Part shown: positions 1-64,000 of the stretch, in pieces
Numbering within the stretch: position 1 is the stretch's first letter
How the letters are laid out: each line of letters begins with the position of its first letter
NCBI RefSeq assembly: GCF_000143415.4
Contig: NW_003314312.1
Coordinates: forward strand, 735,510 to 799,509
Length of the DNA: 64,000 bases
Reading direction: 5' to 3'
From: Selaginella moellendorffii
Taxonomy: Eukaryota; Plantae; Lycopodiophyta
The notes under the pieces: model-generated
The model's input: the letters and a program-made list of their open reading frames with translations, nothing else
Databases searched by the model: none
Told to the model about the DNA's origin: nothing
Made by a program: the position numbers and the translations under genes

Positions 1-477
1 ACTCCAAGTAGGATTGATCTTCAATCAGTCAATTTTAGTATAGAAGGAAGCATATCACCTAATTTCTGCAACCCTTTCTCAACAATACTTATTAGTGGTA
101 CAAGGAGCAACCCTTTTTCAAGGCTTGGGCCTGGGGATCAAATTCATTTAGGAAGGGATCCAGAAATTGGAGTAATTGTATTGTTCATGGATTACACTTG
201 CAATCTGATCATCTATATATATACTACTAGCAAATCACTTTGGAGCTCTAAAACTCATGGGCTTGGGTTTGATTGCTGGGCACTCATGCAAGAAGATGGA
301 AATCTGGTAGTTTATGGATCACTTGGATCATCATTTTGGTCAAGTTTTACTTTTTGCATACCTTCTTCTATATGCACTGCTTTATCATTTGTTGCTCTTG
401 GACCCAAATGCAAGGTTGGTGTGTATAGGTATGGTGCTCCAGCTGTTGAAGTCTGGTCAGCAGGCGAATTCTGCTAA
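1..477 (+). CDS. Bulb-type (GNA-like) mannose-binding lectin domain protein, 5' partial
   Basis: Frame is open from base 1 to TAA at 477. The segment LFMDYTCNLIIY...LWSSKTHG...C..LMQEDGNLVVY contains one canonical QxDxNxVxY motif. Confidence 0.7.
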   Translation, partial: TPSRIDLQSVNFSIEGSISPNFCNPFSTILISGTRSNPFSRLGPGDQIHLGRDPEIGVIVLFMDYTCNLIIYIYTTSKSLWSSKTHGLGFDCWALMQEDGNLVVYGSLGSSFWSSFTFCIPSSICTALSFVALGPKCKVGVYRYGAPAVEVWSAGEFC

Positions 478-571
478 ATCCACAAAAACAAATGCTTTGA
501 ATAAATTTAAAACCTAAAGCTAATCATTTGAAAGAGCTAGAAAAGCGGACATGTGGAACACTTTCTGATAT

Positions 572-644
572 GCGCCTGTAGCTCAGTGGATAGAGCGTCT
601 GTTTCCTAAGCAGAAAGTCACAGGTTCGACCCCTGTCTGGCGCG
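572..644 (+). tRNA. tRNA-Arg (CCT)
   Basis: GCGCCTGTAGCTCAGTGGATAGAGCG...GGTTCGACCCCTGTCTGGCGCG folds as a cloverleaf. Anticodon arm is TCTGT-TTCCTAA-GCAGA; A and B boxes are intact. Confidence 0.95.
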
Positions 645-693
645 AGATGTTCTATAATTTTTGCTCTCGTTTAGGGTATAATTTTCCTCTTCG

Positions 694-1929
694 ATGCGAG
701 CGTTGTGGCTCGCCATTCCCGCGAGCGTCGCCAATGCAGTTCCTCCTCAATCGACGCATTTCCAGCGCCGACGATTCGTGCCCGAGCTGACAAGCACTGT
801 GATTACTTCTTTCACAGGGAGCAAGACTCGGCTTCCAACATTGTGGGCAAGGAAAGAGGCGATTGGAGCCTTTTCGGTGCAGCAGTCTGTGGATTTCATC
901 TCTTTCGATGGTGCCGCCGGTGCTGTCAGCGAGATCGAGATGCAAAAGACGCTCAGGCTGGTCGAGTGCGCGATGCTTGCATCGACCGCGGGTTTGGCGT
1001 ATTTCCTAAGCAACTTATTTCGGTTCGAGGTAAGCTTCTCTCCTCGTTCTCTCTTCTCAATCCTTCGTCTCTTCCACTCCACAGTCTTACTTTGGATGCT
1101 TCTTTCCACTTCCTATTGTCATTTCCGCGATGAGATGGGGCGCTGCCGCTGGTCGCAAAACAATGGTACCAACGTTTTTCATCTTTGCTATATAGCTCGA
1201 AAGCCATTCTTTTTTCTTTGTTCCATAGGTGACCACAGCGTTGCTTCTTCTTGTCATTGCTGGACCTCTCAAGGCTCTTTCTTACGTCGTAAGTACTTCC
1301 TCACAGATTTGGATATCTCACAACTTCGTCTAGCTCATGCACGGATTTCTCGGCGTTGCGATGGGTGCGTTGTGGAGGTACTACAATCGCTCGCTCGCTA
1401 GATTTCCATTCTGATATGCTGCCGTTGCTCAGATGGAGAATCAACTGGGGCGTCTCCATCCTTGCTTGTACACTGGTATGCACGGAACTCTCTGCGTTTG
1501 GCTGGATGTTTTCATTGTTCTAGAGTTTCAGGTCCGTGCTCTTGGAGCGATTGGTTTTGTGTTTCTGTCTTCCTGGCTGATCAAGGAAAACATCCTCAAC
1601 CTGGTACAAAGAGATTCATTTCTCTGCCTTACCTTGACCAAATGTTCTTGCAGATCACCATAAACACCCATGCTTCCCTCTCGTACATGGTGGCGGCAAT
1701 GGGGATCAACATCTCGCTTACAATGCCGACCATCTATGCTGTGTTCACGTCCCTGGTAAAGTTTTCCCCAGTTTTAGATCGAACGCTGACCTTTCGTCGT
1801 ATTGTCCAGCTTATCGTGAACTGCGCATCGTTTGTGTTCCTCCTCCATGTTTTGTACGCGATTATTCTTCAGGGCCTGGGAATCAAGTCGTCACTGGCTG
1901 TTCCTGGCTGGATGTCGAGATCCATGTAA
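694..1929 (+). CDS. DUF2232-type membrane protein, probable plastid transit peptide, multi-exon
   Basis: Exons encode KTLRLVECAMLASTAGLAYFLSN..., FFPLPIVISAMRWG, VRALGAIGFVFLSSWLIKENIL, joined by GT-AG introns. Stop at 1929. Confidence 0.75.
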
Positions 1930-1942
1930 GATCAAAGGATGC

Positions 1943-3512
1943 TTACCCGGAGTTCATCCTTGTACAGTCACGATTTTTTGGCATTGATATAAAAATCTGG
2001 GATGGTGGAGAATCCAGCTTTAGAGTAAGTTCTCTGTTTATCAAGCAAGATGCCCAAGCCTCGCTTGAAGGAGCTACAGGCTGAACCCAGTGACCAGGAA
2101 TTCGACTGCAAGGAATGCCACCACACTTGCGTCAAAAACTCCAAAAAGACGATTGCAAAGTACCTCCCAACAGGTACAATATACGTGTCCCAGCCTCTTC
2201 GGACCTGCAAGCTTGCTATAAGTACGAGATAGCAAGCGTGCTCAAACCTCTATCAGCGTTCCCATGTCGATTCTGCTACCATAGTAGTAGCGGTAGAGGT
2301 CGGCCGGCAATCGTTGATCCGGTTCCTCACTTGTTTTCGTGTTACTGGGCTGCGGAGGTGCTTCCTTGATGGTATTTTCATCGTCCGTGGAAGGATTCCT
2401 TGCTTCGGCATTTGCAGGCAAGGCTTCATCAGCAGCTCCGGCAGCCTGTCGCTCTTCTGCTTCAACTGCGGCACGGACGCCCTCCATGAATGCATCATCA
2501 TCTTCTGGGAATAGATGGCCTGGGACACACAAAAGCGGCCATGTCAAACCAGAGATGAGTGAAAAGGAGCCAACCTTGCTTCTTAAGTTTCTGGACGCGA
2601 AGTGAACGCAACTCCTGGAGTTTTTCAACAAGTAGCACCATTTCCATCTGCAAACAAAAACGGGAAACAGTGTAAGGCTGTAACACAAAACAGACATACC
2701 TCTTTCTCCAATCGCAACCGCGCCTCCTTCGCTTTCTTTAGAGCAACATCGTTCATCTCTTCCATCTGAGCAAACCTGCTGTCAAACAAGAAACGAAGGA
2801 AGAAAGGACTAGAAACCACCACACCTTCTTCTTAGCAATGTCTCTCGCAAACTCACGAGTTCTCCATTCCTCCGCTTGACGATCGGCTTCCTCCAAAAGT
2901 TTGTCCGCCTACACAACGAAGAATTGTAAGCAACGAAGCATAAAACTACCTATAGAACAAAAGAGAAAAAAGGAAACCAGAAAGAAAGAATGAAATCTAA
3001 GAACTTACCATTCTCCTCTTCTCGGCCTCGTGCTGCCTCTTGATCTTGCGACGCTTCCTGTTACTCTTCAATTTCATCCTCCTTTCCCGAAATTTCGCCA
3101 CGGCAGTGAGTTGCTCCCACGCCGCAGTTCCATCCACCACGCCTTGCAGCGGAAGAAGAAGCCCCTCGATCTCCCGCCGCAAATGCCGAGCTGCGTTCGC
3201 CGCCAAATTCTCGGCCTCATCGATCTCATTGCTGTTCTTCCGAACCGCGTTACAAAGAATCCCATCGATGCACTGCTTCCTCGGATCGTCACTAAAGAGG
3301 AGGGCACGAGCCTCTCCCTGCCCAGGAACGCGCTCATCCTCGGCTCGCCTTGCAGCGATTACTTCCAGCTCCAGAGACCTGTGATCGATCGGCGCCGGGC
3401 TCTCAAGGAAAGAAAATAGGATCACTTACACGGCTTTGAGAAGCTCCAGGCTGTGCTCCAGGCGCTCCAGATGGAGGCGCAGCTGTGGCGCTTGCCATAG
3501 CCGAGAATCCAT
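1943..3512 (-). CDS. U11/U12 snRNP 59 kDa protein (PDCD7 homolog), multi-exon
   Basis: Exons encode LVEKLQELRSLRVQKLKKQGH.FPEDDD, YYYGSRIDMGTLIEVRRGWD and SRIPGHWVQP...WASCL, matching plant U11-59K. ATG at 3512, TAA at 1943. Confidence 0.85.
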
Positions 3513-3629
3513 AAGCCCTAAAATACTCATTCACGTGAAGAGATCTCAGCCATTTGCTCTCAACGGTCGCGATCTCTCTCGTCTTGGATTATAATTCGAT
3601 AGAATAGATGCTATGATAGAAGATGCGCG

Positions 3630-6138
3630 ATGGACCCTAGTAATAGCAGCGGATATGGAAGGGGATTGTCGATCGCGAGGAGCGTCTACCTTGGCATCGA
3701 TGTCGGCACAGGCAGCGCCCGCGCCGGTGAGTCTTTCGATCGAATCGCGATCCTCCATCCTTTGAAACATACTGATCGATCGAATCGATCAATCCTTCCA
3801 GGTGTTTTCAATCACTCCGGCCGGCTCTTGGCGACCGCGAGCAGTCCATTGCAAATGTGGAAGGATGGAGATTTCGTGGAGGTATTTCCTTGGATTCCTC
3901 GGGATTTTCTCTCAACCGGATCGTTTTCCTTTGTTCCTTTTCCTTTCTGTGTGGGAAAAAAATTTGAGTATAGCAATCGTCCACAGATATCTGGCATGCT
4001 GTTTGTGCCGCCGTCAAGGCGGCTTGCGAGAACGCTGCTGTCTCGAGCTCGGAAGTTTGCGGCATTGGATTTGCTGCAACGTGTTCTCTTGGTAAGTAGC
4101 TTACTACGAATGAAGAACTTTAGTTGTTTTTACTTTGCTTGTTTCGTAGTTGCTATAGGGGCGGACGACAATCCAGTGTCCGTTTCGATATCGGGTGATG
4201 CGAGACGCAATGTCATTGTCTGGATGGATCACCGAGCAGTGGATCAAGCCAAGCGGATCAATGCAACCGGGTCACCCGTTCTACAATTTGCTGGTGGTGG
4301 TCTCTCGCCGGAAATGGAACCTCCTAAAGTAAAACGATTTTGCTGTCTAGAACTTGATCGATATGTGTTTTGCAGCTTCTATGGGTCAAGGAAAATCTTC
4401 CGGAGTCGTGGGCGGTTGCTTTCAGGTGGATGGACCTCAGTGACTGGCTTACATACAGGTACTTTTTCTCGATTTTCCTTCCTTTTTACGAACTTTGGCC
4501 GTCCACTTCGGCTTCCTTCAGGGCTACTGGTGATGATACTCGAAGCTTGTGCACTACAGTCTGCAAATGGGGATACCTCGGGCATGCTCATCTTCAACAT
4601 CAATCGAATAGTGACACTGTTGCAATGGAAGCTTGTGGATGGGACGACGTTTTCTGGCAAGAAATTGGTCTTTCCGACCTGGTGGAAGGACAATATACAA
4701 AAATCGGTAAGCAAGTAATTCAATGCACTTCAGTTTTCCTCATGGTTTTTTTTTTTTTTTTTTTTTGCCAGGGAGATATGTTGCATTCCCAGGCCATCCG
4801 CTTGGGAACGGTCTTAGTGCTTTAGCGGCCAAGGCAAGAAACTCTTCAGCAAGACTGCCTTTGGCTTAGCTATTATTTTTCTTGTAGGAACTTGGACTCC
4901 TGGAAGGCACTCCGGTGGGGACTGCTCTAATCGACGCTCATGCTGGCGGCGTTGGTGTTATGGAGGGTGTTCCTTCCAAAGATGAAAGCATTACAGAAAG
5001 GATGGTCCTAGTGTGTGGAACGTCAACATGTCATATGGCTGTGTCCCCCGAGAAGGTTTTTATTCCTGGTGTCTGGGGTCCGTATTGGTCAGGTATGGCT
5101 CTTGTTTTTACGTGATGTTCTACTACTTTAAAGGACGCACTGCAGCTATGGTTCCTGGATTCTGGTTAACCGAAGGTGGCCAGAGCGCAACTGGTGCTCT
5201 CATCGACCATCTTATATCCAGTCATCCTGCATCTTCCGTGCTCCTTGAACGTGCAAAACTGCAAAGTAAGTGTAATTTGATTTTCGTTCTTCATTTTCAT
5301 CATGTTTATAAGCTATACGTTTTATCAGAGACTTCTATCTACGAGTTATTGAATGAGATTCTTGATACATTGGCCTCCCATCCTGACGTTCTTTTTCAAG
5401 GTGCTTTGACGAGAAATCTACACTTGCTTGCAGATTTTCACGGGAACAGGTTTGGGCGGCATTTACTTTTGGTGGTCTCATGAACGACTATTACAGGTCA
5501 CCGTTGGCAAATCCTGACGCAAGAGGTGTCATCAGTGGCTTGAGCCTAGATGATGATCCACGAAGTCTGGCTCTGCTTTATCTTGCAGCTATACAGGGCA
5601 TAGCATATGGAACGCGCCATATCGTGGAGCACTGTAATTCTCACGGCCTTCAGGTTGAATTTTGCGTATTCCTGTGGATTCCTACTTATCATTCTATATT
5701 GCGACAGATCAAGACACTATTAGCATGTGGAGGTCTTTCTAAGAACAAGGTCTACTTGCAACAACATGCAGACATCACAGGCTAGTTTTCTTTACATCAC
5801 TTTAGCATGGTTGTAACGAGTTTCGGTGTGCAGGATGTTCGGTGATTTTGCCAAGGGAAAAGGAATCTGTTCTTCTGGGGGCAGCTATCCTTGGAGCTGT
5901 TGCTGCGAAGAAATTTCACAATGTCAAGGAGGCAATGGAAGCCTTGAACGCACCTGGATTGGTAATATGGAATTCGTTTTGCGGATATTGGATCTAAAAT
6001 GTTTTATAACAGGTAGTCGAGCCATCTCGACATGATACAGTCCAGAAATACCACGATGCAAAATACAAAATCTTTAGATCATTATACGACCAGCAAGTTG
6101 TATATCGACAACAACTGGATGCCGTCTTAGGCTGCTAA
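3630..6138 (+). CDS. FGGY-family carbohydrate kinase (D-ribulokinase-like), multi-exon
   Basis: [61 protein letters not shown] and ACGGLSKN motifs across short introns. Confidence 0.9.
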
Positions 6139-6320
6139 AATTCTTTCTGTAAGTTATATGAGTTTTTTCTGTTTTTACCATGGAAAGCATAACCATTGCC
6201 TGCTGAGCTCTCGGCATATCCCAGAATTATCGAATTCCACGATGCAGCGTCGCGATGTTTCATATTATTGAAAACACCGCGCGCATCTTCCATGCTTCCA
6301 CATTTCCCAGAGCTGATCAT
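6135..6320 (-). pseudogene. PPR (PLS-class) gene fragment
   Basis: GKCGSMEDARGVFNNMKHRDAASWNSIILGYA is an isolated PPR motif junction with no continuing ORF. Confidence 0.6.
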
Positions 6321-6681
6321 GGCATTACCTGGTTACTGCTCTTGGCGAAGTAGGTACTGGCAAGCAGGGATAGTGGAAAAGGTAACAAGGTGATGCTTAC
6401 GGCCAGGCAAACACTCGACGATGCGCAGACAAAAAGTGGGATCTATGAAACCGTGGCCAAGAAAATGGACAAGGATGACAGGAACGTAGAAACAGAAGAT
6501 GGTTTCAGGTCGACGAGTCCGCTGCCGCCCCGCACAGTGGCACTGTTGCTCGGTTTTGTGAGTAGAGGCCAGCGAGTAGGCTCAAAGTTCTGCATGGCTC
6601 GTCTACCTTGTAAGCAAACCGCCAAGCTCGCTCGGTTTAAAACCTCCGATCGCCTCTTGCGAGGGATTCCAGTTCCGGATC

Positions 6682-9606
<2,925 letters not shown>

Positions 9607-9665
9607 CTTTGTTTGAAGTTTATTGTGGCGCCAACTTCGTAGATCACTTGCCATCAACGAATGTT

Positions 9666-12600
9666 TTAGACTTTTACGATCTCCCATGACGCGGCATATT
9701 CGGCTTCACGAGGGGGCACGAAAGGCTTCCACAAATCACGAACACTTCTCTCGCCACAGTGGGGGCATTCGTTAGCCACGATCTCGGCAATCTCTGCATT
9801 AGCCTTTCACGAAAACAACGCATTTCTTAGAAGAACTTAAGGAGAAGTGTCTCGACTCTCACCTGGTCCAAGGGATGGATTCCCGACTCCTCCTCCTCCG
9901 CAAGATAGTCTTTTTTCGAGTGTGGAGGCTTTTCCACTGCAAGCACTGACATTCGTTTCTTCAGCTCCAGTATCCGATCTCTCTGCCATTCCAAAGTTGA
10001 AGCATTTTCAACAACGAAAAAAACAGGAGCATACCTCAGCCTTCTCGCCAGTTTTCAACATGTAGTTGATCAAGCATTCCGTGTGGAAACAATGCTCGCA
10101 AGGGAACACGTAGAAGAGACTTGCCGGACCATGGAGGGGGTCATAAGCGAGTATCTTTCTCCGGCAATCCTGGTCAGGCCATCACAGCTCGACTAACAGA
10201 GTTTATCAACAAGGAAGACAAACTTACAGCGCATTCTTCGTCTGGCGTTGTAACTGCGGATCGTTGGGAAAGATCATTGATGTCTTTTCTCAGTTTCTCG
10301 GCATTGAGAGTGTCGTCGTTCATTTCTAGTTTCAGTTCTTCAATGCGAGCGTTGTACTCTTGCAGAGACGCGTATATTGCTTCCTGAAGTGATGCAAAAG
10401 GTCATTAAGTCGTTACTGAGAAACAAAAAGAGATTGCCAGACCTGAAAATCGTTGATGAGGGTGAATTCTGGAAAGAATGGAAGGATGTCTTCGATTTTG
10501 AGCAGGCCTTGCGTTTCATTCACGAATGCCACGGCCTTCTTGATGTTTTCTCTCTTGGTTCCTTTCTCCTCCTTTATCACGTGCTTTGCAATGCAGAGCC
10601 ATAGTTTCTTTCGAAGCTCTTCGTCCCCTTCAACTTTATCGGCCTCCATCTTTGCCAGGTCCACATCAACCTATAATCAAAAGGATGGCATCAAGTAAAA
10701 CAACAACGTAAACGAACCTTCAAAGAAAGAGAAACTGCCTCTTCGTGCAATCCCATCATACTGTAAAGAAAGACACAGGCCTCCGTTTGCTTTTCGTCCA
10801 GACACACTCGCAACGCGTAGTTCGGGTCGTAAAAAACATCTGGTTTCCCAGGCTGTTCTCTACCATATTTCACTTGCAAGAATTTGAGAAGCTCTTTTTC
10901 GTCTCCCTAAAGTGATGATAAAAAAGAAAATTGAGGAAAAGGCAGAGAAACTAGGTACCTGTTTCACAAGAAGTGATACTAGAAGATTGTGTATGGTTGT
11001 GTCTTCGTTTTTCAGTCGCTGCACACAAAACTCCAAGTACTTGATTGCCTGGTGAGCCTCTTCCCTGCACGAGTAAGAGAATCAGAAAAGGCATACAAGG
11101 ATAGCACATACCTTGGCCGGGAAATACTAGAATATCGCATCAAAGCAGGAATCAAGTTTTGAGGATTGAGCCCTTCGCACGACATCCAAAACTCAACGGT
11201 CTCATTAGCGTCGAGCATTATCAACGCTGGTGCAAATTTATACTGCCGGGAACAGACACAGATTTAGCACAAGGAAAAACTAAAAAGAAAGCATAGTACC
11301 TGAAGTTCAAGAGGTACGTTCTCTCTTCTCAGCACGGCCAGTGCCTTCTTGGCGTTTCGTTGCTGGTAAACAGTACGAGAATTCAGTTAATAACACTTAA
11401 TGAACAAATTAACCTGAATGTGATGGTTCACAACAGTCTCGTAACGATTTTTGAGACTTGCGAAGAATACAAGTTCTTCATTTCTTCCATAGCTGAAACA
11501 GGGACCACAAGTTAAGAGCTTTAAAGTTACAACCTACACAAGCCTTGTAAGAAGCTTCAATGTGGTAGCCTCGTCCAGGGTATCCTTAGAATCACTCAAA
11601 AAAGCCTTGAACTCCTCTACAACTCCAGCATACTGCGACTGCGTTTCGTCGTTGTGTAGCAATAGCTGATTCATCTGTTATCCGGAAAACAAAAAAATTA
11701 CAGACTCTATATCTGCATGCATGCTTGAATTACCTTATCCAGATACAATTCCACAACCCATGTCGCCACCATTGTAATTTGTGATCGTTCATCTCTTCCG
11801 AGGCTGTCTAATTTCCGGAGGAGATAAGTGCGCAAAGCATCCTATAGTAACATACACGTCAGAGCTCAAATAAATGTTTTGCGAGTTCTTTACCTGTTCG
11901 TTTATTTTCAAAAACTTCAACGCAATTTCTTCGAACGTTATGACACCAGTAATCTGAAAGTTCTCTATTAGATAGGAAGAGCTCATGAAGAAAGGTCACC
12001 TTTGCGTAGAAGGAAGCTGCAATCATGTACTTCTTCGCCTCAAAAGCACCATCTGCCTACACATTGAGCTGTGAATTTATTTACAAAGGAGAAAAACGCA
12101 GATAATACCTGTGCCCTGTAAACTTCATCTTTCTGAAAGATGTTCCGGCAATGCTCAAGTGCGGCAGCATACTCCTTCATACCAAGGTAGACTCGCCACA
12201 TATCACGGTCCTCATCGTGTACAGTTATCTAGAACCAAAGAGAACTAAGAAACAAAACCTCAAACTTTCTTACCTCGAAAATAGATGTGTTACTGTAAGC
12301 GTAATACGCCCCAGCAGCATAGTCTGCACAGAGTCCGAGCATGTTTGGCGCGGTCATATCGAACACAGAATCCTCTTCTACAAGCTTCTGACTGGTCCGA
12401 TTCACTACCTGGGACCGTCAAAACATCTCAAGATCTCCATATGATACGATTCAATAGCAAGTTACCTTCAGTTTCCCTCCATAAAGAAGGAGAAAATGGT
12501 GCTGTGTCAATGAAAGCGCCTCAGGTCGTGTGCTACTGCCATCCTCATTGATCTTGGAGTACTCCAGAAGCCATTTGCTTCCCACGATACTGTCCTCGCT

Positions 12601-13855
12601 GCTCGAGATGGTCAGAGATCAGTCTCTTATGAACAGTCAGAGCATAAAAATTTAGCACCTTACTTGGGTGGTGATATGAAGCTCACCGTGATATATACCT
12701 GGTCCAGCCAGCCATGCGAACGACTCCGCGTAGCGTTTTCCATAAAAGTGTATCTCACTGTGCATGAAAGTTAGGAACAGATACAGGAGTATATAAAACC
12801 CACCTCTTTTGAAACTCGCCGGGAAGTTCTGTGAACTTGACAACACGGCCTGCATACGAAGAAAACAGGCTCTGCAAGCACAGCATGAAAATGTTATAAA
12901 GTTCTCACAAACAACACAAAATGAACATACCTCTAGCGAGCCCGTACCAACGAAGACGTAAAGCTTTGTCGGAGTCACAGCCATGATGAAGTACCGCGTA
13001 GTAGTGCTGCTGCTTATATTCTCGATCTAGAGTCAAGTTTCGTCAGCCAAAGAAGAAACAATGCCGCAAAACATACCTGCAAGCCCGTAAACGCCTCCTT
13101 GAGCTCCGTAAGTTCAAACAAAACTTTCACGTATTTCTCCTTCTTGTCCTTCTCCTCTACGAGCATTTCATAGATCTGTCCACTTGCGGTTGCAAGCACA
13201 ATCTCTCCCGATGAATCTGCATTGTCATGAAATTGACTTCCTTAGCAGCACAAGCAGGCAGCGGAAAATCTTCACTACTTACAGTCGCTTAGCTGGGACT
13301 TGTTCCAGCAAACAGCATTGACGAGCACGCCTTTGAGCCGAGAAACAGCGCGAACTTTCTTCCATTTCGCGTGGATGTAAAAGGTCTCGGCAACACTGCT
13401 GCTCCGGAGATTTGCTAGACAGTGCCTTCCACTGGGATCCAGGAAAACCTTACAAACGTATTGATCGGCTCCGCGGCTCAACTCCAACTCTATCGGATCA
13501 CGGGAAAAAAGCTCACAGTTTTCAGAAGAAACAAAGAAAGCGAGCGTGAATTTTTCTTGATTTTTTTGGAGACTCACCTAAGTTATCCCCGCCTCCAAAA
13601 TCGTGACGAACAATCCAGCCGCTGCTAGTACCGACGAGCAGGACATTGTTTCCAGCGGCTACTGAGGTGACAAGCCCGTGACCTTTGGCGGCGTTTTGCT
13701 CCAGCACATCCAAGCTGAAGATCTTGCTCTCTGGCCTCGACAGTGAAATCGCCTGGAAATCCTGAGGAATTGGATCAGCGATCGACGATTCAGCTCAATC
13801 TCACCTCGTTGAGCCCCGATTGAGCGGGCGAAGACGACGTCCATTCATCCAGCAT
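9666..13855 (-). CDS. VPS18: Vacuolar protein sorting 18 (Pep3; HOPS/CORVET subunit), many exons
   Basis: KVFLDPSGRHC, FAWLAGPGIYHG, LRKKLWLCIAKHVI, LLKIEDILPFFPEF, FYVFPCEHCFH and ECPHCG. The start at 13855 is inferred from a short first exon. Confidence 0.9.
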
Positions 13856-13881
13856 TGCTGCCTAAACCCTAAACTCGCCCA

Positions 13882-15770
13882 GGTGTAAGAATTATGAACC
13901 TAATGTAAAAAGGTAAAATAGATTCATATATATGGTAGTACTAAATTTGCTGTCACTTATTTTCTAGGATAAGTTTGAAAATTGATTAACTATAAAATAG
14001 TGCTAGATTAGTGCTAGAATAGTGCTAGACCAAGCTTGACATTATAAAGGTTCCCAATATTAGCAAGTGTAAACCATCACACTCTAGGAGGCAACAAAAG
14101 CTCACTAACAAGACTTAAGATTGCCTTAAGAATTTTTTATGCAAAGCCAATAGCAGTTTAGCCAACTTACCTCATTAATGTCAAGGAGAACACCATATAA
14201 AGTTTGGTATAGCATTAAACTGGATGTGAGTCTTTGCAAGTGGTGTTCAGGAACCACAAGGTTCAAAGATGATCATTAGTTGTCATTTTTAATGAGTCTA
14301 GGACATATACAACACAAGATCTTTAACCATTGAAACAGTTTTCCTTGACTGAAGTCACAAGGGACAATTAGGGCACATATAATAGTGCAGTTGGAGGTGA
14401 GGATGGTGACAATGAAGGGAATTTAGTAGGATAACAAAGATGATGCATCAAGTGGGGATGGTGTCGGAGACAGCAGCAATAGTGGATCCAGTTGGAGTGC
14501 CAATATGGCAAATCACCTTGAGCTACTAACAAGGAGGAAAGTCATAAGAATGACGTTCCCCTTGGAAAGCATCAAGGATATGATCTAGAGGCAGAAAAAT
14601 TAGTGCTAGATAGGATTCCATACAAATCACCTTGAGCTACTAACAAGGAGGAAAGTCATAAGAATGACGTTCCCCTTGGAAAGCATCAAGGATATGATCT
14701 AGAGGCAGAAAAATTAGTGCTAGATAGGATTCCATACAAGTAGATGGTGGGTGGCCTATTCTATTTCATAGGGAGTATTCTTGGCAAATCTTGACTTTCC
14801 ATATCAAGGTGCTTGAAGGAAATTATGTTTTGTGTTACACAAGATTCATAAAGCAATGTTTGCACAACACACACAAGCTCTTGGGGTGCAGACAGCTTAG
14901 CTTAAGTGGGAATATTAAGGGAATGTTCCAACTTCCCTCAAGACAAGTTGACTCTAGCACTGTCTCAAAAGCTCTGTGTGGAAGGGATCTTGGAGATAAG
15001 CTGCTTGTCCATGGCTTTGAAAGATGCCCTATTATGCTTGGGGAAAGTCTAACAGTGAGATAATTGCTGCAGTCCTTGTGATGGCTTGTGAATCAAAAGA
15101 TGCTAGACTTTTGATGATCTTGCATGACAGATTAGTGTCCGAGACCTTAGAGAAGTTGAAACCTCTTACAATTTGGGCAAACACTCCAAACTTCCTAAGA
15201 CCCATTTTGTATATCCAAGGTGAGCACTATGTAGACCAGCAACAGAAGAAGCAGTGAACATCTTCTTGAGATATTTTACTTGCTAGATTTAAGCATTATT
15301 AATTGAGAATAAATAAAGAATCTACTTTTCTTTTGCTAATCAAGAGCAAAACACTACGCTCACACAGTCCACATATGTATAAAGTTTGGCAACATGAGAG
15401 AGTGGAGAATGAATCAGCACTCACCTCCCTTGATGCCATTCTTATTGTGTTAGATAGCCAAGGAAAAAGCTTAATGTGATCTATCTTTGGAAAGGATAAA
15501 AATTAAATGTTTCAATTTTGAAACCAATGCCAAGATTCTGGAATGCCTTGAGCACTACTAGGTTTTTATTGACAAAATAAGAAAAGGAAGAGACATAACT
15601 AACAGCTATGGTGATAGAGCCTGTTGGAGAAGCAATCTATAAATCCAATAATCTGATTGCTGAACTAATCAAACCTTTACTAACATCAATAGTAGGGTTA
15701 ACTAACAACCTCTACTGAGCTAGAATTTATCAATCTTTCTATTGTGTAAACTAGTTATTCTATATGAAAT
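13882..15770. repeat. Intergenic block duplicated at ~25650-25775 and ~28874-30090
   Basis: Long near-identical stretches such as GACCAAGCTT.ACATTATAA...CAAGAGCAAAACACTAC occur in both places. Confidence 0.8.
14509..14739. repeat. Tandem direct duplication, ~114-bp period, 2 copies
   Basis: CAAATCACCTTGAGCTACTAAC...GGATTCCATA repeats head to tail. Confidence 0.85.
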
Positions 15771-16168
15771 AACTAATTATCCACCTGTGTTGCCTGTGGA
15801 TTGATCCTCATCCATAAATGCCTTATCAAACGAAGAATATCCTTTTGGATGTCCCATACTTACAATTTCCAATCTAGAAGTAGGAATATATATGCTCCAA
15901 GGGTATGTTAAATTTTAAGTAGCAACTAATGAATGGGGAATCAAATTTATGTCATTTGCTTCAATACAACAATCTCTCTCCCCTTAAACTAACTGAAAAA
16001 GAAACAATTATTTAATGAGAGAGCCTTTAGTGGTTATTTTGTCCCAATTTATCCCCTAAAGTTCCAAGAATTTATAATGACCATATATTCAAATCTCATC
16101 CCATGATCACAGTACAATATATATCTACTATTTTAAATCTTTGTGACACTCAATTAAATCTAGACACA

Positions 16169-16171
<3 letters not shown>

Positions 16172-16210
<39 letters not shown>
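16172..16210. repeat. (AT)n microsatellite
   Basis: Uninterrupted AT dinucleotide run. Confidence 0.95.
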
Positions 16211-16211
<1 letters not shown>

Positions 16212-17051
16212 GAGTTATTACCCAACACTATCACAAGCCATCTCCACTCTTGATGCAATCTTATTTTTATTGTTAATTTTGTTAAATTGAAAAAAAAATG
16301 GAATAATATCAAAACAAAAAAAAAATGAATTCCACTTTGAAAGAAGAATTGAGGAAATAATTATAAAGATGTGCTTCCTCAAAAGAAATTATCAAATTCG
16401 TTAAGGGAATTATTAGATCCAAGTAGTGAGTATCCACAGCAAAAAGTTCAATATCAATACCAGTCAACACTTTGCATGTGATATGTGTTATAACACCTTT
16501 TCTCACCCTAACTGAGAATAAACATTAACAAGACATGGTTAACAAAATAACCTTTTGACAATTACCCCCCATTGGATGGCAAGATGGCTGCCATAGGCTG
16601 GATCCGGTGGCCCAGAAAATTTGGCAACTCCTCATTTTTATAAATTTCCTGTAGATTTGGCATCAACTCATATAACATTGACAGATTGTTGCTTGGACGA
16701 CAATTATTAGCAATTATTAGTTGGGAAACATTACAATCCTCAAGGTGTCTTCAGATACAAAAACGAAGAGCCTTTATATTTCCAAAGGTTTACCAGATTC
16801 AGTCCGACTGCACTTGCGTCCTGTTTCTCCAGGATGACAAGAACGGGATAACTGGAGATGAGTGCTGATCCATTTCCAGTCTCTCATGTGAGCCTCCCGC
16901 TACTGTCATCAAGGGCCTGAAACATACACCAATTTTCTTGTCTGATTAAAGTATGATTCCCATGCCTTAGGACTTAGAATTATTCAAAAAGAAAAGTCCA
17001 CGGTAGACTTTTCCCACGCTATACCTTTACAAGAATGGTGCGGCGCTGGTA

Positions 17052-19215
17052 ATGGGCATGGCAGCAGTGACTTTGCTCGAGGCGATTCGAATCGCGGACA
17101 AGGTTGGCACAATATCCACTTCCAGCAAGGTCTGTAGAAACCAACATAGGATCCTCATCGCGGCGGTTGGCTATGTCCGAGACTACCTCAAGCAAATCCA
17201 GGATCTCAACTTCGCGAGCAACGGGCCAGCCTTCGTGTGGGACGAAACCGTGGCTGTCCTTAACAGAGGCCTTCATCTCCTCAAGTCGTGCCAAGAAGGC
17301 AATTGGATCGCGCGGAGCCTGCTGTTCAAGGAAAGCTGCGATGAGTTCCAGAGCATTTATCCCGAGATCTACAACTGCGTCGAGCTCGTCAGCGTCTATC
17401 TCTTTCAGCTGGCACCGTCCACCTCGCACAGATCCAGGATTGCCGAGGCTTACAACTCGTGCCTCATGAGGCAGAACTTGAGCAGCATGCTGGAAGAAGC
17501 CGGAAGGAACGATCGGAAGGAGCTCATGACTCTCGCAATGAGCCAAGAGCCGGGAAGCCTGACGACCGAGAGCAAACAAGCCAAAGAGATACTCTGCTCC
17601 ATGCTCCTGGGAAACAAGTCAGTGATTAACCACAAGGAACTCAAGCTGACAACACACCTGGGACAAGGAGGTTTCGGAACCGTGTACGAAGCAATCTGGC
17701 TCGGTCACAAGTTTGCAGTGAAAGTCTTCCCTCAAGGTGACACCAGCTTCGCCAAAGAGCTCGCGGTTCTCGAAGCGGACAAGCATCCCAACGTGTTGCA
17801 CATCGCCAGCCAGTCTTTCGATGAAGAGAAGCAGCGGTACTCGCTGGTGATGGAGAAGATGGACATGGACCTGGCAAACTACGTCCTCAAGAAGAAGAAC
17901 TCTCTCCCGTTGCTGTCGATCGTGGCAGTGATGCTCCAAGTTGCTACTGGCATGGCCTGGCTTCACTCGAAGAATATAATCCACCGGGACCTCAAGCCGC
18001 AGAACATCTTGGTTGGCGAAGAAGACAACGATCTCGTGAGTATCAGGATTGCCGACTTTGGAGTCTCGAGGCCAAACTTCATCTCCTCCCAGATCGAAGC
18101 CGTTAGCATCCAAGGCACCAGGAACTTCATGGCACCGGAAGTGTGGAGCGGCGAGAACTACACGAAAAAGGCCGACGTTTACAGCTACGGGATGCTGATT
18201 TACCAGCTTGTCACTGGAAACGTTCCGTTCGAGGACGGGATGGACATGGAGCAAGTCCTTCGAGGCGAGCGTCCTGAGGTACCAGCAACCTGTCCAGAGT
18301 TCCTGTCGCAGCTCATGCGGGAATGCTGGAGCCACGATGCAAAAGAGAGGCCTTCCTTCTCGGATATCTGCGAGCGGCTGAAGCAGCTCAAGACCAGGAT
18401 CATCACTGGCACCGACTCCATCGACGAGTTACGAGCCATGTTGGTTGCAGCAGCCAGGTCATCTTCCTCTTATTCGTACTCATCGTCTTCCTCGTCGCAC
18501 AGCATGAACCTGGATTCTCCTGTCCAAGCACCTGAAGGGCTTTTGACCCAAAATCCTCCATCTCCCGTTGTCCAGGTAAACTCTTTTGCTTTTAGTAACT
18601 CCACCTTTAGTTTCAGCCGGTACCACACCGTCCTCAGCACGTCGCACCAGCAGCAAAGCCGGATAACAGGGCCGAGCTCTTCGAACTGGTGAAGAACGGC
18701 CTCGTCGAAAACGCCTTTGAGAAAGCTCTGTCCCTGAACGATCCTTCCACGGTCTGGTGGCTTTGCACCAAGGTAAGCCATTCACGTCCTCCAGCTGCTC
18801 ATCAAAGCTTTGTCAGCTCAGGTGGAGGATAGCGTCCTGCTCGCCTTCAGTGAATCAATGCTCATGGAAGTGGCCGAGCAAATCAACACCAACTTCGAGG
18901 AAGACACTGCTCGCAGGTTGCTCTGGATCAACGAGATCCTGTTCATCTTGCTGTACGTCAACGTCAATGGACAGACGTCACCTCGGATGCAGAGGATCTT
19001 GGAGGAGCTTTCACAGAACCTCCACGGCATGATGGCTATAACACCGTCAAACAGCGAGCTGGCGATGAAGCTGGCAGACGTGCTGAAAAGAACCAACGTG
19101 GGTCTTCGGGTTCGTATGAAGCTCTTCGTGTTATTCGTTTGATTCAAATCGTTTGTCGTCGCAGCGTATCCGATATGGGAACAAACTTCAGAAGAAAGGG
19201 AAAAGGAAACTGTGA
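17052..19215 (+). CDS. Array copy K1 (subtype A): helical N-domain + TKL kinase + EDC4/Ge-1-like C-domain
   Basis: Predicted exons 17052-18575, 18617-18772, 18822-~19109, 19165-19215 with phase-0 GT-AG introns. GQGGFG, AVK, HRDLKPQN, DFG and APE are intact. Intron 1 is only 41 nt. Confidence 0.8.
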
Positions 19216-19441
19216 AATAAAACAGCTATATATTTCCAGCGGAACACCGGTAGTTTCTGAGTATTGAGATGTTCTAATTTTCTGCCTGCCAAAAGTATCA
19301 ACCATGCTTCACGAAAGAACCATAAAGAACTTACCAATTCCCATTCGTAACTTCGTCTCATCCTGCCGGGGAAAATGTGAAGGAAACTTACGAGATAAAT
19401 ATCAAAGCACAAAGGTTTCACCATTCTTTAGTTCTTAAACT

Positions 19442-19866
19442 GGAAGGAGCTCATGGCTCTCGCAATGAACCGAGAGCCGGGAAGCCTGACGACCGAGACA
19501 GAACGAGCCAAAGAGATACTCTGCTCCATCCTCCTGGGAAACAAGTCAGTGATCAACCACAAGGAACTCAAGCTGAGAACACACCTGGGACAAGGAGCTT
19601 ACGGAACCGTGTACGAAGCAATGTGGCTCGGTCACAAGTTCACGGTGAAAGTCTTCCCTCAAGGTGACACCAGCTTTGCCAAAGAGCTCGCGGTTCTCGG
19701 AGCTCACAAGCATCCCAACGTGTTGCACATTGCCGGCCATTCTTTCGATGGAGAGAAGCAGCAGTACTCGCTGGTGATGGAGAAGATGGACATGGACCTG
19801 GCAAACTACCTCCTCAAGAAGAACTCCCTCTCGTTGCTGTCGATCGTGGCAGTGATGCTCCAAGTC
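19442..19866 (+). pseudogene. Internal fragment of a subtype B kinase
   Basis: Carries B-type residues (KLRTHLG, GAHKHPN, SLSLLS). It lacks the N-terminus and ends before HRD. Confidence 0.85.
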
Positions 19867-20141
19867 ACTACTAATGAATGGGAATCAAAATTGTGACCAT
19901 CGTCTCCCGCTACTGTCATCAAGGGCCTAAAACATACACCAATTTTCTTGTCTGATTAAAGTATGATTCCCAAACCAAAAAAAAATGCCTTAGGACTTAG
20001 AATTATTCAACAAGAAAAGTCCAGACAAAAAAAAAATGCCTTAGGACTTAGAATTATTCAAAAAGAAAAGTCCACGGTAGACTTTTCCCACGCTATACCT
20101 TTACAAGAATGGTGCGGTGCTGGTAGTGATCACCAACGGGC

Positions 20142-22298
20142 ATGGCAGCAGCGACTTTGCTCGAGGCAATTCGAATCGTGGACAAGCTTGGCACAATATC
20201 CACTTCCAGCAAGGTCTGTAGAAACCAACATAGGATCCTCATCGCGGCGGTCGGCTATGTCCGAGACTACCTCAAGCAAATCCAGGATCTCAACTTCGCG
20301 AGCAACGGGCCAGCCTTCGTGTGGGACGAAACCGTGGCTGTCCTTAACAGAGGCCTCCATCTCCTCAAGTCGTGCCAAGAAGGCAATTGGATCACGCGGA
20401 GCCTCCTGTTCGAGGAAAGCTGCAATGAGTTTCAGAGCATTTATCCCGAGATCTACAACTGCGTCGAGCTCGTCAGCGTCTATCTCTTTCAGCTGGCACC
20501 GTCCACCTCGCACAGATCCAGGATTGCCGAGGCTTACAACTCGTGCCTCATGAGGCAGAACTCGAGCAGCATGCTGGAAGAAGCCGAAAGGAACGATCGG
20601 AAGGAGCTCATGACTCTCGCAATGAGCCAAGAGCCGGGAAGCCTGACGACTGAGACAGAACGAGCCAAAGAGATACTCTGCTCCATGCTCCTGGGAAACA
20701 AGTCAGTGATTAACCACAAGGAACTCAAGCTGACAACACACCTGGGACAAGGAGCTTACGGAACCGTGTACGAAGCAATCTGGCTCGGTCACAAGTTTGC
20801 AGTGAAAGTCTTCCCTCAAGGTGACACCAGCTTCGCCAAAGAGCTCGCGGTTCTTGAAGCGGACAAGCATCCCAACGTGTTGCACATCGCCGGCCATTGT
20901 TTCGATGAAGAGAAGCAGCGGTACTCGCTGGTGATGGAGAAGATGGAGATGGACCTGGCAAACTACCTCCTCAAGAAGAAGAACTCTCTCCCGTTGCTGT
21001 CGATCGTGGCAGTGATGCTCCAAGTTGCTACTGGCATGGCCTGGCTTCACTCGAAGAATATAATCCACCGGGACCTCAAGCCGCAGAACATCTTGGTTGG
21101 CGAAGAAGACAACGATCTCGTGAGTATCAGGATTGCCGACTTTGGAGTCTCGAGGCCAAACTTCATCTCCTCCCAGATCGAAGCCGTTAGCATCCAAGGC
21201 ACCAGGAACTTCATGGCACCGGAAGTGTGGAGCGGCGAGCGCTACACGAAGAAGGCCGACGTTTACAGGTACGGGATGCTGATTTACCAGCTTGTCACTG
21301 GAAACGTTCCGTTCGAGGACGGGATGGACATGGAGCAAGTCCTTCGAGGCGAGCGTCCTGAGGTACCAGCAACCTGTCCAGCATGCGGGAATGCTGGAGC
21401 CACGATGCAAAAGAGAGGCCTTCCTTCTCGGATATCTGCGAGCGGCTGAAGCAGCTCAAGACCAGGATCATCACTGGCACCGACTCCATCGACAAGTTAC
21501 GAGCCAAGTTGGTTGCAGCAGCCAGGTCATCTTCCTCTTCTTCGTACTCGTCGTCTTCCTCGTCCTCGTCGCACAGCAGGACTCGAGTGAACCTGGATTC
21601 TCCTGTCCAAGCACCTGAAGGGCTTTCAACCCAAAATCCTCCATCTCCCGTTGTCCAGGTAAACTCTTTTGGTTTTAGTAACTCCACCTTTAGTTTCAGC
21701 CGGCACCACACCGTCCTCAGCACGTCGCACCAGCAGCAAAGCCGGATAACAGGGCCGAGCTCTTCGAACTGGTGAAGAACGGCCTCGTCAAAAACGCCTT
21801 TGAGAAAGCTCTGTCCCTGAACGATCCTTCCACGGTCTGGTGGCTTTGCACCAAGGTAATCCATTCACGTCCTCCAGCTGCTCATCAAAGCTTTGTCAGC
21901 TCAGTTGGAGGTTAGCATCCTGCCCGCCTTCAGTGAATCAATGCTCATGGAAGTGGCCGAGCAAATCAACACCAACTTCAAGGAAGACACTGCTCGCAGG
22001 TTGCTCTGGTTCGCCGAGATCCTGTTCATCTTGCTGTACGTCAACGTCAATGGACAGACATCACCTCGGATGCAGAGGATCTTGGAGGAGCTTTCACAGA
22101 ACCTCCACGGCATGATGGCTATAACACCGTCAAAGAGCGAGCTGGGGACGGAGCTGGCGGACGTGCTGAAAAGAACCAACGTGGGTCTTCGGGTTCGTAT
22201 GAAGCTCTTCGTGTTATTCGTTTGATTCAAATCGTTTGTCGTCGCAGCGTATCCGATATGGGAACAAACTTCAGAAGAAAGGGAAAAGAAAACTGTGA
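20142..22298 (+). pseudogene. Array copy K2 (subtype A), frameshifted
   Basis: Near-identical to K3 over exon 1, but a 16-nt deletion at ~21381 shifts the frame late in the kinase domain. Confidence 0.85.
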
Positions 22299-22510
22299 AA
22301 TAAAAAAGCTATATATTTCCAGCGGAACACCGGTAGTTTATGAGTATTGAGATGTTCTAATTTTCTGCCTGCCAAAAGTATCAACCATGCTTCACGAAAG
22401 AACCATAAAGAACTTACCAATTCCCATTCGTAACTTCGTCTCATCCTGCTGGGGAAAATGTGAAGGAAACTTACGAGATAAATATCAAAGCACAAAGGTC
22501 TCACCATTCT

Positions 22511-22622
22511 TTACTTCTTAAACTCGAGTAGACGGTGAAGATCCCAACCTTTTCTATCTGGCAGCAGCAGTAGCAGCCTTGGCAGCTTCCGGATCATCGC
22601 TCTCCGCTCAAAGAACGATTTT
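22511..22622 (-). pseudogene. 3' remnant of the mL80-like gene
   Basis: KSFFERRAMI... matches the 3' end of 58589-59314. Confidence 0.75.
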
Positions 22623-23783
22623 CCAGAAACTTCATGGCACCAGAAGTGTGGACCAGCGAGCGCTACACGAAGAAGGCCGACGTTTACAGCTACGGGATGC
22701 TGAGCTACCAGCTTGTCACTGGAAACACTCCGTTCAAGGTCGGGATGGACATGGAGCAAGTCCTTCGAGGCGAGCGTCCTGAGATACCAGCCACCTGTCC
22801 AGAGTTCCTGTCGCAGCTCATGCGGGAATGCTGGAGCCACGATGCAAAAGAGAGGCCTTCCTTCTCCGATATCTGCAAGCGGCTGAAGCAGCTCAAGTCC
22901 AGGATCATCACTGGCACCGACACCATCGACGAGCTACGAGCCAAGTAGGTTGAAGCAGCCAGGTCATCTTCCTCTTCTTCGTACTCGTCGTCTTCCTTGT
23001 CCTCGTTGCACAGCAGGACTCGAGTGAACCTGGATTCTCTTGTCCAAGCGACTGAGAAGCTCTGGACCCAAAATCCCCCGCCTTGTCGTGTCCAGGTAAA
23101 CTCTTTTGCTTTATGTAACTTCTGGAGCTCACCACCTTTGGTTTCAGCCGGTACCACACCGTCCTCACCAGGTCGCACCATTACCAAAACCAGATCAAAG
23201 GACCGAGCTCTTCGAACTGGTAAAGAACGGCCTCATCATAAACGCCTTCGAGAAAGCTCTGTCCCTGAACGATCCTTCCAGTCTGGTGGCTTTGCACCAA
23301 GGTAATCTGTTTACGCTCTCTGGCCGCTGATCACGCCCGTCCTTTGTCAACTCAGGTAGAGCATACCGTGCTGCTTGTCTTCAGTGAATCGATGCTCATG
23401 GCACTGACCGAGAAAATTAACACCAACTTCACGGAAGACACTGCTCGCAGGCTGGTCTGGATCGACGAGACTGCCGTCTTGCTGTTCAAAGACGTCAATG
23501 GATGGGCATCACCTCGGAAGATGAGGATCCTGGAGCAGCTTTCATAGAACCTCCACGGTATGATGGCCATAACACCACCAAAGAGTGAGCTGGGCATGAC
23601 CTTAACGAACATGCTGGAAGGCACCAACGTGTGGCTGGAGGTTTGTACATATGAAGCTCTTCGTTTCTTTCGTTTCCATCCAACAAACCTACATCGTTTT
23701 GTTGCAGCGTGTCCGGATTGCAGTGGAACAAAGTTCGATACATGAGCATCGTTGGCAGATACTCTCCAGCGGAACACCGGTAT
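22623..23783 (+). pseudogene. 3' half of a subtype B kinase gene
   Basis: Starts at RNFMAPE and shares the premature TAG (22946-22948) with K4. Further lesions lie in the C-domain exons. Confidence 0.85.
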
Positions 23784-24869
23784 TTTCTGGATGTTGATGT
23801 CCTGGCATAAAACATGATTCACCTTACCCTGTACCGCTTATCCTGCCTGCAAAAATTACGAGAAAAAGAATGAGCTCACCTGTTTTCTACAGCCGTGACC
23901 TCTGGCAAGCTGAAGATCTTGCTCTCCGAGTGAAATCGCTTGCTTGCTCGCCTAAACCCTAATTTCGCTCAGTTAATGTTTTCTTAAATTCTCACATTCA
24001 CAGCCCAACAAAACCACCGGGGGATGTATGTGATAAATTGCTTCTCTATTTAGTTCTGGTCAAGTAGAACAATCAGCATCATCATTGTCTTTTACCATGT
24101 TTATTGTGCCTAGCAGCATCACTAATGTATGTCAGAAAATTATGCAAAATGCAGCAAGTGTAAATAACATTTATATCTGGAGGCTGTATTCTATGCTTAT
24201 GTTCCAAGATTTGGAACTTACATGTATTAGATAGAATGAAGCTAAATTAGACATATCCTTAAGAAGCCAAACGCAATGCATAACTTCTTGCGCTGTTTGT
24301 TGCCAAAGTTAGTTGCATTGAGATGTGCTAACTGTTGAAATGGCATCATGATCCATGGACTGTGAGGATGTAGTACATCTGAGATCACTGTACGGCTGAG
24401 ACACGTGGTGACACGTGGCGGATTCACAACTCTCACCTGTGTATGTATAGCGATGATGATAAAGTTTTCGGTCTTCCTCCTCCATTCAGCCCACCATGTT
24501 TAAAACTAAGGAAGAAAATGATCTGAATTGCAAAAATCAAGATGGAGGTTTTCTTGTTTAGGCAACCCTAAACGGTTCTCCTGCTGCTACAAGGGAAGGC
24601 TTCCTCAGGCTGGAGATTTGCTGATGATGCCAAGAGGCTTCTCTTCTTGCTGGGCACTAGGCGTGGAATTTCTGTGCGTAAAGGGCTTTGACGCTGATGG
24701 AGAGATCACATTTGGGTGGGGGAGATGGAGCAAGATGCTAGTTTCTGACGGGTCCTGATACAAGCTGGGCTGTGTGCAAGCTTGGGTACCTTGGAACGTG
24801 CTGCTGCTGTTGTTCAACACCACAAGATGCTGATTTCATGAGCTCAGCTTTTCTCATTTTACCATTAGT

Positions 24870-25648
24870 GTAACAGCAAAACATACCTGCAAGCCCATAA
24901 ACGCCTCCTTGAGCTCCGTAAGTTAAAACTTTCACGTATTTCTCCTTCTTGTCCTTCTCCTCTACGAGCATTTCATAGATCTGTCCACTTGCAGTTGCAA
25001 GCACAATCTCTCCTGATGAATCTGCATTGTCATGAAATTGACTTCCTTAGCAGCACAAGCAGGCAGTGGAAAATCTTCACTACTTACAGTCGCTTAGCTG
25101 GGACTTGTTCCAGCAAACAGCATTGACGAGCACGCCTTTGAGCCGAGAAACAGCACAAGCTTTCTTCCATTTCGCATGGATGTACAAGGTCTCGGCACCA
25201 CTGCTGCTCCGAAGATTTGCTAGACAGTGCCTTCCACTGGGATCCAGGAAAACCTTACAAACGTATTGATCGGCTCCGCGGCTCAACTCCAACTCTATCG
25301 GATCACGGGAAAAAAGCTCACAGTTTTCAGAAGAAACAAAGAAAGCGAGCGTGAATTTTCCTTGATATTTTTGGAGACTCACCTAAGTTATCCTCGCCTC
25401 CAAAATCATGACAAACAATCCAGCCGCTGCTAGTACCGACGAGCAGGACATTGTTTCCAGCGGCTACTGAGGTGACAAGCCGGTGACCTTTGGCAGCGGT
25501 TTGCTCCAGGACATCCAAGCTGAAGATCTTGATCTCTGGCCTCGACAGTGAAATCGCCTGGAACTAGGAATTGAATCAGCAATCGACCATCCAGCTCAAT
25601 CTCACCTCGTTGAGCCCCGATTGAGCGGGTGAAGACACGTCCATTCAT
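24870..25648 (-). pseudogene. Duplicated 5' fragment of VPS18 (first exons only)
   Basis: Near-identical to ~13065-13850 with small deletions. It is truncated after KYVKV and fused to unrelated sequence. Confidence 0.9.
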
Positions 25649-26007
25649 CGGTGTAAGAATTATGAACCTAATGTAAAAAGGTAAATTAGATTTCGTTTGA
25701 CCATATATATGGTAATGCTAAATTTGCTGTCACTTATAAGTTTGAAAATTAATTAACTATAAAATGGTGCTAGGTTATGATCATATGTTTAAAATAATTT
25801 CTATTAGCAAATCTAAACACTTTCCTTAAATAGTTAATTTAACCAAATGTGTCTTGGCAAATATAATACTTGCCAGTACTTGCCCAGCAAATGCTGGGTG
25901 GTTTACAAAGAGGTGGATGCGCCAGAAATATGTTTCTTACCTGAACTCAAGCACTTGTATGTATCTTTCTCATTTTCTTGGAGGTTTTTGGACCTGTTGT
26001 CCTTCAG

Positions 26008-26450
26008 GTTACTGGACAATAATGGCTTCTCTGGAGAAGTTCCCGATGAAATTGGAAACTTTTCCAAGCTGACCATCATGTAAGCCGTTGATGGCTAGAA
26101 TACAATCTCGTGTAATAGTGTATTTTCAGGAGACTTGACAAAAATCGATTTGCTGGATCACTGCTGAGCAGTTTGGGGCGGATATCAACCCTCTTTGAAA
26201 TTTAAATAGCTAATATGGTAACTACTTTGTACTCAAGTTTTGTTTCATTTACAGACACATCAATGATAACGCTTTTACTGGAACGTTACCTGATCTAAGC
26301 GGGTTGAGAGCTCTCCAACTAATGTAATATTTCTTCTTAATTTGGAGTTGACCTGATGCATGTGTGTATGCATAACAGAAGCGTTGGAAACAACTCCTTT
26401 TCTCCTCAGCCAGTTCCATCATTTGCAGGCTTGATTAAACTCTGGACAAT
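26008..26450 (+). pseudogene. LRR receptor-like kinase fragment (four single-LRR exons)
   Basis: LLDNNGFSGEVPDEIGNFSKLTI, ..NRFAGSL.SSLGRIS, INDNAFTGTLPDLSGLRALQL and VGNNSFSPQPVPSFAGL are ~70-nt exons. No start or kinase domain is present. Confidence 0.75.
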
Positions 26451-26533
26451 GTAGGTGAATTTTGTTAGTTTTTGTTTGAACTTAACATGTCATTAATGAT
26501 CCAAGTTTCTTTTCAGACCAAACTTGAAAACAA

Positions 26534-26618
26534 TGGGATGAGAGAGGCTCAAACTCTCGACCTCAGGATTTCTCAGCAGCTATGAGACCTACGCGCTGAC
26601 CAACTGCGCCACCATTTA
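26534..26618 (-). pseudogene. Intron-containing elongator tRNA-Met (CAT) pseudogene
   Basis: Reverse strand reads TGGTGGCGCAGTTGGTCAGCGCGTAGGTCTCATA-[short intron]-ATCCTGAGGTCGAGAGTTTGAGCCTCTCTCATCCCA. The 5' acceptor G-run is missing and the T-loop reads TTTGA. Confidence 0.8.
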
Positions 26619-27129
26619 TTTTAACATGATCATTCTAAACAAATTTATCTTAGGATTGATTCTGGAATGCTGACTATAATGTCATACATCTATCCACGAA
26701 CTACAGTTTTATCCATGGGCTACTGCAACAAACCGATTGATGCCAGCTTTCCCATCCTTTCCCAACACTTGCTACACATCATAGAATACAAAGATATTCA
26801 AACTTACGACTTATAAACCAGGCGATGCTTGCGGTGGCTTCTCCTTCTCTTTCGAGAGAAACCAGACATTAGTGCCGTGTCAGATTTCCAAAACTTCAGG
26901 AGCAGTGTTGGCTAGCCACTCGACAGCCCTACGTCAACTCGAAACACCTGGTTCCTACAAACGGAGTTGGTCCCGAGCATGTGCTGAAACAACAATCCCT
27001 CACCAGGAAGGGATGCCTCGAGAGAATCCGGGGTTGAAGAGGGAGTGTCCTTGATAATTGCTTTCCTGTAGGCTCCTCCTCTGCTCGATGATCTTTGGCA
27101 AATTTACATTCGTTCTTCCCTGTCCGTCC

Positions 27130-27635
27130 TCACGCTGCTTGGCTCGTTTTCCTCAAGTAGCTCTCAAACGCGTCCAGCGTGTGGACATCGGTTCTATAGT
27201 GCTTCTGGGTGAATTCTAGCAGCTGCCCCCAAGTAAACTCCACGCACGGCCTCTTGCGATCTTGCTCTTCGTCTTCTTTGCTCTTGACCACCAGCTCTGG
27301 AATCGGCCGGATCACCATGTCCAGCCCCGGGTTGATGAAGAAAACCAGCGAGTGCCTGGCTCGGGTGGCATGGATCACTGCGCGGTGCTTGGCACTCTTG
27401 TAGCGATGGTTGCACAGTGCCTGTGACGAAGAGAAAGCTGCGTGAGAGATGTTTTATAAAAAGAAAAGGAAAAAAGAAGAGCACCACCATCTACAACCAG
27501 CTATAGCGCTGCGAGGAGGGAGAGGAGAGGGAAGAGCAGAAACAAAAGAATTCTCGCTCTGTTTACCTGGAATGTGTCACCGATGCTGATGACAAACGCA
27601 TCGGCACGGGGCTCGACTGTGACCCAAGTCTCGGG
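27130..27635 (-). pseudogene. C-terminal fragment of a 2OG-Fe(II) dioxygenase, GA20-oxidase-like
   Basis: WVTVEPRADAFVISIGDTFQ, then an intron, then NHRYKSAKHRAV...RHSLVFFINP...FTWGQLLEFTQKHYRTDVHTL. The N-terminal part is absent. Confidence 0.8.
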
Positions 27636-30455
27636 AATGAAGAGGGAGTGTCCTTGATAATTGCTTTCCTGTAGGCCAAAGAGCTCGTGAGGCAGTGGCG
27701 AACAGGGATCAAAGCTTTGCTGAGTTGGAGATGAGCCAATGTTGATCCCGAGAGGAGCCTGGATTGTGTGCCCGACTACCATTCTGCTCGCCCCTGTTAC
27801 TAACCACGCACAGGCTCTCACAGGAATGCCCACACAACCGAGCAGCCATGGAACCCTAGGAGTGCATGGCATAACACCTGTCACCACGCCCTCTTCCCTT
27901 CCTGGCCACACGTGCATCCCACCCATTGGCCGCCACAACATTAAGCCCATATTCCCGCTAACCATGGCCATTGGCCATGGCCCGAGCCTAGGCTGGCCTC
28001 CCCTTCCCGAGGACCATGGCTTCCGAGGCTGCCCCGGGCCCGGGGATCGGACGGCTGCGGGGGTGTGGGTTCTTCGTTCTTATTATTATAGATGTTTAAA
28101 ATAATTTCTATTAGCAAATCTAAACACTTTCCTTAAATAGTTAATTTAACCAAATGTGTCTTGGCAAATATAATAAATTATTACATAATGAATACTGAAA
28201 GGCTGAGCTTAATATCAAAGGGGTTCCTAACACTAGTAAATGTAATTTAACCATATGAATTTCATATTAAATATGCTATATTAAATGATAATTTAGGATA
28301 TCATTCTTTTGTGCCCTTCTAAATTATCTACATGTATACTGACTAGCCTCTTAACTAGTGTGGGTGGAAACTCTAGCAATATCAACTTCCTACTATCATG
28401 GTAATAAAAGAAAAATATTTAGAAAGACTGATAGGTAAAGTTTGATGCTCACAATCACATTTGCAATAGTGATACACCTCAAAATAACTTTTTACATAGC
28501 TTAACTTCATGTTAATCATGTTAACTCCTTCCACTTTGTGCAAACATTTGTCCTTTAAAAAAATCTTTTTATTTCCTAGAATTAATTTCCTCCTCTTACC
28601 TTATATGAAAGCACATTTTGGGCTTTTACCCAGCCTTAGGAGTTTCTCTCTAGGACAATCACAAAAATTTATTAAATATAAAATGATGTTAGATTGTGAT
28701 TTTGGATATGGGAACAACACTATTATGTTTAAGATAATCTTTAAATCTGTAAATATGCCCAATTAACAAATCTAAACACTTTTCAAATAAGACCAAACGA
28801 GACCAACACATAAAGAATGATATCAAAAGTATCTTGACAAACACAGTAAACTATCACTTAGCAAATATAGAGGACCAAGCTTCACATTATAAGAGTTCCC
28901 AATATTAGCAAGTGTAAATCATCACACTCTAGGAGGCAACAAGAGCTCACTAACAAGACTTAAGTTTGCTTTGGAATTTGATATGCAAAGCCAATAGCAG
29001 TTTAGCCAACTTACCTCATTAATGTCAAGTAGAACACCATATAAAGTTTGGTATAGCATTAAACTGAATGTGAGTCTTTGCAAGTGGTGTTCAGGAACCA
29101 CAAGGTTCAAAGATGATCATTAGTTGTCATATTTAATGAGTCTAGGACATATACAACACAAGATCTTTAACCACTGAAACAGTTTTCCTTGACTGAAGTC
29201 AAAAGGGACAATTAGGGCACATATAATAGTGCAGTTGGAGGTGAGGATGGTGACAATGAGGATGATGCATCAAGTGGGGATGGTGTTGGAGACAGCAGCA
29301 ATAGTGGATCCAGTTGGAGTGCCAATATGGCAAATCCATTGGTTGGGACCTTGAGCTACTAACAAGGAGGAAAGTCATAAGAATGAAGTTCCCCTTGGAA
29401 GAAGCAATGGGTGCAGACAGCTTAGCTTAAGTGGGAATATTAAGGGAATGTTCCAACTTCCCTCAAGACAAGTTGACTCTGGCACTGTCTCAAGAGCTCT
29501 GTGTGGGAGGGATCTTGGAGATAAGCTGCTCGTCCATGGCTTTGAAAGATGCCCTATTGAGCTTGGGGAAAGTCTAACAATGAGATAATTGCTGCAGTCC
29601 TTGTGATGGCTTGTGAATCAAAAGACACTAGACTTTTGATGATCTTGCATGACAGATTAGTGTCCGAGACCTTAGAGAAGTTGAAACCTCTTACAATTTG
29701 GGCAAACACTCCACATTTCCTAAGACCCATTTTGTATATCCAAGGTGAGCACTATGTAGACCAGCAACAGAAGGAGCAGTGAACATCTTCTTGAGATATT
29801 TTACTTGCTAGATTTAAGTATTATTAATTGAGAATAAATAAAGAATCTACTTTTCTTTTGCTAATCAAGAGCAAAACACTACACTCACACTTTGGAAAGG
29901 ATAAAAATTAAATGTTTCAATTTTGAAACCAATACCAAGATTTTGGAATGCACCAGGCACTACTAGGTTTTTATTATAATTTGATTGCTCAACTAATCAA
30001 ACCTTTATTAACATCAATAGTAAGGTTAACTAACAACCTCTACTGAGCCAAAATTTATCAATCCTTCTATTGTGTAAATTAGTTATTTTATAACATTTAT
30101 GGACAAAAAATGGATCCTAATGCAATACAGGTGGATAATTAGTTATTTCATTTATAAAAGGAAGAACATAGATATAATATTTACAATTTCAAATTTAAGG
30201 GTAGAAATATACATTGCTCAAGGGTATGTTATATTTTAAATAGCAACTGATGAATAAATTTGTGACCATCTTCTCTCACTACTGTCATCAAGAGCCTACA
30301 CAATTTTTCTTGTCTGATTAAAGTATGATTCCGAGACAAAAAAAAAAATTTACCTTAGGACTTAGAATTATTCAAAAAGAAAAGTCCACGGTAGACTTTT
30401 CCCACGCTATACCTTTACAAGAATGGTGCGGTGCTGGTAGTGATCACCAACGGGC

Positions 30456-32646
30456 ATGGCAGCAGCGACTTTGCTCGAGGCAATTCGAATCGTGGACAAG
30501 CTTTGCACAATATCCACTTCCAGCAAGGTCTGTAGAAACCAACATAGGATCCTCATCGCGGCGGTCGGCTATGTCCGAGACTACCTCAAGCAAATCCAGG
30601 ATCTCAACTTCGCGAGCAACGGGCCAGCCTTCGTGTGGGACGAAACCGTGGCTGTCCTTAACAGAGGTCTCCATCTCCTCAAGTCGTGCCAAGAAGGCAA
30701 TTGGATCACGCGGAGCCTGCTGTTCGAGGAAAGCTGCAATGAGTTTCAGAGCATTTATCCCGAGATCTACAACTGCGTCGAGCTCATCAGCGTCTATCTC
30801 TTTCAGCTGGCACCGTCCACCTCGCACAGATCCAGGATTGCCGAGGCTTACAACTCGTGCCTCATGAGGCAGAACTCGAGCAGCATACTGGAAGAAGCCG
30901 AAAGGAACGATCGGAAGGAGCTCATGACTCTCGCAATGAGCCAAGAGCCGGGAAGCCTGACGACTGAGACAGAACGAGCCAAAGAGATACTCTGCTCCAT
31001 GCTCCTGGGAAACAAGTCAGTGATTAACCACAAGGAACTCAAGCTGACAACACACCTGGGACAAGGAGCTTACGAAACCGTGTACGAAGCAATCTGGCTC
31101 GGTCACAAGTTTGCAGTGAAAGTCTTCCCTCAAGGTGACACCAGCTTCGCCAAAGAGCTCGCGGTTCTTGAAGCGGACAAGCATCCCAACGTGTTGCACA
31201 TCGCCGGCCATTGTTTCGATGAAGAGAAGCAGCGGTACTCGCTGGTGATGGAGAAGATGGAGATGGACCTGGCAAACTACCTCCTCAAGAAGAAGAACTC
31301 TCTCCCGTTGCTGTCGATCGTGGCAGTGATGCTCCAAGTTGCTACTGGCATGGCCTGGCTTCACTCGAAGAATATAATCCACCGGGACCTCAAGCCGCAG
31401 AACATCTTGGTTGGCGAAGAAGACAACGATCTCGTGAGTATCAGGATTGCCGACTTTGGAGTCTCGAGGCCAAACTTCATCTCCTCCCAGATCGAAGCCG
31501 TTAGCATCCAAGGCACCAGGAACTTCATGGCACCGGAAGTGTGGAGCGGCGAGCGCTACACGAAAAAGGCCGACGTTTACAGGTACGGGATGCTGATTTA
31601 CCAGCTTGTCACTGGAAACGTTCCGTTCGAGGACGGGATGGACATGGAGCAAGTCCTTCGAGGCGAGCGTCCTGAGGTACCAGCAACCTGTCCAGAGTTT
31701 CTGTCGCAGCTCATGCGGGAATGCTGGAGCCACGATGCAAAAGAGAGGCCTTCCTTCTCGGATATCTGCGAGCGGCTGAAGCAGCTCAAGACCAGGATCA
31801 TCACTGGCACCGACTCCATCGACGAGTTACGAGCCAAGTTGGTTGCAGCAGCCAGGTCATCTTCCTCTTCTTCGTACTCGTCGTCTTCCTCGTCCTCGTC
31901 GCACAGCAGGACTCGAGTGAACCTGGATTCTCCTGTCCAAGCACCTGAAGGGCTTTCAACCCAAAATCCTCCATCTCCCGTTGTCCAGGTAAACTCTTTT
32001 GGTTTTAGTAACTCCACCTTTAGTTTCAGCCGGCACCACACCGTCCTCAGCACGTCGCACCAGCAGCAAAGCCGGATAACAGGGCCGAGCTCTTCGAACT
32101 GGTGAAGAACGGCCTCGTCAAAAACGCCTTTGAGAAAGCTCTGTCCCTGAACGATCCTTCCACGGTCTGGTGGCTTTGCACCAAGGTAATCCATTCACGT
32201 TCTCCAGCTGCTCATCAAACCTTTGTCAGCTCAGGTGGAGCAAAGCGTCCTGCTCCTCTTCAGTGAATCAATGCTCATGGAAGTGGCCGAGCAAATCAAC
32301 ACCAACTTCAAGGAAGACACTGCTCCCAGGTTGCTCTGGATCGAGGATATCCTGGACATCTTGCTGTTCGTCGACAATGTCAATGGACAGACATCACCTC
32401 GGATGCAGAGGATCTTGGAGAAGCTTTCACAGAACCTCCACGGCATGATGGCTATAACACCGCCAAACAACGAGCTGGGGATGAAGCTGGCGAAAGCGCT
32501 GGAAGATACCAACATGGGTCTTCATGTACGTATGAAACTCTTCGTGTTATTCGTTTGATTCAAATCGTTTGTCGTCGCAGCATATCCGAGTTGAGAACAG
32601 CAAAGCTGAGAAGAAAGGGAAAAGAAAACAGGGACTTATGATGTGA
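30456..32646 (+). CDS. Array copy K3 (subtype A), open reading frame with G-loop and subdomain IX substitutions
   Basis: Same four-exon layout as K1, with a 41-nt intron 1 (31989-32029). GQGAYETVY and DVYRYG deviate from consensus. Confidence 0.75.
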
Positions 32647-32855
32647 AATAAAACAGCTATATATTTCCAGCAGAACACTGGTAGTTTGTGAGTATTGAGA
32701 TCTAATTTTCTGCCTGCCAAAAGTATCAACCATGATTCACGAAAGAACCATAAAGAACTTACCAATTCCCATTCGTAACTTCGTCTCATCCTGCCGGGGA
32801 AAATGTGAAGGAAACTTACGAGATAAATATCAAAGCACAAAGGTTTCACCATTCT

Positions 32856-33500
32856 TTAGTTCTTAAACTCGAGTAGACGGTGAAGATCCCAACCTTTTCG
32901 ATCTAGCAGCAGCAGTAGCAGCCTTGGCAGCTTCCGCCGCAGCGCAGACACCAGTAGTTCTCGTAGGATCATCGCTCTCCGCTCAAAGAACGATTTTGCC
33001 GCTTTCAACTTCTCGGGATCCCCATACTTGTATGGCTTGTAGACGATCCCGGCAGCTAGCCGTTGCTTCTTGAGCTTGGCTGGACGAACGTACGCATCGC
33101 CCAGCTTGGCCTTCAAGCGCTTCTGGATCACTCTCCTCCGGTACACTTGCGGCTCGGGAATCTTGGGATCGGCGAGCGGCAGGCGATCCGGAGGAGGCAC
33201 AGCAACCCACCTGAAAATCCGATCGTTCGCGTGACCACCACCACCGCCTCCCGCTTTGTTGCGCTTGCCCGGATTCTTGGAGCCGGCGCCCTCGCCGTGC
33301 AAGCACTGCGTGTGGACGAGGAATTTGCTCCGGAGCCACACGAGCAAGCGCCTGCTCTTGATCCCTTCCTTCGCGTGAGATTGCGCGATCCAATCGGGCC
33401 ATAGGTGCGAACATTCTGCGTCGGCAGATCCTTGGGGCTCTTCTTGGCGTAGACCTCGTGGATGTAGAGGCGCAACGAGCGAGCTCCACTTCAAGAACCC
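32856..33500 (-). pseudogene. Degenerate copy of the mL80-like gene
   Basis: Colinear with 58589-59314 but carries several deletions and frameshifts and has no start. Confidence 0.85.
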
Positions 33501-33943
33501 TATCGAAATATCGATTGCAGAACAGAATCGAACTAGAACAAGAACAGCATGATCCATTTCTAGTCTCTCGTAAGTCCACGATTGACGAGGTCGAGCGCGC
33601 AACCTGTGCTCGCTGCGCCAAGAAGAATCCGAAAGACAAGCCAAAGTTTCTGGACAGGCGCTCAAGACGTTACGTGCAAACCACTGGTGGGGATGCAGGA
33701 TACTGTCGTCAAACGCTATGCTACCGGGATGCGAGAGTGAACTAGCAGGGCGGAAACTAGGGTATCCTGGCCGTCCAATCCTAAACAACCTGTTTGGAGT
33801 ACTGAAACAAGAAAAGCCATTAACCTGATTAAAGTATCCCAGACAAGACTTAGGACTTAGAATATTCAAAAAGAAAAGTCAACGGTAGACTTTTCCCACT
33901 CTGCAAAGAAATGGAGCGGCGCTAGTGGTGATCACCAACGAGC

Positions 33944-36177
33944 ATGGCAGCAGCGACTTTGCTCGAGGCGATTCGAATCGCGGACAAGGTTGGCACAAGA
34001 TCCACGAACACAAACTCGAGCAAGGTCTGTAGAAACCAATGTAGGATCCTCATCGCAGCGGTCGGCTATGTCCGAGACTACCTCAAGCAAATCCAGGATC
34101 TCAACTTCGCGAGCAACGGGCCAGCCTTCGTGTGGGACGAAACCGTGGCTGTCCTTAACAGAGGCCTCCATCTCCTCAAGTCATGCCAAGAGGGCGATTG
34201 GATCGCCCGGAGCCTGCTGTTCGAGGAAAGCTGCGATGAGTTCCAGGGCATTTACCACGAGATCTACAACTGCGTCGAGCTCGTCAGCGTCTATCTCTTT
34301 CAGCTGACACCGTCCACCTCGCACAGATCCAGGATTGCCGAGGCTTACAACTCGTGCCTCATGAGGCAAAACTCGAGCAGCATGCTGGAAGAAGCCGGAA
34401 GGAACGATCGGAAGGAGCTCATGACTCTCGCAATGAACCAAGAACCAGGAAGCCTGACGACCGAGACAGAACGAGCCAAAGAGATACACTGCTCCATGCT
34501 CCTGGGAAACAAGTCAGTGATCAACCACAAGGAACTCAAGCTGAGAACACACCTGGGACAAGGAGCTTACGGAACCGTGTACGAAGCAATGTGGCTCGGT
34601 CACAAGTTCGCGGTGAAAGTCTTCGCTCAAGGTGACACCAGCTTCGCCAAAGAGCTCGCGGTTCTCGGAGCTCACAAGCATCCCAACGTGTTGCACATTG
34701 CCGGCCATTCTTTCGATGGAGAGAAGCGGCAGTACTCGCTGGTGATGGAGAAGATGGACATGGACCTGGCAAACTACCTCCTCAAGAAGAACTCCCTCTC
34801 GTTGCTGTCGATCGTGGCAGTGATGCTCCAAGTCGCTACTGGCATGGCTTGGCTTCACTTGAAGAACGTAATCCACCGGGACCTCAAGCCGCAGAACATC
34901 TTGGTTGGCGAAGAAGACAACGATCTCGTGAGTATCAGGATTGCCGACTTTGGAGTCTCGAGGCCCGATTTCATCTCCTCCCTCATCAGCGAAGCCACCC
35001 CCAAGCAAGGCACCAGAAACTTCATGGCACCAGAAGTGTGGACCAGCGAGCGCTACACGAAGAAGGCCGACGTTTACAGCTACGGGATGCTGAGCTACCA
35101 GCTTGTCACTGGAAACACTCCGTTCAAGGTCGGGATGGACATGGAGCAAGTCCTTCGAGGCGAGCGTCCTGAGATACCAGCCACCTGTCCAGAGTTCCTG
35201 TCGCAGCTCATGCGGGAATGCTGGAGCCACGATGCAAAAGAGAGGCCTTCCTTCTCCGATATCTGCAAGCGGCTGAAGCAGTTCAAGTCCAGGATCATCA
35301 CTGGCACCGACTCCATCGACGAGCTACGAGCCAAGTAGGTTGAAGCAGCCAGGTCATCTTCCTCTTCTTCGTACTCGTCGTCTTCCTTGTCCTCGTTGCA
35401 CAGCAGGACTCGAGTGAACCTGGATTCTCTTGTCCAAGCGACTGAGAAGCTCTGGACCCAAAATCCCCCGCCTTGTCGTGTCCAGGTAAACTCTTTTGCT
35501 TTATGTAACTTCTGGAGCTCACCACCTTTGGTTTCAGCCGGTACCACACCGTCCTCACCAGGTCGCACCATTACCAAAACCAGATCAAAGGACCGAGCTC
35601 TTCGAACTGGTAAAGAACGGCCTCATCATAAACGCCTTCGAGAAAGCTCTGTCCCTGAACGATCCTTCCACAGTCTGGTGGCTTTGCACCAAGGTAATCT
35701 GTTTACGCTCTCTGGCCGCTGATCACGCCCGTCCTTTGTCAACTCAGGTAGAGCATACCGTGCTGCTTGTCTTCAGTGAATCGATGCTCATGGCACTGGC
35801 CGAGAAAATCAACACCAACTTCACGGAAGACACTGCTCGCAGGCTGGTCTGGATCGACGAGATTGGCGTCTTGCTGTTGAAAGACGTCAATGGATGGGCA
35901 TCACCTCGGAAGATGAGGATCCTGGAGCAGCTTTCACAGAACCTCCACGGTATGATGGCCATAACACCACCAAAGAGTGAGCTGGGCATGACCTTGACGA
36001 ACATGCTGGAAGGCACCAACGTGTGGCTGCAGGTTCGTACATATGAAGCTCTTCGTTTCTTTCGTTTCCATCTCCTTGATTCACATCGTTTTGTTGCAGC
36101 GTATCCGGGTTGCTGTGGAAAACAAAGTTCGATACATGAGCATCGTTGGCGGATATTTTCCAGCGGAATACCGGTAG
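33944..36177 (+). pseudogene. Array copy K4 (subtype B) with a premature stop right after the kinase domain
   Basis: TTG>TAG at 35336-35338 gives a 464-aa N-domain+kinase ORF. The downstream exons are still open. Confidence 0.8.
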
Positions 36178-36829
36178 TTTCTGGATGTTGATGTCCTGGC
36201 ATAAAACATGCTTCACCTTACCCTGGCCAGCAAAACTTACGAGGAAAAGAATGAGCTCACCTGTTTTCTACAGCCGTGACCTTTGGCAAGCTGAAGACCT
36301 TGCTCCCCAACTGAAATCGCTTGCTCGCTCGCCTAAACCCTAATTTCGCTCAGTTAATGATCGATTCCAGCCTGGATTTGAATTGAAAGGGTTGCGGCAC
36401 TGCTTGCTGCCGCTGGAGACGATCTGATGTCCCTGCTGCTACAAGGGAAGGCTTCCTTGGGCTGGAGATTTGCTGATGCTGCCAAGAGGCCTCTCTTCTT
36501 GCTGGGCACTAGGCGTGGAATTGCTGTGCGAAAGGGCCTTGAGGCTGATGGAGAGATCACATTCGAGTGGGGGAGATGGAGCTGGTTCCTGACGGGTCCT
36601 GATACAAGCTGGGGTGTGTGCAAGCTTGGGTACCATGCTGCTGCTGCTGTTCAACACCACAAGATGCTGATTTCATGAGCTCAGCTTTTCTGGCTGAGTG
36701 GGGGAGTGAGATAGGGTTCCCAGTGGTTTAGCATTAGTTTCTTTTTTTTTTAGCCTTCGCATACTGATCTCGGAGCAATAGAGTTTTTTTCTTTTCTTCC
36801 TTAGTTTTCAACATGGACAACACAAGTAG

Positions 36830-37587
36830 CCTGTGAATTAATGAGGTACAATAGAAGAGGATCTAGCCCAGCTTGATTAGGAATTTCCACTGTTGGAGCT
36901 TACATGATCTCTTTTTGTTGAAGACATGAAATGCTGAATTAAGCCATACTGACAGTATGTATAGAATCTGGCCACCTGCAACATATGTCAATAAGCCACT
37001 TTCTACTGGTGATGATTACTTACATAACAAAGCTAAATCAATGGTGCTTGACATACACCCCAGGATCTTCATCTTGCTCCATGATCTCAAGTACAACATT
37101 TGGAAGCTTGCATGTGAGGAAACCCTGGATAACCACAGCGAAATCTTCCAAGAACTTGATAAGTCTTCAAGAGTATCAACGATTGCCTTACAAGTCTCAT
37201 TCCTAGTCACAGTACTTTCGCTGATTCTGTAGAGCTCTAAGAGTGTGATATACTTCTGCTCCGTTTCATAGCTTGTACAAAGTACAAGCAACCCAGATTT
37301 GCACAAAAACTGCTCTACGATAGCTGGTATCTTGCTTTCGAATGTGATGGTGTAGGAGATGCACAATACTATTAAATGTTGTCTTTCATGGGCTTGATAT
37401 CTAGCCTGAATAAAGAACTTGCTCTAGCTCGTCAAACATTTCTTGCATGATCCTCATTTGTAGTTTCTCTGGGATCAAAGCTTGCTTCCCAGCCTCATCA
37501 AGGTTGCACATCAGTTACTCTTGTTATATTTTTCTACTCTACTGTGAGAAGCTTCACTAAGATGCACTCCCACTTCTTGGCTATCGA
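36830..37587 (-). mobile_element. PIF/Harbinger remnant, deleted copy of ~53030-54420, ending at an assembly gap
   Basis: Reverse strand encodes ...IDICCRWPDSIH (WPGSxHD-like) and is homologous to the 53 kb copy. Confidence 0.6.
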
Positions 37588-37687
37588 NNNNNNNNNNNNN
37601 NNNNNNNNNNNNNNNNNNNNNNNNNNNNNNNNNNNNNNNNNNNNNNNNNNNNNNNNNNNNNNNNNNNNNNNNNNNNNNNNNNNNNNN

Positions 37688-39840
37688 ACTCCACCAATAG
37701 AGGTTTACGACACCCAACACCACTAACTTTTGTTCACAACACGGACAAGCTCATGCCACTCTCTTTCCGACCAAACTCAACACTAATCCAACACCAAGCT
37801 ACTCAAGGAGCAATAGCAAGGTTCCCCGGAAAAGAATTGAGCATTGCAACCCAAGTCTTTCAATAGCGAGCCTAGACAAAATGGTTTAGTGTTTCACCAC
37901 TATCCATCCCATAACTCACCACTTGTAAGACCATCACTTCCAACATGCATCAAGGTAGGGACTCTTGATTGCATAATGTGAACACAAGCAATGAGTTAAC
38001 ACCTCATTGCAAATCATCTCTCCAAGAAGAGAAAATGATTTACGTATTTGATCCTCCGTCCTCGATGACTCTCTTTTCGGTCTCATCTTTGACCAAACCT
38101 CAAGCTTGCTTTCGCACTGCCTTCAGTTCAATCGAAGAAAAGTTTATGAGAGAGCACGGCAATGATTACTTGAACCAATAGACTATTCCCTACAGTCTTG
38201 ACTGATCCAATTATAATCATGCCTAGGAAGGATCCACTAGTGCCGTGCTAAACAGCTATGGACCAGCCTATTTGCCACTCATAGCAAACTCAGGGAAAGT
38301 TTACTTTCACCCACGGTACATGGAACAACTCATGGAACCACTGGAACCATCGATAGGCTTACATTAATCCTGCCAACTTAAAGTGTAACCTCAAGTTGCT
38401 AATGCGCCTCACTCACGAGCCCAAGCTCAAACTCGTGCAAATGGAACATCTCCAATCCATCCTATGAGCCCAAGCGCAAGCTCACATCATAAGGTACAAC
38501 AAGGTAACCCAAAACCTATCCCAAGGAACCAATGCGAAGTCTTTGCACCAAAACGTGTACCCACTCGGATCATCGTTTTCATCTCTGCGTATGCAACGAG
38601 ACTAGTTGCCCAATCTCATTGAATAGTACTCGCTGAGACTCATCCTCTGATACCAAATGTAGCGCACGTGGTTTTGACCCTTTATCCTATGGTGATTTAC
38701 CATAGGATAACACCACAAAGCGGAACCTAAACCCTCTTTGTGCCACGTGACAGATGCCACGTGTCACATGCCACGTGTCCATGCCACGTGTCCATAGAAA
38801 CCCGAGGTTCAGGGCCTTGGGCCACTGAACGAAGGAACGGTGCCAAACTCCCAAGCGTGGAGCCAAGGAGTGATGGAACCGGACCACGGAGCAACTCCCG
38901 AGCATACAGCCCAAGGAGCGAAGGGACAGGAGCCCGGAGCGACTTGGAACAGTCCTAGAGCAACCAGCATCCCAATGCCAGGACCAGCACGCAAAACGGA
39001 GCCAAACAGAGTCTGGCGCTATTTCGGCATACCGGTGGCCTAACGCGAGGATATGGGTACTCCACCAACTAGCATGGAATGGAACTTGGGCTTAGACCCA
39101 AGCCGGACGCAGAACAAGGACAGGCACGCAAGCGGGAGCTAGACTATGCCTCAGGTTGGTCGGCCATGCCCGACCTACCCACTATCCCTACTATACATTT
39201 GGAACCCCCCACAGCCCCCCCCCCTTGAGGAACACACGCTTTGGGCTTTCACCCCAAGCCTCCCTTAGTATCAGGAGTTAGTCTCTGGGACAAACTCGAA
39301 ACTTACTAAATATGGAATGTCCTTAGATTGCGAATTTGGACACGGGACAAACACCATTGTGTTCAGGCCGATCTCTACATTCTGTAGATATGCCAAATGA
39401 GCAAATCTGGACACTTTCCATAAATAGCATTTGGGACCGAAATGAGACTAACACAAAGGGCATGATAGCAAGGGTGTTTGGCAGACACGGTAAGCTATCA
39501 TCTAGCGATGTTGAGGGACCAATCTCAATATCGCGGGGGTTCTTGATACTAGCAAGTGCAAGCCAATGACACAAGTTTCTCAAACCAGGCCGAGTATGCT
39601 CAGCAAGAAACACATAGGGTTCCTACCTTATGTTTATCCAATCTAAGTGCATGTTCATTGACCAGTTTCTCAACTAGTTCAAGTGGGAACTGATAACGGG
39701 TCCAGCAATACCGACCTCCTGCCATCGTGGCAGTAAGGTAAGAGTGTCCGTAAGGACTGGCCGACAGGTAACTTTCGATACCTGAAGTCACATTCGCGAC
39801 AATGAGACTCAAGCTCTAAATCTTACTTTTCACGTCATAC
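37688..39840 (-). mobile_element. Partial LTR retrotransposon: 5' LTR, PBS and start of internal region
   Basis: CTCTGATACCA at 38645-38655 is the reverse complement of a tRNA-iMet PBS and abuts TG at 38658. The outer LTR end (~39840) is only estimated. Confidence 0.55.
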
Positions 39841-41737
39841 AATATAAAATTGTGTTCTAGGCTCCATTGCCCCACTATATAAGTTCTAAAAGAGTTAGCA
39901 AACAAATTCTAACACATTGAATTGAATCCTTACATTTCAATGGCAATCATTACACCATTTGTAGTGATGAAAACTCTAACTAGTGCATGTTTTTAAAGTG
40001 TTGGTGCAATTTCTTTTAATATCTCCATTTCAATAGGATCCTCCACCAGTGGTGTTTTTATGTGATTTGTAGTGGAGTTGATTCTTCCACAATTTGTAAA
40101 GGACCAAGATCTTGTTGAAAAAATGCATATGTTTTGTGGATCTGGGGAATAGAATATAATATGGTCCTCGATATTGAAGCCATATGTACATGAATAACAT
40201 GCCCATTCTAAGCCTAAAAATTCACAATACCCACCTCAATAGAGCATGAATGTTTCTCTTAGGAAACAAAAATAATAACAAATGTGTCAATAGGTAGAAA
40301 TTTATTATGCCACCCACAAATTAGTATTCCCGTACATGAATTAGAACCATGCATGGTTGATCTATAAATATTGCCTCTAAATCTCCATTTACACTTTGCA
40401 TAAAACACAGGTTCATATTGTTTACTATATATTTTAAAGCTTATCAGCAAAAGACTAGCTTGAAAGTATGTTTGCGTGAGTGTGGTCATGTATATGTATA
40501 GGTTGAGCAAATTCAGCAAAGTGGAGGGCATCACCCATATGCCCCCTTCCACGTCATATAAACACATGCATAATTGACACATAAAGAATCATTACAACCA
40601 CTTGTGTATAACTATAACATTCCAATGCCCCACAATTATGCTCACTGCAATGAGCATAAAACTTATACCAATGAAAAAAGCTAAATAAATGAAAAATTAC
40701 CCCACACAATAACTATCTCTATGTATTGCAATATGCCCAAGAAAAGAAACAAAAAGCCTTGACCAACAATCTAATATAAACTCCAACCTTAAGTCCACAA
40801 TCAATGCAAGAACAATGCCTATATCACGTGGGAATAGCACAATATGCCCAAAACACAAAGGAACGAGAGTTACAAGTATTTGCAATCTCACTTAACCTTG
40901 ATCAATATATGCTAATCTTCAAGTGCCAACATCACTCCTAAATAGCACACATGAAAGAATGGAAGTCATAACTGCTTGCATACAAAGACCTCTCACCCAA
41001 ACCCTAATCAATGCATGCTCCTACTCTTCATCACACCCACCAATATGTAAAATTTGCTTTTGAAGCATATCATGCCCACATCACACCTAAGATTGTGGGA
41101 AAGCTGTTGTTCTTGGCTGGATATAAAGGAAGTGCAATACTAAAGACAAAAAAAACTTCACTAGATTTTTTGTGATGTCTATGTGGCAGGTTTAAATGGC
41201 ATACAAATCACATTTTAATCATATAAAATGATGTACTTTAAATTCTGTTGATTCCATATCATCATATTTTCTTGTAGTGTTAGTGATATAAAAAACATAT
41301 TTAACTTTACTTTTACTACATAGGCCTTGCAAAACACCTCTGATATCTTGGATCAAACTTCCATGCTTAGTCACCTAAAACAGTACTTTTAGAAGTTCAG
41401 ACTCTTAAACAACTTTAAGTAGCCTTTTATGGTCTTATTAAACGTATTATTCCCCAGGAGTAATGGATATTTCTGCACACCCACATTGGCAAGTTGCATC
41501 AAACACAATCACTTAGCAAGTTGGCCTCAAACACAATCACGTTTCCCCAATAACTAGCACAACTCCACCAAAAAAATATCAATAGCATTACCCCTTGATC
41601 TTGCCACTATGGAGAACAAAACGTGCCATGATACTAGTTTATATTTTCGAAGCGCAACTACACATGAAATTCGAAAAGTCAACAATCATTTTCCAGGATA
41701 TAGCTTTCTAACATCAATCGGCGCTGGTGGTGATTGC

Positions 41738-44700
41738 ATGGCAGCAAAAAGTTTGGCCGAGGCAATTCGAATCTCGGACAAAGTTGCCGCAAGGTCCACG
41801 AACACAAACTCGAGCAAGGTCTGTAGGAACCAATGTAGGATCTTCTTAGCAGCGGTCGACCATGTCGGAGACTACCTCAAGCGAATCCAGGATCTCAACT
41901 TCGCGAGCACTGGGACAGCTTTCGTGTGGGACGAAACCGTGGCTGTCCTTAAGAGAGGCCTCCATCTCCTCAAGTCGTGCCAAGAAGGCAATTGGATCGC
42001 GCGGAGCCTGCTGTTCAAGGAAAGCTGCGATGAGTTCCAGAGCATTTATACCGTCCACCTCGGTAAGATCCAAGATTGCCGAAGCTTACAACTCGTGCCT
42101 CATGAGGCAAAACTCGAACAGCATGCTGGAAGAAGCCGGAAGGAATGACAGGAAGGCGCTCATGGCTCTCGCAATGAGCCAAGAGCCGGGAAGCCTGACG
42201 ACCGAGAGCGAGCAAGCCAAAGAGATACTTTGCTCCATGCTCCTGGGAAACAAGTCAGTGATTAACCACAAGGAACTCAAGCTGACAACACACCTGGGAC
42301 AAGGCGGTTTCGGAACCGTGTACGAAGCAATCTGGCTCGGTCACAAGTTTGCAGTGAAAGTCTTCCCTCAAGGTGACAAGAGCTTCGCCAAAGAGCTCGC
42401 GGTTCTCGAAGCGGACAAGCATCCCAACGTGTTGCACATCGCCGGTCATTCTTTCGATGAAGAGAAGCAGCGGTACTCGCTGGTGATGGAGAAGATGGAC
42501 ATGGACCTGGCAAACTACGTCCTCAAGAAGAACTCTCTCCCGTTGCTGTCGATCGTGGCAGTGATGCTCCAAGTTGCTACTGGCATGGCGTGGCTTCACT
42601 CGAAGAATATAATCCACCGGGACCTCAAGCCGCAGAACATCTTGGTTGGCGAAGAAGACAACGATCTCGTGAGTATCAGGATTGCCGACTTTGGAGTCTC
42701 GAGGCCAAACTTCATCTCCTCCCAGATCGAAGCCGTTAGCATCCAAGGCACCAGGAACTTCATGGCACCGGAGGCGTGGAGCAGCGAGCGCTACACGAAA
42801 AAGGCCGACGTTTACAGCTACGGGATGCTGATTTACCAGCTTGTCACTGGAAACGTTCCGTTCGAGGACGGGATGGACATGGAGCAAGTCCTTCGAGGCA
42901 AGCGTCCTGAGATACCAGCCACCTGTCCAGAGTTCCTGTCGCAGCTCATGCGGGAATGCTGGAGCCACGATGCGAAAGAGAGGCCTTCCTTCTCGGATAT
43001 CTGCGAGCGGCTGAAGCAGCTCAAGACCAGGATCATCACTGGCATCGAGTCCATCGACGAGTTACGGGTCAAGTTGGTTGAAGTAGCCGGGTCGTCTTCC
43101 TCTTCTTCGTACTCGTCGTCTTCCTCATCCTCGTCGCACAGCAGGACTCGAGTGAACCTGGATTCTCTTGTCCAAGCGACTGAAGGGCTTTGGACCAAAA
43201 ATCCTCCATCTCCCCTTGTACAGGTAAACTCTTTTGTTTTTAGTAACTTCCGGTGCTCATCGTGTTTAGTTTCAGCCGGTACCACACCGTCCTCAGCACT
43301 TCGCACCAGTAGCAAAACCGGATAACAGGACCGAGCTCTTCGAACTGGTGAAGAACGGCCTCGTCAGAAACGCCTTCGAGAAAGCTCTGTCCCTGAACGA
43401 TCCTTCCATGGTCTGGTGGCTTTGCACCAAGGTAATCCATTCACGTCCTCCAGCTGCTCATCAAAGCTTTGTCAGCTCAGGTGGAGCATACCGTCCTGCT
43501 TGTCTTCAGTGAATCAATGCTCATGGAACTGGCCGAGCAAATCAACACCAACTTCAAGGAAGACACTGCTCGCAGGTTGCTCTGGATCGACGAGATTGGC
43601 ATCTTGCTGTTCAAAGACGTCAATGGACAGGCATGGTCATCACCTCGGGTGCTGAGGATCTTGGAGCAGCTTTCACAGAACTTCCACGGCATGATGGCTA
43701 TAACACCGCCAAAGAGCGAGCTGGGGATGAAGCTGGTGAACATGCTGGGTGGCACCAACATGGGTCTCCAGGTTCGTATGAAGCTCTTCGTGTTATTCAT
43801 TTGATTCAAATCGTTTGTTGTCGCAGCATATCTGTTAGGCACCAGCTTTGACTACGTGGTCAACATCGGTCAAAGGGTATATGAAGGCATGTTAGGGTAA
43901 GGGACTTAACTTACCCTAGGGCTCACAGTGGAGTGGTGGTGCAGTGGAACTTTTGAGGTAGCTCAGGGGTGGTTGGGTGGTGAGGAACCTCAAGAGGTGG
44001 CATAGCATAATCTAGGGCAACTAGATTTTTGTCTTTTTGCGCCGGATCATAACATTGGTATCAGAGAAGTTGGTTGCGATGGCCGACCAAGCTGAACGCT
44101 GGAATCCTATTGTCGATGGTGGTGCCAACAATGGTGCTGACGAAGCTGCAGAGATTTAGACCATTCAAGATGTGGTTCATGAGCTGCGAGCCCTTAACCG
44201 AAATCAGTAAGAGATGCAAGATGAGATGCATGGCATGATGGATACCATGCGTGGGCGTGTTGAGGCACTCGAGGCTGGACGGGGTAGCGCTCCAAGTAAA
44301 CCTTCTTTGGTAGATCGACTCAAAATTCCAAATTTTTCCGGTGATGGTGGTGTGGACGAGTGTCTCGCTTGGCTAGCCAATGTGAAGAAGTTCTTGGCTG
44401 CTAGAGGAACTCCAGATGCAGAGGCTTTAGTGGCTATTCCGATGGTTTTGCGTGATGCGGGTTTTCGATGGTGGAATTGGCTTGAGGAGTCCCGTGTTGT
44501 GGATAAGAAACCACCAGTGTCTACCATGGATGAGTTTGAGGTTGCTTTTCATTTATGTTTTGCCCCTCATTACGACATGGAGAATGCTCGTACAGAACTT
44601 TGACATTTTCAGCAAAGGAAAATGATGCTCGGGGACTATATTGAGAAGCTTACTTGCTTGATTAGTCGTGTTCCAACGAAGGATCCAGATCAGAACAAGT

Positions 44701-47700
44701 CCTACTTCATTGATGGCCTACATAGTGAGAGCATGCGGCAACACTTGCGTCATTCTCAGCCTACAAAGAGTTTGAAGGAGCTCTTTGATGTGGCTCGTCG
44801 ACTTGACAATGATAAGCACAAGTCTCGCAAGCGTTTGCGGAGTCCTTCTGTCGAGAATCGTCGTGATGATCACCATGGACACAAGGATGGGAACAAGCAT
44901 CACAAATTGAAGTCAGTGGTGACTACTTCGGATGCAAAGGGGTCCAAGAAGTAGAAGTTCTTTGTGAAGAATTATAGACAAGGTTGTCATCATTGCGGCG
45001 AACTTGGACANNNNNNNNNNNNNNNNNNNNNNNNNNNNNNNNNNNNNNNNNNNNNNNNNNNNNNNNNNNNNNNNNNNNNNNNNNNNNNNNNNNNNNNNNN
45101 NNNNNNNNNNNNNNNNNNNNNNNNNNNNNNNNNNNNNNNNNNNNNNNNNNNNNNNNNNNNNNNNNNNNNNNNNNNNNNNNNNNNNNNNNNNNNNNNNNNN
45201 NNNNNNNNNNNNNNNNNNNNNNNNNNNNNNNNNNNNNNNNNNNNNNNNNNNNNNNNNNNNNNNNNNNNNNNNNNNNNNNNNNNNNNNNNNNNNNNNNNNN
45301 NNNNNNNNNNNNNNNNNNNNNNNNNNNNNNNNNNNNNNNNNNNNNNNNNNNNNNNNNNNNNNNNNNNNNNNNNNNNNNNNNNNNNNNNNNNNNNNNNNNC
45401 TTGTGTCGAGGGGCTGGAAGTGTTGGTTGGCAAAACCACACTTGTGGAGACTTTTTATCTCACGGATATCCATCGTGTGGATCTCATTCTTGGGATGCCA
45501 TGGTTGGCAAAGGTGGATCCAGAGATAAAGTGGAGCATTAAGCGTATCTCGCTGGAGTATGGTGGCGTTAAAGATGTGTGGTTTGGCGAGGGCGTTCAAC
45601 CACCAGTTGTTATGCTCTCTGCTACATCTTTGAAACGGGCTTGTCATAATAAAAAAGCACTTTCAAGTTACTTGCTGTTTGTTCGTGACTTGGGGGACCA
45701 AGGCACGTGTGGGGGAGAAGCAGCAGTACAGGATATATTTGACGAGTTTTCTGATGTTTTTCCATATGAACTTCCTCATGGATTACCTCCGTTACGAGGT
45801 GTGGAGCATGGGATTACATTGGAGTCGGGGATGCGGCCAATTTACCAGTGTCCATTTTGGTTAAGTTATGCGCAGGAGCAAGAAGTTCAACGACAAGTCA
45901 AGGAGTTACTTGAGTTTGGATTTATTCAGCCAAGTAAGTCTCCGTTTGGTGCTCCAGTCTTGCTTGTGAAGAAGAAAGACGGTTCAATGCGGTGAAGGAC
46001 AAGATTTACCGTGCTTTAAACAAGAAGACAGTGAAGGACAAGATGCCGATGCCACGTGTGGATGATATCCTGGACAAGCTTGGTGAAGCACGAGTGTTTA
46101 CTAAGATTGATCTGAGGAGTGGATATCATCAGATTGCAATGGATGATGCATCTATCTCCAAGACGGCATTCAACACAAGTTTCGGACATTTTGAGTTTAC
46201 CGTTATGCCGTTTGGTTTGACGAATGCACTGGCCACATTTACTCAGTTGATGACGGAGGTATTTGGGCGTTATCTTCATGAGTTTGTGAAGATTTTCTTG
46301 GACGATATTCTTGTTTTTAGCAAGAATATGGAGGAGCATAGGGTGCATTTGCGCAAGGTTCTTTTGTTACTTTGAGATAGCAAACTTTATGCGAAGAAGA
46401 GCAAATGTGAATTTGCAAAGTCGGAGGTGGAATATCTAGGCCATATTGTGACATCTAAGGGTGTCAAGACAGATCCAGGAAGGTGGCTATGGTGGAAAAC
46501 TGGCCTACACTGACTACAGTGGCCGAGTTGTGCAGTTTTCTTGGTATGGCTAGTTACTACCGACGTTTCCAGCATAAGTTTGCAGAGGTGGCTATTCCTT
46601 TGACGTGGTTGTTACGCAAGAATGTGCCATTCGAGTGGAAGAAGCCACAAGAGGAGAGTTTTGTAGCGCTGAAATGATTGTTGAGCGAGGCTCTAGTGCT
46701 TCGCATTGCTGATCCATTGAAACCTTACGAGGTGACATGCGATGTGAGTGGTTATGCACTGGGAGGAGTTTTTATGCAAGAGGGACAGCCTATTGCATGT
46801 GAGAGTCGAACTTTGAATTCCGCAAAGCAATGTTATTCCACATATGAGCAAGAGTTACTCTCTATTGTTCATGCTTTGTAGACGTGGCGGCACTATCTTT
46901 ATGGTGCAGTGTTCGTGGTGTTGACAGATCACAAACCACTTGTGTATCTTTTCACACAGAAGGAGTTGAACACTAGACAAGCTCGTTGGATGGTCAAACT
47001 CATGGAGTTTGGGGAGTTTCCTATTGAGCATTGTCCGGGAAAATCCAATGTGGTGGCAGATGCTTTATCTCGTGTTCGTCATATGACGACATTACAAACA
47101 CGATTTTGTCATCATTTGAGTAAGGTGGTCAGTGGGTTTGGACAGTTGGTTGAGCATGCTCAGGCTCAGGATGCTGAGGTGGCCTCTTTGCGTGACCAGA
47201 TGGAAGCTCCTTTCTCATTGGTGGATGGGATTCTCTATTACAATGGCCGTGTATATTTGCCACGGGTGGATGCGTTAATTACTCAAGTTTTATTCCACTA
47301 TCATGATCGTCCAGAGGCCGGTCATTTTGGGGGGAAGAAGACGTATAAATTGATTAAGCGCAACTTTTATTGGAGGAATATGAAGGTTGATATCCTCAAG
47401 TATTGTAAATCATGCGAGCTTTGTCAGCGGGTTAAGGTGCCACGAGAGAAGCCGGGGGGACTTTTGCAACCTTTACCTATTCCTCAGAGCCGTTGGTGTA
47501 GTATCTCTATGGACTTCATCACTTGTTTGCCACGAACACAGAGGCAAAAGGAGCAAGTATGGGTTATAGTGGATCGGTTGACAAAGTATGTGCGGTTGTT
47601 GGCTCTTCGGAAGATTGTCACTGCCTCAGACTTGGCTGCGGTTTACTTGGAGAAGGTTTTTCCTGATTTTGGTTTGCCAGAGGACATCATTAGTGATCGA

Positions 47701-48804
47701 GATTCAAAGTTCACCAGTGGATTTTGGAAAAGCTTTGCAAAGGTTATACAAGTGACTTTGAAACTCTCGAGTGGAGATCATCCTTAGACGGATGGGCAAA
47801 CCGAGCGTGTAAATCAAATGGTGGAGGATATGCTACATTGTAGCATTGGTCAAAGGCAAGGACAGTGGGATTTTTATCTTCCGTTGGTGCAATTTGCTTA
47901 CAACAATAGCCAACACAGTGGAACCAAGCTAAGTCCTTACTTTGCCATGTTTGGAAGGCATCCTCAAATAGTAGTGGAGTTGGGATTGCATTTGAGTAAA
48001 GACATTCAAGATAAGCTTGATTCCAAGGCAACTGATCTGGCCACAGAACTTGATGAGATCTTGGTGGTGTGCAAACAAAATTTGCAAGCAGCTCAGGATA
48101 GAGCGGAGAAGTTTGCCAATGAGCATCACCAATTCCAGGAATATAAGGTGGGTGGTCTGATCTTTGTACGCGTGATCTTTCCGTCAAGTGAGCGGTAGAA
48201 CACCTTGGTGCCTTTACGGACAGGGAAGAGTGATAAACTTTCCCATCGATATGCTAGTCCATATGAAGTGCTGGAGCACTTTGGTAAAGCGGCTTATCGG
48301 GTGTGGCTGCTAGCTGGGGTGAAAATTCATCCGGTATTTTATGTCAGCCAGTTGAAAGGTGTACTATTTCGGAGTGACGGGCCCAATGCCTCCTTGATGT
48401 ATACAGCTGTGGAAGATGGACCAGAAGCTTGAGTAGGATTCCCTAGAAAGGGTGATCACAAATTCAACTCGTCCTTGGGACAAGGACTTTGTTGGGGGGG
48501 AAGAATTGTTAGGCGCCAGCTTTGACTACGTGGTCAACGTCAGTCAAAAGGGGGCTCAAGGGTATATGAAGGCATGTTAAGGTAAGGGACTTAACCTACC
48601 CTAGGGCTCACAGTGGAGTGGCGGCGCAATGGAGCTTTTGAGGTAGTTTGGGGGTGGTTGGGTGGTGAGGTGGTGTAGCATAATCTAGGGCAACTAGATT
48701 TTTGTCTTTTTGCGCCGGATCATAACAGTATCTGAGTTGCAGTTGACAGCAAAGTTCAACACATGAGAGTCCTTGGAGGATACTTTCCAGTGGAACACCG
48801 GTAG
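41738..48804 (+). pseudogene. Array copy K5 (subtype A'), frameshifted and interrupted by a Gypsy element
   Basis: A 53-nt deletion at ~42050 relative to K7 shifts the frame. Exon 4 starts at 43827 and resumes at 48733 (..GGYFPVEHR*). Confidence 0.85.
43833..48727 (+). mobile_element. Full-length degenerate Ty3/Gypsy LTR retrotransposon
   Basis: LTRs 43833-44054 and 48507-48727 (TG...CA); PBS TGGTATCAGAG at 44056; PPT before the 3' LTR; gag, PR (DLILGMPWL), RT (FLDDIL), RNase H, INT (ISMDF) order; imperfect 5-bp TSD ATATC/GTATC; many stops. Confidence 0.95.
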
Positions 48805-48969
48805 TTTCGGAGTATTTCGATGTTCTAATTTCCTGCCTGCCAAAAGCATCAACCATGCTTCATGAAAGAACCATAAAGAACTTACCAATTCCCGTTCTGA
48901 ACTTTGAGTAAACACCTATCATCGTTTCATCCTGCGACAAATATCCAAGAACAAAGCTCTCACCATTCT

Positions 48970-49530
48970 TTAGTTTTAAACTTGAGTAGACGGGTGAAGA
49001 TCCCAACCTTTTCGATCTAGCAGCAGCAGTAGCAAGCAGCCTTGGCAGCTCCCGCAGCAGCGTAGACACCAGTAATTCTCGTCGCCACAGCATCGAGGAT
49101 CATTGCTCTCCGCTCAAAGAACGACTTTGCCACTTTCAGCTTCTCGGATCCCCATAGGCTTGTAGACGATCCCGGCAGCTAGCCGCTGCTTCATGACCTT
49201 GGCTGGACGAACGTAAGCATCGCCCAGCTTGGCCTTCAATCTCTTTGGCACCTGAAAATCCGATCGACCACCACCACCGCCCCCCGCTTTGTTGCGCTTG
49301 CCCGGATTCTTGGAGCCGGTGCTCTCGCCGTGCAAGGACGAAGAATTTGCTGGAGCCACACCAGCAAGCGCCTTGTCTTGCTCTTTGATCCCTTCCTTCT
49401 TGGTGTGCTCGGACCAGAGATCGCGCGATGCGAACAATGCTGAGTACGTGGGGCTCTTCTTGGCGTAGAGGAAGGGATTGGGAGAGATCCACCTCGTGGA
49501 TGTAGAGGCGCAACGAGCGAGCTCCACTGC
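48970..49530 (-). pseudogene. Second degenerate copy of the mL80-like gene
   Basis: Colinear with 58589-59314 with multiple deletions. Confidence 0.8.
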
Positions 49531-49698
49531 AAGAATATCGATATCGAGGATGACAAGAAAAGCCATTTCTTATGCCTGATTAAAGTATAATTCCCAGACA
49601 AGACTTAGGATTTATAATTACTCAAAAGAAAAGTCCACGGTAGACTTTTCCCACGCTGCAAAGCAATGGAGCGGCGCTAGTGGTGATCACCGACGAGC

Positions 49699-51932
49699 AT
49701 GGCAGCAGCGAATTTGCTCGAGGCGATTCGAATCGCGGACAAGGTTGGCACAAGATCCACGAACACAAACTCGAGCAAGGTCTGTAGAAACCAATGTAGG
49801 ATCCTCATCGCGGCGGTCGGCTATGTCCGAGACTATCTCAAGCAAATCCAGGATCTCAACTTCGCGAGCAACAGGCGAGCCTTCGTATGGGACGAAACCG
49901 TGGCTGTCCTTAAAAGAGGCCTCCATCTCCTCAAGTCATGCCAAGAGGGCGATTGGATCGCTCGGAGCCTGCTGTTTGAGGAAAGCTGCGATGATTTCCA
50001 GAGCATTTACGCCGAGATCTACAACTGCGTCGAGCTCGTCAGCGTCTATCTCTTTCAGCTGGCACCGTCCACCTCGCACAGATCCAGGATTGCCGAGGCT
50101 TACAACTCGTGCCTCATGAGGCAGAATTCGAGCAGCATGCTGGAAGAAGCCGGAAGGAACGATCGGAAGGAGCTCATGGCTCTCGCAATGAACCAAGAGC
50201 CGGGAAGCCTGACGACCGAGACAGAACGAGCCAAAGAGATACTCTGCTCCATGCTCCTGGGAAACAAGTCAGTGATCAACCACAAGGAACTCAAGCTGAG
50301 AACACACCTGGGACAAGGAGCTTACGGAACCGTGTACGAAGCAATCTGGCTCGGTCACAAGTTCGCGGTGAAAGTCTTCGCTCAAGGTGACACCAGCTTC
50401 GCCAAAGAGCTCGCGGTTCTCGGAGCTCACAAGCATCCCAACGTGTTGCACATTGCCGGCCATTCTTTCGATGGAGAGAAGCGGCAGTACTCGCTGGTGA
50501 TGGAGAAGATGGACATGGACCTGGCAAACTACCTCCTCAAGAAGAACTCCCTCTCGTTGCTGTCGATCGTGGCAGTGATGCTCCAAGTCGCTACTGGCAT
50601 GGCTTGGCTTCACTCGAAGAACGTAATCCACCGGGACCTCAAGCCGCAGAACATCTTGGTTGGCGAAGAAGACAACGATCTCGTGAGTATCAGGATTGCC
50701 GACTTTGGAGTCTCGAGGCCCGATTTCATCTCCTCCCTCATCAGCGAAGCCACCCCCAAGCAAGGCACCAGAAACTTCATGGCACCAGAAGTGTGGACCA
50801 GCGAGCGCTACACGAAGAAGGCCGACGTTTACAGCTACGGGATGCTGAGCTACCAGCTTGTCACTGGAAACATTCCGTTCAAGGTCGGGATGGACATGGA
50901 GCAAGTCCTTCGAGGCAAGCGTCCTGAGATACCAGCCACCTGTCCAGAGTTCCTGTCGCAGCTCATGCGGGAATGCTGGAACCACGATGCGAAAGAGAGG
51001 CCTTCCTTCTCGGATATCTGCGAGCGGCTGAAGCAGCTCAAATCCAGGATCATCACTGGCACCGACTCCACCGACGAGCTACGAGCCAAGTTGGTTGAAG
51101 CAGCCAGGTCATCTTCCTCTTCTTCGTACTCGTCGTCTTCCTCGTCCTCGTCGCACAGCAGGACTCGAGTAAACCTGGATTCTCTTGTCCAAGCGACTGA
51201 GAAGCTTTGGACCCAAAATCCCCCGCCTTCCCGTGTCCAGGTAAACTCTTTTGCTTTATGTAACTTCTGGAGCTCACCACCTTTGGGTTCAGCCGGTACC
51301 ACACCGTCCTCACCACGTCGCACCATTACCAAAACCAGATAAAAGGACCGAGCTCTTCGAACTGGTAAAGAACGGCCTCATCATAAACGCCTTCGAGAAA
51401 GCTCTGTCCCTGAACGATCCTTCCACAGTCTGGTGGCTTTGCACCAAGGTAATCTGTTTACGCTCTCTGGCCGCTGATCACGCCCGTCTTTTGTCAACTC
51501 AGGTAGAGCATACCGTGCTGCTTGTCTTCAGTGAATCGATGCTCATGGCACTGGCCGAGAAAATCAACACCAACTTCACGGAAGACACTGCTCGCAGGCT
51601 GGTCTGGATCGACGGGATTGGCGGCTTGCTGTTGAAAGACGCCAATGGATGGGCATCACCTCGGAAGATGAGGATCCTGGAGCAGCTTTCACAGAACCTC
51701 CACGGTATGATGGCCATAACACCACCAAAGAGTGAGCTGCGCATGACCTTGACGAACATGCTGGAAGGCACCAACATGTGGCTGCAGGTTCGTACATATG
51801 AAGCTCTTCGTTTCTTTCGTTTCCATCTCCTTGATTCACATCGTTTTGTTGCAGCGTGTCCGGGTTGCAGTGGAAAACAAAGTTCGATACATGAGCATCG
51901 CTGGCGGATACTTTCCAGCGGAACACCGGTAG
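49699..51932 (+). CDS. Array copy K6 (subtype B), apparently intact
   Basis: Exon 1 is 49699-51240, followed by a 52-nt intron. Exons 2-4 are open and end RVRVAVENKVRYMSIAGGYFPAEHR*. Catalytic motifs are intact. Confidence 0.82.
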
Positions 51933-53029
51933 TTTCCCTGGCATAAAACATGCTTCACCTTACCCTGTACCGCTTATCTCCTGCCAGCAAAACTTACGAG
52001 AAAAAGAATGAGCTCACCTGTTTTCTACAGCCGTGACCTCTGGCAAGCTGAAGATCTTGCTCTCCGAGTGAAATCGCTTGCTCGCTCGCCCAAACCCTAA
52101 TTTCGCTCAGTTAATGTTTTCTTGAATTCTCACATTACACATATTAGGAGCCCAACAGAAGGGTGAATCAGTGTATTATGCGATAAATTGCCTCTCTATT
52201 TAGTTCTGGTCAAGTAGAACAATCAACATCATCATTGTCTTTTACCATGTTTATTGTGTCTAGCAGCATCACTAATGTAGGTCAGAAAATTATGCAAATA
52301 ATCCGGAGGCTTAGAATGAAGCTAAATTGGACATATCTTTAAGAAGCCAAACGCAATGCATAACCTCTTGAGCTGTTTGTTGCAGAAGTTAGTTGCATTG
52401 AGTTTTTCTCTTCCTTAGTTTTCAACATGGTATCCGAGATCACGGATTAGATCCTGGCTGAATGGAGGAGGAAGACGACTGATCTGGAGCGGCAGTTTTC
52501 TTATTTAGGCAACCCTAAATTGGAGGCAGTTCTTGATCGAGTCCGGCCTGGATTTGAATTGAAAGGGTTGCGGCACTGCTTGCTACCGCTGGAGATGATC
52601 TGATGTCCCTGCTGCTACAAGGGAAGGCTTCCTTGGGCTGGAGATTTGCTGATGCTGCCGAGAGGCTTCTCTTCTTGCTGGGCACTAGGCGTGGAATTGC
52701 TGTGCGCAAAGGGCCTTGAGGCTGATGGAGAGATCACATTTGACTGGGGGAGATGGAGCAAGATGCTGGTTCCTGACAGGTCCTGATACAAGCTGGGCTG
52801 TGTGCAAGCTTGGGTACTTTGGAACGTGCTGCTGCTACTGTTCAACACCACAAGATGCTGATTTCATGAGCTCAGCTTTTCTCATTTTACCATTAGTTTT
52901 TTTTTTTCTGATCCATGGCCTCGGCTGACTGGAGGATGCAGTACATCCACGTGGTGACACGTGGCAGATCTGAGCGATAGAGGTTTTTTTTCTTTTCTTC
53001 CTTAGTTTTCTACATGGACAACACAAGTA

Positions 53030-54660
53030 GCCTGTGAATTATTTAGGTACAACAGAAGAGGATCTAGCCCAGCTTGATTAGAAATTTCCACTGTTGGAGC
53101 CTACATGATCTCTTTTTGTTGGAGACACTTCCAAATGCTGAATTAAGCCATACTGACAGTCATGAATAGACTCTAGCCACCTGCAACATATGTCAATAAA
53201 GCACTTTCTACTGTTGATGATTACTTACATAACAATGCTGAATCAATGGTGCTTGACATACACCTCAGGATCTTCATCTTGCTCCATGATCTCAAGTTGT
53301 GTGCAGTCGATGCATTCTGCAACATTTGGAAGCTTGCATGTGAGGAAACCCTGGATAACCATAGCTAAATCTTCCAAGAACTTGATCAAAAGTCTTCAAG
53401 AGTATCAATGATTGCTTTACAAGTCTCATTCCTAGTCACTGTACTTTCGCCAATTCTGCAGAGCTCTAAGAGTGTGATATACTTGGCTCCACTTCATAGC
53501 TTGTACAAAGTACAACCCAGACTTACACAAAAACTGCTCTACGATAGTTGATATCTTGCTTTAGAATGTGATGGTGTAGGAGATGCACAATACTATTAAA
53601 TGTTGTCTTTGCCATGCCAGAGTTTTGCTTCCAACGAGAACATAGAAGCATAAGGAAGAAGATGAATAACTTGATGTCCATGGCTTTCTCAATGAGAACC
53701 TGTAGGAAAAATCTTTACTCAAGAACAAGAACAAAAGTATTTCAAAAAGACTATACCCAAATGCAAGCTACACAATCTTACCATGCCACTTCTGCTACTG
53801 CATCAAGACTGTGATCTTGGTTGGCCAAGTTGTTGTTTTGTGTTAGCAGCTCGCTCATCTTCCATATGCTGTGTCTCAAACTCCCTCTCCTCAGCTACAC
53901 ATTATCTCTCCTTTGCCAAATGCTACTCCTCAAATCGTATAAAATCTTGGTGCCAAGCACGCTCCTTTATCTCCATATGTTGCTTCATCCTCATCTTCTC
54001 TGCTTCTCTCATTTTCTTGTACTTGGCCTGAGTGCTTCCACCATCAACTCAGTTTTCTTCCTTCCCTTCAGTCTTCAAGATGATTTTTGCTATCTATCTC
54101 TAGTAACATAGAGTGGAATCATCCCAGCTTCATTGTCTCTATTACTTCCATGCATTGTACCACTTTGCACATGATGTTTTAGTGCCATGTGACTACTTCA
54201 CACTAGTTCAACTGGCTGCTGTCTATGATATTCATGGGCTTGATATCTAGCCTGAATAAAGAACTTGCTGTAGCTCGTCAAACATTTCTCGCGTGATCCT
54301 CATTTGTAGTTTCTCTGGGATCAAAGCTTGCTTCCCGTGCACATTAGGTACTCTTGTTATATTTTCTACTCTACTGTTGAGAAGCTTCAGTAAGATGCAC
54401 TCCCACTTCTTGGCTATCGACACCATCTTTTCTCGTTGATCTATGTTCGTTGACTCATCTTTAATCTCATGGAGCTTCACATTGATGAGGAGCATAATTT
54501 CTACAAGAGACCAATTTGGCAAGTGATCTCTTGCTAGTAAAGTTCTTGCTTTTGTTAGTGACGGCCTTAGTAGCAGCAACATGAAGAGATGGCCTAGACC
54601 CGCCAACAGCAAAAGCAACCTCAGTAGCAACAAGAGAAATTTCTGCCACTGCAAGCTTTT
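53030..54660 (-). mobile_element. Degenerate PIF/Harbinger element (Myb/SANT-like ORF plus DDE transposase remnant)
   Basis: Reverse strand: LPNVAECIDCTQLEI...FSIVM*VIINSRKCFIDICCRWLESIHD is Harbinger DDE-like, and PNWSLVEIMLLI...KKWECI is SANT/trihelix-like. TIRs were not identified. Confidence 0.65.
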
Positions 54661-56206
54661 CTATTACTTTGAAAGTTCTAAAAATGCTTGTTTACCTCTA
54701 AAGTTCTTATGCTCCTCATAAAAATCCTTGGCAAGCACAAGTGCTAGAACTTCCAAGGAATGTGAAGTGGAAAAATTGATAAATCACTTTTTTACTTAGA
54801 ATTCTTGCTGGTATAGCTGCTCCCAAATTCTGGCAACAAATTGATGCGCTCCCGCTGCAAAGCAATTCAATCAATCCACACTAAGAACTAAGAGCTAGCA
54901 TACCCTAGATCCGGCCAGCAATTGCTGAGCAGAGTAAATACCTAATACTAGCATTGAAAGAGCCAAGGCACCCCAGACGACATTGTCAATGCCATTGGCA
55001 AATTGCCAAGATGCCAAGCCCAGTATGCAGATGTCTAGCTAAAAATATATGGCACCATATGAATTAATTTTTTATTAGTGGCATATTTTATTTATAATAT
55101 AAATTCTGAATAAATAACAGTCATTAATCCCCAGTTAAGTCATCAGCTTTGATCCCAGCTATGTATGATTCCTTTTGCTCTTGTGAGCCATCTAAATTGC
55201 TGAAAATTGATGTTTTATTAGTTCTTATGTTTATATATGGATCTGGAAATATTGAGAATCCAAAAGCACCCAAAAAAGGGAAAATCCTATTTTAATATCC
55301 AACTTATGATTTGGGGGATCAAAGGGTTATTAAAATAGGAAAGTATAAATTATTTTCCCTTTTTAGGTATAGATTATATCCAATGCTTGGAATATGGAAA
55401 GGGAATACAGAAAATGTACATATCAATTAATAAAATATCAATTTTTAGCAATTTAGATGGCTCATTCTTTCTCTCTCTCAAAGAAGAACATGTATCACAT
55501 ATTAGTAGGAGCAAAAAAATATCACAAAAATACATCCACTATATTACTTACAAGAGTAACTTCAATATTATACAACAAGTGAAAAAGGTTGAGGACTAAT
55601 GTTTACCATACATGTGTGACATATATAATGATGTACTTTAAATTCTGTTAATTCCATATCACCATTTATACAATATTTTCTTGTAGTGTTAAAGTGATAT
55701 AAAAAATATATTTAACTTTTCTTTTACTACATAGGCTGTGATATCTACCATGGATCAAGCTTCCATGATTAGTCACCTTAAACAGACTTCTACAAGCGTA
55801 TTAGAAGAAGAAGTTCAGACTCTTAAACAACTTTACCTAAGAATATAAAATCCAGTTCAAAGAGGAAAGTATGCCTTTTATAGCCTTATTAAACATATTA
55901 TTCCCCAGGAGCAATGGATATTTCTGCACGCCCACATTGGCAAGTTGGATCAAACACAATCACTTAGCAAGTTGGCCTCAAACACAATCATGTTTCTCCA
56001 ATAACTACACCAATAGCACTACTTCTACAACTCCACCAAAAAAATATCAATAGCATTACCCCTTGATCTTGCCACTATGGAGAACAAAACGTGCCATGAT
56101 ACTAGTTTATATTTTCGAAGCGCAACTACACATGAAATTTCGAAAAGTCAACAATCATTTTCCAGGATATAGCTTTCCAACATCAATCGGCGCTGGTGGT
56201 GATTGC

Positions 56207-58435
56207 ATGGCAGCGAAAAGTTTGGCCCAGGCAATTCGAATCTCGGACAAAATTGCCGCAAGGTCCACGAACACAAACTCGAGCAAGGTCTGTAGGAACC
56301 AATGTAGGATCTTCTTAGCAGCGGTCGGCCATGTCCGAGACTACCTCAAGCGAATCCAGGATCTCAACTTCGCGAGCACTGGGACAGCTTTCGTGTGGGA
56401 CGAAACCGTGGCTGTCCTTAAGAGAGGCCTCCATCTCCTCAAGTCGTGCCAAGAATGCAATTGGATGGCGCGGAGCCTGCTGTTCAAGGAAAGCTGCGAT
56501 GAGTTCCAGAGCATTTATCCCGAGATCTTCAACTGTGTCGAGCTCGTCAGCGTCTATCTCTTTCAGCTGGCACCGTCCACCTCGGTAAGATCCAAGATTG
56601 CCGAAGCTTACAACTCGTGCCTCATGAGGCAAAACTCGAACAGCATGCTGGAAGAAGCCGGAAGGAATGACAGGAAGGCGCTCATGGCTCTCGCAATGAG
56701 CCAAGAGCCGGGAAGCCTGACGACCGAGAGCGAACAAGCCAAAGAGATACTTTGCTCCATGCTCCTGGGAAACAAGTCAGTGATTAACCACAAGGAACTC
56801 AAGCTGACAACACACCTGGGACAAGGCGGTTTCGGAACCGTGTACGAAGCAATCTGGCTCGGTCACAAGTTTGCAGTGAAAGTCTTCCCTCAAGGTGACA
56901 AGAGCTTCGCCAAAGAGCTCGCGGTTCTCGAAGCGGACAAGCATCCCAACGTGTTGCACATCGCCGGTCATTCTTTCGATGAAGAGAAGCAGCGGTACTC
57001 GCTGGTGATGGAGAAGATGGACATGGACCTGGCAAACTACGTCCTCAAGAAGAAGAACTCTCTCCCGTTGCTGTCGATCGTGGCAGTGATGCTCCAAGTT
57101 GCTACTGGCATGGCATGGCTTCACTCGAAGAATATAATCCACCGGGACCTCAAGCCGCAGAACATCTTGGTTGGCGAAGAAGACAACGATCTCGTGAGTA
57201 TCAGGATTGCCGACTTTGGAGTCTCGAGGCCAAACTTCATCTCCTCCCAGATCGAAGCCGTTAGCATCCAAGGCACCAGGAACTTCATGGCACCGGAGGT
57301 GTGGAGCAGCGAGCGCTACACGAAAAAGGCCGACGTTTACAGCTACGGGATGCTGATTTACCAGCTTGTCACTGGAAACGTTCCGTTCGAGGACGGGATG
57401 GACATGGAGCAAGTCCTTCGAGGCAAGCGTCCTGAGATACCAGCCACCTGTCCAGAGTTCCTGTCGCAGCTCATGCGGGAATGCTGGAGCCACGATGCAA
57501 AAGAGAGGCCTTCCTTCTCGGATATCTGCGAGCGGCTGAAGCAGCTCAAGACCAGGACCATTACTGGCACCGACTCCATGGACGAGTTACGAGCCAAGTT
57601 GGTTGAAGCAGCCAGGTCATCTTCCTCTTCTTCGTACTCGTCGTCTTCCTCGTCCTCGTCGCACAGCAGGACTCGAGTGAACATGGATTCTCTTGTCCAA
57701 GCGACTGAGAAGCTTTGGACCCAAAATCCTCCTCCTCCCTTTGTCCAGGTAAACTCTTTTGCTTTTAGTAACTTCCGGAGCTCGCCACGTTTGGTTTCAG
57801 CCGGTACCACACCGTCCTCAGCACGTCGCACCAGCAGCAAAGCCGGATAACAGGACCGAGCTCTTCGAACTGGTGAAGAATGGCCTCGTCAAAAACGCCT
57901 TCGAGAAAGCTCTGTCCCTGAACGATCCTTCCACGGTCTGGTGGCTTTGCACCAAGGTAATCCATTCACGTCCTCCAGCTGCTCATCAAAGCTCGTCCTT
58001 TGTCAACTTAGGTGGACCATACCGTCCTGCTTGTCTTCAGTGAATCAATGCTCATGGAACTGGCCGAGCAAATCAACACCAACTTCAAGGAAGACACTGC
58101 TCGCAGGTTGCTCTGGCTCGACGAGATTGGAATCTTGCTGCTCAAAGACGTCAATGGATGGGCATGGTCATCACCTCGGATGCTGAGGATCCTGGAGCAG
58201 CTTTCACAGAACCTCCACGGCATGATGGCTACAACACCGTCAAAGAGCGAGCTGGGGATGAAGCTGGCGAAAGCGCTGGAAGGTACCAACGTGGGTCTCC
58301 AGGTTCGTATGAAGCTCTTCGTGTTATTCGTTTGATTCAAATCGTTTGTCGTCGCAGCATGTCCGAGTTGCAGTGGACAGCAAAGCTCAATACATGAGAG
58401 TCCTCGGAGGATACTTTCCAGCGGAACACCGGTAG
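56207..58435 (+). CDS. Array copy K7 (subtype A'), apparently intact, ~688 aa spliced
   Basis: Predicted exons 56207-57748, 57801-57956, 58012-58302, 58358-58435. All introns are phase-0 GT-AG and 52-55 nt long. Confidence 0.85.
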
Positions 58436-58588
58436 TTTCTGAGTATTTCGATGTTCTAATTTGCTTCAACCAATTCCCATTCTTGACTTTGAGTAAACGC
58501 CTATCATCCTCTCATCCTGCCAGGGAAAACGTGAAGCATTCTTAAGAGACAAAAATCCAAGATAAAAGCTCCCACCATTCTTTAGTTC

Positions 58589-59314
58589 TTAAACTCGAGT
58601 AGACGGTGAAGAGCCCAACCTTTTCGATCTGGCAGCAGCAGTAGCAGCCTTGGCAGCTTCCGCAGCAGCGTAGACACCAGTAGTTCTCGTAGCCACAGCA
58701 TCGAGGATCATCGATCTCCGCTCAAAGAACGATTTTGCCGCTTTCAACTTCTCGGGATCCCCATACTTGTATGGCTTGTAGACGATCCCAGCAGCTAGCC
58801 GCTGCTTCTTGAGCTTGGCTGGACGAACGTACGCATCGCCCAGCTTGGCCTTCAATCTCTTCAAGCGCTTCTGGATCACTCTCCTCCGGTACACTCGCGG
58901 CTCGGGGATCTTGGGATCGGCGAGCGGCAGGCGATCTGGAGCAGGAGGCACAGCAACCCACCTGAAAATCCGATCGTCCGCGTGACCACCACCACCGCCT
59001 CCCGCTTTGTTGCGCTTGCCCGGATTCTTGGAGCCGGCGCTCTCGCCGTGCAAGCACTGCGTGTGGACGAGGAATTTGCTGCGGAGCCACACGAGCAAGC
59101 GCCTCATGTGTGTCTTGCTCTTGATCCCTTCCTTCTCGGCGTGCTCCCAGAGATCGCGCGATCCAATCGGGCCATGGGTGCGAACAATGCTGAGTACCTT
59201 CTGCGTCGGCAGATCCTTGGGGCTCTTCTTGGCGTAGAGGAAGGGATTGGAGAGATCCACCTCGTGGAGCTTGTAAAGGCGCCGTGGGAAGCGACGAGCG
59301 AGCTCCACCGCCAT
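58589..59314 (-). CDS. Basic protein resembling the plant mitoribosomal mL80-type family
   Basis: IVRTHGPI...LWEHAEKEGIKSKTHMRRLLVWLR resembles the remembered family pattern (HGPL...W..A...SKTHMK.LL.WMR). Single intact ORF. Confidence 0.55.
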   Translation of the reverse strand: MAVELARRFPRRLYKLHEVDLSNPFLYAKKSPKDLPTQKVLSIVRTHGPIGSRDLWEHAEKEGIKSKTHMRRLLVWLRSKFLVHTQCLHGESAGSKNPGKRNKAGGGGGGHADDRIFRWVAVPPAPDRLPLADPKIPEPRVYRRRVIQKRLKRLKAKLGDAYVRPAKLKKQRLAAGIVYKPYKYGDPEKLKAAKSFFERRSMILDAVATRTTGVYAAAEAAKAATAAARSKRLGSSPSTRV

Positions 59315-59542
59315 GGCGCCCAAAAACCCTAGCCAAAACCCTAATCCCAGGATCACATTGCTCTATCAAAATATCGATTGCTCGAGTAAAATCTGGAATG
59401 GCGCGAGAGAAATCACTGCTCCACCGCCATGGCACCCAAGAACCCTAATACTACGATCGCATTGTGCTCGAGAACGAAGAACACTAGAATTAAAGAGGGG
59501 AAAATTTTGGTATTCCAGGATCTGGGGCAAGAGAAGAAAGAA

Positions 59543-59956
59543 TCACTCCTCCTCCACCGTCTTGGTCTCGAGCTTCCGGAATCCCTCGGCCGGGAGCTCC
59601 GCCACGGTGACGTAGCTGTAGAGCTCCTCCTTGGCGTCCTCGTCGTCGTTGCGCTTGCGAGCAATCCGGACGCGAATCCTCCGCGGCACATTGCGGATGC
59701 CTCTACTCCAGACGTGCTTGTTGAGCTTGACATCCACCCTCACATCCGAGGTTCCCATGGCCTTTTGCGCGAATTTCTTGATCTCCTTCACCGCCCGGGG
59801 AGCCATCTTCTTGAAGGTGCTGCGGCAAAACAATCGATTCGATCGAATGGAGCGTGCGATTGAAGCTTACCAGCCATGGATCCGCTTGTGGAGATTGATG
59901 GTGTACTCCCTCGTCACGACCTCCTTCTTGCTGCGGCTGTTCTTCTTGTCGGCCAT
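59543..59956 (-). CDS. RPL31: 60S ribosomal protein L31 (eL31), one intron
   Basis: [17 protein letters not shown], intron, [17 protein letters not shown]...[21 protein letters not shown]. Confidence 0.95.
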
Positions 59957-61505
59957 CGCTCACCTCGTAAACCCTAGAGACTCCCGCCGTCGGATCTAGG
60001 GCAAACTCCACTTTTAGGGCGTGCTGGAAGCGGGAAATCTGAGCCGTTGGAATGTGCGGCTGGATGTCGAGCTCGCCACATTAAAAGAGACGTTAAGCTA
60101 CAAGGACTCGAGCCCGGGACCACCTAACTAGGAGCAATCGTAGACGCTAAAATCAACGGACGGATTCCACTGACCACTTGCACCACTTGCGTGCCGCTGC
60201 GTATTCATTGCCCTCCTCGCATTAACTACATTCTAAGTTTTACGTGCGCCGTACGGAGGTTTGGGTCATGGCCATTAATGCCACATATGATTTGGACAAT
60301 TTCTCGATGGACCTCCTAGTTTTACCCACCAAATAAGCAGCCGCTTATGTCAATCAAATCACCATCGCCCTTCCCTATTTGTGTCATCCACGTCACCGTC
60401 GTGTTGACTGCGGGCCGCCATCTCGGCCGTCCAACGTGCGATCCGACAGTCTAGACGGTACCGTACTGTCGGCGGCATATTCTAGAATTCAAACTTTCAA
60501 ATTTTCGTGGCGGGCGGGGTAACGTGCATGGCATATTGACTTAATGCGCAATGTTTTTGTCCGTCAACTTAGAATATAAGCTCCCAAAATTTCACGTCGT
60601 GGGATCCAGGTTGTAAAATTTGTCCATTGCCATGAAATTGCCAAGAAAATATAAGAACAGAAACTCTCTAGAGGTCATCAATCGTCAGCCCTAATCGAAG
60701 AAACCTCATCGAAACCTCCAGAAGTGGTGCCCCAAGAAAATTTGGTATAGTCTTTCGCCTAAAGATATATTTGATTCCAAGCAAGTTTGAGACAGGAGAT
60801 TAAAGTAAAGGAGACCTTTGCAACGCTTTCGACGGCAAAGCTAGTGCCTGTACAGCGACAATGTACGTGTATATCTTCCTCTTTTGCGGCGGGGTGGGGG
60901 TTCGAATCCACGCCAGAAACCCGCGAACGAATTTCCCTTTCACGCATTTTTAAAGCCTTTTCTAAACGAACTTTACCGGAACATTTACCGCCACGCTGAC
61001 AAACAACTGGGGAAAAGGTCCCTGCTCCTTTTATTTACCTTTCTACCACAACCACGGTAAAATCGCCCTGACTTGCCTGCCACCCTGCCTGGGCCGTCAC
61101 GCACGTCACCATCATCGCGACCGTCACTCCGCTTTTGATAGACGGTTGCGATAACGACTCGCCCCGCCAGCCCTAAACGGTTGCCCGTTATAAACGACCG
61201 CCCGCCAAAAAACACGGGCGGGCCCCGCCGCCCAAAAGCTCTCCCCGACCAAAACCGTTGGCCGGGCAAAAGAGCTTTTGGCCAGGCGGGCACGCTCCAT
61301 GCGAGGGATTTTCTCTCTTTATAAACCCGCCATGAAGAGCCCATTCTCCCCAAGCCAGGAAAGAGCTCACGATCAATCAAGCGTTCTTGGCGAGCGCGTC
61401 TCTCTCGCCTCCTTCGATCGATTTGGTATCTTTCTCTCCATTCTCGCATATAATCCTCTCTCGCCGCGGCTAATCTGTGTGAAATCTCTCGAAACATCGC
61501 AGGCC

Positions 61506-62705
61506 ATGGCTTCCAGGGCGCCTCTGCTGCTCGCGATCGTTTCTTGGATCGCATTTCTCCACCAGGCCGCGGCGACTGGCCACCACGGCGTGGCGCGCGG
61601 CCATCACCAGCATCGCGGAGGCGGCCACGGCGGCGGCGGTGGCGGATCGTCCGGAGGAGGCTATGAATCCGGCTCCTGGACCGGCGCGCATGCTACATTC
61701 TACGGCGGCAGCGATGCATCTGGAACCATGGGTGAGGCATCGCGTTTCTTGCGAAATATTTCGCTCGATCTTGGTTTCTTGTTCTAACTGGAGCCCTCGC
61801 CTTGGATCCTCTCTACCAGGAGGAGCTTGCGGCTATGGCAATCTCTACAGCCAGGGCTACGGCACCAACACCGCGGCATTGAGCACCGCGCTCTTCCAGA
61901 GCGGCCTCTCCTGCGGCGCTTGCTTCGAGGTGAAATGCAATGGTGATCCCGAGTGGTGCCTCCCGGGCTCCTCTGTTCTCGTCACGGCCACGAATTTCTG
62001 CCCGCCCAACGACGCGCTCCCGAACAACAATGGCGGATGGTGCAACACGCCGCTCCAGCATTTCGACATGGCGCAGCCAGCGTTCGAGCAGATCGCCAAG
62101 TACAGGGGAGGCATTGTGCCTGTTCTTTATAGAAGGTACAAGCACTACATTCCCATTTTCCATTTTTTCTCTTTGCTCTTAGATCAAACGCTTGGTTGTT
62201 TTGTGTTGCTTTGCTTCTTCTATGTGCCAGTCCCATCTAGATCAAACTTTTGGTTGCTTTGCTTTGCGAAACTTTTGTTTGCTTGGCTTTGCTTGGCTTC
62301 TTCCCTGTTCATCGAGATGAGATCCTTTAGAGAAAGTCATAGCACCCACATTGCTCTGCTTTGCTTTGCTTTTATTTACGTCAGGCTTTTCTTCGTTTCA
62401 GGGTTCCATGCCAGAGGAAAGGCGGCATCCGATTCACCATGAACGGCCACAACTACTTCAACCTGGTGCTCGTCACCAACGTTGGCGGCGCCGGGGACGT
62501 CCACTCGGTTTCGATCAAGGGCTCCAACACCGACTGGCTGCCAATGTCGCGCAACTGGGGCCAAAACTGGCAGAGCAACGCCATCCTCAGCGGCCAGTCG
62601 CTCTCCTTCAAGGTCACCACCAGCGACGGCCGGACGGTGGTGTCGTACGACGCTGCCCCGCCCAATTGGCAGTACGGGCAGACTTACAGCGGCGACCAGT
62701 TCTGA
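61506..62705 (+). CDS. EXPA: Alpha-expansin, three exons
   Basis: Signal peptide, [46 protein letters not shown]-like element at ~61320. Confidence 0.95.
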
Positions 62706-63783
62706 GCTCTCTGATCCATCGACTCGACGCCGCTGGCTTTGGATTCCCTGGGTGGTGTTTTTTTTTTTTTCCCCCCTCCTTTCCTCGTTCTTCGCTCTTT
62801 TCTCTTTCGGTGGATTTTGGATTTTGGTGGTGGCAGCAGCGCAGCAGCAGATTTGAGAGCTGGGATGTGGGATCTCACAAACAGCCCGTGTCTGCGGCAG
62901 CAATTACGCCACCCCGTCCGATCTTGGATGCTGCGGTTTAGTTTTTTAAGGCAAAGTAGCCACCCGCATTCGAGGCATTCCTTGGTTCTCTTCCACAAGA
63001 TTTTGTTTTCTCTTTTTTACACCCTTTTCTTCGACCAGCTCCTCTGGTTACTTGATTTTGTTCTTGATTCTTGGTGGCTGCCGAGGTGGTGGTGGAACAC
63101 GACTACCCGCACCCACGAGAACAAAATATACTGGTTTTCTAGTACGTATCGCAGCCAAGGGAACGTGATCTCCTTCCTGTCACAAAGGATCACAGGACTT
63201 TTGGCGTTTGTTTTTGTTTCACAAAGCTTGATATGAATATAACTTACTAGGTTATAGTTATGGGAACTGATCAAACTCGAAACTTGATAGTACCAAATCT
63301 AAGCAACTTTATAGCCTTGTCACATGCCGCGAGAACTTTACACCCAACGCAACATGACGAGTGAGATTTCTTCCATTCTTTTGGCCTTTGTTGTTCTTGT
63401 TGTTTGTGGAGTTGCAAAAGAATAGAAGACCACCACCTCCACCACCAACTTTTTACAATCTCCCCCAAACAGATGAGATGGGCCATGGGCCCCAACCCAA
63501 ACTCTCGTCCGTACCAGCCACCATGTGGCGTGAGAAAAAGAAAGGCGAGATTGTGATTTAGTCACATGCGGCATGCCGTCATACATGTGCCATGTGCATT
63601 GCCTTTAAAGCTTTAGGTCTGTCTGTCGCGCCGCGCTCATCGTTGTCCTCCCCTTTCACACGCCCTTGACCAACAGCTTTCCTAAAACAACTATGACCGT
63701 TGACCATTTTTCGCGCTTCCAGATATTAACCCAAAACCCTAAATACTGACCATTGACCACCTGGACCAAATCTTTGTCACTCG

Positions 63784-64000
63784 CTAAAACAGTTTCCACA
63801 TCACGGGCCCCGGCTCATACGGCATGCTTTCGATCAGCTCCTTGGCCTGTTTCGCGAATCCTTTCCGCGCGAGGATGTCGATCACGCACTCGTAGTGCTC
63901 CGCGGTGTGTTCTATCCATCTGTCCGCAGCGATGGATCGGAAGTCCCTTGACGAGCGATGATCCGGTGGTGTGGTTCCTGATCGCCACCAAAACGTTGAG
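63784..64000 (-). pseudogene. PLS-class PPR gene 3' remnant, extends beyond the window
   Basis: EHYECVIDILARKG..KQAKELIESMPYEPGPVMW (S2/E1 junction) followed by an early stop. Confidence 0.6.

Follow-up and report, generated by a model that had tools for sequence, protein, structure and literature searches.

A tandem array of kinase-fusion genes in Selaginella moellendorffii with a captured EDC4/VARICOSE C-terminal domain

A window of 64,000 nt from the Selaginella moellendorffii genome harbors seven tandem copies (K1-K7) of a kinase-fusion gene, which form a lineage-specific family. DNA-level exon capture at or beside a phase-0 intron provided the ancestral gene, which consisted of a helical N-domain and an active-type TKL kinase, with the two final coding exons of a streptophyte EDC4/VARICOSE (VCS) gene, and a short new exon 4 was added past the old EDC4 stop. 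Amplification to seven copies came after the fusion, and the copies turn over via frameshift, premature stop, transposon insertion, and inter-copy exchange. The locus represents a clean, datable case of phase-0-intron exon capture followed by tandem amplification. A literature search found no paper describing a kinase with an EDC4_C tail, which agrees with the statement of the first-pass annotation that this architecture is without described precedent.

Each copy is laid out as a helical N-domain, an active-looking TKL kinase, a Ser-rich linker, and a tail of ~150 aa, whose coding region is interrupted by short phase-0 introns (Table 1). The tandem array that had been proposed from the sequence was recovered with all seven copies, but only K1, K3, K6, and K7 are intact, whereas K2 and K5 contain frameshifts and K4 a stop. 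The tail exons of K2 are still open despite the frameshift in its kinase exon, and those of K4 are open as well. The K1 tail ends in ..KKGKRKL and is identical to the tail of the RefSeq protein P0010. Beside K1-K7, two fragments were detected by tblastn, the second of which is fused with K2 in RefSeq model P0001. On scaffold L002, which represents the other haplotype, a K5-like gene (P0003) is present without the interruption seen in K5, and the copy order of the array differs on the other haplotype scaffold. Neither of the two assembly gaps interrupts the reading frame of any intact copy, since one (37588-37687) is located between K4 and K5 and the other (45011-45399) within the exon-4 insertion of the already broken K5.

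Table 1. Features of the kinase-fusion array, numbered from the first letter of the window.
Feature	Position	Strand	Details
K1, intact	17058..19215	+	exons 17058-18575, 18617-18772, 18822-19109, 19165-19215
Kinase-domain fragment	19444..19872	+	aa ~154-297 of family; tblastn
K2, broken	20142..22298	+	kinase-exon frameshift near aa 413; exon 1 of 1517 nt
Partial 3' copy (kinase end, linker, tail)	22622..23780	+	aa ~354-685; tblastn
K3, intact	30456..32646	+	exons 30456-31988, 32030-32185, 32235-32525, 32581-32646
K4, defective	33944..36177	+	premature stop RAK*VEA between kinase and tail; ORF end 35338; open tail exons 35538-35693, 35748-36032, 36100-36177
K5, broken	41738..43838	+	18-aa deletion and frameshift near aa 103; exon 4 truncated (HIC*)
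Insertion of ~4.9 kb inside K5 exon 4	43833..48727	.	Ty3/gypsy integrase ORF 46909-47787
Displaced rest of K5 exon 4	48730..48801	+	..VAVDSKVQHMRVLGGYFPVEHR*
K6, intact	49699..51932	+	686 aa (RefSeq P0006); exons 49699-51240, 51293-51448, 51503-51787, 51855-51932
K7, intact	56207..58435	+	688 aa; exons 56207-57748, 57801-57956, 58012-58302, 58358-58435
K7 helical N-terminal region	56207..56791	+	aa 1-195; DUF7792/MLKL_NTD-like, weakly supported
K7 protein kinase domain	56792..57538	+	aa 196-444; Pfam PK_Tyr_Ser-Thr, E 7e-53
K7 intron 1 (junction of kinase exon and captured exons)	57749..57800	+	contigs pass through unspliced
K7 EDC4_C/Ge-1C domain	57801..58302	+	exons 2 and 3, with intron 2; homologous to last two EDC4 coding exons
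K7 intron 2 (between WLCTK and V)	57957..58011	+	removed in RNA contigs, run X1
K7 intron 3 (donor where EDC4 ORF stops)	58303..58357	+	removed in RNA contigs, run X1

The tail of the array genes is a true EDC4/Ge-1/VARICOSE C-terminal domain, homologous in sequence and fold to the distal domain of these proteins (PF21289; structures 2VXG of Drosophila Ge-1 and 4Q2S of S. pombe Pdc1), and profile, reciprocal profile, pairwise, fold, and intron-position data all agree on this identity, which had initially been recognized by eye. The Pfam EDC4_C profile (cut-off 27 bits) matched four spliced paralogs with 28.1, 30.7, 26.2, and 28.4 bits over profile positions 3-115 of 121, and exons 2 and 3 of K7 gave collinear half-matches. 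Conversely, a profile of six tails yielded 56 matches among 1.84e9 proteins, and those checked were either EDC4 (Ge1_WD40 plus EDC4_C) or EDC4_C-only fragments, whereby the best non-self match was the S. moellendorffii EDC4 (E 2e-15). BLASTP of the tail against this protein resulted in 34% identity over 149 aa (E 1e-23). The AF2 model of the tail (pLDDT 89.8) has the all-alpha ARM/HEAT-like fold of Ge-1C, and its best solved match was 2VXG, both with VIA-align (Z 16.6, 130 of 131 residues, rmsd 2.6 A) and with Foldseek (TM 0.59/0.75). The fusion's phase-0 intron between WLCTK and V, for which a comparison with VCS genes had been suggested, equals in position and phase the final intron of EDC4 in Selaginella, between WLCNQ and V. 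The preceding EDC4 intron is 4-7 residues away from the acceptor of the fusion's intron 1, and the EDC4 stop coincides with the donor of intron 3. Since profile, fold, and intron position and phase agree with EDC4, it is the last two EDC4 coding exons that were captured. That the tail stems from another family of equal fold, such as the TORTIFOLIA1/SPIRAL2 C-terminal domain, is extremely improbable: the SPIRAL2 C-domain is its third-best structural match (Z 14.0) and a TOR1L1_C cluster scores 0.89 against it by language-model features, but all non-self profile matches looked up or scanned belong to EDC4 proteins or EDC4_C-only fragments, the Pfam assignment is EDC4_C, the best pairwise match is the S. 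moellendorffii EDC4, and the intron position is common to both.

In EDC4 the domain likewise occupies the very C-terminus, but there it follows a Ge1_WD40 propeller, a linker, and a proximal helical region, whereas in the fusion it follows the kinase and the Ser-rich linker. As had been noted, it stands behind a kinase rather than a WD40 domain, for the N-terminal 514 aa comprise the helical domain and the kinase and gave no WD40 match. In addition, roughly half of the positions conserved in VCS differ in the fusion, and an extra exon of 16-25 aa follows the domain. An assignment as full-length EDC4/VARICOSE orthologue was rejected because of the N-terminal kinase and the missing Ge1_WD40; the true orthologue, P0121, is encoded on another scaffold. 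Binding of DCP2 and XRN1 as well as oligomerization map, in human EDC4, to the proximal helical region 974-1265 and not to the distal Ge-1C (PMC4005699), so that the earlier description of the domain as established for decapping-complex scaffolding was overstated. The fusion tail consists of the distal Ge-1C part only; the proximal helical region was not captured.

The splicing proposed for K7 resulted in a single ORF of 688 aa with three phase-0 GT..AG introns of 52, 55, and 55 nt, and re-splicing of K1 reproduced exactly the tail peptide quoted in the first-pass annotation. Three short introns were found in all seven copies, but intron 1 of K1-K3, proposed to be 41 nt long, has 62 nt in the RefSeq models, with the acceptor 21 nt further on. 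The architecture is indeed hidden in the raw ORF track, but not in RefSeq, which provides spliced models with precomputed Pfam matches. Transcripts joining the exons were seen in part: introns 2 and 3 of K7 are spliced in RNA contigs, but none of the contigs seen in four RNA data sets links exons 1 and 2. It might be that the fusion is not functionally expressed, that is, that the cluster is decaying, its transcripts being mostly antisense or intron-1-retaining (and encoding a kinase-only protein), and that the tail exons are relics. This would be in line with the unseen exon 1-exon 2 junction, with contigs that run unspliced across all three K7 introns in three of the four data sets, with the abundance of intron-retaining and antisense RNA over K7 (the antisense transcript is strong), with minus-strand GT-AG junctions at 56765-56815 and 58516-58574 in all four runs, with the RefSeq model P0002 of a K7-like gene, which keeps intron 1 unspliced, and with the stop preceding the tail in K4 and the broken K2 and K5. 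We nevertheless regard it as very unlikely, since each of the seven copies has open exons 2 and 3, which vary by in-frame indels only (156 nt and 285/288/291 nt, respectively), while the introns vary freely by lengths that are no multiples of 3 (41/52; 49/54/55; 55/67), the splice sites are kept in every copy, dN/dS between the old paralog groups is 0.4-0.55, and run X1 shows K7 contigs with introns 2 and 3 spliced out. The missing exon 1-exon 2 junction is weak evidence, because a coexistence of spliced and unspliced forms probably interrupts Logan contigs.

All copies contain the kinase motifs GQGGFG/GQGAYG, AVKV, HRDLKPQN, DFG, and APE, except that the G-loop of K3 reads GQGAYE; in K7 the loop is GQGGFG. 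Judged from these motifs and the PK_Tyr_Ser-Thr match, the kinase is TKL-like and looks catalytically competent. The N-terminal region of K7 is probably a four-helix bundle plus brace, as its AF2 model, which is of low confidence (pLDDT 56), shows four long and two to three brace-like helices. The N-domain matched DUF7792 in six of the seven copies, in each of them below threshold (best E 6e-4), Pfam MLKL_N and DUF1221 gave no match in the array N-domains, and no significant sequence link to relatives from Sphagnum or to the PDB was detected. An Atlas model matched the MCAfunc/PLAC8 family with a TM of 0.65, a likeness which we take as the MLKL_NTD-PLAC8 type of PMC11297308, and the best natural solved match was the human MLKL N-domain with a Z of 11.1, which lies within the helical-bundle background. 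Several of the Selaginella proteins are annotated in RefSeq as "mixed lineage kinase domain-like". The combination of four-helix bundle, brace, and kinase-fold domain, probable for the array proteins, is that of Arabidopsis MLKL1-3 and animal MLKL, but there the kinase-fold domain is a pseudokinase and no EDC4_C tail is present, whereas the array kinases carry all catalytic motifs; the N-domains of AtMLKLs are DUF1221 (PMC11297308). Closer in layout are Pm13 (MLKL-K) of wheat/Aegilops and related kinase fusion proteins (PMC11297308, PMC10951266), which have the order of helical bundle, brace, and putatively active Ser/Thr kinase that is probable for the array too, belong to lineage-specific expanded families as well, and are, like the array, discussed as integrated decoys. 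However, nothing follows the kinase in Pm13, and its N-domain is a recognized MLKL_NTD, whereas that of the array matches sub-threshold or structurally only. MLKL_NTD-kinase fusions were found only in Poaceae in the Pm13 study (PMC11297308); therefore, the array would constitute an independent, far more distant case.

The evolutionary rate of the tail is ~2.5 times that of the kinase (dN 0.16 vs 0.06). In three young sister pairs, 53.8 nonsynonymous and 9.2 synonymous changes were counted in the tail, a difference that is not significant (binomial p 0.066), and the nonsynonymous excess also fits relaxed constraint. Of the 46 VCS-conserved positions, 21 are lost in all five tails compared and 18, mostly core residues, are kept in all of them, and the most variable, indel-rich part of the tails is a loop that is conserved in VCS orthologs. 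The tail branch since the capture is very long (~2.7 substitutions per site), and its placement among VCS sequences is unsettled in the tree. The array shows birth-and-death dynamics, with three of seven copies broken, a TE insertion, and a copy order differing between haplotypes, and database searches, including that with the tail profile against 1.84e9 proteins, found the family in one species only.

The reading that we prefer, tentatively and as somewhat less than probable, is by analogy to Pm13/MLKL-K: the array proteins may be intracellular kinase-fusion immune sensors with EDC4_C as an integrated bait. As a mimic of the distal C-terminal domain of VCS, a P-body scaffold, the tail would also be bound by a pathogen or viral protein that binds VCS-C, and this binding would set free or switch on the kinase and the N-domain, leading to defence or cell-death signalling. 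Pm13 (MLKL_NTD-brace-active kinase) has been proven to confer resistance (PMC11297308). In Arabidopsis, precisely the corresponding VCS-C2 domain (aa 1181-1341) is bound by the CaMV protein TAV (PMC6504953), and two further studies report association with, or targeting of, P-bodies for a candidate effector from a rust and for effectors of P. syringae (PMC4749346, PMC13108548). The layout precedent of Pm13 and the targeting of VCS-C2 and P-bodies by pathogens speak for an immune sensor, as do the DUF7792, PLAC8-type, and MLKL likenesses of the helical N-domain and the birth-and-death array with its fast tail, variable loop, and nonsynonymous excess in young pairs. Against it stand the low-confidence model (pLDDT 56) behind the MLKL-like N-domain and the high background Z of helical bundles, the lack of significance of the nonsynonymous excess, which relaxed constraint would also explain, the loss of 21 of the 46 VCS-conserved positions, where a good VCS mimic would be expected to keep its surface, the unseen exon 1-exon 2 join of K7 together with much unspliced and antisense RNA, and the origin of the described kinase-fusion immune receptors from grasses, which makes the transfer to a lycophyte one by analogy. 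It also counts against this reading that no NLR partner or other immune gene was found among the scanned window ORFs of at least 200 aa. Integrated domains of NLRs and tandem kinases, e.g., the HMA-like domain in WTK4 (bioRxiv 2025.08.26.672365), are comparable in that a copy of a host target sits on a signalling chassis within a fast-evolving cluster, but the array contains neither an NLR nor a tandem kinase, and its bait role is purely inferred.

Descriptions of kinase fusion proteins with integrated domains have to date concerned resistance genes of grasses. If the lycophyte family works alike, the design principle would be ancient or have arisen more than once, the C-terminal domain of VCS would stand out as a guard-worthy pathogen target, and a small model genome would be at hand for non-NLR intracellular immunity. 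This lycophyte has, as far as is known, very few NLR genes. With more reserve than for the sensor role as such, we consider it possible that the array constitutes a lycophyte non-NLR receptor family, in which an MLKL-like executioner/kinase chassis with an integrated VARICOSE C-terminal domain would detect pathogens or viruses attacking the mRNA-decapping scaffold. If true, the kinase-fusion integrated-decoy principle would have arisen independently and long ago outside flowering plants, and the array would encode the first known receptor that guards P-bodies through mimicry.

A pathogen-independent role is conceivable, if doubtful, whereby the array would encode P-body-targeted signalling kinases: the Ge-1C tail would bring the kinase to P-bodies or VCS complexes, where it might phosphorylate decapping or decay factors and tune mRNA turnover, e.g., under stress. 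SnRK2s, MPKs, and similar plant kinases phosphorylate VCS, DCP1, and PAT1, which would favor such a role. The distal Ge-1 C-terminal region is needed for P-body localization, according to Jinek et al. (2008) as cited in PMC3877753. Retention of the EDC4_C fold and core residues in the tail, a dN/dS below 1 between the old paralog groups, and a kinase that looks catalytically competent from its motifs point in the same direction, and P-body kinases would offer a direct handle on decapping phosphoregulation. However, a housekeeping regulator would not usually be encoded by a fast-turning array of seven copies with three broken ones and differences between haplotypes, the tail is most altered at polar positions conserved in VCS and in the conserved loop, the DCP2/XRN1-binding and oligomerizing region of human EDC4 was not captured, and no second species is known to have the family. 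We consider it rather improbable that the tail is a fold-conserving module with a new role unrelated to P-bodies, e.g., in kinase autoinhibition or homo-oligomerization of paralogs. The long post-capture branch with its unsettled placement, the mainly core residues among the 18 retained positions, and the use of the same fold for other jobs by SPIRAL2 and katanin p80 would fit it; nothing specific opposes this default possibility, and the data do not separate it from the immune-sensor or P-body-kinase roles.

Outside Selaginella, the nearest kinase domains are those of the Sphagnum proteins P0022, P0023, and P0030, with 35-37% identity. These relatives have a helical N-region too, with a weak MLKL_N match in P0022, but their N-regions are not detectably homologous to that of the array and they have no EDC4_C tail. 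Instead, the C-terminal part of P0023 and P0030-P0032 is a long hydrophobic stretch, and a second, partial kinase domain is present in P0022.

The seven tandem copies K1–K7 encode a helical N-terminal domain, a TKL kinase, a Ser-rich linker, and a C-terminal tail of about 150 aa that is interrupted by short phase 0 introns. The first-pass annotation had recognized in this tail the C-terminal domain of EDC4 (Ge-1/VARICOSE, VCS), a scaffold of mRNA decapping, and this assignment was borne out by Pfam, profile, and BLASTP searches as well as by a fold match. Exons 2 and 3 of K7 each gave a weak match to Pfam EDC4_C, the two being collinear, and spliced RefSeq paralogs reached 26–31 bits at a Pfam cut-off of 27. 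A profile built from six tails yielded 56 matches among 1.84 billion representative proteins. All examined non-self matches were EDC4 proteins (Ge1_WD40 plus C-terminal EDC4_C) or EDC4_C-only fragments, and none of those examined from this search carried a kinase domain. The top non-self match was S. moellendorffii EDC4 (XP_024516677; E 2e-15), to which the tail shows 34% identity across 149 residues (BLASTP, E 1e-23). The AlphaFold model of the tail (pLDDT 89.8, alignment of 40 sequences) has the Drosophila Ge-1 C-terminal region 2VXG as its closest solved structure in both Foldseek and VIA-align (Z 16.6, 130/131 residues, rmsd 2.6 Å in the latter), followed by S. pombe Pdc1 (Z 14.5) and the SPIRAL2 C-domain (Z 14.0). 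At the sequence level, the tail profile had no significant match in PDB, so that Ge-1C emerged from the fold comparison only. A shape search of the ESM Atlas with the tail model was uninformative, and no large cluster in which a kinase occurs together with EDC4_C came up. Descent of the tail from SPIRAL2/TOR1L was rejected, since the examined profile matches are EDC4 or EDC4_C only and the intron position is common to EDC4.

This intron position was analyzed by comparison with the Selaginella EDC4 gene. The WLCTK|V boundary that had been singled out for comparison with VCS genes is fusion intron 2 (WLCTK|VE), and it lies at the same place and in the same phase (0) as the last intron of EDC4 (WLCNQ/VD). 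The next-to-last EDC4 intron (PDK|VLSLQHVEE) is situated 4–7 residues away from the acceptor of fusion intron 1, and the EDC4 stop codon coincides with the donor of fusion intron 3. Thus, fusion exons 2 and 3 are the counterparts of the last two coding exons of EDC4. These were taken as DNA, intron included, whereas exon 4 represents a new extension beyond the captured exons. As the tail is present in all seven copies, the capture is older than the amplification. In a tree of tails and VCS C-domains the tails form a branch of ~2.7 substitutions/site with an unsettled position among the VCS sequences, and an AU test allows a clade of the tails with Selaginella EDC4 (p 0.19). Because of this long branch and unsettled placement the tree gives no date for the capture.

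The splicing proposed for K7 produces a single open 688-aa ORF with three phase 0 GT..AG introns of 52, 55, and 55 nt, and the K1 tail peptide was reproduced exactly on re-derivation. Exons 2 and 3 are free of stop codons in all seven copies. Exon 2 is uniformly 156 nt long and exon 3 measures 285, 288, or 291 nt, with all indels in frame, while the lengths of the three introns (41/52, 49/54/55, and 55/67 nt) differ by amounts not divisible by three. The tail dN/dS between older paralog groups amounts to 0.4–0.55. Such a combination is expected only if the tail is translated in the frame of exon 1. An antisense ORF of ~238 aa occurs opposite every kinase exon, but was rejected as a gene, since it occupies the exact codon-complement frame and has no Pfam match; it is read as a probable by-product of the absence of TTA, CTA, and TCA from the sense strand there.

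According to tblastn and a seven-way DNA alignment, the array comprises seven copies and two fragments. Intact are K1, K3, K6, and K7. The kinase exon of K2 is frameshifted, K4 has a stop codon between kinase and tail, and K5 carries an N-domain deletion and a frameshift, its last exon also being split by an insertion. The K5-like gene P0003 on the other scaffold (GL377620) is uninterrupted, with related repeat sequence located further downstream. Neither assembly gap has a bearing on the reading frame of any intact copy. The scaffold of the window carries the proteins labeled P0001, P0002, P0004, P0006, and P0010. Across the flanking subtilase region GL377620 (sequence L002) is 98.3% identical to the window (L002 1–6579 = window 7343–13924) but presents its copies in a different order; the two scaffolds are therefore haplotypes. 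The RefSeq models of the paralogs P0003, P0006, and P0008 are spliced. Some RefSeq models are chimeras of adjacent copies (window 30456–36177 and 20142–23780): P0004 joins K3 exons 1–2 to K4 exons 3–4 and skips the stop-containing K4 exon 1, and P0001 merges the frameshifted K2 with a partial copy behind it. The array is flanked upstream by a subtilase gene (Peptidase_S8 plus fn3_6; window 7391–9606) and downstream by an expansin-like DPBB gene (window 61639–62442). On GL377620, the first kinase copy is spanned by a gene model for Vps18 on the other strand (L002 2315–13677).

Features in and around the kinase-fusion array (window coordinates)
Feature	Position	Strand	Details
~238-aa antisense ORFs	17619-18335, 20703-21410, 31017-31733, 34514-35230, 42255-42968, 50269-50985, 56777-57493	minus	codon-complement frame
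First assembly gap	37588-37687		intergenic
~4.9-kb insertion in K5 last exon	43833-48727		Ty3/gypsy integrase/RNase H ORF 46909-47787; second assembly gap
Antisense intron inside K7 kinase exon	56765-56815	minus	51 nt; RNA contigs of four studies
Second antisense intron	58516-58574	minus	in convergent downstream gene; junction in all four runs
Convergent neighbour of K7	58589-59435	minus	255-aa Lys/Arg-rich ORF without Pfam match; expressed in all four runs

For transcript analysis, contigs from four RNA studies were mapped to window 54500–59500. The 1.5 kb upstream of K7 was almost bare of contigs, which is how RNA data should behave. The proposed K7 junctions were recovered in part: run X1, one of the four data sets, contained GT..AG junctions for intron 2 (57957–58011) and intron 3 (58303–58357), whereas no contig of the four studies joined exon 1 to exon 2. 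A search for transcript-derived short protein fragments across the latter junction also found none. The missing junction is weak negative evidence, since contigs of this type probably end at places that occur in both spliced and unspliced form. The contigs listed for the three other runs were unspliced across all three K7 introns, several of them with letters of sister copies or alleles. At the K7 5′ end (window 56224–56336), contigs bear letters resembling K5/P0002 (e.g., 56328 G>A and 56336 C>G); the sequenced plants thus express an allele or copy with a K5-like N-terminus. All four runs showed CT..AC junctions, which correspond to minus-strand GT..AG introns. The intron inside the kinase exon is flanked by the 7-nt repeat CCTGGGA, and the surrounding sequence is identical in K1, K2, K3, K5, and K7; a sense intron or RT artefact was rejected in view of its CT..AC ends and its being the dominant form in four studies. 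The transcript of the convergent downstream gene extends into exons 3–4 of K7 (contigs spanning 58191–59350), and one 1.1-kb contig bridges the two. Together with the minus-strand junctions, this shows that K7 is covered by a natural antisense transcript of high abundance.

Judged from its sequence, the locus is a real kinase fusion with an integrated domain, whereas its function is putative. In human EDC4, binding of DCP2 and XRN1 and oligomerisation reside in the proximal helical region and not in the distal Ge-1C (PMC4005699). As only the distal part was captured here, the tail alone is unlikely to scaffold decapping. In Arabidopsis, CaMV TAV binds VCS-C2, exactly the domain matching the tail (PMC6504953), and further pathogen proteins, a rust candidate effector and P. 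syringae effectors, reportedly target P-bodies or associate with them (PMC4749346, PMC13108548). The tail changes at a higher rate than the kinase (dN between K1 and K6, 0.16 vs. 0.06). In three pooled sister pairs, 53.8 nonsynonymous stood against 9.2 synonymous tail changes, which exceeds the share expected under neutrality, though not significantly (p 0.066). In VCS orthologues, 46 alignment columns reach 70% conservation or more; all five compared tails keep 18 of these, mostly core residues, and the loop conserved in VCS (LNPxDPxxAPHxR) is where the tails vary most and are rich in indels. Unequal dS between gene segments of one pair suggests exchange between copies.

By analogy, we tentatively favor putative integrated-bait sensors, without granting them an even chance. 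The order of domains is similar to that of Pm13, a wheat MLKL-K kinase-fusion resistance protein (PMC11297308), and this order, the birth-and-death array, and the rapid evolution of the tail with its bias toward the surface fit such sensors better than housekeeping P-body kinases, which we consider the next and only slightly less likely candidate. What probability remains is shared between a tail that has taken on a new internal role and a locus in decay. No description of a kinase plus EDC4_C architecture was found in the literature searched; the proteins are already in automated resources as spliced RefSeq models and precomputed Pfam matches. The fusion is worth experiments.

The kinase domain is recognized by both the Pkinase and the PK_Tyr_Ser-Thr profile (~1e-52), and the Gly-loop, AVKV, HRDLKPQN, DFG, and APE motifs are kept in every copy. 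The closest RefSeq proteins to the K7 kinase exon are from S. moellendorffii (86–99% identity; all others at most 37%). For the first ~195 residues a helical structure is predicted, consisting of four long helices followed by two to three brace-like ones (poor model, pLDDT 56). DUF7792 gave a sub-threshold match in six of the seven copies, and an Atlas model of this N-domain resembles MCAfunc/PLAC8 proteins. The best natural PDB match to the N-domain model was the human MLKL N-domain (Z 11.1, within the helical-bundle background). Taken together, these three matches argue consistently but weakly for a bundle of the MLKL_NTD type. A word-based search with the N-domain retrieved Selaginella paralogs only, and a PDB sequence search gave no match. 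The nearest kinases beyond Selaginella are Sphagnum proteins, whose C-terminal ends differ and whose N-regions have no detectable relationship; BLASTP and hhalign comparisons of the N-regions gave nothing significant, the brace alone being aligned (E 0.07). In the Sphagnum proteins P0023 and P0030–P0032, the kinase is followed by a long hydrophobic region, probably multi-pass membrane, and thus by another unusual attachment on the same type of kinase.

Follow-up and report, generated by a model that had tools for sequence, protein, structure and literature searches.

The window that we analysed is a stretch of 64,000 nucleotides of the Selaginella moellendorffii genome (contig NW_003314312.1, positions 735,510 to 799,509). 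Towards its end lies a plus-strand gene of four exons (56207-58435), whose product, as read from the DNA, is 688 aa long. An uninterrupted ORF covers 56063-57850 (+), and within it 56207 is the first ATG that coincides with the start of the paralogs; from this start codon exon 1 continues in open frame to 57748. A tblastn search with a paralog of 685 aa (P0003) showed that the gene extends past the long ORF, and the exon model is based on homology to the NCBI paralog models together with canonical GT..AG introns of 52-55 nt, all of them in phase 0. Predicted intron 1 (57749-57800, +, 52 nt, GTAAAC..TTTCAG) corresponds to a stretch that the NCBI paralog models skip, and predicted introns 2 and 3 (57957-58011 and 58303-58357, +) are 55 nt each, with GT..AG borders. 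Exons 2 (57801-57956, +) and 3 (58012-58302, +) encode most of a C-terminal domain described below, while exon 4 (58358-58435, +), which includes the stop codon, ends in …GGYFPAEHR.

Translation of 56207-57847 gives 547 aa that match an NCBI protein from S. moellendorffii with 99% identity, and about ten paralogs match at 86-92% identity. For searches and folding the exons were used singly rather than as a joined four-exon protein, with NCBI paralog models serving as proxies. The NCBI model for this very copy, P0001, does not splice out intron 1, and is therefore without the C-terminal tail. P0001 also starts at an upstream ATG (MENKTCHD…, window positions 56078-56206), which in the present sequence is shifted by one base from the frame of the ORF; this mismatch seems to be a difference between alleles or assemblies, and the paralogs begin at the MAA… methionine.

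Five modules can be read along this protein, and their identities are probably as follows: a diverged four-helix bundle of the MLKL type, brace helices, a TKL kinase, a serine-rich linker and a C-terminal domain resembling that of EDC4/VARICOSE. An earlier note on this DNA, made from the letters alone, had placed an MLKL/HeLo-like domain joined to an active kinase at 56207-57600. The N-terminal strings and kinase motifs that it quoted are indeed found in the translation, and its span takes in both the N-domain and the kinase; its end, however, falls within the post-kinase linker, some way before the end of the gene at 58435.

Tandem amplification and decay of the gene family

The gene is the last of an array, demonstrated by tblastn, blastn and frame checks, that occupies 17-58 kb of the window and comprises seven full-length copies and two fragments. 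Besides the copy at 56207, exon 1 is intact in those at 17058-18575, 30456-31988 and 49699-51240 (all +). The copies at 20142-22201, 33944-36174 and 41738-43792 (all +) are damaged, the first and the last by frameshifts and the second by a stop at codon 465, and the fragments (tblastn, blastn) lie at 19439-19872 and 22623-23780 (+). Intact and damaged members thus stand side by side in a birth-and-death pattern. The NCBI model P0002 (804 aa; window 20142-23780) contains a second, partial kinase and appears to be a chimera of the frameshifted copy and the neighbouring 3' fragment. A fragment of an LTR-retrotransposon integrase / RNase H is located at 46909-47787 (+), between two of the array copies.

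Pairwise dN/dS values of the array copies range from 0.33 to 0.62 across all domains, and no diversifying selection is detected by this per-domain measure, tail included. Divergence between the paralogs is greatest in the core of the EDC4_C-like domain (dN 0.146). Taken as a whole, the locus is more probably than not one apparently intact copy of an MLKL-like family that is specific to Selaginella and has been amplified in tandem.

A kinase with intact catalytic motifs

Residues 196-450 (56792-57556, +) form a TKL-type protein kinase. Pfam matches residues 198-444 to Pkinase (E 3.6e-52) and PK_Tyr_Ser-Thr (E 7.8e-53), and E values near 1e-52 put this assignment far beyond chance. As the earlier note had claimed, the catalytic motifs are intact: GQGGFG (G205-G210), AVK (A223-K225), HRDLKPQN (H312-N319), DFG (D336-G338) and APE (A362-E364); the alphaC Glu is present as well. 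In this copy all catalytic residues are there, unlike in the pseudokinases of MLKL. The Lys, Glu, HRD, DFG and APE are kept in the five window copies examined and in eleven NCBI models. The copy at 30456-31988 (P0004) is alone in having Glu in place of the third Gly of the G-loop (GQGAYE); this change may mark the beginning of a transition to a pseudokinase inside the array.

The best sequence matches in the PDB are human MLK1 and MLK4, followed by the pseudokinase of AtMLKL3 (128.6 bits), which comes ahead of ABL, SRC and RAF; the 60 best matches consist of MLK, ABL/SRC and RAF kinases, one EGFR chain and AtMLKL. Neither these 60 matches nor a kinase tree places the domain among the RLK/Pelle kinases (LRR-VIII / DLSV). 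The tree, a quick maximum-likelihood analysis of 110 kinase domains with the AtMLKL sequences left aside, unites the Selaginella group, a Sphagnum-type group and a group around P0031 in one clade with strong support (SH-aLRT 97). Both of the latter groups also carry long helical N-domains. An Adiantum protein with a DUF1221 domain (P0018) was discarded as evidence from the tree, where its position is uninformative: part of its catalytic core is missing and its branch is long.

Affinities of the N-terminal domain

Judged by its sequence alone, the N-domain is an orphan. Neither MLKL_N (PF22215) nor DUF1221 (PF06760) matches this protein at the Pfam gathering score, nor does any other HeLo-type Pfam family reach threshold on it, the best such match being to DUF7792 below threshold (E 0.02-0.13; 0.003 in P0003). 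With residues 1-195 as query, a word search finds Selaginella paralogs alone, and phmmer, run exhaustively against 1.84 billion representatives, returns the family's own cluster and no relatives outside it. A profile of the paralog N-domains has zero matches in the PDB at E up to 10, alignment of the domain by hhalign with two shallow alignments of relatives is not significant (E 0.019 and 0.061), and a word search with the N-domain of P0031 likewise recovers that protein's own cluster only.

Language-model (ESM) features, on the other hand, put the N-domain nearest to clusters of plant PUB10_N, DUF7792, MCAfunc, RPW8 and MLKL_N proteins (top score 0.95, with 217 of 256 features shared), Pfam families that co-occur on the same clusters. 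The N-domains of the relatives in the kinase clade match MLKL_N over nearly the whole profile (E 2e-5) without reaching the cut-off, and that of the Adiantum protein matches DUF1221 above threshold. When an HMM was built from non-Selaginella N-domains only (moss and fern relatives), it gave residues 1-190 a score of 24.8 bits, with residues 26-177 aligned, whereas none of 7,000 shuffles reached this score (maximum 14.7); the bundle alone (residues 1-125) scored 15.7 bits, a value exceeded by one of 6,000 shuffles. E66, G74, W86, C110 and L186 are invariant in the 17-sequence alignment of N-domains, and the brace motif LEEAGRNDRKAL aligns with VEEASRRD or VENASKID in the moss relatives.

Residues 1-195 are all-helical in both AlphaFold runs. 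In the AF2 model m7eec00358494 (pLDDT 79.3, pTM 0.75), which was built from the 17-sequence alignment including distant relatives, a four-helix bundle is predicted for residues 1-125 (56207-56581, +; helices 2-17, 30-52, 62-83 with 86-90, and 93-121), and brace-like helices for residues 126-195 (56582-56791, +; helices 125-140, 145-165 and 173-187) bridge the bundle to the kinase. Among 48,161 representative PDB chains compared with this model by VIA-align, the N-domain of human MLKL ranks first (6ux8_A, Z 14.1, rmsd 2.6 Å, 144 of 152 residues aligned), and three MLKL structures, human, mouse (Z 11.5) and AtMLKL3, are in the top five. Residues 1-228 of AtMLKL3 (6ka4_A) align with residues 3-195 of the model over 186 positions, brace included (Z 11.6). 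NRG1.1 CC-R, Rx CC and MLA13 come below the MLKLs, with Z values of 8-9. In Foldseek, all E values are above 0.09, the entries with a probability of at least 0.9 are MLKL entries only, and the best query-normalised TM (0.59) is that of AtMLKL3.

An earlier AF2 model, made from an alignment of Selaginella paralogs only, had a pLDDT of 57.8 and gave generic helical matches with no MLKL among them (Foldseek, Atlas and VIA); for these reasons it was dropped as evidence in either direction. The absence of the MLKL match from the paralog-only model does mean that the fold evidence depends on distant homologs that are themselves inferred.

Could the likeness to MLKL be a chance similarity among helical bundles, the N-domain being an unrelated invention of this lineage? 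The lack of sequence relatives outside the family, the empty PDB search with the paralog profile and the first model would all agree with this, as would the high background of the structural search for helical proteins, in which the unrelated THATCH core of HIP1R attains a Z value of 13.2. Chance similarity does not readily account, however, for the gap between the relatives' profile score and its shuffles, for the near-complete coverage of three MLKL structures so high among all chains, for the restriction of confident Foldseek matches to MLKL entries, or for language-model features that independently indicate the same plant superfamily. We consider it improbable, the least likely of the alternatives discussed here. 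On the basis of the ESM features, the Pfam matches and profile of the relatives and the AF2 model, lines of evidence that are partly dependent on one another, the N-domain is very likely an MLKL-type four-helix bundle plus brace. The HeLo/MLKL-like character proposed in the earlier note is therefore upheld by the relatives' profile and the model, if not by any Pfam family at threshold, and the AlphaFold modelling that it suggested does yield a predicted four-helix bundle, with human MLKL as the best structural match in VIA-align, provided that distant relatives are in the alignment.

An EDC4/VARICOSE-like C-terminal domain

Behind the kinase, a linker with the serine run SSSSSSYSSSSSSSSHS (approximately 57617-57667, +, as read from the translation) leads to a tail resembling the C-terminal domain of EDC4. 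In P0003 and P0004 this tail scores 30.9 and 33.6 bits, respectively, against Pfam EDC4_C (PF21289; cut-off 27). In the copy at 56207, with the exons scored singly, the domain begins in exon 2 (profile positions 3-32, 14.3 bits) and has its core in exon 3 (profile positions 45-114, 16.4 bits). The full architecture of EDC4, including the N-terminal WD40 propeller, is absent, Pfam seeing only the kinase and EDC4_C in the 685-aa P0003. By ESM features the tail is nearest to an EDC4_C cluster (0.91), and the tail of P0003 (residues 515-685) is also akin to the C-terminus of TORTIFOLIA1 and to the con80 domain of katanin p80. Two of the Arabidopsis MLKLs are reportedly associated with microtubules. 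A profile of the EDC4_C-like tail found nothing in the PDB apart from a chance match to Nup96 (E 0.97).

In Arabidopsis, VARICOSE dimerises and binds DCP2 through its C-terminal domain, to which the TAV protein of CaMV also binds (PMC6504953); association with P-bodies and EDC4 has been reported for a rust effector (PMC4749346). These precedents of pathogen proteins that bind the VARICOSE C-terminal domain or act at EDC4 suggest a role for the Selaginella tail as a bait or in anchoring, and by analogy both roles are plausible. The earlier note had imagined a sensor in the same polypeptide; the only candidate for such a module is the EDC4_C-like domain, which lies beyond the region it described (57801-58435).

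Transcription of the locus

Contigs assembled from public runs (four runs from four studies, the RNA status of which is guessed) cover 56062-58700 and beyond. The dominant assembled RNA at this copy is a spliced antisense transcript. One of its introns (56765-56815, -, GT..AG) lies within the coding sequence of the kinase, with the joint present in four runs from four studies, and a second (58517-58575, -, GT..AG) is likewise found in contigs from four studies. Splicing of the three sense introns was not seen in any contig over this copy, and the contigs do not demonstrate its sense expression. The antisense transcript may explain why P0001 reads through intron 1. Past 58700 the transcript enters the region of a minus-strand ORF of 255 aa (58589-59356), which has no Pfam match and is itself located downstream of RPL31e (59543-59833).

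These contigs bear on whether the copy is a functional gene at all. It could be silent or decaying, its ORF being intact merely through recent duplication and its transcribed product being a long spliced antisense RNA. Two minus-strand introns recurring across studies with none of the three sense introns removed, an NCBI model that lacks the EDC4_C-like tail, and the damage seen in three of the array's seven full-length copies all fit such a state. Decay should nevertheless be set against four exons that are all open with canonical splice sites and against dN/dS values below 1, and contigs prove the presence of a transcript rather than the absence of another, the more so with runs whose RNA status is guessed. 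We regard a silent copy as unlikely, and retain the reading of an apparently intact gene.

A possible mechanism

On the model of MLKL in animals and Arabidopsis, and of Pm13 or R3AK, the bundle and brace would be packed on the kinase in the resting state. Either autophosphorylation or a perturbation of the EDC4_C-like tail, whether this serves as a bait or as a P-body anchor, might then free the bundle and brace. Once freed, these could oligomerise and lead to membrane- or calcium-linked defence or cell death. A function of the Selaginella protein as cell-death executor, switch or sensor is thus inferred by analogy with those systems.

The same architecture might belong to an ordinary TKL signalling kinase with no function in cell death, the helical N-domain being a regulatory or dimerisation module; this is a doubtful reading, if somewhat less so than a silent copy. 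We hold in equally low expectation its corollary, that the EDC4_C-like tail docks on the decapping complex and P-bodies, or on microtubules, and that the kinase phosphorylates the proteins resident there. Conservation of the catalytic motifs in all paralogs would be expected of such an enzyme, and the dimerisation and DCP2 binding of the VCS C-terminal domain (PMC6504953), along with the presence of the TORTIFOLIA1 C-terminus and katanin con80 among the feature relatives of EDC4_C, would suit its docking. What speaks for an MLKL-like protein instead is the modelling of the N-domain as an MLKL-type bundle plus brace, and the tandem birth-and-death amplification with its damaged copies. Amplification of this kind is commoner in defence genes than in housekeeping kinases.

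If the MLKL-like reading is true, kinase fusion proteins would gain in the EDC4_C-like tail an integrated domain of a kind not seen before, which would suggest that mRNA decapping is an old target of pathogens. MLKL-type executors have a pseudokinase in animals and Arabidopsis, and versions with a working-type kinase have been reported from grasses only. A lycophyte family with an intact MLKL-like kinase would help to place the origin of the pseudokinase in time and to explain it, and would offer a natural setting in which to ask if autophosphorylation can substitute for an upstream kinase.

Comparison with known systems

The plant MLKLs, described by Mahdi et al. in a survey of seed plants, consist of HeLo domain, brace, pseudokinase and serine-rich tail (10.1101/681015). 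AtMLKL1-3 (PDB 6KA4, 6LBA) are like the Selaginella protein in the order of bundle, brace, kinase fold and serine-rich stretch (10.1101/681015), and the kinase-like domain of AtMLKL3 shares with it the elements VME-M..DL, MLQ.A.GM.(Y/W)LHSK and VPFED. The catalytic motifs differ: AtMLKL3 has GNGS-- in the G-loop, replaces AVK by ALR and the alphaC Glu by Gln, has HGELNPSN and GFG where HRDLKPQN and DFG would stand, and retains only the PE of APE, whereas all of these motifs are intact in the Selaginella kinase. The bundle of the plant MLKLs is a DUF1221 domain, while the Selaginella N-domain falls below the thresholds of both DUF1221 and MLKL_N, and the Selaginella protein has the added EDC4_C-like domain. 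The two also differ in distribution, Selaginella being a lycophyte and the plant MLKL family having been described for seed plants. Of EDC4/VARICOSE, the Selaginella protein has just the C-terminal 120 residues or so, fused behind the kinase.

The nearest relatives of the kinase are moss-type and unassigned proteins that join a four-helix bundle to a kinase (Sphagnum P0025 and P0033, and the P0031 group, drawn from assemblies of metagenomes or transcriptomes; clade support 97), and the kinship demonstrated here extends to the N-domains as well: these are alignable with that of Selaginella and have E, G, W and C positions in common with it, at 13-18% identity. The P0031 group has HGD where Selaginella has HRD, and the C-terminal additions of these relatives are different from the Selaginella tail: the moss-type P0026, P0033, P0035, P0036, P0012 and P0025 end either in another kinase domain or in a long stretch that is hydrophobic and membrane-like. 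This clade seems to acquire varied modules behind the kinase. In our literature search, neither lycophyte or moss versions nor a fusion with EDC4_C turned up in any paper; work based on NLRtracker contains 'MLKL' matches in non-flowering plants, which are not described there (PMC11218826).

One tentative scenario, which we think has a minor chance of being correct, is that plant MLKLs were at first active bundle-brace-kinases. This form would have been kept in lycophytes and mosses, the pseudokinase of seed plants would be derived, and the Selaginella form would have captured the pathogen-targeted end of VARICOSE as a bait. A sensor, a kinase switch and an executor would then be united in a single chain outside the NLR system, with amplification and turnover like those of a resistance-gene cluster.

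In grasses, Pm13 (an MLKL-K of wheat/Aegilops) and R3AK combine a four-helix bundle with a kinase that is predicted to be functional (PMC10951266, PMC11297308, 10.64898/2026.08.07.743466), which contradicts the premise of the earlier note that angiosperm MLKLs pair the domain with a pseudokinase. A brace-kinase fragment of Pm13 kills in a kinase-dependent manner, and the MLKL-Ks are stated by the authors to be restricted to Poaceae (PMC10951266, PMC11297308, 10.64898/2026.08.07.743466). As is the case in Selaginella, these proteins have a bundle, a brace and a predicted functional kinase, the grass ones being defence genes. They are without the EDC4_C tail that the Selaginella protein carries, and the kinase of Pm13, reported from Poaceae only, belongs to the LRR-VIII type of RLK/Pelle kinases, whereas the Selaginella kinase is of the TKL type and groups with moss proteins; the two kinds of bundle-kinase appear to have independent origins. 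The combination of a bundle with a working-type kinase is thus already known from the grasses (Pm13), and the Selaginella version is a variant of it.
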